A DNA stretch of 64,000 nt from NCBI GenBank assembly GCA_025786725.1, contig JAHLTZ010000019.1:248001-312000 (forward strand). Reading direction: 5' to 3'. The notes beneath the pieces were generated by a model. The model was not told where the DNA came from. It ran no database searches and saw nothing but the letters and a program-made list of their open reading frames with translations. The position numbers were made by a program, and so were the translations under genes. This DNA is from Syncephalis fuscata S228 (Eukaryota; Fungi; Zoopagomycota). Position 1 is the stretch's first letter, and each line of letters opens with the position of its first letter. Below are positions 1 to 64,000 of this stretch, piece after piece.

Positions 1-218
1 CTGAATGGGAAGGCGAGGCACGGTTTACCAACTATGCTGTATGGCAGGGTACATTAGACTATATTATGCAAGTCATGGATAAAGAATCACAAGATGTAGA
101 ACTACTACGGCTGTTACGACTGCCTGATGAGCACATGTGTAAGCCTGGTCTACCTAATCGAGTTTATTCTAGCGATCATTTATGTATTATGGCGGAATAT
201 GCACTGGCTTCTGAATAA
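1..218 (+). CDS. 3' end of an EEP-family (CCR4/Ngl/Angel-like) nuclease/phosphatase, truncated by the window edge
   Basis: Frame 3 reads ...FTNYAVWQGTLDYIM...GLPNRVYSSDHLCIMAEY...* with TAA at 216-218. TNY, TLDYI and SDH are the C-terminal motifs of CCR4/Ngl-type EEP domains. Confidence 0.85.
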   Translation, partial: EWEGEARFTNYAVWQGTLDYIMQVMDKESQDVELLRLLRLPDEHMCKPGLPNRVYSSDHLCIMAEYALASE

Positions 219-1375
219 ATAATATGAAATATAATAGTAATATTATATCATTATATCATTAATATAATAATATAAATAACATTGTTAATGATATCGTTTA
301 TTTATTAATTAATTGATTATACTATAGTACCAATAAACGATAGTAGTTAGCAATTTAACACTATTGTTTATATTTGTTCAAATATACATATATCTTGGCA
401 TATATTAGCATATAGTTTGTATTTTTTTAAAGCTGTTGTATTCGTTAGTCTACTATGTATTGTCGTTGCAGATCGTGCTACAACATATTATAGAATACCA
501 GCAGTATCAAATTACACTGTTACTGCTGAGATTACATATGCTATTGCCAAATGATCTGTAATAACGATTCATAGCAAAAATAAAGCATAAATGAGATTTT
601 ACAGAATATATTTAGAATAACGTAAAAACAAAACCAGAAATGCACTTATCGTGTCAATAAAGTTGCCAAAAGCAATGATCGGAGTAATGAAGGTCAGATT
701 ACAAAAGAGCAATGCAAGTACATAGTGTAAATAGTGTTTGTACATAACTAGTAGTCAGTCAACTACTGACACTATTTAGATGGTATATATGGAGTGTACA
801 AGTATATGCAATGGATATATGCTATCAAGTGTGAAGAAAGAGAAAGGGAAATGTGATGACGTAGATTGTGAGATGTGAGCCTGTCAGTCAATATTTATAG
901 ACAGATGAGTTAATTGATTAATAAATGGAGTGTAAATAATAAAAGTCAATCTACCCAACATGTCGGTACATCATAGAACAACAAGTAAAGCAATAATGCA
1001 TTAAGAATAAAAGTCATTTGACACCAAAACTACTCATTATCATAGAACATATATTCAGTATACTAACAAATATAATAAAATATAATAAGTCATTTACACC
1101 CAAAAAAACACTCATTATTATAGAACGTAGTTTCAGTATAATGGCGAATGTATTAAAAGAATAAAAGTCATTTGACACCAAAAACCATTAAAATGAAACA
1201 TGTTATTTTTATTGCATTGTATAAAGTAGAACAATGGTTTATATACTAAATAAAAAAGAATTACAATACTGATTCATAATAGACAAGTAATTGACCAACA
1301 GAAAATATACAGCCATCTAAATATTTAAAATGATTAGTATAATGGTTTGTTTGATTGCTAATGAGTACTTACCTT

Positions 1376-3677
1376 TTAATAAAATGGATATTTTTTGAGG
1401 CGGGCCTGTCGGAAAGGCTGCACGCGCTTCGCCGTAGCTTGCACCTTCGGCTTGATAGGGCGCGGACAATTTGGTTGTTGTCGTGAAGGTTTTGGTACCA
1501 GCTGCCGTTGCTTTTTCGCAACTGGTGCCGCCTCCACGGCTGTTGCCACTGTTGCTGCTGGCACCACTGGCGCTACTTCGCCAGTAAACCAGGAACAGGC
1601 CTGCGCCTGCTCGGCTGTAGGCCGAATGTCACTGTTGACATTCAGCAACTGCTTCATTAAGTGAACAGCTGCGAACTATTAGTTATGGTTAATAAAGACA
1701 TGTTTAACTTACCTTGTTCACTTGGCTCGTTTGCTTGTCCGCAGCCAAACGTAACCGAAGATTGAAGTACCTTCTTCATGTACCTCTCCACAATGCCAGT
1801 GTAGCCGTAGGGGCAATTGTCTAAAGATTGGTATATGATAGTTAGTATTGCACTTTGGTTTTGTTTGCACTTACCGAAAAACATTTCGTATAGAGTCGCC
1901 CCTAGACTCCACATGTCGGCCGGCTTCCCACAGCCATCGGCACCCAGCAATGCTGGAGTTAACCGACTTTTGAGAAGTGGGTCTCTGCTTATGATCGAAA
2001 GCAAAGACTCGCGCTTGTCGGTCCCAAATAGCACCTCTGGTGCCATGTAGGAAACTGTGCCACCACAAGTGTACACAGCTGAGGACGAGCGCAAGATATG
2101 CGCTAGCCCAAAGTCGGTGTAAACGACTTTGACGTCCTCCCGACCCTCTAGCATTAAGATGTTGCTAGGCTATTTAGATGTTAATAGTGATTTTAATATT
2201 AAATAAACTGCTTACTTTGATATCTATTAATAATAGTAATAGCAATAATAACGACAATTAGTAGTTGCATTAATAAATACATTAATGCCTTACCTCGATG
2301 GATAATGTTTTTACTGTGAAGGAACTAATAAAGCGTTAGTGTTTAATTAGTATTTTATAGTGATAATATCTACCTCAATTCCTTCAAGCAATTGTTTAAA
2401 GATATTTTTTATTTCCATCTCTGGAAGCGACTTGTGATGCTGGATGTAATGTTCTAAATTACCACCCGCCACGTACTGAAGAATTAAGTACGTATTGGTG
2501 GGGGTAATTTCGTTTCCCAACATCTTTATAACGCGTGGATGGTTGCCCACACGTTTCATAGCGGCAACTTCGTTTTTAAAGCTGCGGATACTACCAACAG
2601 CTGACGAAATTTTGACCGCGACGCGCTCGCGCGTCCTACGGTCCCGCCCCAAACGAACGGTACCAAAAGCGCCCCTATTGCAAACAATTGATTAGTTATT
2701 TAACTAGTTTGCTTAATTCAAATACTTACCGTCCAATGATTTCTGCAGTAATCATATAGCGCGAACCAACTCTCTGTAATAATAATAAACGTGGTATGTT
2801 AGCACTATTTAACTATATTTGTAAACTTACCTGTCGAAAAAGAGAGCTATTCTCGATCAGGGTAGGTGCAGTGTATTTAATTAAATAAACGATAAATACA
2901 GCTGTTATAAATTGTTAGAAATGATAATGCTGTATGACTATTACTTACTGTCACTGCCAGGGATTTCAATAAGACAATCCCGGCAACTCGCGTGGATTCA
3001 CCAGCGCGCAGCTCAACACCATTGACTAAACTAAATGTTAACAGTTTACTCATTACTCTTTATTTGAACTAACCTATTAGCACTGACAGTTTAGTGTTCT
3101 AAACTGATGATTAGTAATAAAAATTTTAACTGGTTATTTGCCTACCTTGCAATTAATGGTGTCATATTGCTATTTTAATTCATACTTAGTATTTACTTAT
3201 TAAAATCTATATTTTACCTACCACTAGAAATTGGAAGCAATACTTAGACATGAGCTTAGAATTAAACTGATAGTCGCTATGCAACATACACATACACAAT
3301 TTTAGTTCTCTGATATATGTATATTGTCGCTAAATAGTTACCACTGTATATCGGATCCAACGAGGAATTTTTTAGTGCCAACCAATCTAATTCCTAAATA
3401 AAACCATTTAGCTAAACATATATACTCAGTATCAGTTCGACGTACCTTCATAGTCTGGGTCGTAAATTTCAACCCAGGCCTTAGTGGATTCGTGCTGCTC
3501 CGTACTCAAATCATTCCAGCAATCTGGAACGTTCGAGTATGCCAAATCTTCATCATGTAGAAGACTTGGCGCCAGTTCAGTAAAAGCTGCAGTTGCAGCA
3601 GAAGTGGCAGAACGCGACGTAGAAATGATCGCGTTAGGTAGCGGACTAAAAGCTTGTTCGTCCTTAGAACAGGTCAT
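1376..3677 (-). CDS. FHA-domain Ser/Thr protein kinase (Cds1/Dun1/Mek1-like), about 12 exons
   Basis: Spliced motifs IGRGAFGTV, VAVK, HRDIKPSN, DFG, GTVSYMAPE, DMWSLG and RPTAEQA. N-terminal small exons read FLVGSDIQCD...VNGV (FHA-like). TATATAAAA lies at about 3961-3969. The frame is uncertain in the FHA part. Confidence 0.8.
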
Positions 3678-4699
3678 GATGGATAAAGGCGTTAATACAA
3701 ATGAGAAAATAAACAATTCTTCAAGTGAAAGTGAAGGTTCAAGTAGAGTGATAGCATAAAGTAAAGTGAAAAGATTCAACGCGTTATTTAATTAATAAAT
3801 TTAAAGACACACAATAATACAATATTAGTCAGTATTGAAGATAATATAACAATAGTATACTTTATTGTACAATTAATAGCATTATACTTGTAGTATGTTC
3901 TGCTTACTGATGCTATAGCTCAGTCCTAAGCTGTATGGCAAACTATTGTGCATATCGGTATTTTATATAGTCACTTGGCAAGCATGCATGTGCCACACAT
4001 ACTGGTTTTCATGTTGGCCTTTGCAGTCAATATGGTTACGTGTTTATTCCTGTTTTTACTTCATAGCTTTAACGGACTTTGTAATGTAATATGAACAACG
4101 TGTATTTTATTTCTATTTAGTAGCATTGAAACTCAATCGGTGAATTATGTTATAGACCATATTTCTAAAGAAAAGTAGTCATTTTTATTTAACTAATACA
4201 GTAATAAATTGTGTGGATCGATTAATCTAATTGTGTGCGAATGGCAAGAATACTTGGGGAAAGCAAAAATACCCGCTAGACCCTGAAAATATTGATAGCA
4301 TCGGAAAGAGCCGCTATTATAGTGGTACAACTGATTAAGAATGGTTGCATTTGGCTATGTTTCAGTTGTATTGGCCAATTGATTCAACTAGCCAGTGTAG
4401 ATATGCTGATTATGCGCGGAAATGACCGGCAAATGGAAGGCAAAAAGTGAGCAAATATGGAAATAAGGAAGGGATTATAATCCAATTTACTGATAAGATG
4501 GTATCTGCATTAGAAGGTTTCAGTCAGTTGCAATACGCCAATGAACAGTTGCCACATACTATTTACCAATATTGTCCATTCTAATTGGTAGATATGTTTT
4601 GGGCAATTTTATAAGGCTGTGTTGAGATTACTTTTGCTCATTACCTCGCCTTCTTCTGTTTCTAGTTGTTAATGTGCTGTAAACGCTTGTTAATGGAAG

Positions 4700-5270
4700 C
4701 ATCTGTTCTAGTAGTTACATCCAGTGGTGTGTGGTCCCTTGTTGGTTGATCACGATATACTGTGTTCTTACTTGTGAGCTGTGTTGAATGTGCAATACAG
4801 TATTTGCAGACTGCTGTTTATACTGGCTCAACAATTATATGACTGCCCGTAATAGGCGGCTGTATACTAGTGTAGTGCGGAGATATGTGGGATGCTGGAG
4901 CGTGCAGTAATAGGGCATAAGTCGGTATTGCTGCACGCTCTCTCATGGGGGCGCTAGGGCGACAGTATTAGACTAATATCGCTCTATGCCCCTCCTGTAA
5001 AGGCTAGAGCATGCAGTAACAGTATTTAGCAAGTCAGTTATTGCTGCGTGTTTCCTTCATATGGATGCGGCGATCTGTAATGGGTGGCCATATGTTAGTG
5101 CTCACCTGTTTGTAACGCGCGCTGGAGGTGTGTTGGTAGTGTTCAACTTGCTGAACACTGCAATCACGCACTAGATTGGTGTGATATGTGAATGCCTGTA
5201 ATAGATGGACATATATTGTACTGTTTATTTGTGGGTGTTGTTGAATGAATCACAGTATAGTAGCGGTCTC
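4700..5270 (+). other. Cluster of tandem stem-loops (candidate structured RNA or ssDNA element)
   Basis: At least 8 consecutive hairpins, e.g. GAGCGTGCAGTAATA/TATTGCTGCACGCTC (about 4898-4941), 4947-4993, 5007-5052, 5113-5134, 5139-5159 and 5163-5185. Confidence 0.55.
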
Positions 5271-6394
5271 AAATATCCTTTAATGCTCTACCGCCGTCGT
5301 AAAGTGTGCAAAGGTAGTGAATCTCTATAGGTTTAGCAACCGAACGTTAAATGGTATTCTGCGGCTGGTTACGACGTGGCAAAGACTGCACTATATTGTG
5401 ATCTCATAATGACATATCAGCATATGGCATGTGTTGTTTAGTTGTAGTATGTTGTAGTACTCATATGTGTTGGCTTTACACACTAACTACAAATGGGTGA
5501 ATCCGTAGTTTAGTGCTGCTTATTGCTTCACTTGAATTACTACATTATATTATAACATATTAAACAACATCATCATCCTGATGGTGATTAATATAAGCTA
5601 TGTGCATCTGACAAATGTTACTTACGCCCAAGTCGTAGTACTGTCGGTACTCCTGGTGGACGCATAGTTTCTATATTAAATGCTATCTTGATTAGCAACT
5701 TTCAACAACATTTTAATTTATTTATTGTATTGTATAACAACTAGTAATAATATTAAACAAAAAACAACCATGCTATATGTACACTATAAACTATACACGA
5801 ACAACAATCAATTAGGTGTAGGCACTTTATAATACTAAACAATACTAACAAACATTTGTTATAGTCATTCAAACATTGGTATCGGGACGACAAATATATC
5901 CGGATTGCACTTTTCATCATTCGCCAGCATTTTTGCATGTGGCTTACAATACCAATTATCGCCTTTATTGGTACAAGTATCAATAGTAGTACTATGTATT
6001 GCTGTTAATGCTATCACTTGACGTGGTTTTCCAACTGGTGGGAATATGTATTCATTTGGTTTTTTATCCAGCCAAGTGTTAGCTGGTATTATTGCGCACT
6101 TTAATTGTGTTAGTTAAATAAACAAAGTGGCAGTGGTGGCAAAGAGGGAGTTATGTATATTAAACTAAAATAATCCCAATAAAGTGTATAATGTGTTTAG
6201 TGAGACGACATAATATTGTAGTGTTAACTCTGTTACTGTTGTTTATAGTTTATCGTACTTTTGAAATTCGAGTTGCATTATATTTGCTTAATTAAAAAGC
6301 TATTGGCATGTAGATAACTAGAATAAATACACTAGATACGACTATCACTACACTGTTTATTTAAACAATTTATTAGCAATTTAATATGATTTGA

Positions 6395-6785
6395 TAGTCA
6401 AATGACTATAATCGATAGCATTATTCTATTGAACATAGAACTGGGCGGTGAGTGACATCAATAATCAAAATAATCACTATCACTATCCTGTATTCATATA
6501 TCTTCTATCTATTTATATAAATATTATATGTCAATCATATTTTGTTTTTATAGACTTGAGCACACTTTATTAATTGTAATCACACACTCTTCATTATTTA
6601 TTTATTCTACTATATATTATTTAATGACTAATTGAAATTGCTCTAATTCAAACTATTGTTTGTTTAGTAATAGCTCTATACATTGGAAATTTATACTTAT
6701 TTTATTTATTAACTTAAATTATCAAACTCACTATTCCATTTTATCTTCAATAAAACGGGTGGTTAGTTTAATTGCACAAATATTG
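6395..6785. mobile_element. Degenerate MITE-like unit of the dispersed module family
   Basis: + module (TAGTCAAATGACTA...CTATTGAACAT...GGTGAGTGACATCAAT) at 6396-6480 and an inverted module end (TTCAATAAAACGGGTGGTTAGTTTAATTGCACAAATATT) at about 6746-6784. Confidence 0.5.
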
Positions 6786-7506
6786 CCTATACTCATTTGA
6801 TTCCTAAATCATGTTAAATTACGTTGCAATTTTGCTTTTAAGAGTTTTAACTTAATGGCCAAGCAGCACCATATTCTAGCATTATTGCATGGTGTTGGAC
6901 TTGCTACTTGTTAACGATTACCTTAATGTTCAGAATAAAACATGTTGGTGAGTCAATATTGATTTAGTAATAATAATTTAGATATAATAAACGGAATAGC
7001 TTGCATGATACTATGAGTAATAAAGTAAAACTAGAAATCAAGTATATTTTATTGATACTAAATAAGGCTACTGCTTTGTAGTAGGCATAACTAATAGTAA
7101 AACCAAATGCTTGGTATTACACCATCAATGCAATGTTATTAGTCCGTAAAAACAAGTATTTACTGGTTATATTATTGTAATAATTTTTTATTTTTAGTAG
7201 TCGGTGCTGATATCCAATAGTGTATTATTCTTATGATCAATCATATGTGCTCTTAACAAACCACTCAACAACACAGTGTAATGCTTGGTTGTATTTCATA
7301 ACAATACAATCATCATATGGTTGTAATACTTTATTTTTAATAGCTATCACCGCAGTAAAATGACGACATGGCACTAGTTTATAAATTTAAATATAAAAAT
7401 TATTGCATTAATGCCACGATAGTATGCACCAATATTGAAAGAGTACTTTTAATGTAATTAGATGACATGACTTAATGTATGTAAGTTAAAAAACAATAGT
7501 AGTTGT

Positions 7507-9266
7507 TTAACTAATAAACTGTTGACAATAATATGTATAACTTTACGTATAATAAAGCAGATCGCCTAATATTTTGCACAAGTACGCGTATAACATATAA
7601 ATGATTATTGGCAATGTAATGATTTTGATAATACGCTAATAAATGTCTAAAAATAACAGTTTTTTTACCATTTATGGCTTACATAAATAAAATACAGCAA
7701 AATGATTGCCAGATTTGAGTTATCCATGCTAGTTATACAAATTGGCATAAAAAATAAAACAATGATTTTTGCAACAAAAGTTGACCAAAAATACAAATTA
7801 CGTATGTTTAATTTACTTAGTAAAACATTGATAATATTACGTATAACTTTACATATAATCAAGTAAATTGTCTGATACTTTGTACAGTTATGCATATGAC
7901 ATATAGATGGCTATTGGCAAAGTATACCGCTATTGTGTTGTGTGATGATGTAGTAATTGTAGTAATACGCTAATAAATGTACAAAAATAGCAGTTTTTTA
8001 TCATTCATGCCCATATAATTAAAATACGGCAAAATGATTATTGGATTCAAGTTCTCCATGCTAGTTATACTGACTAGTATGATTTATAGAACAATGATTT
8101 TTGCACAAAATGTTAGTCAAAAATACAGTTACGTATGTTTAATTTACTTAGTAAAACATTGATAATATTACGTATAACTTTACTATAATCAAGTAAATTG
8201 TCTGATATTTTGTACAGTTATGCATATGACATATAGATGCTATTGGCAAAGTATACCGCTATTGTGTTGTGTGATGATGTAGTAATTGTAGTAATACGCT
8301 AATAAATGTACAAAAATAGCAGTTTTTTATCATTCATGCCCTATATAATTAAAATACGGCAAAATGATTATTGGATTCAGTTCTCCATGCTTAGTTATAC
8401 TGATTGGTATGATTTATAGAACAATGATTTTTTGCAAAAAATGTTGGCCAAAAATGTAATTTATGTAATATTTGTTAACAAAACTTTACTTTATATATAT
8501 GACATAAATTGCCATCATACATTAATGTTTATGCATATTAAGCTGCTGTTGTGCTTATTTTATTGCTGTGAATGCTTAGATTTACTTTATATCATTTTTC
8601 ACCTTTAATCGTTTTTATGTTAACAAATAATTACATAAATTACATTTTTGGCCAACATTTTTTTGCAAAAAATCATTGTTCTATAAATCATACCAATCAG
8701 TATAACTAAGCATGGAGAACTCGAATCCAATAATCATTTTGCCGTATTTTAATTATATAGGGCATGAATGATAAAAAACTGCTATTTTTGTACATTTATT
8801 AGCGTATTACTACAATTACTACATCATCACACAACACAATAGCGGTATACTTTGCCAATAGCCATCTATATGTCATATGCATAACTGTACAAAGTATCAG
8901 ACAATTTACTTGATTATATGTAAAGTTATACGTAATATTATCAATGTTTTACTAAGTAAATTAAACATACGTAATTTGTATTTTTGGTCAACTTTTGTTG
9001 CAAAAATCATTGTTTTATTTTTTATGCCAATTTGTATAACTAGCATGGATAACTCAAATCTGGCAATCATTTTGCTGTATTTTATTTATGTAAGTCATAA
9101 ATGGTAAAAAAAACTGTTATTTTTAGACATTTATTAGCGTATTATCAAAATCATTACATTGCCAATAATCATTTATATGTTATACACATACTTATGCAAA
9201 ATATTAGGCGATCTGCTTTATTATACGTAAAGTTATACATATTATTGTCAACAGTTTATTAGTTAA
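7507..9266. repeat. Foldback palindrome made of about 330-bp tandem subunits (3 forward, 2 inverted, spacer about 140 bp)
   Basis: About 7507-8480 matches the reverse complement of about 8618-9266. ORFs 7665-7895(-) and 8877-9107(+) translate identically. The internal unit repeats at about 7820 and 8150. Confidence 0.9.
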
Positions 9267-10759
9267 ATAAGCACTATTTTTTTTACTTCAAATTCCATTG
9301 CATTTACCGTATTGTTACAGCTCTAACTAAAAGACTACAACTTAAATAACGAAGCAATACTTTATCCTACAATCTTAATTTCTGATACTTATTAAAGCTT
9401 ATCTTAACGCCCAAAATATATATGTTGATTGGTTGTATTGATTTATAATAAACTTATTGGTCATTAATCATCACAGTTTAACTATAATAAACTAAATAAC
9501 TTGTATGACACTGAGTAGAAATAAGATTGAACTAGAAACGATCATTTTCTTTATTGATACTAATAAAAATATTGCTTTTACTATTTGATCATCAATGTAG
9601 CATATCAGTTCGTGTGACTCCTCATATGTGCACAAATAACAAGTCGTCACTCATTATATTTTCGTAATAATCATTTGTTGTTAATAATCAATGTCAATAT
9701 TCCATATACATTATTCTTGCTATCCATTGCATATAACTTTAACACATCATCCAAAAAAATGTAATGTATTTCTTAGTCACACTTTTACAATACTTTATTC
9801 ATGAGATGAAAATAGTAACGATATAAGCATTAATGTTTATGCTGATAAATGTTTTTATTATAAAAATGCATCATAATTTTTACAATAAACTATATACACG
9901 TAGTGCTTTCATGTATTTATTGGCTGTATTTTTGGTGTGCATTTTTGTTGTAAATAATTACAATGCAATAAGTATGTACGCAATATATTAATATTTAATG
10001 AGACTGAACCATTGACATGCTCCTCCAAACATATTCTACAATAACTACAATGATGGCATATGTCACAGTATGCAGATAAAACTTTGTATAATTATTACAC
10101 TGTATTATATACAAACTGCATTGTTCTGATACTCTATTGTGTTGTATTTATTGTTGGATAAATAATTATTTTATTAATAAAAAGCAATACTTCCTCTTTT
10201 ACGCAACTTCTTAATTGTATTTTCTTTTCAAGTTTTGTATTTAATTATACCATTTCTACTTGATGTTAAATTATTATGCAATGCTTGAATTGCTAGTGCA
10301 AGCAAGAAAGGCGCATCTGTAGATGACGTTGACAAATCACGTGGTAATGAAAGACACCGCAATACATCTGGAGAAGCTAGCCTTTTTTAAAGCCATTTAA
10401 TCTATTTATAAAAATACAACTAAGTCAGAAGCGCAACAACAATATGATAAAACGGTAAGATTTATTGAAAGGGTAGGGCATTCAATGAATAGCTGCCAAA
10501 AACATTCTAGCGTAAAAAATGTCTTCGACAGGCTTTTGAAGATGAATACGACAAAGCTAATTCACACTGTATTTGGTTTCAAAGCACATTGAAGATATTC
10601 CTTACGTCAGTTCGTTTCTAACATTTAATCATAAATATTTCTTTATTCACACTATCGAATAAAGTTTAATTTTATAATTGATACAACATGAGTTTATGAT
10701 AACAAAATAACTAATAAATAATTTATTAACAGTTTAATATGGCTTGGATGCAAATTTTA

Positions 10760-11976
10760 TTAATATCTGCGCAATTGAGCTAACATCCGCTTTATGAACA
10801 TGAAATCAAGTAACAAGTGACACCAGTTATTGCAACATTACATGTAGTGTAATTTGAGTTCAAATTACTTTTCTTTAGTAATATTCGCGTAACTGAATCA
10901 GCATTATTGTTGATGAACATGAAACTGAATGGTGAATGGCATTAAAGTTTAAAATGCTTATTATGAATTTATTATTTAATACATATATACATATATATCA
11001 TTCTCAATATGTCCCACACTACTATATATTATTTTACGATATACTAAACACATTCTATTGTTTATATGTTCCGATATACTTTACTCATTTCTCTCATTCC
11101 GTTATATGCACTATAACCTCAACACCGATTATCATACACTTTCCATTGTATATTTATTCTAATGCATATTATTTCATGCTTGCATAATCTTTCTCTATCC
11201 AAAACTATTTTTATTTTGCTCTGGCTTTATCCTTAATAAATGTCGACTAATTCCACTCATTGATCATGCATATCTACTCAATAACTTCAACATTGCTAAT
11301 TACTGTTCAATATTGTACATTCGTTATATTGCATATCATTTTATTGGTTATTAAATATGCACTAGTTATTGCAGTTGTCCGTTTGGTTCTAGCACTGTTA
11401 TTAATAAATCTTAACTCATTCACCTCATTCATTTAGCAAGCTATATGTAATTAAAACCTATAACAATAAAATATGTCTATTAGGTCAAGAATGGCTTATA
11501 GCAGTATGTGTATACAATAGGGATGATATATATGAATAGAGAGTATATGCATACTGAACAACAAATCTACGATGGTGAGTATTTGATAATTAACGTCACT
11601 CACCATCCATCATCATGTTCAATACATTGGATGTGTAGTTCAAATGTACAAATACCATTAAATATAGTCATTTAACACCAATCATAGTATAGTTAAATAA
11701 TTTACTATTCAATAAAACTCACCACTTGGTCCCATGTTCAATAGATTGAGTGTCTAGTTTAATTGCGCGGATATTATCAAGTACAGTTATTAGATTACTA
11801 CTATTGAATGGCATGCTATTATTTATGTGACTGGCACTGCCACATAATTATCTTTCTCTGCCTTCTGTATTCTTATACTTTTTGTTCTGTCGTCGCTTTT
11901 GTGGCCATTCTTACATATATCACATTAATTAAATAGTATTTATTTTATTCATGTTTTATTTAGCTTATATTTTAAT
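10760..11976. mobile_element. Dispersed repeat / MITE-like element with nested inverted modules
   Basis: + modules at about 10763 and 10885; - modules at about 11545-11680 and 11716-11775. 11084-11976 is a near-identical inverted copy of 23431-24321, and its first part is a direct copy of 49238-49779. Confidence 0.85.
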
Positions 11977-12191
11977 TCGGTTTAGCAAAATAAGAAAAAA
12001 TACTAATACTGTATTGATTCACTTTAGTTGCACTGCCCTTTTCTTTTCTAAAGATAACCAATGCGAAATGGGTTGGGTTTTATTTAAAAGCTAGACAAAG
12101 ATGATGCAATAATGCCAACGGCTTCGATTGCTTATGATGATAAAGTAATTAAGGAAATAGCAGGACATGATGAATAGCGCACAAAGGATGC

Positions 12192-14714
<2,523 letters not shown>

Positions 14715-15344
14715 GTCTAAATCAATTATTGATCTTTTCGTATCGAGACTTGTCAAACAACACACTACTTTAAAGTGCTATTCTGTATAATCTACACAAC
14801 ATTATATGTTAATCAGTATGGAATTGCAAGTGTTTCAAGTTAATCTCATCTTTAGCGTCAGTGCAAAATGAAACACTATAAGATTGGCTAAAGCATAAAC
14901 AATACTACATAGCACCGCCGTTACACATGTACTGCCTTGGTCTATGCAGACAAGAAATAAAAGCATGATATCGCTTATTAGCCTACCTTTAATAAATGTA
15001 TGATAAAGCCGTAGTGATGATGACAGCAGTAATAAAGATGGTTCAAGCAATGCTTCACAATTCTAATCAATCTTAGTAAAACTAAAATAGAGAAGATGGC
15101 ACTCGATGGAGTTTGTCAAGTGATGATAAGAGAGAAAGACCGAGAGAAGAGAAAGGAGAAAACGGAAAACGGAAAACAGAAAAAAGAATTGATTGGTGTT
15201 TAGTATTGAAAATAAAGTGTATTAGATCCACTAATATCTGTTTGATTAGTATCAAATTTATGCGTATAAATAGTTGTGTATTTGTATAGCAAATACATCA
15301 ATGTTCTATTATCGTTTATACGAAATAAACTATATTATGCTTTT

Positions 15345-16205
15345 TTATTCAATAAACAATGATTGTAGCCATTTAGGTCGCCATGCTTCATCTTGCACGA
15401 CCGTAGTAGCAAATAGTTCAATAAACTATTACATAGTCAGTTATATAGCATTATTAACAAACAATAGTCTTACCTCTTCATCAGCAATATTCTGTTTGGC
15501 TGCTAGTCTTTTATACTCGGTCAAAATGGACGTTAATGACCAGTTCTGTTATTTATAAACACTAGTTATTAGATTTTAATCAGGCTACATAGCCAACAAA
15601 CCTGTAATTTGCGCAAACAGCCTACAAGACAACCTACACGATGCTGTCATGTAATTAGTATTGGTAGAGCAGTCCACTATAACACGTACCTTCCCTTATT
15701 ACAGTGGACTAGCATTGGATGATTGCGCACATCTAATTCATAACAATTTATTAAAGTATTTAGACTAATTAAACTATAATTATTTACCTAACATCAAACT
15801 AAGTAGACCGGCCACTTTAACTGGGTCCATCTCTGTAAAGGGCTCCTATTAACACGTTAGTCTATTTACCGCTTACTATTTCTTCTATCTACTTTATTGC
15901 CAGCTGTGCGATATTGGTGAAATGAAATATTATGTTTCTCCATCCACTCCAACATATCCGGTGGATAGTCTTCTTTAGCAAGAAATCTATTATTGTTCGT
16001 TATTAACACTGCCTATATCATTGCAGCATGCCTACATAATAGAGCGTAAACCGAGTTTTTCAAGAAACCGATAGTTTTTTGGATTGGGATGGCCTGAGCG
16101 ATATATACCCGCTTCTACTAGTGCAAAGTTCAGCGGTGGCACTAGTGGCTGGTCTCGTGTGCGGTCCACATCACAATTCTCGCTGGTAGTTAGTGCTGTT
16201 GTCAT
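15345..16205 (-). CDS. Siw14/Oca-family (PFA-DSP) phosphatase
   Basis: Spliced sequence reads [56 protein letters not shown] and FIELF. Confidence 0.9.
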
Positions 16206-16677
16206 GGTACAGGGAATCGTGTACTGATTACAAACAAAGCTATAGAGGTTCCAGTATAATTACGCTAGACCAAAAAGCTTTAATAGCTAAAAGAAACACA
16301 ATGGCAGTAGCAGAATAATGGTGTTGGCAGTAATGGTGGCTGTTTAATGTCCCAATAGAGAATATCAAAGAGCAAATCCGTCAATAAAAAAGCCAAGCAA
16401 TGATTCATTTTTAATCGACTGCACTTATTTACATATTCACTCTTCTTATTGATAACAATCTAGCAACAGTTAACTATTCTTTTTTAACCTGTCCTACTAT
16501 ATCGCCAAGTAGCCGGTCTTTCATTAAACAAGAAGCTGATAACACCTTTAAAGTGTAATTGAAGTAAGTACTATTCTCATCGTCTAGTTTAGAAAGGGAT
16601 ACATTTTGTAATAGCCAGATAGTTGCTAGAGCCCTGCTACTTACTAACTGGCTATGTCTATTCATTAGTTGGTTGGA

Positions 16678-17870
16678 ATGGCACTTGCGGAACAAGAAGC
16701 GCGCGATCTATTGGCAAAAGCCACCAAAAAGGCCAATTACTCGGGCTGGTTTGGTGGCAACAAGTATGAAGAGGCTGCCGAACTGTACAGTCGTGCTGCC
16801 AATCAGTTCAAATTAGCCAAACTATGTAGGTGACTAGAGTAGCAAACATGACACTACAAAGTCAAAGTATCTATACTAATGCATCCATTGATACCTGCCG
16901 ATAGGGAAGGATGCAGGTGATGCTTTCTTTCGCCAAGCTGATATGCAAATACGGATACAGGAGCGAGATGAAGCGGCGCCTACATTCGTAGCTGCTTCCA
17001 AATGCTACAAAAAAAGCAATCCTGAAGGTAAGGAATGATTAGAGCAATTATATCAATAGCCTAAATGTCGTTGTCTACCTACAATTGCAGATGCCATTTC
17101 AGCCTTGAAGATGGCTATCGAGATTCTTACAGAGCGTGGGCGATTTCATGCAGCTGCTGCACACCAAAAGGATGTGGCACAGATCTATGAATCGGATCTA
17201 ATAAACGTTGAGGCAGCCATGGAATCTTATCAAACAGCAGCCGATTGGTATGGCGGTGAAGAAGCAACAGCGTAAGTAGTGCCATCATAGTCTACGGTCT
17301 ATCGTATTAATCTGTAGAATGGATGGATAGACAAGCCAATGCCTGTTTGTTAAAAGTGGCAGAATTTGCCGCACAACTTGAGCAATACGAACGAGCCATT
17401 GAAAAGTTTGAACAAGTAGCACGAGCCAATGTGGACAATCAATTAACCAAATGGTCACTTAAAGATTATTTCCTTAAAGCGGGCCTATGCCATTTATGCT
17501 GTCGAGTAAGTCGATATTTACTAACTAATTACAAATACAGTTTATTAATCAATTATATATAATCATTATTATATTAATCAATGGTAGGATACGGATGGAT
17601 TACAACGAGCCTTGGCCTGTTATCAAGATATGGATCTGACATTTGCCAATACACGTGAATGCAAGTTTCTACAAGTAAGTATTGCTGGTTTGCTAGTTAA
17701 ATCATACTAATATAGAGTAGAACATTGCTGAAGCCATTGATGCTGAGGATGTTGAGCAATTTACAAAAGTTGTCGTTGATTATGACCAATTGACAAAGTT
17801 AGATCCATGGAAAACAAGTATTTTGTTACGTATCAAAAAGTCGGTCAACGAAGAGCCTAGTCTTACGTAG
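16678..17870 (+). CDS. SEC17: alpha-SNAP
   Basis: [54 protein letters not shown] and [14 protein letters not shown] across 6 exons. Confidence 0.95.
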
Positions 17871-18004
17871 CCGTTTAATTGAAAGAAACAATAAATTGAT
17901 TGAGAACGCAAATATAGAATATACAGTTTATAAGAAAGATATAATATAGACAATATTGAAACTCCAGTACAGATTTAATATCTTATAAATTGCACTACCG
18001 ATAC

Positions 18005-18808
18005 TTATTCTACTTGGATATTACTCTTCCAAGTTGTATCAGCACCCAATGCTAAACGATCCGCCTGAGCTGCTCGTCGATGATAATCCGTACGAAGTCG
18101 TACATATTCTGTAGCAAATCGCTCCACCTCTATTGTTTGATCGATTCCACGATCAGCTGTACCGTTTTCATTAAGGAAAAGATCCCAACGCTCCTCGGAT
18201 GTTACATCTGCTTGTGTAGCCAATGCTCGTAACTGTTTCAATAATGCATCTGAAGTAAATCGCTATCATGAATGATCATATTATTAAATTCATCCATTCA
18301 GCAATAAATTTATATTTAATTAATTTACTAATTAATTAACTAATTAAATAGCCGATAATTAACCATACCTTGGCTGCATTTAATCGCCGCCATCTAAACG
18401 TTCCAGCTCTCGTCGCGTCTCCCAATAGGCCGCGGTAAGTTGTTCAATACGGGACTTAATACGAACAATCTCTTGTTTCTTGGCCAGCGAGCTTTCTAAA
18501 CATCAAAAGCATTATTATTACCCTTTTATTGTTAATCATAATCAATTACGTACCGGCTAGTTCACGATTACTAGCATGTAATTCCGCCAGGAACGTCTGA
18601 GCACTCCGTACCGACGATAGTTGTCCTAAACGTAGTGTCAGCTCGTTTGAAAGCTTGTTCAACTCATCAAGGCTAATAATATATATGTTATTATTGTTAG
18701 TTATAGCAGCATTGTACTAGCTTACGAAAGCGAGTCGAGGAATGCTAATTCATCGTCCACACCAGCAGATTGCTGTTGCTGTTGTTTATCTTTTAATTGC
18801 GTTTGCAT
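18005..18808 (-). CDS. VPS37-like ESCRT-I subunit (Mod(r) domain)
   Basis: Coiled-coil exons (LDSLSLDELNKL, SNRELAESSLAK) and the C-terminus DVTSEERWDLFL...FATEYVRLRTDYHRR. There is an apparent 1-nt indel near 18391. Confidence 0.7.
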
Positions 18809-19520
18809 TATAGCAGAATAATGCACCTTGAACTCAGTATACTAAACAGTAGTTCGTTGTGATTTCAAGACAAGCAAATGATCGCCTCAACTGCAAGACA
18901 ATAGAAATGGCTGTTGTTCTAAGTGTTGAATCGTTCGTTGATTGGACACGTGTCTTATACAGAATGAATCCTTGAATTGATTCAGTTCAGATAGATGTAC
19001 GATAATTCGTTGTGTTCCACATCCATTGTGTGCCCCTAATAAAATGTAATCCGTTGCTGCTTGGCGGCGTATTTAAAGCGGTGGATAATTTTGGACACCT
19101 CAAAGCATAGAACATTCTATTTTACTATTGTTGCTCTTCCATCAGCGTCGTGACCCTCGATTTACACTGGCCATCCTACACTGAGCCATCCTTTGCATTA
19201 TTTTTAGCTTCCACATAGAAGAAGCGTAGAAACATTGGTAACACCAATACATGTAAGTTAAATGTCATACTCTATATTTGTGAGCATATGTGACCAACAA
19301 TATTCCGTTATATTGCTAGTGGTGAGCATATTTGCATATATAACGGCTTGGGTGTTACTAGCAGAGTCACGCTTATTTTCTTGGCAATTTGTCTAACTTT
19401 ATCTACTGCTTTCTTTCTATCTATCTATCTATCTATCCATCTAGCTGTATATGTCTTTTGTACTTACGTTTGCTCCATTCTATCGATTCGATAGCTATAT
19501 AATTACTGTAGTAACTAAGC

Positions 19521-21577
19521 ATGACGTCCAAGCAAGACGTTGTATCATACAACATTCAACACTCAGCTGCCCCTTTATCAAATGAAACGCCTATCAGCAA
19601 AGCAGCTGCAAATGATGTCGGCAAAGCAGCTACAAATGATGTCGGCAATAACATCAACAATGCAACGCCTCGACCTATGAAGTTATTAGATGAGCCGAAT
19701 CTAAATACTGACTTATCTGCACCAAAATTTTCATTACGAAAATTATTAGCCTACATGGGACCAGGATGGTTAATGTAGGTCGCGACAGTAATGCAGTGGC
19801 AACAATAGCTGTCTACCAACCTAATAGCTCACTTCGGCTAACACTTCGTTTGCTGTTTAGGTCTATCGCCTTTCTGGATCCTGGCAGTTTGGAGTCGGAT
19901 TTACAGGCGGGCGCAATCACTGGCTATCGGTATGTAATCAGCTTCTATTGTAATGTTCTATAGACTTATCTCCTGTACCGTGGAATAGTCTATTATGGCT
20001 TCTTCTATGGTCACATGTCATTGGCCTCATCTATCAAGTGTTTTCAGCTCGCTTGGGAGTTGTTACAGGCCGTCATTTAGCCGAACATTTACGTGCCAGC
20101 TATCCTAATTGGACACTACGGATACTATGGGGATTCGTTGAAGTAGCACTTGTAGGCGCTGATGCACAATTGGTGATTGGTACGGCGATTGCTATTCAGG
20201 TTTTATTTGGTACGCCGTTGTGGCTCGGTGTCCTCCTGACCGGACTAAATATCCCGTTACTCTCGTTGATGAGCTATCTAAATCGCTCGGGAAATGGCCA
20301 AACCGGAAAGCGTATGGAATGGTGCTTTGCCGGTGCAATTGGCCTTATGGCTAGCTGCTTTTTCTGCGTCATGGGTCTATCAAAGCCAAAAGTTGGCGAT
20401 ATATTCTATGGTTTAGTTATACCAACTGTTCCAAAGAAGGCCCGTATGCAAGCCGTCGGTCTCTTTGGTGCTAGTAAGTAGCAATACAATTAGTGTGTAC
20501 ATACATGCTGACTATAACTTATAATTAGCGGTAATGCCACACAATGTTATATTACACTCTGCATTAGTTAAAGCAGCAGCTAAAAATATTCCTTCGACTA
20601 CTTCAATGGATTATGAATCTATATCAAAAAATAGTTTATATACGCAATCCCGAACTAAAACGGATACGAATTACAACAACCAAACTAATAATGCATTGGA
20701 ACGATGCTGCAATGACGAATCGACACCTTTAATCGAAAAGAATAGCGGCTATACATATCATAAAAGTCTAGATAGTATGGATCGTTCTTCATCACATATA
20801 ACTATTATTGACGACTTTTTCAGTTATCGAAAAGCTATGATCCGTGAAGTTAATTTTTACTTATCACTCGAAGCTTGTGTTACACTATTTGTTTCATTCC
20901 TTATTAATAGTGCTATTCTTATTTCCTTTGCATGCATATTCCCGTTACATCAAAAGGGCGATAATGACGTTAAATTGCCCGGACTGTACGAAGGAGCCCA
21001 TGTACTTGAAAAGGCTTTTGGCCCACTTGGTCCTTTACTATGGGGCTTTGGTTTGTTAGCTGCTGGACAAACAGCGACCATTACCGTTACATTAGCTGGT
21101 CAACATGTATTACAAGGATTCTGGCGGCAGTCGATGTCAGCCTGGCAACGTATTGCCAGTACGCGTATTTTATCACTTATACCAGCATTTATCGCTGCAA
21201 TCTGGTTTTCTGAACAGATGGACATGCTTGGCGAGTGGTTTAATGTGCTACAAAGCGTTTGTCTACCCATTGCCTTGGTGCCTTTACTACGACTTACCAA
21301 CTCTAAGTCTATCATGGGCGAGTTCCGTAATCCACGCTGGGCCAATATACTTGGCTGGACACTACTTATAATGATTATGATGATGAATAGCATTTTATAT
21401 GCTGATTTATTGAACCACTACATCGGATCAAATATTATTAGTTATATTTGTTTAGGTGTAGCAAGTACCATTGTTTTGGCATATCTCATTTTTTGTACCT
21501 ATATTGTTATTTGCCCATTGAAGTCTACAGACTTGATGTATGACGACGACGACGACGATAACGATATTAATGAGTAG
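19521..21577 (+). CDS. NRAMP-family divalent metal transporter (divergent)
   Basis: YMGPGWLMSIAFLDPGS, ARLGVVTGRHLAE, VMPHNVILHS and GLLAAGQTATITVTLAGQHVLQGF; multiple TM helices; 3 introns. Confidence 0.93.
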
Positions 21578-21802
21578 ACTATGCACTATAGCATGATTGT
21601 TTTGTTTCTTCACTTATTTGTTTTAACTATAAAATCATTTAAAAGCATCTATTGATTATTAACTGTGGTAATTCAATGTGTGTGTGTGTGTGTGTATGTG
21701 TGGATTTATTGATTTTTCTCTTTTCACTATTCAGCACGACCCAATTGGATCCTTCCCTTTTACACTTTGACCGGCAGCGCGATCCTAATCTTTTGCCACA
21801 GT

Positions 21803-23303
21803 ATGAACAGCAACGCTGCCCTACTCGACACCACCAACGACAATCAGGTCAGTGATCGGGGCAGAAAAGCGTCGATGCATTTACTGAACTAAGATTCGGT
21901 TTAAATAGATTGCCGAATTGTCGGCTATCCTGGTTCAGTTGAAAGGTGAATCAGATGCGGTGGCTGCCAAAGCACTCGAAGTGCGCATGAAGCCATTGCT
22001 CAAGGGTCGTGACTGGGAAGAAGTGTACGCTGTACTTATTGAAGAAGCCACTACGCTGTTTGCCGCGGCAGATAAAGGTGAACAAGTTGATAGATAGATA
22101 GATAGTGTAGCAATCAGTTAAGCTAACCGACGTTTTTGACTCCGTCGCTAGATCTTGAAGCCTCTTTCAACTTAGTGTTGGCCGTACTTGCCAACGCCAA
22201 AGAGGAACAAATTGACGCATTTACTACGCGTGTTCTTGTTTTTGTCGATGAAAACGATGCGGATCGCGTGGCTTTAAAGCTTAAAGTGTACGTAGTCTCT
22301 AATCCATTATAGTATTTTGATATTGATTCTATATGCATTTAGTTTATCGAATCTATTCAATGCTTTGCAAAATACCTCCTCTTTGCGCTCACGCGTATTC
22401 CAGTCGATTGTACGTCTTGCAGAACGTGCAGGTGCGATGAGTGCACTTGTGCCACAACTTGCTCATTTGGATGCTTGGATGACTGAGTGGTCGCTAGATG
22501 CAGAGCAACAAAGCGAACTCTACCTGCAACTTGGTCTAGCATTCAAGGCGGGCGGCCAACTTGAGCCAGCCTTTAATATGCGCCGCAAGTATTTGCATAC
22601 AATTCCTGAATCAAGCCGTGCCGGTGCTAAAGATCAAATCATTAGTGTAATTGCCGATGCTATTCAGTCACCTAGCTTTTTTGCCTTTGAGGAATTGGCC
22701 AGCATTCCCAGTGTGCAACAGTTAAACAAAGAGCCAGCTGGCCAACTACTTAACGTGCTTGTTGATAGCAGTGTAACTGAGTACCGCGGCTTTATCCGTG
22801 CTAATAACGATGCACTTGCTTCACTTGGTCTATCAAGCGAAGAAGTATTACGCAAGATGCGTATTCTTACGCTTGCCTCAATTGGTGCCGAACGTCTTGG
22901 TATTGAAGTACCATATGCCGACATTGCTAAGGCATTGGAGATTGAAACGGATGAGGTTGAGATTTGGGTCATTGATGGTAAGTGCATTAGTATGCTAGAA
23001 TATAATCAATATATTAATACTTGGCTATAAGTTATTCGTGCCGGTTTGATTGCTGCTCGTCTTAACCAGCTTAAGGAAACGGTCATTATTAGGTAGGCTA
23101 GTTTACTTGATATGTTATTGAATAATTATTAACGATTATTTATTTATTTAATTTACAGCCGATCTTCGTATCGTGTGTTTGGCCAGCGTGAATGGCAATT
23201 ATTAGGCAACCGATTGCATTCGTGGCGCAACTCGTTGAACTCTGTGTTGGAAGTTGTGTCGCATGCACGCACGGCCTCACAAACAGTTGTGCAAGGAAAA
23301 TAA
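21803..23303 (+). CDS. Translation initiation factor eIF3 subunit M (PCI domain)
   Basis: LSNLFNAL, RKMRILTLAS, YADIAKALEI...VEIWVIDVIRAGLIAARLNQ and RVFGQREWQLL. Confidence 0.9.
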
Positions 23304-23430
23304 GCTATACTATGTGTGCGCATATGTGATTCTTTTACAATAAAGAGAAATTCAAATGAACTAATACAAGTATGCACATTATTATAATAGTGATAACGAT
23401 GCAATTTCTAATCATTATATTTTTAGTAAT

Positions 23431-26400
23431 ATTAAATATAAGCTAAATAAAACATGAATAAAATAAATACTATTTAATTAATGTGATATATGTAAGAATG
23501 GCCACAAAAGCGACGACAGAACAAAAAGTATAAGAATACAGAAGGCAGAGAAAGATAATTATGTGGCAGTGCCAGTCACATAAATAATAGCATGCCATTA
23601 CAATAGTAGTAATCTAATAACTGTACTTGATAATATCCGCGCAATTAAACTAGACACTCAATCTATTGAACATGGGCCAAGTGGTGAGTTTTATTGAATA
23701 GTAAATATTCAACTATACTATGATTGGTGTTAAATGACTATATTTAATGGTATTTGTACATTTGAACTACACATCCAATCTATTGAACATGATGATGGAT
23801 GGTGAGTGACGTTAATTATCAAATACTCACCATCGTAGATTTGTTGTTCAGTATGCATATACTCTCTATTCATATATATCATCCCTATTGTATACACATA
23901 CTGCTATAAGCCATTCTTGACCTAATAGACATATTTTATTGTTATAGGTTTTAATTACATATAGCTTGCTAAATGAATGAGGTGAATGAGTTAAGATTTA
24001 TTAATAACAGTGCTAGAACCAAACGGACAACTGCAATAACTAGTGCATATTTAATAACCAATAAAATGATATGCAATATAACGAATATACAATATTGAAC
24101 AGTAATTAGCAATGTTGAAGTTATTGAGTAGATATGCATGATCAATGAGTGGAATTAGTCGACATTTATTAAGGATAAAGCCAGAACAAAATAAAAACAG
24201 TTTTGGATAAAGGAAGATTATGCAAGCATGAAATAATATGCATTAGAATAAATATACAATGGAAAGTGTATGATAATCGGTGTTGAGTTTATAGTGCATA
24301 TAACGGAATGAGAGAAATGAGCATTATGTGCCAGCATTTGCGCTAAGCATTATGTGCCAACATTTGCGCTATGTGCCAAGCATCTTTCGCGTAACTAACT
24401 ACATTCCGTTTTATTGAACATGAAGCTGAATGCTAAATAGTAACAATTATTAAAATATTTATTCTGTGTATTCATTATCTAGTACGCATATATCATTGCT
24501 GCAGTACTATGTTATTACTGTTCACACTGTTTAATCTCTGGCTTTCTTCTCGCTTACATACTCACCAACTCATCATTCTGCTCAATCGGTACCAAAGCCA
24601 TACCAATTTACACTAACTGATTTGTCTATCAAATAGTTACACAGCACATATATGCGTAAGCAAATTAATAAAAATATTTATTATTGGTAATCAAACAAAC
24701 AACAGTTCCAAGTAACGTATTGACGTTATACTATAGAATGATATAAAGCGAAATAAATATACAGTAAGAAACCATATAAAACAATATTAAAGTTGTAGTG
24801 CATATAACGCAATGAGTGGAATGAGTAAAGTATATTGGAACATATAAACAATAGAATGTGTTTAGTATATCATACGATGATATATAGTAGTGTAGGATAT
24901 AATGGAATGATATAGGTGAATAGAGGATATATGCATACTGGATAATAATATACACTGATGAGTACTTGATGATTGACGTCACTCACCACCCATCGTCATG
25001 TTCAATAGCAAGAAAGTTTAACTTAAATGTATAAATATTATCAAATACAGTCATTTGACCACTAAATCACATTAAATATTAATAAATTATTAAATAGCAG
25101 TAATAGAAATATTTAATTTAATTAGCAAAATAAAGCACTTGTATTTTATTTAAATATTTAGTATGATGTAGTTGTATTGAATACAATTGATTGTAATATG
25201 TTAATATTTGCAAAAGAAAACGTTACCTTTATTTAGTTGACAAAATTACATAACACTAATATAATAATACAAACCAAGTAACTAGTGGCGCATTGTGGCC
25301 TTGTTCTTGCTGAATTTAACTATTTTTTGGATCTATATCAGTTAAAATAAGTAAACTAGCATGCAAATTAACCGCCGCAATAATGTTTGTTGAGCAATTA
25401 CACTGATATGAATTCAGAACAGCTGTTGGTCATAGCCACAAAACACAAGTTCCTTTGCCTTCTGCAGTGAGCATGACCAAGACTACTAGCGCGCATAAAC
25501 TATTCAACCAACTGCACCCATCACTACTATTCCCTGCATGATCATGGAGGCAGTTTGTATACGTTGTATTGTATAAATCCTATGCACTTTCATGCAAGTT
25601 CCAGATAGCGGAAGCTGTATAAACAACATAGCTTTATCACCACTTCCATATTGAATTTAGCACAGGTGATATCTCCAAGCAGAGACTATATATTGCATAT
25701 ACCCCAAATACCATCAATGCAATTACAACAGGCAAACACATAGCAATAACCATATTCGCTATTCAGAAGTCTAATCAGCTAAGTGTGATCTAACACCGTT
25801 CGCAGCATGCTGGAATGCATCCGCAAAATCATATAGTGTCTAGTTGACTATATATCTCTCGATGTTCAACATAGCTAACAGAGTGACTGTATTACACTGC
25901 GCACACACTAGTTTACTTATCTTAAATATGCCAAATAATGAGCAGCAGCGATCCTGTAATCATTAGACGTCCAGCGAGTGCAAAGCATATTAAACAACTA
26001 ATGACAGTAAGAGCGAATGAGTGTAGCGTATGTCCAGTGGTAAAGAGTAGAAAGAGAAGATAAAAAGGCAATGCTGGTTTAGAGGAGTGGTAAAGTCTGC
26101 TTATATACTGCGGCAATAGCGGAAAATGTAATAAAACATGAGTCACCTGAAACCATATATGACCAATATACTACGTAATTACTCGTAGTCTTCCATATAA
26201 ATGGCCATCATCACTCTAGTAGGAATCTTAGTATACGTACCTGTTAGTTTAGTATGCGCTAAGCCATTTATCTTCTTGTCTAAAAAGCACTCTGCTCACC
26301 TATTGTATAAAGAATCTTTGCTACTATCCACCATATTAGCCAAACACTAATATCAGCAAGATCTTTACAGTGCGGTAAACTGATGGATTAAATCTAGGTT

Positions 26401-27646
26401 ACACGATTTAACCAATTAAGCGTAAAAATGATTTACACTAAACTTTACATATAGCATAGCAAGTAGCTCTGTTTATTCAGTAATATCAATTATAACTTTA
26501 TTTTAAAGCAATGCTGACCATTTATATAGCCATAACATAATTAAATGGCATCGGTATCTAGCCAGTAGTTTATGACAAGCACTAATGCAATAGATTTCAA
26601 AGTTTTAAAATACGTTGTAATTTATCAAGTTTATTTGATGTAATTAAAAGTAGTAATAAAATGATCAGTAATATCTACAACTGCAGTGCTAGTGATTCTA
26701 TACTTAGCTATCCTATTTAAATAGTTATAAAGTATTCCATAAATAATATTAAAATCATTTGTATTAAGTCTATGAGTAAAATGAATTGAGTTGTGCAAAT
26801 AATGCAGATAACAATAAACAGACAGTCTCTAAATGTAACGCACCATTATTAGAACTGATAATACTATAAAGTAACAAGGAAAACATAAATGGCTGTGTTG
26901 AATTTATAGCTACGTGATTCAAGATTTATAACCAATAAGACTAACAACAAATTAGCAACAGGGTTTAATAGAATGTAGCCAGCAGAGTATACAATGATAT
27001 AAGACAAGCTGAATGAACAGCAAGAGGAGTGTGAGTGTGAGTGATAAAGCTATAATGTGCATGTATGGAAAAATAAAATAAGTTGATATTTACAACGAAT
27101 AAGGCTAGCGATAAACAGGCAATAGCTTGAGTAGCGCGTATTTACTATACAATAAAACGACATAGAATAGAATGAATATACAAGGAAAAGTGTACGATTA
27201 GCAATGTTGAAGTTATTGAGCATGTATGCATGAACAGATGAGCAGAATTAGTCGACATTTATTAAGGATAAAGCTAAAACAAAAATAAAAGCAGTTTTGG
27301 ATAAAAGAAGACTGTATGCGGACAGAATAATATATAAAATGATAAATGTACGATAAGAAAGCATATAAACCGATGTTAAGGTTATAGTGCGTATAGCATA
27401 ATGAGTAGAATGAGTAAAGTACACTAAAGTATATAAACAATAGAATGTGTTTAGTATGGAATAGAATGATATATAGTAGTGTAGGATATAATGAGAATGA
27501 TATAGATGAATAGAAAATATATGTATACTGGATATATGCATACTGAATAATAAATCTACAATGATGAGTATTTGATAATTGATGTCATTCACCACTTAGC
27601 TACACGTTCAATAGATTGGATGTTATTAAAAATAGTCATTTAACAC
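23431..27646 (-). mobile_element. About 4.2-kb composite non-autonomous repeat (copy A) with about 2 satellite units
   Basis: 23780-27646 is the reverse complement of 43604-49779 apart from satellite copy number. Mirror ORFs in the track: 24731/46270, 25922/45102 and 27248/43655. Confidence 0.9.
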
Positions 27647-28012
27647 TAAATAATGTTAATTATTAATAATCTGTTTGCTGTATATCGCTAATTATCCTAA
27701 TTATAAAATTATATAACAATGCATTATTTTGCTAAATGATCTGCTCACTGTTGCACTGTATCATTTAGATGACTATTTGTAAATACAAATAAATATACTA
27801 TAATTGCTTATTCAATATTCAATATTTCAACACAAAGCATAAACATGACTAACTGTCAACATAGCTTTACTTACAAGCAGCTAATTTAATAGCACATCTG
27901 CTCTACTGTATTTCTATAAATAAAACTATATATAATACGACTAATTTATAGGAGAAATAGAAATTTATGTGACATATAATGTACATGATCAAGCATTTGA
28001 TAATAAGAAAAA

Positions 28013-29568
28013 CTAACGCGAATTCTTCGCTGATGCGTGTTTCCAGACGGCCATTAAATCACTATAGCAATATTATTATCCGTTAAATTTAATTAGTATA
28101 GAACACGATAACTTACGTCACAACACTAGTCCATGGCACGTTAACAAATGTCATACAGCATTGTAGACTGTCATAGACAACAGGTTCTGGATGCTCATTA
28201 AGTGCAATACGTTTTAACGATTGGAAAAACGACGCAGCAGAATTAGGTCGAACAAACGGCGCAAATGGGCTTTCTGATCGTTTAGGATAATAATCCTCTG
28301 GTGAGGCGTATTCTTTGTGCTCGGAGTACTGCTGATTCTCAGCACCATGGACATCATAGCCGGTAATAGCAACTTGAGCATGACCTTTACCGCCAGGACC
28401 ACGCATCATAATAAACTCGGTTAGTGGTGGATCATTGCCAGTAGTTAACCGAAAACGACGATTAATTTTCGGTGCTGTTTTACGCTTATAGTTGTCCATT
28501 AGTGCGGCAAAACTAGCTGCACCTTGAAATAAAGTAACTTTATAGTTGCTATTGCCATCCTGTGATACACGCCGACCATTTAATGCTGATAATGCAGCAT
28601 CTGTGCCGCCTGACGCATCAAATCTTGTATTATTGTTATTATTGTTGTTGTTATTGTCGCTACTACTATTATTATAGTGTGAAGTAGTTGCCGGTACCAT
28701 GGCTGATAATTCAACACATAAATATTCTCCATCACGTACTACTAATTGCTCAAATGCGTCTTCAAAGTCTTCAACTACATAGTAGATGAGTGGCCAGGAA
28801 CATTCCCAGCTTCTTTCCTTTTCATTGACGCTCGATTTTGTAGGCATTGCATACACACTTCGACTTACACGACGTGTTGTTTGAATCATACTACTTCGAC
28901 GTCCCGTGGGCGAAGCTGCTTCAACATTACGTTTACAAACCGCCACTGTTAGCTTTACAGGCACCTATGTCAAGGTTGAAGGATTAATACCAACTGAGCT
29001 GATACACAACTATCTTCTAACTTACTTGAACGATAAGATTAAGAAAAAATGTTTCTTTCCAAAGAACAATATCATTATCAAGATGCGGCATTGGATTAGG
29101 CTGCGTTTGACGTCGTTTAACAAACACCGGATCTGCATTATCTTCAAGGGTTTGTCGATGGGTAAATACAGAAGATGGTCGTGAAGAAGATAGACTTGCA
29201 CGATCATCATGCATAGCATCTCGTTCATCAGGTTGATCAACGGCTTTACGTACGAAAAATAGTAAGTCATCGGTATCAGGATCGTTGTAATCTACGAAAT
29301 ACTCGCGAAAAAGATTTTTCCATCTAGATATACACAATTTAATACAAGCCGGCCACGGATACTATGTGGCTAACTACCTTGGATCGACTAAATCAGGATC
29401 GCCTTCGACTATTTGACCATAAAGCGATTTACTAGATTGCCGGTGCCGAATAATACGTGAGTCTGGATCACCGCTAGCATGTTTTCCGCTAGCCAATTGT
29501 GCCACCGTCATAGGTGGCGTAAGCGACTCTGTCTCCAGCCGTTGAAGAATATTACCCAAAGTACGCAT
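28013..29568 (-). CDS. KIAA0930/DUF2045-like conserved protein
   Basis: DDLLFFVR, WKETFFLNLIVQ, WPLIYYVVEDFEDAF, YLCVEL, LFQGA and EFIMMRGPGGKGHAQVAIT. Confidence 0.8.
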
Positions 29569-30841
29569 GATTAGCGTCAAATAGTTAGATTGTCAAGAGT
29601 GGTAATAATAAACTAATAAGCTGTTAAAGTCTTATTCGTCTAATGATGAAATAGCAAAAGCGCTATAATATCCCCCAAAACAAACCGGAAACTAAAAGCG
29701 AAACGAGATTAACTATGGCGTAGTTGCACTTCAAGATGGCTATAGAATAACAATAGAAAGTCGACGAGATGATACAACAAAGGTACAAGTAATAAAAAAC
29801 AACCAGGTAGACCCATAAAGACACCGTTTTATTTTGAGCACAGGTAGATACTAATCCATAATTAAACTTAACTAAAATTTTCTTTTGATGCCTAATAGTA
29901 CAATTATTTTTTATTGCTTTCACTTCCTAATACGCATTACAACCATTTTAATAAATAAATTAAAAATTAATTACACTCACTCTGTTATTTAATAATATGT
30001 TATGTGGCAATGGCATCGATCTTTTTTACTAAACTTACTACTTTATCAGTAGCATGTCCTATAATAATGACTTATATTTGGTAGTAAACTTTTTTTCTAT
30101 TTATTTACTCTTTTATTGCATTTACTATTTTATTAATAATACATACATTTATATGTTTGAATAAATTGAATCAACGTGTAGAAACAACATAGCTACTGAT
30201 AAAACAATAACTTTTGTTAATAGTCATATAACAATATAAAGTAAAACGAATGGACAAAAGATATCATATGAATAATGATAATAATAAACCAATGTCTTAC
30301 CAAACATAATTGTTAATAAATAAGCAGCTTTTATCAATGGTGTTTAATTATAAACAATAGAATAATAAAAGTAGAAATTATAGTATTAGAACTAAACCAT
30401 GTATATCGCAATCAATATAATGCGCAAGGTGTATTAAAGTTTATAACAAATAGAATATATCTAACGTATAATAAAATGATATATACTATAATAAATATAC
30501 AATTAAGATTATATTAATAAATGCTAATATATGTTTACTGACTAAAAATAATAATTAACTAATATATACCAATATTTGTTAAAATATATACTTAATAATA
30601 AAACGAGTGTGATATAGTAACTAAACTTTATAATAAATATTAGTAAATATACATTGTTAAATAGCATAGTTAGTTTGCAATCTTTCTGCTATAATAGTAT
30701 TTATATTATATCCTAAATCTATCAGAGAATATACCCAACTAATTAAAACATAAGCAAACTTATTTTTAACAAATTTTAAATTTGGGTTTTGATTTATATA
30801 ACAAATACTGCTAAAAATTTCAGTGCTCAGATTTGAGCTAT

Positions 30842-30913
30842 GGGGGATTGGCGCAATGGTAGCGCGTTCGTCTCCAAAGCGAAAGGTTGTGTGTTCGAAT
30901 CACTCATTCCCCA
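30842..30913 (+). tRNA. tRNA-Trp (CCA), intronless
   Basis: Cloverleaf with acceptor GGGGGAT/ATTCCCC, D-stem GCGC/GCGC, anticodon arm TTCGT-CTCCAAA-GCGAA and T-loop TTCGAAT; an oligo-T terminator follows. Confidence 0.93.
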
Positions 30914-31173
30914 TTCTTTTTGCTCCGTTTGTGTTCTATTTTGCTAATTAAACTATGTTTATTCTTTTGTTCAGTCGCGATGGGACATGTAGGCACGCGT
31001 GCAAGTGGTTTAGTTTTTAATACGCTAGCAATCTATATGCTATAGGGGGGATCATTTGTAGTGCTGACATTAAATAGTAATTTAAATAGGCTGTTTATTC
31101 ATTCTTTCACCAGTATTCGTCACAGTACGTCTTTCAATTTTGTTATTCTTGCCACTTTTCATCAATCGTCGTT

Positions 31174-32178
31174 ATGGCCTCGCACAATCCGTTTGATGAC
31201 GAGGAGGATCTTATTGTATCCAATACAGATGATCCCTTTGCCGATCCATCGATTGCCAACGCGCTACGATCGACAACGATAGAATTATCGTCAACAACAA
31301 CGACGTCGCAGTCGCAGCCGTTGATGACGCCGACGGCGCTCAACTTTACACCTTCGCCTACGAAATCGACCCAGAACGGGACGATTGACTCGCGCGAGGC
31401 CGAACTTCGTCGTCGCGAGCAAGAACTGGCAGAAAGGGAGCATCGACTGCGCGAAGAGGCAGAAGCTATTCGCAATGCACCTGGTGTTCTACGCCCACCT
31501 AACTTTCCCTTCTTTTATCCGCTCATCTACCTCGACATTGACGTTGAAATCCCAGAAAGTGAACGTTCTATTGTGCGTCTATTGTTCCGTTCCTGGCTGG
31601 CCACGGTAGGCACGCTATTATGGAACGCGATTGCCTGCTTCCTTATACTAGTATCGCACGCCAACGGTGTCACGACTGGTGCCAGTGATTTCGGCGTAGC
31701 ATTTATGTACTGCTTCACCATTACGGCTGCCTCCTTTTTCCTATGGTACCGGCCTATCTACAATGGATATATGAAAGAGCGATCGATGTATTACTGTAAG
31801 TTAATTGTAATTGTTTAGTAATATTTTTATTAATAATATACAATTAATATAGACATTTTTTTCATATTTAATGGATTTCATATTGGATTCCAGTACTATA
31901 TGACTATTGGCATTCCATCATCTGGTTCTGCTGGTATTATCAATACTATTTCGATGATGAGTGACGGTAAAGTCGTTGCATCTATCTTTGGTATCATTGC
32001 TTCGGTATTATGGGGAGTTGGAGGCACATTTTCGCTCTACTTGTATCGCAAGGTCCATCACCATTACCGAATGCAAGGACATACATTTGCCGATGCTAAA
32101 GGCGATGCCTTCCAGACCATGGCCACTAGCAGTCTAAGCGGTGGATATAATCGTACACAAGCTAGTAATAATGTGTAG
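31174..32178 (+). CDS. SCAMP-family secretory carrier membrane protein
   Basis: N-terminal NPF/DPF, coiled coil ELRRREQEL, PPNFP, SFFLWYRPIYN, four TM helices, one intron. Confidence 0.92.
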
Positions 32179-32361
32179 CATCATAGCCAGGCACGTGTAT
32201 GATGATGTCAATTATCCAGTCTGCGTGCAGGCACGCTAAAGACACGTTATTTTACTTTAGCAGTAGATTGAATGTGCCAAACATTAATTCAATAAATATG
32301 TGTTTTAAAACCAATTTAATGATGAATAAGTTTATTACTCCGATTAGAAAGCAAAAAGTAT

Positions 32362-32727
32362 TTACAGCTTAGAAGCTGGTGGAGCTAGTTGGGCGAGGAC
32401 TTTGTCTAACTTCATGGCCGTCATCATATTGCCCTTGATCTTAATGATACCCTTCATAAAAGCCTGTTGACCCTTTAGTTTACCGCTGGCCAGCTCGACG
32501 AATGGCTTCTCGTCAACGCTGATGGTAATATCTGACTTGGCGGCAGCGCCTTCTGCGGACGATCCCTTGCCGTCCTTTAGGTTAAGCGTGTGCTTCACCT
32601 GTCCTCCTGCTGTTTTGACGTCAAAAACGAAGATGGCTTTGGTATCTTTAACCAACTTTTCACGATCGCTGTCGGGCAAAGACGCAAGACCGGCGTCAAA
32701 TTGCTTGAAAATAGCGGTTGCAGACAT
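32362..32727 (-). CDS. Stand-alone SCP2 sterol-carrier protein with PTS1
   Basis: SDITISV...LASGKLKGQQAFMKGIIKIKGNMMTAMKL; C-terminal SKL peroxisomal signal. Confidence 0.92.
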   Translation of the reverse strand: MSATAIFKQFDAGLASLPDSDREKLVKDTKAIFVFDVKTAGGQVKHTLNLKDGKGSSAEGAAAKSDITISVDEKPFVELASGKLKGQQAFMKGIIKIKGNMMTAMKLDKVLAQLAPPASKL

Positions 32728-32909
32728 GATGATAGTAATAGGAGCTGAGTATGAAAACAATTGAGTTGATCAAATAGAACTAGAAGGAAAGAAGAGTATT
32801 TATTATTTGTGGAGTGTGTTGTCGTCTAACGTCATCCTTTAATACTTTGTTGGTTGATCTACTCACACACACATGATGTAAACGGCATTACCACGTTGTT
32901 ATTGCCGAA

Positions 32910-34145
32910 TCACGTGAAGGCTAAATTAGACCATTGGGTCGCGACCACAAGACCGAATATCATTGCAAGTTTCCAGGTTACTTCCAGTGGTGATAGATCT
33001 GCTAGAAGTGAGGCGGCACCTGCACAAACTGTACACATAATGGCTATAATAGTAAAAGAGGGGTTAGTAATAAGTGTAGTTAATAATAATAATAATAATA
33101 ATAATAACAATAATAATAGTAACAAAAATGAGATTAATAATAAAGTGATCAATAATAGTAAAGAAATAGTATTGATAATAATGATAGATTAATACATCAA
33201 ATTAATTAATACAATGTTTATCATTGTATAAATGTATGATAACCTACCACCAGCATTACTTAAGCCAAAGGTAGTACCACGATAGACAAGAAGTCGACCA
33301 CTATCTGGCAATGCATCCTTGCCACGCTCGTCAAAGATAATAAGCTGGTAACGACCATATTCTAAAAGTGGGCCCGACTTTGCATCATCCCATGTGTTTG
33401 TATCCCATTTATATTCAGTTGTATCGCCGGATATGTTCGCGGCAAGTGTTACTTGGTGGCGATCAGGACCGGCAACAAGTATAGTCAGGTTTTTTGGTGG
33501 AAAGCGAAGATTATCATCGTACTTCCATTTAAACGTAATAGTTTCACCTAGACGATAGCGTGGTGTATAATTCTCTCTAGCCTGTGGCTCTGTCATAACA
33601 AGTCGACCAGGCGGATGAGATGGATCCATAGTGTCGGCTGGATTGAGCTTTTCGCTGCTATTACCGCTAGTGCTACTGCTATCAATATCAGTTAGATTAT
33701 GTTTTTTACCGTTAAATATAGCTTTTGAATCCATATCCGCTGTTTTATTACTTGATGAACTACTACTTTCATTACTTGTATTATGACGATCTGCTTCACT
33801 TGTCGCTTCTTTACTATTGCCATTCGCTTTACTCTTGCCATTATTTGATTCTTTTTTATCTTTCTCTTCTACTGATGTGCTGTTCGATGATGGCGGTGTC
33901 GACTTATCCAAATCACTAGACCTGGACGAAGATGCTACTGTTTCTTTAGTATGTCCTACTGATCCATGGCCATTGGAATCCGTGTTCATAGTATTATTAT
34001 TATTATGGTTATTATTATTCGATGTATTGACATCTATATTATTTTAATATTTAACATTTATTATATTAATTGTATTTACCTCGACGGACTATAACTACAC
34101 CATCATAAACGTTAGAAATTGATGTAGAGGTACATAATGTAGCAT
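32910..34145 (-). CDS. Secreted or membrane-anchored Ser/Thr-rich fungal protein with a C-terminal beta-sandwich domain
   Basis: Hydrophobic N-terminus, S/T/N-rich stalk, PPGRLVMTEP...ITFKWKY...YQLIIFDERG, then a CxxC motif and hydrophobic C-terminus after an (AAT)n-containing intron. Confidence 0.7.
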
Positions 34146-34373
34146 AAATTGTATACGTGATAGCAACTAATAGCCAACAATAGAATGTATATCTATGCAT
34201 GTTATTGATACTTTACTAATAACGTGGATAACATATGAAAAGAAAATACGATGTCCAGCAACTTTACTATTATAGTAGTCGTGTTTTATATAACATCTTA
34301 ATCATAAACAATAGTTCAAAGGGGTACTGACAATGGAAGGAGAAGGCGATAACAACAAATGTGACTTATTTTA

Positions 34374-37300
34374 CTACTTGATAAGTTTAAGGGACCAGTT
34401 GTTGCCGACCAAGGTGGCAGGATTACGGATAACACAGCGAGTACCGGGTTGCGCGCCTGTGTCTCCAAGTGATGCTAATATTTGAGTACAGGAAACATCA
34501 GTTTGTGCAGTACGAGTTGTATTTTTGCTAGTAATGCCATGGCCAGTTTCTTCAATGGCTGCATAGCGCCAATCTGATTCGGTTGCACCAAGAATAATAA
34601 CCCGTTCTATACGTAGTTTTCGCGCTGACACTTGTTCATTATACTTGTCGCTAATTGTATCAAGTTCAAGCATGGATAGCTTTCTGTAGTCGGTAGGCGA
34701 TTCGGAAGTAAGAACACCGTCCTTGAATATAAAACGACGATGTATATAGGCACCATCCAAAAAGTCGTACGTTACACCGTCGTCAATGTAAAGTTCGCCT
34801 TGTGCTGTTCCCTATAATATGCCGTTGGATCAGTTAGTGTATTGACTAGGGTTTTATACTTACATTATTGTCAAGTGCAACAATCAACGTAAATGGATCA
34901 TCCTTCATTAGTGTGGAAGCGGATCGAATGCGCTGTCGTGTCGATATAATTGATCCACCTCGAATGTATACTGGAATACGGTTAAGCGGTGCGGCTGCTT
35001 GTAATTGGCCTGGTAAATATTTGACCATTGTAAAGTAGTCATACCATGGCTAGTTATAATATTAAATATTAATAAACCAAAATATATAAATTAGATATTA
35101 CGCTTACCTCACTGCCTGGTAAGACTACATTGATAAAGGCTGCATTGGACTGAGTAACTGGACATATAAGCAGGTCACGGCCTAGCATGTATTGTTTATC
35201 GTTGGCAAAAAGAGAAATATCTTTTGGAAATTCAATAAACATTGGTCTAAACAATTAATACTGTATTAGTTATTGTCATCTATTTTGATTATTTAATTAC
35301 CTGGCCACTGGCATGCCTGTAAGTGCTGAAATGCGGAAGAGTGTATACCAGAATGGCAATAGGCTGTACCGTATACGGATAGCATCTCGCATCAACAGCA
35401 TGTATTTCTTTTCGAATAGCCATGGCTCACGTCGTTTTGAGTCAAGATGGGCATGGGCACGGAAGAAAGGTTGGAAAGCACCTGCTTGATACCAACGTAC
35501 CAATAATTCAGGTTCTGGATTGCCAAAGAAGCCACCCACATCGGCTAAATAATAACCATGTGATTAATAATAAATACTATACAATAAGTAGGATAAATAC
35601 TTACCGCCTACAAATGGAATACCACCCAAACTGGTACTCAACACCATTTGAATTGATAAAGCTAATTGCTCCCATGTTGCCATATTATCGCCAGTCCACA
35701 CTGCGCTTACTTTCTGTGTACCAGGGAAGAATGCGCGTGACAATACGAATGGACGACGTGTTGGTGAAGTGCGTCGTTGCACACCACGTGCAGTCGATTC
35801 GTGCTAATAATTTGTATAAATTAATATTGTATTGCTAACAGCTAATGGCCAATATAACTTACGAAAAGCAGTCCAAATAGATTATGAACGTCGCGATGTT
35901 CCCAATTACCATAGTGGATCATTTCCTTGGGCATTGTAATTTCTGGTCCGCTGAATACTGATGGCTATATTGACATGTATTGTGAATAAAAGTCGCATCA
36001 ATCAATTCAGCGTTAATAAACTTACTTCATTCATATCATTCCAAATGTGTAAAAATTCAGTTGTATATTTGTATTGATCAAATTGGAATTTTTCAATCCA
36101 CCATTGCTGTGCTTGTGGATTTAAATAATCAATCCAGCGAGAATTACCGGGCCAGCACCATCCTTCAAAGTCAGTACCATCTGGCCGTTTGATCCATAGT
36201 CCTTTTTCGGTTGCTTCTTTGAATACATAGTAGTCTGGATCATTTTTAATATGTGGATCTACAATTGTAACCATCTAAAGTAAAATAAATAAATATATTA
36301 ATAAGTCGATATGTATATGTATATATTTAATTGGCATTAACACTTACCTTTCTTCCCTTACTGCCCAAGTTATTTTGCATAGTAATTGGATCAGGGAATT
36401 TGGTCAGATCCCAAGTAAAGTAGCGACGTTCTATTGTATGATCAATATCTAGCCAAATGACATCGTAAGGGATATCATAACGATCAAAGTTGGCATCAAC
36501 TTGTTTGACGTCTTCCTGATTCAGATAGTTCCATCGGCATTGATGATAACCCAATGAAAACTCGGGTGGCTGAGCAGGATGGCCAGTAAGACGACCATAT
36601 TGTGCATAGATGTCGGAAGGATTTGGGCCAGGAAGTAAAAGAACATCAAGTACGCCCGACTCACTTACCCAGTGGGTGCGTGTACTTTTGTCGCTTTGTT
36701 CAAATTGGCCATCAATCTAACGAATAAATATTATTTAATTAGCTATTTAATTAGTTATTTAATTAGTTTATAATAGTGCTCTACTAACATCATCTGTCGA
36801 TAATGGTTCTTTAACAATATCAATCCATGTCTCTGCTGAGTTAAGCCAGAACGCAGCCGCTGTATTGCCTGAGTTGCGGTGTCCTAGCATTAGTGGTACT
36901 GACCCATAAAGTGCCATTGGCGAGTCACTTAGATGCTGAAAGACATCAAGATTGTATAAACGGTAAGGATCTGTGTACGCGTTTTCGCCACCTCTATTGC
37001 TTATTATTAGTATTAATATAGCGCTATTTGTTCCACATACCGTGTAGTTTTTAGCGAAATAGGTGCTGCATGAGATGGAATGCCGTAGACGTGTTCTGCA
37101 CCAGGAAAAGTAATATCGAGTGCTACAGCAGTGGGTCCTGTACACATATTAACTTAATTAGTATAGATGATAAATGTCTGTATACTATTACCGTTTGGTT
37201 TTGGATCATGGTTGCCATTAAAATCTTCTTCCCAAGCACCGTCTTCGTTGATTTGGTCCAGTTCCGAAGTAGCTACTTTAGATGTAGGCGTATCTGATGA

Positions 37301-37927
37301 TGCATCGGCCGATCCAGCCGATACTGAGGCTGGCTTATCACGTATACGTTCAAATCGCATTAAGCCACGCTCATTGAGTACCATCGTTGTTTGGCCATTT
37401 TGCTGTAGTTCAACTCGCCATGGCCGAAGCTGCATCACTAGTTCAATGTTGCTATCCTCTGCATAGCTCAATCGAACTTTGTTTTGTTCCGTCACCAATG
37501 AGCCTTTTGCAGAGGGCATTATGCCATCAAATTGCAGTACGAATTTGTCAAGTTCACTGAACCGTGGTCGTTTCGACGTGGGGTCGGATACTTGGAGGCG
37601 AACAACGCCATTAGACGATGTTAACACAACCAGTCGTAAAGGTGACAAAGCTGGTTTGCCTTCCGGTACATCCTCGTGTAACTGTGCAGTCAACACACCT
37701 TCATTGAACTGGACTGAGCTACCATCAAGCCAATAGGGTGTTTGGCGTTCTGTCGTTTCTGCCAACATGTAGTCGGCATAGCGTCGATTACGCCGACAAA
37801 AGCCTGATTGTGCACATTTCTTAAAATCCTCTTCTTTAACGCCGTCACTCATATTCGCCACAAGTAGCGTAGTTACTAGCCAGGCGGTGATAACTGCGCT
37901 GACGCGCGTATTCAAACCAAATGGCAT
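34374..37927 (-). CDS. ROT2: Glucosidase II alpha subunit (GH31)
   Basis: [42 protein letters not shown], catalytic WNDMNE, WTGDN and [17 protein letters not shown]. Confidence 0.95.
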
Positions 37928-38380
37928 GGTTGGTTGGTTATAGTTTCCAATAACAAGCAATGACGTCAGTATGCAATTCGATAGATAAAAGAAAGACAAC
38001 TTGGCTTATTAGTTGTTATTGCAGTATAGGACACGTACAAGTTTGTTGTAAATAGAGGATTTGCAGTAGCAAGTAAGTAGGAGTGGTCGATAAGAGAAAG
38101 GGGAAGATGAGTGAACACGTAATAACAACTTGAACTTGACTAGTATTTATTTATTTAATTATATTTAAGTAAGTAGATAGGCCAATACTTCATCATCTGT
38201 GGTGTTAATGATGCTTTCTGCCTTGAATGAATTATCCACTCATTTAAGCCAGGTTTGACCGTAATGTCTACTTGAGCTTAACTGGTATTATTACTGGGTG
38301 GGTGCTCATCCACAAGTCTACACTTAATTAGTTTATAATTACATTTTTTTGATTTTCTTGTTTATTATTGTTAGTCGGCC

Positions 38381-39680
38381 ATGGCGAATTCCACTCTGAC
38401 TCCTGCAAAACTTAAAGTAACTGAATTGAAAGATGAACTGGCAGCTAGACAACTGTCGACGAAAGGTAAAAAGGCCGAGCTTGTTGCGCGATTAGAGGAG
38501 GCACTTGTGCATGAGGAGCAAACCGGATCTGGTAATTCCACGCTACAACAGGGAGAACAGCCGGTTATTGAAGAAGAGGTAGCAGCAATAGCACCTGATA
38601 CGGTGTCCAAGGATAAAGCTATAGACAATGGATTGACTGTGCTTGATATACCATCGACCAGTAATGCGAACTTTACTAAACCTTCAACGCCATCAGATTC
38701 TAATGCAGTACAGTTGGAGGTAGAGGTGGTAGCATCGATAAATGACCAAGCAGTGTCTGCTATAGAAAATAGAGCAGAATCAATAGCGACTAAAGAGTCA
38801 CCAGATGCAATGGACCAAGCATTTGAATCTATTGCTACTCCACCAACTGTAACATCTATACCTGCTTCTACTATGGATGAATCAACTGCTGATAAGATAG
38901 AAAATACCATTACCAATACTACTATTGCTGCTGACAATACTATTGCCACCACCAGCACCACTACTACTGACATGGATACGTCAGCTTATATTGATCAAGG
39001 ACGTAATAGTCTATGTGTATGGAATTTTGTTCGTCCATTTACGCTACCACAGGCTAAAGAGCTGTTTGAACGGCATGGAGAGATAAAGCAATTCTGGATG
39101 GATAAATTACGATCACGTTGCTATGTTACGGTAAGCAGTATTATTATTATTATTGCGTAATTAAGTAATACAGCTTGATTTAACATTAATTACTGACTAT
39201 TAATGTATATAGTTTAATTCGGCTCAAGAAGCTGCCGTGGCAGCAAGTGCAATTAATGGCATATTATTTCCAGAACCACATGGTAAACATTTAAATGTAG
39301 CACTGCTATCAAATGAACGTACCAACCAATTACTTGATGAAGAGCAGGCCGATTCACAATTAACGTCATCCAACCGCACTAAACGATTGTGGATTCAGCC
39401 ACAGACAAATGGTGATATTTTACTGGTGGATACAGATCCTCAAGCTAGTTCAAGTAGCAAACGTTTTCGCGAGGAATCAAGCAGTATGATCATGCCTGAT
39501 GATCGTTCTAAAAAGCGAACAGCATATGATACTAGTGCATCTTTGTCGCTACCACCGCCACCACCACCTCGTGTCGATATAAACCATTTATTCCAGAAAA
39601 CGAGAACAAAACCACATTTGTATTATCGGCCATTGACCGACCAAGAGGTCATAGAACGGCGACGAACACATCGTCAGTAG
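38381..39680 (+). CDS. Acinus-like protein (SAP domain + RRM + RSB motif)
   Basis: LKVTELKDELAARQLSTKGKKAELVARL (SAP), NFVRPFTLPQAKEL...FWMDKLRSRCYV (Acinus RRM) and LFQKTRTKPHLYYRPL. Confidence 0.9.
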
Positions 39681-39870
39681 AGTAAAAAAGGTTATTAGAA
39701 TTTTACAATGCTTGAATATAGTAAATTGAAATGTTGAAATGTTTCACTTGAATAATTTATTAATAATTAACATCATTTAGTGTTAAATGACTATTTTAAT
39801 AACATTTAATTTATTAAATATAATAATGAGTGGTGAATGACATCAATCATCAAAATACTCATTATTGTAG

Positions 39871-40174
39871 GGGGGAGGCGTGGTGGCCTAAACGGTCAAC
39901 GCGTCTTCCCTAAAGTAGGAAAATGTTGGTTCGCCTAGTTCGAATCTTGTTTTCAGGAAATGCGTGATGGGATCCTTCCGTAGAAGAAATGGTCGATATT
40001 CCAACACGTGAGGAGAGCCACCAACGGTTTCAGTTGTAGATGGCAGGTTCTGCGTTGCGCGCGGATAGGTTCGAAATGAACCGTCTATTCTCCTAGGGGT
40101 GGCAGACAAATGCTGCAAATGCGCGGTTAGGTCCTACGGACCGTTGTCTCACTTAAGCTAATAAATTCAAATTC
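39871..40174 (+). mobile_element. tRNA-derived SINE (about 304 bp) with 18-bp TSD
   Basis: A-box TGGCCTAAACGG, B-box GTTCGAATC, 3' hairpin GGTCC-TAC-GGACC and an (AAATTC)2 tail. Flanked by the direct repeat AAATACTCATTATTGTAG at 39853-39870 and 40175-40192. Confidence 0.88.
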
Positions 40175-41372
40175 AAATACTCATTATTGTAGATTTATTA
40201 TTTGGTATACATATATACTCTATTCACAAATATTATTCCTATTGTATGTTCATTCTACTATATTATTTAATCATACTGATCGGATTTTATTCCAATATTG
40301 TTATTCGTTTGCTGCTAACTCTACTTAAAAGTTTTGAACTATTTTTTTATTGGGCTATACACATTATAAATTCAGCTCCGTTGTTCATACGTTTTACTTG
40401 TTGCTCTAGTTTATTTCGCATTATTCTACACTCTAGTACCCACACACTATTCAAAGCTAGTGCTTGCTTGGCTCTAGCTTTATTAGCTGTAAACCACAAC
40501 TCATTCCACTCGCCGCATTGTCATTTACATTATAGCTCCATTACAAGTAATCACACACTTTCATCTGTTTACTCCTAGTGTTTTATACTATCCTATAATT
40601 CAATATATAAATTTATTATGCAATAGTTTTCTGTTAGTCAGTGTTAGCACGTGGTATCTTATGCATCGGATTGTTTAATCACTATGCTTTATTGCATAAA
40701 GTAAGACCAGGTTTACTAATACTATTTTTCATTATGACGATAGCATATTTATATTAATTGCTGTTGTAACATTTTATAAACTTTATTGTTAATTATAAGA
40801 TTGATTGATTAGCTAGTTTTGTAATAATAAACCACTTATTAAATAATTTAAATCTTACCTAGTCTTTTTGACAATTCACCGCATTTATATGCAGATTCAG
40901 CATATATTTAATACAATAAATAACACCAACATTCGTCACATTTCAATAAGCATATGCATTTGTATGCTTAGCATATTACAAATAGAATGAATTAGACTGT
41001 AGTTGTGCGAGTCCTGTTTTTTCTTGTGTTTTACGTCACTTATTTCTTGTTGTGATTGCGTCCGGACCGCGGGTACGAATGGCGATATAAATACAGTAAT
41101 ACGCGCATTTAATAACAACGAGCAACGCTTCCTTTCCGCTATTCTTACGCGATTTAGTTACCGATAGTATACCTTTTATTGTATGCTAAGTCTTTACAAA
41201 GGAACTCTTTACTCATATAGTCCGTTACTCGTACACGGTGTTTATCTAGTATCTCCGCTCACCTCCGTTGTACTCACAACTGCCGTGAAGTCCTACTTGT
41301 ATTTGAACAAAGTACCACACTCGTCAGTCTACCTGCTGCGTAATACTCATATCAAAGCCATTTTTAGTTAAA

Positions 41373-43383
41373 ATGGCGTTGAACAGTGACAATGATCGTA
41401 TTTGGAAGAATGTTGATGTTTTATTATATCTGCGCAACTTTATGGATGACAAAAAATTGGTACTACTTGCCAAGAGTTGCCGTTTCATTCATCAAATAAT
41501 AACTGGCCAGTCTTATATCTGGAAACGGCGATATATGCAAAATTATTGCTTAGGCGATAAACGCAAACAAGAATGGCTTTTATGGTTTATCTGGTGCACA
41601 AATACTACAGCAAACGCAAGCATGCTTACGCCCAGTATAAACATAAAGAAACAAAAACGTTCATTATTGTCTAAAACTACAACAATTAATAATAGCGATG
41701 ATGAGGCTACGTTGTCTGTTAATGATTGCTTGTTAACTCCTGGCTTTGATACCGTCAAATGGTACTGTGCGTTTCAACGTCGCAAACAGACCAGCTACGA
41801 CTTGATGGCTAGCCGATTCAATGAGCGAAGCTACCAATTGCCAGTTGATGAGCGTGCGGAACTAGGAATAGTCAGCACAAACCCATGGAACACATTAGTA
41901 TATGATAACAGAACACCAAAAATATGGCTAATTTATCATGTTGTTCGTGAAGAAGAACGTGAACATGATAGCGAGGCAATAATCGGAGAAGAATTGATTA
42001 GCACTTTAGCATTACATGATAGCACGCCTTGCGTGGATTCTATTCATGGAACAAGTCGATTTGTTGTGGCCAGCATTTCATTGATGGTATGTGGAGATGC
42101 AAAACCAATTTATATCGGTGATCCAGTAGGTAAGTACTAATGATCAACACTAATAATTGTAGCAAACATTTATTAACACCAATAATAATAGTGGAATGGC
42201 CTAAAGCAGAAGTGCAGCGCGACACAGAAAATGAGTCTGCAGAAGCTGTTGCATTAGCGACCTTTGCATTTTTTGAAAAGCTAAAATTTGGCACACGAAC
42301 TGCTATTATAGTATGGCTATTGATAATAGCTCACCTCCAAACATTATCTATCGTACTGGCGGTATTCAAGAAGGAGAATGCACAGCATTTTGGCCAGAAT
42401 TAATCGATACTTGTGGCGGCTGGTTACTTTTTCGCAAACGCAATATAAAAATAGCACCGCGTTGCCAATTGTATTTGTATAATTGTAACGAAAGTCAATG
42501 GATAGAAGTTTCATCGTCTAATTTTCTTTCATCCGGTTCGATTCAGTTTGCTTGCCGTAACCAATGTCAATCGTTAAAGTTTTCAATAGCATGTAAATTT
42601 ATGGAAGCTAGCGACGCTTCTACGTCCACTGCTGTACAAGATTTGAAAACTGTTGGCAGCGACGACCAATTAATAAGTATCAAATGGAAACTATTTGATT
42701 TCCAAACGGTCTAATCTAAATGTGGACCAATATCATCGGGCCAGTTCTACCTCCCATACTGTCCAAACGCCATTACCAAATCTGTGATGTATACGAATAG
42801 AATGAGCTTAGTTATTCTATATGACTTAACTGATGAAGAACACAAAATCCACAATGGAACGTCTAATGCCTCACTCTCTTTATTTGCATTAAAAAGACCA
42901 TCACGCGATGGCTCGCTGCAACATTCATTCGACGCTGGAAATTATAATCAACTATTGCCAATTGATAGTTCTGAACAAGGACACATATTATGGACTCGAG
43001 TTATCCACAACAATACCGTTACACCGCTATACAGCGAGAAACTGATCGTCGTTCGAGATGCTAGAAAATATAATATACTGGATGCTTGAAACGGAAATAT
43101 ATTGCGTTCAATTGCTTGTCCAAGCCATTCAAAGTTTATTCCTTTGCTTGGATCTTTGTGCGCGGTATTCAACAAAAAATCTGGAAAAAACTACCTTATT
43201 GATATGCACGCTGGCAGTATTTGCATACCATCAGCACGTCCTGCTAGAGAACAAACAGGAGATGGACATTTGCTATTCTCAAATCGCAATATATATTTCG
43301 AGTATTTTGACTATTATGCATCAAGTGTTGCTGTTAGTCGAGTCGGCTTATATAATGGAGCATACAAAGCATATATGCTATAA
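41373..43383 (+). pseudogene. Lineage-specific F-box-like gene, disrupted
   Basis: N-terminal F-box-like DVLLYLRNFMDDKKLVLLAKSCRFIHQI...IWK; intron 42130-42191; frameshift near 42313; in-frame TAA 42712-42714 and TGA 43087-43089; TATA box near 41085. Confidence 0.7.
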
Positions 43384-43603
43384 ATAAAGCTGTAGCTGCA
43401 AGCATTTAATACAAACCATTTTATATTCCATTTATTCTTTATGCCTTTTATTAGCAATTTACTAAACCATTTAATAAATTTTGGTGTTAAATGACTACAT
43501 TTAATAATATTTGTACATTTAAGCTAACATTTGTTCTATCAGAAATGGTGATGGTGGTGAATGATATTAAAAAACAAATGATCGTAGTTGATGTTTTGTT
43601 TTG

Positions 43604-46600
43604 GTGTTAAATGACTATTTTTAATAACATCCAATCTATTGAACGTGTAGCTAAGTGGTGAATGACATCAATTATCAAATACTCATCATTGTAGATTTAT
43701 TATTCAGTATGCATATATCCAGTATACATATATTTTCTATTCATCTATATCATTCTCATTATATCCTACACTACTATATATCATTCTATTCCATACTAAA
43801 CACATTCTATTGTTTATATACTTTAGTGTACTTTACTCATTCTACTCATTATGCTATACGCACTATAACCTTAACATGGTTATATGCTTTCTTATCGTAC
43901 ATTTATCATTTTATATATTATTCTGTCCGCATACAGTCTTCTTTTATCCAAAACTGCTTTTATTTTTGTTTTAGCTTTATCCTTAATAAATGTCGACTAA
44001 TTCTGCTCATCTGTTCATGCATACATGCTCAATAACTTCAACATTGCTAATCGTACACTTTTCCTTGTATATTCATTCTATTCTATGTCGTTTTATTGTA
44101 TAGTAAATACGCGCTACTCAAGCTATTGCCTGTTTATCGCTAGCCTTATTCGTTGTAAATATCAACTCATTTTATTTTTCCATACATGCACATTATAGCT
44201 TTATCACTCACACTCACACTCCTCTTGCTGTTCATTCAGCTTGTCTTATATCATTGTATACTCTGCTGGCTACATTCTATTAAACCCTGTTGCTAATTTG
44301 TTGTTAGTCTTATTGGTTATAAATCTTGAATCACGTAGCTATAAATTCAACACAGCCATTTATGTTTTCCTTGTTACTTTATAGTATTATCAGTTCTAAT
44401 AATGGTGCGTTACATTTAGAGACTGTCTGTTTATTGTTATCTGCATTATTTGCACAACTCAATTCATTTTACTCATAGACTTAATACAAATGATTTTAAT
44501 ATTATTTATGGAATACTTTATAACTATTTAAATAGGATAGCTAAGTATAGAATCACTAGCACTGCAGTTGTAGATATTACTGATCATTTTATTACTACTT
44601 TTAATTACATCAAATAAACTTGATAAATTACAACGTATTTTAAAACTTTGAAATCTATTGCATTAGTGCTTGTCATAAACTACTGGCTAGATACCGATGC
44701 CATTTAATTATGTTATGGCTATATAAATGGTCAGCATTGCTTTAAAATAAAGTCATAATTGATATTACTGAATAAACAGAGCTACTTGCTATGCTATATG
44801 TAAAGTTTAGTGTAAATCATTTTTACGCTTAATTGGTTAAATCGTGTAACCTAGATTTAATCCATCAGTTTATCGCACTGTAAAGATCTTGCTGATATTA
44901 GTGTTTGGCTAATATGGTGGATAGTAGCAAAGATTCTTTATACAATAGGTGAGCAGAGTGCTTTTTAGACAAGAAGATAAATGGCTTAGCGCATACTAAA
45001 CTAACAGGTACGTATACTAAGATTCCTACTAGAGTGATGATGGCCATTTATATGGAAGACTACGAGTAATTACGTAGTATATTGGTCATATATGGTTTCA
45101 GGTGACTCATGTTTTATTACGACATTTTCCGCTATTGCCGCAGTATATAAGCAGACTTTACCACTCCTCTAAACCAGCATTGCCTTTTTATCTTCTCTTT
45201 CTACTCTTTACCACTGGACATACGCTACACTCATTCGCTCTTACTGTCATTAGTTGTTTAATATGCTTTGCACTCGCTGGACGTCTAATGATTACAGGAT
45301 CGCTGCTGCTCATTATTTGGCATATTTAAGATAAGTAAACTAGTGTGTGCGCAGTGTAATACAGTCACTCTGTTAGCTATGTTGAACATCGAGAGATATA
45401 TAGTCAACTAGACACTATATGATTTTGCGGATGCATTCCAGCATGCTGCGAACGGTGTTAGATCACACTTAGCTGATTAGACTTCTGAATAGCGAATATG
45501 GTTATTGCTATGTGTTTGCCTGTTGTAATTGCATTGATGGTATTTGGGAGTATATGCAATATATAGTCTCTGCTTGGAGATATCACCTGTGCTAAATTCA
45601 ATATGGAAGTGGTGATAAAGCTATGTTGTTTATACAGCTTCCGCTATCTGGAACTTGCATGAAAGTGCATAGGATTTATACAATACAACGTATACAAACT
45701 GCCTCCATGATCATGCAGGGAATAGTAGTGATGGGTGCAGTTGGTTGAATAGTTTATGCGCGCTAGTAGTCTTGGTCATGCTCACTGCAGAAGGCAAAGG
45801 AACTTGTGTTTTGTGGCTATGACCAACAGCTGTTCTGAATTCATATCAGTGTAATTGCTCAACAAACATTATTGCGGCGGTTAATTTGCATGCTAGTTTA
45901 CTTATTTTAACTGATATAGATCCAAAAAATAGTTAAATTCAGCAAGAACAAGGCCACAATGCGCCACTAGTTACTTGGTTTGTATTATTATATTAGTGTT
46001 ATGTAATTTTGTCAACTAAATAAAGGTAACGTTTTCTTTTGCAAATATTAACATATTACAATCAATTGTATTCAATACAACTACATCATACTAAATATTT
46101 AAATAAAATACAAGTGCTTTATTTTGCTAATTAAATTAAATATTTCTATTACTGCTATTTAATAATTTATTAATATTTAATGTGATTTAGTGGTCAAATG
46201 ACTGTATTTGATAATATTTATACATTTAAGTTAAACTTTCTTGCTATTGAACATGACGATGGGTGGTGAGTGACGTCAATCATCAAGTACTCATCAGTGT
46301 ATATTATTATCCAGTATGCATATATCCTCTATTCACCTATATCATTCCATTATATCCTACACTACTATATATCATCGTATGATATACTAAACACATTCTA
46401 TTGTTTATATGTTCCAATATACTTTACTCATTCCACTCATTGCGTTATATGCACTACAACTTTAATATTGTTTTATATGCTTTCTTACTGTATATTTATT
46501 CCGCTTTATATCATTCTATAGTATAACGTCAATATGTTACTTGGAACTGTTGTTTGTTTGATTACCAATAATAAATATTTTTATTAATTTGCTTACGCAT

Positions 46601-49600
46601 ATATGTGCTGTGTAACTATTTGATAGACAAATCAGTTGGTGTAAATTGGTATGGCTTTGGTACCGATTGAGCAGAATGATGAGTTGGTGAGTATGTAAGC
46701 GAGAAGAAAGCCAGAGATAAAAGAGTGTGAACAGTAATAACATAGTACTGCAGCAATGATATATGCGTACTAGATAATGAATACACAGAATAAATATTTT
46801 AATAATTGTTACTATTTAGCATTCAGCTTCATGTTCAATAAAACGGAATGTAGTTAGTTACGCGAAAGATGCTTGGCACATAATGCTGACACATAATGCT
46901 TAGCGCAAATGCTGGCACATAATGCTTAGCGCAAATGCTGGCACATAATGCTTAGCGCAAATGCTGGCACATAATGCTTAGCGCAAATGCTGGCACATAA
47001 TGCTTAGCACAAATGCTGGCACATAATGCTTAGCACAAATGCTGGCACATAATGCTTAGCAGCAAATGCTGGCACATAATGCTTAGCGCAAATGCTGGCA
47101 CATAATGCTTAGCGCAAATGCTGGCACATAATGCTTAGCGCAAATGCTGGCACATAATGCTTAGCACAAATGCTGGCACATAATGCTTAGCGCAAATGCT
47201 GGCACATAATGCTTAGCGCAAATGCTGGCACATAATGCTTAGCACAAATGCTGGCACATAATGCTTAGCGCAAATGCTGGCACATAATGCTTAGCGCAAA
47301 TGCTGGCACATAATGCTTAGCACAAATGCTGGCACATAATGCTTAGCGCAAATGCTGGCACATAATGCTTAGCGCAAATGCTGGCACATAATGCTTAGCA
47401 CAAATGCTGGCACATAATGCTTAGCGCAAATGCTGGCACATAATGCTTAGCACAAATGCTGGCACATAATGCTTAGCGCAAATGCTGGCACATAATGCTT
47501 AGCGCAAATGCTGGCACATAATGCTTAGCGCAAATGCTGGCACATAATGCTTAGCGCAAATGCTGGCACATAATGCTTAGCGCAAATGCTGGCACATAAT
47601 GCTTAGCGCAAATGCTGGCACATAATGCTTAGCGCAAATGCTGGCACATAATGCTTAGCGCAAATGCTGGCACATAATGCTTAGCGCAAATGCTGGCACA
47701 TAATGCTTAGCGCAAATGCTGGCACATAATGCTTAGCGCAAATGCTGGCACATAATGCTTAGCGCAAATGCTGGCACATAATGCTTAGCGCAAATGCTGG
47801 CACATAATGCTTAGCGCAAATGCTGGCACATAATGCTTAGCGCAAATGCTGGCACATAATGCTTAGCGCAAATGCTGGCACATAATGCTTAGCGCAAATG
47901 CTGGCACATAATGCTTAGCACAAATGCTGGCACATAATGCTTAGCGCAAATGCTGGCACATAATGCTTAGCGCAAATGCTGGCACATAATGCTTAGCGCA
48001 AATGCTGGCACATAATGCTTAGCGCAAATGCTGGCACATAATGCTTAGCGCAAATGCTGGCACATAATACTTAGCGCAAATGTTGGCACATAATGCTTAG
48101 CGCAAATGCTGGCACATAATGCTTAGCGCAAATGCTGGCACATAATGCTTAGCACAAATGTTGGCACATAATGCTTAGCGCAAATGCTGGCACATAATGC
48201 TTAGCGCAAATGCTGGCACATAATACTTAGCGCAAATGTTGGCACATAATGCTTAGCGCAAATGCTGGCACATAATGCTTAGCACAAATGCTGGCACATA
48301 ATGCTTAGCGCAAATGCTGGCACATAATGCTTAGCGCAAATGCTGGCACATAATGCTTAGCGCAAATGCTGGCACATAATGCTTAGCGCAAATGCTGGCA
48401 CATAATGCTTAGCGCAAATGCTGGCACATAATGCTTAGCACAAATGCTGGCACATAATGCTTAGCGCAAATGCTGGCACATAATGCTTAGCGCAAATGCT
48501 GGCACATAATGCTTAGCGCAAATGCTGGCACATAATGCTTAGCGCAAATGCTGGCACATAATACTTAGCGCAAATGCTGGCACATAATGCTTAGCGCAAA
48601 TGCTGGCACATAATGCTTAGCGCAAATGCTGGCACATAATGCTTAGCGCAAATGCTGGCACATAATGCTTAGCGCAAATGCTGGCACATAATGCTTAGCG
48701 CAAATGCTGGCACATAATACTTAGCGCAAATGTTGGCACATAATGCTTAGCGCAAATGCTGGCACATAATGCTTAGCGCAAATGTTGGCACATAATGCTT
48801 AGCACAAATGTTGGCACATAATGCTTAGCACAAATGTTGGCACATAATGCTTAGCACAAATGCTGGCACATAATACTTAGCACAAATGTTGGCACATAAT
48901 GCTTAGCGCAAATGCTGGCACATAATACTTAGCACAAATGCTGGCACATAATGCTTAGCACAAATGCTGGCATATAATGCTTAGCACAAATGTTGGCACA
49001 TAATACTTAGCACAAATGCTGGCACATAATGCTTAGCACAAATGTTGGCACATAATGCTTAGCGCAAATGTTGGCACATAATGTTTAGCACAAATGCTGG
49101 CACATAATGCTTAGCACAAATGCTGGCACATAATGCTTAGCACAAATGCTGGCACATAATGCTTAGCACAAATGCTGGCACATAATGCTTAGCGCAAATG
49201 CTGGCACATAATGCTTAGCGCAAATGCTGACACAATGCTCATTTCCCTCATTCCGTTATATGCACTATAACCTCAACACCGATTATCATACACTTTCCAT
49301 TGTATATTTATTCTAATGCATATTATTTCATGCTTGCATAATCTTCCTTTATCCAAAACTATTTTTATTTTGTTCTGGCTTTATCCTTAATAAATGTCGA
49401 CTAATTCCACTCATTGATCATGCATATATACTCAATAACTTCAACATTGCTAATTACTGTTCAATATTGTATATTCGTTATATTGCATATCATTTTATTG
49501 GTTATTAAATATGCACTAGTTATTGCAGTTGTCCGTTTGGTTCTAGCACTGTTATTAATAAATCTTAACTCATTCACCTCATTCATTTAGCAAGTTATAT

Positions 49601-49779
49601 TTAGTTGAAACCTATAACAATAAAATATGTCTATTAGGTCAAGAATGGCTTATAGCAGTATGTGTATACAATAGGGATGATATATATGAATAGAGAGTAT
49701 ATGCATACTGAACAACAAATCTACGATGGTGAGTATTTGATAATTAACGTCACTCACCATCCATCATCATGTTCAATAG
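43604..49779 (+). mobile_element. Composite non-autonomous repeat (copy B) with an expanded internal satellite
   Basis: Inverted near-identical copy of 23780-27646. It begins with a + module and ends with a - module. Confidence 0.9.
46873..49238. repeat. 26-bp tandem satellite (GCTTAGCGCAAATGCTGGCACATAAT)n, about 90 copies
   Basis: Uninterrupted head-to-tail array of about 2.36 kb with few variants. Confidence 0.98.
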
Positions 49780-49925
49780 GTTGGGTGCTATTAAATAATT
49801 ATTTGGTCTTCAAATGGTAATAAATTATTGGTGAAGGGTAATGCGTAATTACCAAGTATGGTAGTATTAAATATGAAACAATACCAAAAACAATAACTAA
49901 AAACTACTACTTTTTTCTCCTTGCT

Positions 49926-52900
49926 ATGCAGACCAATAACCAATTAAAGTATGGATCGAATGGCTATTCAAAAAAAGCATTGAGCTTCTCTTTGTCGAGA
50001 TGGCCAATGTTAGAGTCTTCAAAAGCACCTTCAAAAGCAACCTTTGGTTTATTAGGGGCCGCATTATACACGGGAAAGGAACAGGGACGCTGGCAATTTC
50101 AGAGCTGTATTCAACAGCGTAAGTAATTGGTAGCGAATTCATACATGAGCTAAAAGTTGTTTTATAGATATTACAATTAATACCATTGGTTTACCAACAC
50201 TTATACAAGGGTCAATTCCTCCAGTTACAGAACAAACTGCGCTATGCACGACAGTACCTTCAACGCGTCATGGCAAGGTCATAGCAACGTTGGATATAAG
50301 TAAAAGTCACGTAGCATGTCCTAGTTATGACCAGCTTAATTGTCTTAGTAAGTGTTGTATATAGTTGACAAACAGTTATTTATTTTGTATCAGCCGTATA
50401 CAGGGATTCAGTTCAGCCGGGTGTCAATCAATGGTCGCCAGTTGCTCGTTATCAATTAAAGAAACCAATTCAAGAGGTTGTATGTGGTCCCGATCCATCT
50501 GAAGGATTGGGTGAGTAAATTGAAAAGATTTTATGCAAATATTAACCATTATGCGTAGACTTATTGGCGGTACGGGAGGATCAAACGATTACAATGTTGG
50601 GCTATCGTCAAAACCAAACATATGACAATCCATTATTTAAGATTGATACGCTGAAATTCAAAGACACGCCTCAATCAGTTGCATTGAATCCGCACATTTA
50701 CGGAGAAACCATCATTTCTACGGGCAGCACAATATTTCATTGGGATAGCGAAAGAATGAGCGATGGGTAGGTATAAGAGATAAAGGTTTATTCTAGCCAT
50801 TAACTATGCGACAACCAACAATAGAATTATTCCTATCTTTCGAATTCAAGATCAATCATTAAAAAATAATGCAGAAGAACAACGAGCAGGTTGTCAGTTT
50901 GGTCTACACCCACGCGTAGTATGGCTAGCAAATAACAAACAGCTGTTTTCATTAGATTTACGTGTAGGTAATACCGATGGTTAGCAGACGTAGTATTAAT
51001 TTTTAAACATTGTCCAGTCTAAAAACACACGTGCAACACAACAATTTGCAATGAATAGTAGTGAAAGATTTGTAGATTTGGTTTGTGGAGTGGCAAAACC
51101 AGCGCTGAATGCTTTGGCTACTACACAAAATATTTACTTGTTTGATGAACGACTTGCCAGTAAACCATTGGTGACATGGGAAGCAAGACGTGGTTTAGGC
51201 GATAGGTTGGGAAGTCTTAATGCGATCACTGTAAAAGCAAGGGGCGCAAATACCCATTCTATAGATCAACGTAAGACTATCAAAATCTGACTAGTGTAGT
51301 AATAACTAATTAGCGTACAAATAGCACTATTACTTCGTTCATGGTCAGAAACAGCCGAAATTACAGTATTGCCATTGTATGTAGGGTCTTCGGTGCCGAG
51401 TATAGAATCATCTATGGATTTAAAATCGTTTAGAGATTACTATAACTTTCATGATATATCTCGCGCAGAGCATGCGTTGGCTCATGTCAATTTAAAACAT
51501 TCACGAGATGCGTATTGTTCGCCACCCTCTTTGGTTGATTTTAATGTAAAATCAATTATAGTTCAACGTTTTGAGTTAGAGTCTATGGTTAATATGCTAG
51601 ATGACATTACTATGGATAATATCAAAGCACATTATGATAACTTGGATGCCGAATATGATAGTTCAGTAGACATGTTACAAATGTGGCAATTAGCATCAAA
51701 CGGTACTCTTTTTCAACAGTTATATATGATTGATTATATGAATCAGAGTGCAGAAATATTAAATTCGACACCAAAAAGTGAAGAAGTGCTGTTTGAAGAC
51801 AGAGTTATTAATATAAACACTTGGCCCAAAAATGATCCAAGTGTCAAGTGGATGACTAAAAAAAAGCATTTAAAACTTGAAAGATTACAAAATGCATTAA
51901 ATGGTTAGTTATGCGTGGACGATTAACAAACTGGCTAATAATTATAGTTTAGATTTACCACAATTAATTAATACATTTGCTACAAATATACCAAGAAGAT
52001 TAGTGGATAATATTTCAATGCCGCTGGATATGGTTAAGCAACAAAGTGCGATTATTGCTGAGGAGAGTAAATATCCGATAACACTGTAAGCTGCAAATCA
52101 CGATACATTCTTTTAATATTGGCTAACAGCAATACTGGTAGACATGAGCTATTGGCTAAACTAACCAAGTATGAAGGAACAGACGTGTCAGAAACTGCGC
52201 TATGGAAGTCAGTTGGATCTTTATCTGTTAATGATCCAGACTACATACTGTCAGAGATTCCGCTTCCAATGTCAAAGGCTCTAGTTCTAAAACCTTTAAA
52301 CAAAGTGTGGCAATTTAAACCACTAGTTTCAACTTATGGATTGGATAAAGCCAACATTAGAGAAATTATTTATAATACTTTTTCTGTTGATAAGGAAAGT
52401 CAATATGATGTATATAACAGCGAAGATGCCATTGATTTTATGGCATCCACTGAGCAAGAAATTGCAGATCGAATAGCTGATGAGGTTTGGCTAGCAACAC
52501 ATACATGGTGGTCTCTATCTGCAAATCATAATTCGTCTACATCGAAAAAAAGCGAATATTCTCAAAAGACACAAGATACATTTACTTGGTTTTCACCGCT
52601 TGATTCAACTCAACCGGATAATATCATTGCAGATGAAAAATGTTTACAGCAATCTACAGGCAAAGAAAACAAAGTAGCACATCATGCATCTAATAAGCAA
52701 GCAACATCATTTAATTTTCAATCTATTAAGCCTACGTTGACAGAAGCTGCTCTACATCGTATGAGTCAACAGCATCGACAGCCTCAGCTAGTTAGTGATG
52801 CAGCACAAGTACTGTTGCGTGACTGGCAGCAAAGCGATAGTTCAACTAAATTACCGCTACTTACCCATCATACATCGACAAACACAATTAAACGAGTAGC

Positions 52901-53288
52901 ATCAGTCACCGTACCACCTTCTCGTAAAGCAGGCAATTTCCATTCTGAATTATCGTCTTCCGTACCAAATGTTATATCCAGCCCTGCTTATAGTTCAATT
53001 CAAAAAACACCCGCTCCTATTCGTCAAATGACCCATACAGCTGGCTTTGGCAAATCACCATCTATTAGTTCTACTGCCGGTGCACCAAGCCGAGTACCTT
53101 TTGCCAATGTCAAAGTAAAACACCAATCAATGTCGCAGCCAAATGTCGAGACTGGCAATGCTAGTGGAAGTAGATCAAAGCAGCTACCGTTCTCCATGAC
53201 ACAGCCTAGTTCCCAGTTTACAAGTAGTCAATCTGATAAATCGAAGCAACTTAAACAACGAAGAAAGCCACGAAAATCTGGATTTTAA
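49926..53288 (+). CDS. RNA polymerase I core factor subunit Rrn6/TAF1C-like
   Basis: Multi-exon beta-propeller region (VALNPHIYGE, FGLHPRVVWL...LDLR, IYLFDER...PLVTW) and an S/Q-rich tail ending RKPRKSGF. Confidence 0.7.
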
Positions 53289-56200
53289 TTCAACTAAATT
53301 CTTTGCTATGTGTACTATTTATTCCATTTAATAAATCATTTGTTGTGCACCATTATTTCACTTAATAAATATTGTTTACTAAACAGCTTAGCATAAAATG
53401 GAAAAGTGTGACAATCCACAAATACCACAAATCATAAATCAAACATTGCGCAAACTAAAATGGGCGCAATAAACAGCAATGATAATAATAAGAAAGGTAC
53501 TGAATTGATACGAATTTTTTTGGTTGCTTGAAGTAGCAAGTTACTTCTTCAAACCGTAAATTGGTTGCTTAATCGTCATTGACGTACCAATGCGTGGTAC
53601 CAGACGCGCATATTGTAATTATTTGGAAATTATTAATACTGTTAAAGCACATGGCAGATAAAGATCTAGAGGTTGGCTTTGGCATAATAAACATACCAAT
53701 ATAGATTTACAACAGCAGCAGTTTGGCACAACATCAGCTGTCAAATTCTGAATAAGCAGTCTAGATTTTTCACAACCGTTATTTGTCTGAATACGGTACC
53801 AAGAAAACGGCAGACGCTTGAACATCAAGCCGTACTACTAAAACTAGCGTATAAAACGCTGAAACTATTGCATAGAAACTTGAACCAGATTTAACACGCA
53901 TGTACCAGCTAAACAGCAGGTAAATGGTAGCACAGCATCGAATGCGCAAGCGTTATGGATGCGAGCGCAAACAGGTAGGTAAACAAAAAAGTAAGGTAGC
54001 TACGGTTCCCGGTGTAGTACAAAACCTTTTTAAATTGCCAATAACTGTGCACTCAAGCATCCATAGAACGTTTGGCATTGATGGCTGCAATAAGAGTAGA
54101 AGCCAAACGTTGGATGAACTTGAAATTTAGCAAAGCCATCGTTGACACTGGTGCTGCTGAGACGATATCGCGCCAGAGATATCATTTCGCGCAAACAGTT
54201 GATAACGCGGCAGTGCTATGGGCAGTATTAAAAATCCGGGTAAAATAACCAGCCAATAGTTGTGATTAGCTAAGTGAGCTGAACCTTTGGTGATTGCTTG
54301 ATGGACTGGTGATTGGTTGATTAGGATGAGAAAGGATTAATAGTGCTAATGATGATTGGATGGAAGTAAATTAAGCGGTAAAGGTAGTAATGAAACGTAA
54401 TAAATGAAATAAATGAAGTAGACAAGACCGTGACTGTGACCGAGGGTGACCTAACTGAAAAATGATAGAAGAGAAATGAAAGACGAGTGAAGAGAATAGG
54501 AAAGAAGAAGAAGAAGAAAGGAGAGAATGATGGAGAAAGCGCCAATGTTAATGTTGTTGAGATGCATAAAATGCAATGAATTATTATGCATAGTTCTAAA
54601 ATAAAGCAATATTATTTAGGTTGCCGTCTAAACAATAAACTCATATTTCATAACTAGTATACCAAGCTACTGCGATAAAATAGTTAAAAATCCACTTTGC
54701 TTGCGATAAGTGCACAATAAAATGGTTATGCTGCAAATGGTCCGTCGAAAACCGTAAAAAAAAGAAAAAAGTCGAGACGGACGAATGGTCAGTAAATGGT
54801 GTACTGACACATAAAATTAAAATAACCGTGGATGGCAATAAGTGTCCACCATTTGGTTATAGAGTATAATTAAAATAAAAATACGAAGCAGGCGTAAAAT
54901 AGAGATGTCATATAAAATAGACGTTGAGCAGAGATGTACATCTACAATTGAATGAGATATGTGAATAAGGTGAATAGAATGAATTATTTACGGCTAGAAT
55001 GCCATAAAAACACAAGTTATTAAATATTTTTTTGCCTTGAATACAATCCTGCCCTTGATGAAACAGTGTCCAATAGTATTTCGACATAGAATAGTCATTT
55101 GGCCGAATGACAGTAGTGATCTTGGTCATGTTCAAGTTTCTCGAACTAATGATTGGATCCACGCGCGCATAAAAACGCGCGCATGCAGCTAAAACAACTA
55201 TGCTAGAACGGTGGTATATACACGCGCCAAACGAGGGGAAAAGCAAATGCGAAGGATAGCATCGGCGTTAACACGCGTGACGATATACGTGCCGGCTATG
55301 CTCGATGCCCAGTCGCTTAGAAACGCTCCTTTGCTTGTAAAGCAAAGCTTTTCTATGCACATCCTTACTCGGCGTTAAAGCAATTAGTAGCATAAATTGA
55401 TGCTGTATTATGTGATGTAATTATCGTCTGCTACTAAGCAGCAATCGACCAATAAATAGAATTCGCAAACGAGTATTATCGCCGTAGACTAGCACATGAC
55501 TGTTCACATGCTACCAATGACATACCACATCACAGCCCAGTTGTTGAAGCAATAGAAACCCGTTACTTCCATAGTTTATGGCTATATAGGGTACACAAGA
55601 CTAGACTAAGGTTGCACAAGGACATCATCAAAGTCACACATGATTCAAAAGATTTGCCGACTACAACTAATTAGCGAAATCTATTAGTGCACACTTCAAA
55701 GTCCGAGTTTGGCCTTGTACACCGGGGATTTAGTACGCTTGCTTTTTTTTGCTTCTGCTTCTGCTTCTGCTTCTGCTTATTCTCCAATGGTATATCATTT
55801 ATGACGTCATATAAATGTGCTGCATCATGCGCCTTGCTTATGGGAATGGATGCTTTTTCTTCCTTCTGCCGGTTAGTCACTCGGCTAGTCAGTCGGCCCG
55901 CTTATCAGTCTTCGTGCCGATTTCCCTCGTGAATGGCACATCTTCATTATTCGGCTGATTGGTTATCGGATAAACCTGCATTTGGTATTGAGTATGGTCA
56001 TCCTTAATATGCATTGGCCAACTCGTTAAGAACGCAAGTAAGCAGGCAAGCCATCCTATTGCAAAGGCACGTAATGATTCAAGGTGCTGGCGCCGACAAT
56101 ATCCATGCAAAGACTGCATGATCATGGCCATTCCGTAGGATTATGGCGGCGTTTTAGTTATGCCGAACATCTCGCCAAAGGTCACCTGGCATGTGCCTAA

Positions 56201-57682
56201 CACTTATATGAATTGTCACGGTTAACGTCATGGGGCTTTACCATCCTACACATAGACAATGTCTACTGTAAACGTGATTGGTGATCATTAAATAGGGATG
56301 AAAATGGTGAATATGTAATAAAATTCAAATAATAGTATTTTTGTGGTGTAATAACAATCGGCTAGAATGGCTACCTATTTTGAAAGTGAATAGGATGCTA
56401 AATATAATGCGTATCCAGCCATGTAGACATTACACGATTATTAAAAGTATAGTTCATGATAATAAAAAGAAAATAATTAGCGTAAAACGTTTGCAACAAT
56501 AGAAAGGAGTAGCGTAGACGAGTGGATAGAAAAAGGAGAGAGAAAGAGAGAGAGAGATGTGAGGGCATCATGGGGGATTGTAGTACAATTGGCGGTGTTT
56601 TTACGTTGGAAGGCGCTTGTAATTTACTTGCGCTTTTTGACCTCGTCGACTTGTATCAGTAAGACCAAAATAGAAATCGCCCATAATTGCTTATCCAGCA
56701 ATGGCGCCATTTGAACCAAATTAACTGCGTCGAAACAAACTAAAGAACGTTGAACTGAGACAATAACACATGGTCTTCGTCGCATGGCTCCGCCGCCGAT
56801 TAACACCGCCAATATTTTATTTACCATTCATTAAACATGATTGGGTAGACTGCCATGTGGCTGTTACGTCTGTAACACTCTACACTTATCTACCAAAACA
56901 GACACTTGATCGTATAAATAAGGAATAACGTATTTGTAAAGCACGCTCGATGTATCAAATACCGTTGGCATTTTATTCTAATTCCGCCCGAATTTTCGTT
57001 CTCCCACGTGAATTACGTTGATGGCCAAACAATACTGCCGCTGTCCATTCGACGTAGACCAAGCGTGCGTATGTGCAGATGGCATGAACAATACCGCCGC
57101 GTCTCTCTCTCTCTCTTTCTACCTTGATCAACCGGTGTGCATGTATGTGTGCGCGTTATTCGAACTAGATTCAACAAGCAGACGTAAAAAAAACTTGTTT
57201 ACCGTTATCCTTGTTATAACTGCAGCCGTCACATTTCTAAACGTTGTGTACTTGGATTGGTTCCTAGATCGCATCTGTGGTCTTGAATGAATGAATAGTG
57301 CATGCTAAGACGCGCACAAATAGACAAGCATGTCATGCTCATTGGGCGGAATAGTCGTAATGGGCATGGTCATGTCCAATCGTCAATCAAGAATATTTTG
57401 TCTGTACGTTTGTGTGCCGGTGATGCAGCAAATGATTTTTTCAAACTTCCATGGATGTGTGGTGATCGATCATCAACTATTTTCATCTAACGCACACTCT
57501 CCTACCATCACTAAATCGGACCGGCGCATCCATGTGTTTTAATAAGCACGTATTCTTTCTTACCTTTGTAACATTACGTCGTGCTATTCTTGGACAAATA
57601 GAAATATTTTGCACCAGTGTTATATACTCGATAAAGCATTTCAGATTTATTTGTACTATTTATCGTTATATCGATACTATCA

Positions 57683-59339
57683 TCAGTAAAATAGCCAGCC
57701 AGCTTGGGCCTCAAGTATATTGGCTGGCGCAGTTAGGAAACCGGTTGGTTCGCTAGGCAAGCTATGAGCCGTAGAGGGGGAGGCGAAGGCAACTCCTCCA
57801 CCGCCCACTTTTGTTTCGTAACACTCGTAGCCATGATCCGCAAGCAGCTGCTGGACACTTGCTAGTGTAGTAGCCGGCGTATCTGCATTTCTAAATTAGT
57901 ACAGTGTTATCTGTTCTACATAGCATCACTTGCCATCTGGCACCAGTGTAAGTGCACATCCTCCACCGCCTGCACCGGTGAGTTTAGTAATTAGTCCATG
58001 TTTCTGTGTAACTTGTCGCACATCCTCGAGTGCTGGATGGCCAACGCCTAAGGCGGCTAACAAGTGATGGTTGATGTCGATCAATTGCTAAAAATTATTA
58101 GTAAATTTATTAGTTAAGGAATCAGATTGTAAAAACTATTTACTTTAAGATCATCAAAACTGTCCGGCAACTGTTCTGTAATGGTATTAATGTTAACACT
58201 GGTATTGTTAAGGCTTAATAAATGGTCACCTTTTGCTACTATTGCCTTAAAAGCTTCACTGATATTATGGATTGATTCCAGAATTGGTGTTATTACAGTT
58301 GGCATCTATAGTGTCATTGTGTAAATAGTTTAACCATTTAGCAGCTATCATCTTACACTGTTATACCGTTGACGCACACCAGCCACTAATACTTTGGTGT
58401 TTCGTGGCACTTTTGTATTGGTAATAATAAATCGCAGCGATTGAAATCTAAATACTTATTAATACTAATTAACATGGATTATTAAATTTATTTACGCATT
58501 TAACGGGCTCATCTTGCCACCCACGAATGCAAGAGCACCACCTAAATTATATGGTACATTAATTACTTATTCCACATATATTGGTGTACAATAGCCAACA
58601 CTTACCATAACAGCTTACAGTGTTATCGACACCGGATGGATTGCCGTGAACAACCTTTTCGGCCAAAAAGGCCCATGCATTGATACGATCGAGTACAGAG
58701 GATTACTGCCCGCTACAGATGGCATCTGTTCCAACTCGAAAAGATGGCGTATTGCCGCGGCAATACATACGCAATATGATGCCGATGATCCAAGACCGGC
58801 ACCTATTGGAAGGGTGGACCGGGTACAGAATGTAACACCGGGCCATTGATTTGTTTGTACAGCAGCAAGAATATATAGATAAAGAAAGGCTACTACTGCC
58901 GATTGCTGTGGATGAGCAGGTAGTTGAGTATGCTCGATAAGTGTAGCTTGTAAAGCGGCATCAAGAGCGACAGGCTGGCCGACTATAATCGGGTCTATAG
59001 CTAAGCAATATCACTATTAATTATTTGTTAATTATTGATACACTCGGCTTTTTACCTGTAACATCAACGCGTGGTAATTGTTCTGTATTAATAGAGAATT
59101 CCACACCAACATCTGGTAATTGCAAACAAAGGACATTATCGTCGTGTGGACAAACAAGCGAATATGCGCGTAAATCGAGACTACCAGCAATGGCCGTCTA
59201 AACCAAAAAGTTATTGACTTGGTCATTAGTCCAATAACATATTATTGTTATTTTTACATACTTTGCTGTAAACAACGGCATGTTCACCAAATAATATAAC
59301 TTTGCCCGGTGCTGATACAAAAAATGATTCTTTTCTCAT
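57683..59339 (-). CDS. ERG12: Mevalonate kinase
   Basis: [53 protein letters not shown] and [10 protein letters not shown]. Confidence 0.95.
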
Positions 59340-59551
59340 TTTACTATTGTTATAATAATACTATTACTATTGCTATTGCTATTGTTACTATTATTATGAC
59401 CACAACTATGGCTATTATTTAATAACTAAACGGAATGAACGAAAGAGTAAAGAATAAAATGGGTAGTACGCGTCACGCCATACTTTCTAGCGTTAAAGCA
59501 GAGCCAATCAAAATACGCAAGTTAAAACCAATCAATTTATTGTATAGAATT

Positions 59552-61128
59552 TTAGCTGGATTGTCCTTTAGTCAAGATGGCTGGTCTTAATGAAGACATA
59601 GTAATAAGAATGGCTTCCTGTAAGAGTACAGTTAGTTAGTAATACATTTAATAATAAAATTGATGTCTAGTTACCTCAGTGCGAATTGTTCGACTGCCTT
59701 GTCGAGGACAGCTGTTGACCCAGTAAGTAAACATTGATCCTGCATCTTCACCAGGACATGTAATCTGTTGATCGGCATCAACGGCCGTTTCTATACCTGC
59801 CAATCCGCCAAATACTACTAATAGATGTCTGAGATAAATGCAAATTAAAAATAAAGTTTAAATACAATTATTATTGAACTATTATTACCGGAATGTTGGT
59901 AGTTCGGCAGTAACTTTGTCAATATCACGTCCACGTTCAGATGTACCAATAGTACAGTCATAGCCGCCCTGAATAATACACCATTAAATAATGTACTTTA
60001 ATTTATTATACTTACATCAAATGGACATTCACCAAATACTTTGCCGATCGATCCAGCAATTCGTGTTCGATACCCCCAGTAGACACCGGCTGTTTTACGT
60101 GGCACCTTGGGCGAGACGACAATACCTTTAGGGTGTGCCGAGAATGGATCTACATAAATATTAATTTATTAATTTATTATAGGTATTGCTGGATTATTGT
60201 TATGATAGTCTACCTCTTGTGGCCTTGCTTAGTTCGACGGTAACTCTTACACCAGGTTTAAGAGCACGGTCAATGCGTACTTCCTATCAACATATAAATG
60301 GGATGTAGTAATTAATGCTAGCAACTTACTCGTCGCATACCGGCATTCACAAGTGACCCTTCGCCTGGCTGTATTGGTCTATCAAGCACAACTGCTTCAC
60401 GCCAGCGCGACACTGCACGTGCACGTAAATGATGGGGGCAATCCAGTGGATTCAATAAGCCTGATTTCAAATATATTAGATACTGAATTAGGCTCCAATC
60501 AAATAGTTACCAGCATATTGCAAGTCTTTATGGACTGGAAAAAGATCTCGACGTAAATATCTAATTAATGTTAGTAATTCATTAATGTGTATTAGCTACA
60601 TTCACTTACTGTGGCGTTTCCAAGTATTGTAATAGTCGAGCCATAAACACGTTGGCCTCGGATGAAGAGCGCTTTCCTGCTCCACGAAATTCTCCCTCAA
60701 GTGGCTTTCCTGCCGTGTCTAATTGTGCACAATCGTCAAATACCACAACTTCATCGATGTTGAATATAGCAAGTGCTCGTCCAATCTATTTCCGATAAGT
60801 ATATATAAACGTATAACCATAGTGCCACTGCAGCGTACCTGTCCCACTAGATACGTGCGCAGCTCTACCGACTGAGCATTATCGACGATAGAGCCTGGTA
60901 TCGCCACTGATACTGTCCAGTTCCGTCCTTTACCGTCGCCCCATTCCTCTTCTACTGATGGACCTGTTGGCGACACATAAGACGGATGGTGCTCTGGATG
61001 AGATTGCCTTTGAAAAGGCCCGTCCCGACGTGGTTTGCGTGTCTCACGCTATAGTGCATGACATTCTGTTAACACAATAGTAAGCGATTGGTTTGGCAAC
61101 TTACTGAATCCTGTCGATGTTTGCCCAT
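59552..61128 (-). CDS. SPOUT1/C9orf114-like (DUF171) RNA methyltransferase
   Basis: TVSVAIPGSIVDNAQ...LVGQIGRAL, LLQYLETPQYLR, GVYWGYRTR, IGTSERG and QGSRTIRTEEAILI. Confidence 0.9.
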
Positions 61129-61454
61129 GCCTCAATAGCGTTAGTGTTGTTTAAAAAAAATAAAAAAATAAAAAAATAATAACTAAATTTATTAATATAC
61201 TCAACAATAATTACTTATTTTTGGTGGTGAAATAGTTTTTATTATATTCACTAACAAACTACTGACAAACGTGTTCTATGATAGATATGATATATTGATA
61301 TGTTTAGATAAAATAAGTCAAAGCCTACAAGATAAAATAACGATTAACTATGTGGGATTACAGTGCATGTAACTCAATGAATAAAGTAAGTGAAATGTAT
61401 CAAAGCTTATAGCGAGAGGAACGTATTCAATATATAATGCAATGCTATATGTAT

Positions 61455-61580
61455 ATTGGATATATGCATACTGATAATAAATCTACGATGATGAGTATCT
61501 TAGACTTTGATGTCACTCACCACCCATCATTATGTTCAATAGATTAAATGTTATTAAAAATAGCCATTTAACACTAAATT
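61455..61580 (-). repeat. Solo copy of the dispersed module
   Basis: ATATGCATACTGATAATAAATCTACGATGATGAGTAT...GTCACTCACCACCCATCATTATGTTCAATAG...AGCCATTTAACACTA matches 27530-27646 and 49700-49779. Confidence 0.85.
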
Positions 61581-62566
61581 ACATCAAATGATTAACAAAT
61601 TAATCATCGTTTACAAGAATAAAAGATCATTTTATTTAATTAACAAATAAAATGATATATATATATTGTAACATAAACGATAATTATACGGTATCGTTAA
61701 CTAATCATATTATTGTGAATAAAAAAGTTTAACTGGATATGGATTTTAGTATTTAAGAATCAGTAATGCCGAACATAACAGAATAGCAAATAAAACTCAT
61801 TGTCTTATTTTAAATGGTTTTAGTATATCTGCATGTTTTGTCAGCAATTTAAGTTTTGTTATAATTTTAATTACTATCAATGTAAAAATAAATACTAGAC
61901 CAGTCATTTTAAAGCGAGTAGTAGTTGGTTTTGCTGTTATTGTTAATCAATTCCAAAGAATATGAATATCAATATCAAATTGTAATATTGAAGTAAACAG
62001 CCAATTCAGTTAGCAAGACTTGTGGCTGTGTATTTGAATGCATAAATAAACAAATAACTGCAAATCATAAATGATCGTTTATACATTTGGTGTGAATAAA
62101 TGTTTATGTCAGAAAAATAATAATGCTAAATAATAAAGTATAGCTGTGTCCATTCAGAATCACAGTAGATGACATATCTATGCCAATCCAATACCGCTTC
62201 TATATGGTAAATACATAAAACTGGGCAATACTGCCAACAGAATAGCTGTGTTTTTAATTGTTTAGTGTTAAATCCAGAGTTTTCTTTGATAAACTACGGT
62301 ATATCTAATGATGCATTGTTTGTTTATAAAATTGACATGTTTTATTGGCTTAGCCGTTGCTGAAGTAAACAACAGTAGTCATGAGTCTACATGCTTGCAT
62401 CTGTATAGCAACTGTAGTAATGCTAGGTCAGATTCATCCGATAGCAACAAGTTTATTTGCACTCAAACAAGGGGAATTCAGAAATTACAGCCGGTTGCCT
62501 TTTTTTCATTGTCCCATTGTAGTATAGGTAGACGACGTGGCCCACGACATATTTCATTGAGCAGAT

Positions 62567-63921
62567 ATGGAGACTCAGGACGATGTAACAAGCCGGCTTT
62601 TGGACGAAGCTACAAGACGACTGACACGCAGTATGGAAGAGTCCTCTCAAGCACAGCCGAGTGCTGGCAATAACGGGGGAAAAACCAAAGAGCTAGACGA
62701 ACGACATATCGAACGCAGTCAGTCGCGCGATCGATTACGCCGTCGGCTACGATCAAAATGTACAAGTGCTGCACGAATAAAACTACACACGCTTACTTGC
62801 TTGTGACAGCACTCATAGAGGGCCAGGATAGCCATTATGAAGAGATCAAAACAGACATTGCTTCGTTCGACTACCAAGCACATGCCATGTCAGCTGATGA
62901 TAATAACGACGATGATAGCAAGTTGAAGTTTTTAGAAGGCAAGTATGGAAGTGTAGAGTGTTCCGTTGATAAAATAAAATACAACATTTGCTAACAGTAG
63001 TTGTTATAGCCGAACAGCTAAGGAGCGCGTGTAAGTGTACCGAGTGTATCGATAACGAGTATGCGCAGTCTAACGTGTCATCAAGTTTACCGATTGCTAC
63101 GATGGGAGGACCCGATGTACACGTTGGTCGTGTTGGGGGCTTCGCTGGCCACAGTTTCCCTGACGGTCAACCAGTCGCCATTGGTAGTTTTGCTGGCCGT
63201 TTCTACACTGGCTTTGGCCATGGGCCTAGCTGGATTCCGGCTATGGGCACTGCTGACACAGATACTGTGGCTACGAGAGACTGCCTATCGTAGACGGTGG
63301 GTATTAGTAGGAAGTAGGCTGTAGCACTAATACCGCGCCGATAACAGACAGGAGACGGTTGCTAAATACAAAGAAAGAGTTGCCGATGCCATGGCCAAAC
63401 TCATCAGAGTATGGGCTACATGGTGGCTTGATCTGGTGCTGGTCAAAGATGAGCAAGAATCATTTAAGGTAGTGTGAACAGCATGGGCCATGCATAACTG
63501 ATTTTAGCTGGAATAATACTAGGCATTGATAGCATGTTTTGTATTTTGGATGCTGTGCATATTCTATCCTACCTGGGTCACGCTCAACGCAGGTATGTGG
63601 TTCTTTGTCCAATGATACATATAGCCAATCGTATCGGCAGCGGTAATATGCTTGTTTACTTTTCCGAAAATAGGCCGAAAAGCTCGAACTATTGGAATAT
63701 ATCTATTGGAACAAACACACCAGGAAGGGTAGGTGACAGTGGATGACAATGCTGCTAATATACCGACCACACTTAGTATTTCAGGTGTTATAAGAGATCT
63801 GATTCAGCAAGCTGCTGACACAAAGGATACGATACTTGTTTGGTTATTGAAGCGATTAAAAAAGGTATCAGCCACTGAAGCAACACAGACTAATTCGGAT
63901 AATCCTCGTGATGATAGCTGA
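62567..63921 (+). CDS. Reticulon-like membrane protein
   Basis: VYRLLRWEDPMYTLVVLG followed by a long hydrophobic segment; a second hydrophobic segment follows LDLVLVKD...SFK; multi-exon. Confidence 0.65.
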
Positions 63922-64000
63922 TTGTGAAGCTTATTTTGAAGGTCTAAGAATATGCATTTGATTGTATAAACCAAATACAAATGCTGTCACCAACTTGTGC

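Follow-up and report, generated by a model that had tools for sequence, protein, structure and literature searches.

The window, the whole 64,000-nucleotide stretch of Syncephalis fuscata S228 DNA analysed here, contains 17 matches to an HMM of a repeated module, which lies beside a kinase gene, an F-box-like gene, two non-coding transcription units and pairs of near-identical inverted arms. The features are given below by position and strand.

500–1000, minus: B tail, multi-copy (~77–87%), truncated here; fuller copies end in an inward-facing A module.
1003–1184, minus: three cores of subfamily B, arranged as a 78-bp tandem subrepeat that lies 197 bp beyond the stop of the kinase.
1376–3677, minus: Ser/Thr kinase gene, CAMK/Chk2-like, 12 spliced introns, member of a dispersed family.
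3900–4650, unstranded: conserved promoter block, likely bidirectional, with TATA-like boxes near 3965 (minus) and 4610 (plus); median identity 95%, 17 rows.
4685–5250, plus: folded RNA without an Rfam family, ~61 candidate copies; RNA contigs run on to ~5950.
6350–6512, plus: A module closing the RNA/kinase cassette.
11084–11972, minus: inverted arm 1a, tandem A modules at 11531–11793; 98.8% identical to 23434–24321.
23434–24321, plus: inverted arm 1b, tandem A modules at 23614–23874; with 1a it encloses a DEAD-box/Nramp block.
24320–27650, minus: inverted arm 2a, made up of a module (27648), a non-coding unit and a module (25063); 99.25% identical to 43600–46926.
39735–40227, plus: A module that follows the SAP/RSB stop by 99 bp and is interrupted by a polymorphic SINE-like insertion (39871–40175).
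41373–43387, plus: F-box-like gene with frameshifts in this assembly; weak Pfam match (E 0.045), family of ~160 matches.
43440–44180, plus: tandem A modules (43481, 43601), with ~450 bp of inner sequence specific to the family; the 43601 core is where the identity tract begins.
44700–46150, plus (strand inferred from the TATA box): second cassette, no conserved ORF, 64 candidate copies.
46145–46337, plus: A module closing the second cassette.
46869–49234, unstranded: 26-bp satellite with 91 copies at this site; the partner arm has 2.
49241–49830, minus: A end facing inward, in which a diverged local module end runs on beyond 49787, where the 98% tract stops.
61449–61620, minus: single A module.

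An inverted-repeat family that is abundant in the Syncephalis genome and diverged (~70–85%) has the module as its end repeat. Nine matches to RGTGTYAAATGAC at ≤1 mismatch were found in the window against 0.38 expected by chance, and the core or a variant of it differing by one to three bases is present at all 13 positions listed by the initial annotation. These 13 sites are not independent, because 11667/23724, 27634/43601 and 25049/46190 are partners in 98–99% identical inverted duplications. Across the 29.4 Mb genome the core occurs exactly 148 times (control 7) and CTATTGAACATG, the module's second motif, 801 times (control 9), and we estimate a copy number of ~1,900 modules, only 43% of which are recovered by an exact 12-mer. 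The core is palindromic, GTCA-AA-TGAC, with base variation between copies. The tail described as its usual companion, CTATTGAACATG-GGTGARTGAC, holds for A modules but not for the three cores at 1012–1166, which belong to subfamily B in its 78-bp tandem arrangement. Module units have T-rich flanks, subrepeats of 78–120 bp and long terminal inverted repeats, the arms of paired modules being symmetric and 120–310 bp long, and homology extends for ~600 bp at family-level identity. Predicted coding segments contain none of the 215 module hits. The module pattern had no match in viral contigs, and metagenomes gave one unrelated tandem repeat.

The modules had been thought to occur only in islands of lineage-specific genes, never in conserved blocks, and to accompany effector-like genes. 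Neither view survives, as a module follows the stop codon of the SAP/RSB gene (at 39680) by 99 bp and others lie after DEAD-box and DUF2045 genes; since housekeeping genes adjoin modules too, and further neighbours include chitin synthase, amidase, flavin reductase and ABC transporters, the module is not specific to effector-like genes. Among 122 neighbouring module pairs, the commonest arrangement is an inward-facing gene-less pair of 0.6–1.5 kb (42 pairs), followed by back-to-back pairs with genes between (28) and direct pairs around a gene (22). Module-bracketed, TATA-bearing units do recur, as first proposed, but the direct orientation around a gene accounts for only those 22 pairs. The expected orientation bias was found: gene 3′ ends are favoured over 5′ ends by 34 to 16 within 700 bp (null share 0.48, p = 0.007). 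The reported spacing of the core, about 100–200 bp past the stop codon, was likewise confirmed, with ~100 bp for the F-box-like gene and 197 bp for the kinase. At F-box family loci on contigs C1–C35, the exact motif was seen by eye just downstream in 2/8, with a 12-mer that detects 43% of modules.

The main cargo of the modules is a non-coding RNA together with a kinase. Units in which the folded RNA is paired with a divergent kinase have a same-strand module downstream in 27/32 rows, and the RNA recurs as cargo with or without the divergent kinase. This multi-copy RNA has a covarying fold of ~100 pairs and an apparently very high abundance. Run X1 was taken to be RNA on account of its spliced joints. 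Rfam 15 covariance models run on the whole window at E values up to 0.5 returned only a tRNA at 30842, leaving the folded RNA unmatched. The kinase promoters are 95% identical and their copies are mosaics of shared blocks, whereas the kinase proteins are mostly 39–57% identical; the cargo retains its introns. Reading by eye, we saw no obvious signal peptide in the kinase. An atlas score of 0.85 marks its N-terminus as FHA-like, which serves as a lead only, and a Pfam search of the kinase did not find FHA. The B tail folds no better than shuffled sequence (z −1.25).

A second non-coding unit is bracketed by same-strand modules in 16/19 rows. Its copy in the window had been called a gene relic, but in the region 44200–46150 the homologues share no conserved ORF and Pfam gives nothing below E 0.02; it is instead a non-coding transcription unit, with a TATA-like box near 45143 and RNA contigs at 45187–45695 and 45666–46274. 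Its RNA folds no better than shuffles (z 0.26). A copy on C319 is near-identical until ~70 bp beyond the core and thereafter similar at family level, with the module kept at both loci. The F-box-like gene has a 95% copy on C2 that ends in the second downstream core; a protein search with its exon found nothing among longer proteins, which is weak evidence.

Near-identical inverted arms of 0.5–7 kb are numerous in this genome, flank housekeeping blocks and often end within modules, although inverted pairs without any module also exist (the C2 arms). In 1.3 Mb of module-enriched DNA we recorded 67 rows of local near-identical pairs, and 39 of 109 scored tract ends lay in module DNA, which makes up 8.9% of the sequence, an enrichment inflated by the choice of regions for holding modules and by the non-independence of many rows. 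At 28 of the tract ends, both sites carry on in module sequence. The copied tracts are 96–100% identical and often end inside pre-existing diverged modules, in line with the original proposal of cassettes. In a four-way haplotype test, four substitutions were common to both arms of one haplotype (one on C339, three on C224) and two were crossed; haplotype-specific variants common to both arms are as gene conversion predicts. Arm-fixed differences lie near the tract edges (4/4) in two longer variable arms, and a 550-bp arm pair has six arm-fixed and no haplotype-shared sites. Assembly polishing could also have homogenised the arms. Three haplotig pairs (~100 kb) are colinear and show neither flip-flop inversion of arm-bracketed blocks nor the module presence/absence that had been anticipated at module boundaries, so that no event is seen under way in these pairs. 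Eight independent tract ends lie near a module start; four of them fall between −5 and 0 relative to the core, where a uniform distribution would place 11% (p ~0.008, computed by hand), and three fall at the edge of TTTATAAA. Other tract ends are scattered across the module, from −82 to +640. The clustering at the core and TTTATAAA fits the edge of homology, but also a site-specific cut.

No enzyme could be assigned to the module. Target-site duplications (TSDs) were absent in 38 units (longest shared word 7.13 versus 7.27 in the null) and no offset was significant in 30 units, whereas a MULE of the same genome carries a 9-bp TSD; age could have erased those of module units. Genome profile searches gave no match for Helitron Rep (PF14214, PF20209), hAT, Merlin, Tc1/DDE_3, Crypton NDC10_II or KDZ, with a positive control that worked for Merlin and DDE_3 only. 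Of the DNA transposase families, MULE alone was detected, with 15 matches. MULE terminal inverted repeats (TIRs) from 10 loci, and from wider flanks of several, have no motif in common with the module; among the 15 matches, C15, C259 and the context of one C319 copy were covered in part, and C69 within its short locus. Tyrosine recombinases gave six matches, all in long ORFs that overlap and none with module ends, and one type within ~145-bp inverted repeats is read as DIRS-like; two PIF1 loci lack the module in the fetched flanks. The search for autonomous elements with the same ends that the initial annotation proposed came back empty among the MULE, PIF1 and tyrosine-recombinase loci examined. 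Inward-facing module pairs of 4–7 kb were rejected as autonomous elements: they proved to be either palindromic arms or host genes, and 40 ORFs from them showed no transposase domain; in 184 further ORFs near modules the sole transposase was a MULE with other TIRs. Several other origins were discarded: a hAT-like 8-bp TSD at TTTATAAA was not significant; a SINE/TPRT origin, considered for the A-rich end of the reverse strand, is unsupported, with no TSD; a Penelope-like element with inverted pseudo-LTRs had a single GIY-YIG match, on a 2-kb contig, and no Rfam ribozyme in the window; and an LTR-like TRIM/LARD has direct repeats in its favour, but the ends are AT-rich, with no purine tract, no TSD and a primer-binding site judged by eye.

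On balance, we lean towards the modules being homology docks for ectopic conversion, as with wtf genes at 5S rDNA. When DNA breaks are repaired by copying from one module to another, whatever lies between or beside the modules would be carried along, and such copying would build module–cargo–module arrays and hold nearby inverted arms near-identical. The copier may be host recombination, acting by gene conversion or by circle pop-out and pop-in, and the family itself may descend from a TIR transposon that is now enzyme-less. Together with selection acting on the RNA and on its promoter, copying would keep the promoters of the kinases 95% identical as their proteins diverge. Spread by ordinary repair copying between modules, rather than by a dedicated enzyme, is likely.

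Membership of a Helitron/Helentron or Pack-MULE family, as put forward initially, is not supported by the data: no Rep-helicase was found, TSDs are lacking and the MULE TIRs are unrelated. A non-autonomous, one-ended Helentron-like family, in which a nick at the outer edge of the module, strand displacement and read-through would capture downstream DNA and tandem ends would give module–cargo arrays, the enzyme being lost or undetected, is possible but doubtful. Missing TSDs, T-rich flanks, an internal satellite and retained introns are consistent with it and match features of HINE elements in PMC4067079, and two near-identical pairs begin exactly at TTTATAAA with unrelated flanks. However, the arms of 120–310 bp are not 12–15 bp subTIRs, no 3′ stem-loop was recognised (five ends folded gave only weak AT-rich hairpins), PF14214 and PF20209 had no match (in a search with no working positive control for them), the two PIF1 loci had no module in the fetched flanks, and many tracts begin inside pre-existing modules. 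Pack-MULE-like composites, moved by cut-and-paste with cargo captured between long TIRs, would account for the arms, for the 78–120 bp tandem subrepeats and for MULE being the only transposase family seen; they are nevertheless unlikely, as the 38 and 30 units lack an 8–9 bp TSD, the examined MULE TIRs share no motif with the module yet carry a TSD, and tract ends are internal rather than at outer termini.

The sense-strand bias to gene 3′ ends raises the alternative of a cis-acting element under selection, for 3′-end formation or as an island boundary, that ordinary multigene duplicates carry along. Both RNA units point towards their downstream module, and one RNA contig of the second cassette terminates inside it at 46274, but 16/50 nearby modules face a gene 5′ end, the ~600 bp of homology is at family-level identity and the modules occur in clumps, 55 kb of C101 having none; we consider this explanation very unlikely. 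Least probable is an integron-style system in which a recombinase or nuclease cuts the palindromic core or the centre of TTTATAAA and integrates cassettes: it would explain the four of eight ends at the core, the F-box-like copy on C2 that likewise ends there and the inverted core 70 bp upstream in ~10/107 terminal modules, whereas tract ends lie mostly elsewhere, the core differs between copies, the recombinase link raised by the initial annotation fails at all six matches, and NDC10_II gave no match (again with no working positive control). It is tempting to speculate that a new kind of eukaryotic cassette system, in which a nuclease or recombinase would cut the palindromic core and load cassettes into about a thousand docks, has the folded RNA and the diversifying kinase as its payload, selfish or regulatory (e.g., a drive or recombination-control pair), but we regard this as rather unlikely.

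If the modules are indeed homology docks, a gene-dense, early-diverging fungal parasite of fungi with few detectable DNA transposases could scatter and diversify gene units via one repeat family. Whatever the mechanism, the genome holds a multi-copy, Rfam-less RNA with a covarying 100-pair fold and a kinase family in which conservation of the promoters far exceeds that of the proteins. Its housekeeping blocks are surrounded by many inverted arms of 99–100% identity, a compact natural setting in which to test gene conversion between arms. In the portions of the literature that a search returned, we found no paper on the dock repeats, multi-copy RNA, kinase family or inverted arms described here.

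MITEs and Pack-MULEs have inward-facing long terminal inverted repeats, subrepeats and captured intron-bearing genes, all of which are seen here too; unlike them, the modules have no TSD and no transposase with module ends, and copying tracts terminate within the repeats. Arm-to-arm gene conversion takes place in palindromes like those on the primate Y, with arms 99–100% identical and variants common to both. The near-identical inverted arms and shared variants found here are alike, but the arms are 0.5–7 kb, numerous, and have housekeeping genes in the spacer. With non-autonomous Helentrons of the HINE/DINE-1 type, as presented in PMC4067079, the modules share very high copy number, non-coding content, lack of TSD, T-rich flanks and internal tandem repeats, but differ in their long symmetric arms (against 12–15 bp subTIRs), with no 3′ stem-loop recognised and no autonomous partner found. 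The Drosophila Rsp-like satellite inserts into 1.688 clusters, with eccDNA as a possible route, and according to that study (PMC7403614) new material thereby enters pre-existing dispersed repeats via repair, as proposed here, although our cargo consists of 2–6 kb genes and transcription units rather than satellite monomers. The wtf genes of Schizosaccharomyces are dispersed at 5S rDNA or solo LTRs, with ectopic gene conversion or DNA circles proposed in PMC9562144. Here a non-coding inverted-repeat module takes the place of the rDNA or LTR as dock, and a kinase gene has as its partner a folded RNA that belongs to no known family. As with wtf (PMC9562144), a fast-diverging multigene family with a divergent partner transcript is tied to a dispersed repeat, and its members are flanked by that repeat (27/32 and 16/19 rows) and carry hallmarks of non-allelic gene conversion.

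Syncephalis fuscata is a mycoparasite, and the window (G000:C101:248001-312000, in an assembly of 29.4 Mb and 371 contigs) alternates AT-rich islands with intron-rich housekeeping blocks (DEAD-box, Nramp, DUF2045, SCAMP, SCP2, GH31 and SAP/RSB genes). C349, C357 and C336 carry a second, colinear haplotype for stretches of C101, C224 and C339, respectively. The features discussed here are as follows.

1376-3677 (-), kinase gene of cassette 1
4685-5250 (+), predicted folded RNA of cassette 1, on the promoter's far side from the kinase
7489-9284, 97% palindrome built of 330-bp subrepeats, Foldback-like
30842-30913 (+), tRNA gene between DUF2045 and SCAMP
39871-40175 (+), SINE-like insertion, 305 bp, GC-rich, with a 17-bp duplication
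44700-46150, cassette 2
46869-49234, 26-bp satellite

The initial annotation had named about 13 sites of a short core and proposed that they bracket effector-like genes as mobile cassettes. All 13 are present; recent inverted duplications link three pairs of them, and a 78-bp tandem repeat at 1012-1166 contains three more, which make up subfamily B. Allowing one mismatch, the window contains the core 9 times versus 0.38 by chance, and an HMM finds 17 module hits. Genome-wide, the exact core occurs 148 times (control 7) and exact CTATTGAACATG 801 times (control 9). Of 285 distinct HMM hits, 123 contain the 12-mer, a share that puts the total roughly at 1,900 modules, counting haplotigs and tandem subrepeats. 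Family A starts in AT-rich sequence ~45 bp upstream of the core, followed by the core and then the CTATTGAACATG and GGTGAGTGAC motifs; it is often repeated in tandem as a 120-bp subrepeat and reaches up to ~580 bp. The arrangement seen most often is two inward-facing modules spanning 0.6-1.5 kb, with arms of 120-310 bp. Some modules (46190-46290 in the window and other copies) carry a CRE-type site, TGACGTCA; in fission yeast, sites of this type act as hotspots of meiotic recombination. At G000:C318:103001-108900, A modules form an array alternating head-to-head with tail-to-tail at a period of 2.2 kb.

Orientation of 122 neighbouring module pairs in 1.3 Mb of module-enriched DNA
Inward-facing: 42 without a gene, 5 with a gene
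Back-to-back: 28 with genes between, 10 without
Direct: 22 with a gene, 15 without

None of 215 module hits in this DNA lies inside predicted coding sequence. The suspected orientation bias was borne out, as within 700 bp module starts face the 3' end of a gene in 34 cases and the 5' end in 16, more than the null share of 0.48 predicts (p=0.007). The proposed specificity for effector-like genes was not: since the neighbours mix chitin synthase, amidase, flavin reductase and ABC transporters with lineage-specific families, the module is a general island-end repeat and no marker of effector-like genes.

The segment 500-6400 is found again at at least 30 loci. Its predicted CAMK/Rad53/Chk2-like kinase gene matches proteins named Syncephalis fuscata, and 12 introns are spliced out of it in run X1, a data set read as RNA from spliced joints. 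Eight named paralogues share 39-57% identity, except for three pairs of near-duplicates (89-91%), yet just upstream of the kinase a 750-bp block reaches a median of 95% identity in 17 partly redundant rows. Copies of this block are made of mosaic pieces; in 2 of 17 rows the kinase is absent and the promoter joins B cores directly. The segment 4685-5250, across the promoter from the kinase, has a folding z of -5.3. Over 19 distinct copies 97.3% of cells are paired and two-sided changes occur at 22 of 100 pairs versus 11.3 +/- 2.1 in shuffles, values biased in the structure's favour because it was built from the very alignment scored. Many G-U changes suggest that the RNA lies on the + strand. 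In X1 the summed depth of contigs lies at 1.4-2.9e5 across 4694-5187, compared with 2-4e2 for housekeeping genes that are spliced; the figure adds up all copies and gauges expression poorly. The genome holds 61 candidates; an Rfam search gave no match, and as far as Rfam and literature searches go the family is undescribed. Of 32 rows with sufficient flank, 27 have a same-strand A module 1.5-1.8 kb downstream (~19 of 24 by hand, minus rows recognised as one place or haplotig), and one upstream is common, at -0.8 kb in the gene-free form or -4 to -6 kb in the kinase form.

Cassette 2 has 64 candidates genome-wide and, in 16 of 19 rows, modules of one strand on either side; four of the rows are the window's own pair and its haplotig, and many others resemble copies of one palindrome. 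It keeps a TATA-like box, and RNA contigs run from 45187 to 46274. Its description as a gene relic did not hold up: comparison of homologues revealed no conserved ORF, and a Pfam search gave nothing below E 0.02. The F-box-like gene (family of ~160 matches) is indeed bracketed in the window. A 95% copy on C2 extends from shortly before the ATG as far as the second core downstream, with no module detected upstream, and the bracket is therefore local. Recurring module-bracketed units survive from the original proposal, but without their effector-like specificity. Modules and cassette 2 also make up a palindrome of roughly 8 kb (G000:C26:15114-23023; arms 3.3 kb, 99.6%), which is flanked by G-rich tandem repeats, apparently recurs on many small contigs (C159, C206, C216, C220, C225, C313) and is possibly subtelomeric or centromeric. 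The SINE-like insertion is missing from haplotig C349, is folded (z -2.9) without an Rfam match and has a summed RNA contig depth >2e5; other copies lie within or adjoining A modules on C357, C168 and C212.

Inverted arms of 890 bp (98.8%), 3.3 kb (99.25%) and 550 bp (98%) surround housekeeping blocks in both haplotypes, and haplotig comparison detected no inversion at them. The satellite has 91 copies versus 2 in the partner arm and ~70 in the haplotig; C157 holds another 26-bp-period array between modules. Near-identical pairs are frequent (67 rows at ≥96% over 400 bp), and inverted pairs without any module also occur. In a biased, non-independent sample without rows dominated by the Foldback-like repeat or ends that coincide with sequence edges, module DNA, 8.9% of bases, contains 39 of 109 tract ends, and at 28 ends module sequence carries on at both sites. 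A four-way comparison of arms and haplotypes found 4 substitutions common to both arms of one haplotype and 2 crossed; arm-fixed sites in the longer arms lie near tract edges, and the 550-bp pair has 6 arm-fixed sites and 0 shared. In the C319 copy of cassette 2, near-identity gives way to family-level similarity ~70 bp past the core, with the module kept at both loci. The module-end enrichment, haplotype-shared variants and C319 switch are what non-allelic gene conversion would leave. At the start of its contig, G000:C319:1-29566 forms a 14.7-kb palindrome around a 178-bp spacer; this palindrome may be an assembly artefact.

We lean, with slightly better than even confidence, towards an old inverted-repeat family, now enzyme-less, whose modules would serve host recombination as docks; this recombination would copy cargo from site to site and make arms and promoters uniform. 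A one-ended rolling-circle family is unlikely; the module departs from defining features of Helentron/HINE elements (PMC4067079). It also departs from defining features of Pack-MULEs, and such an origin is improbable: two samples, of 38 and of 30 units, yielded no target-site duplication (TSD), and a MULE of the same genome has a 9-bp TSD and TIRs unrelated to the module. The initial attribution to either group is thus not upheld. MULEs are the sole DNA transposase family detected (15 matches); domain searches for Helitron, hAT, Merlin, Tc1, Crypton and KDZ came up empty, several of them lacking a control that worked, and turned up no autonomous element with module ends. Because the TIR of palindrome 7489-9284 also flanks the MULE transposase at C339:307853, the palindrome is likely a non-autonomous derivative.

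The 3'-end bias would suit a cis-element, a reading to which we give little credence. Least probable is a dedicated recombinase. Among 8 independent ends near the module start (a ninth, tandem-related row was set aside), 4 lie between -5 and 0 relative to the palindromic core, where 11% would be expected, and another 3 at the TTTATAAA edge, against an expected 21%. Tract ends are otherwise scattered along the module, and tyrosine-recombinase ORFs lack module ends. The edge of homology explains both clusters, but a cut at the core may also be at work. The tyrosine-recombinase elements (G000 C34, C201, C344, C90, C312, C314) fall into two families whose long ORFs overlap, one of them with inverted repeats of ~145 bp, and are read as probably DIRS-like. 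A family of ~500-aa ORFs, 34% identical and without a Pfam match, has members at G000:C26:6767-8275 and C35:468918-470456, and an A module follows each of them; the C26 copy forms the spacer between the arms of an inverted pair (5.9 kb, 99.4%).

The preferred copying between module docks would work like the dispersal of wtf to 5S rDNA and the spread of Rsp-like repeats into 1.688 clusters (PMC9562144 and PMC7403614, respectively).
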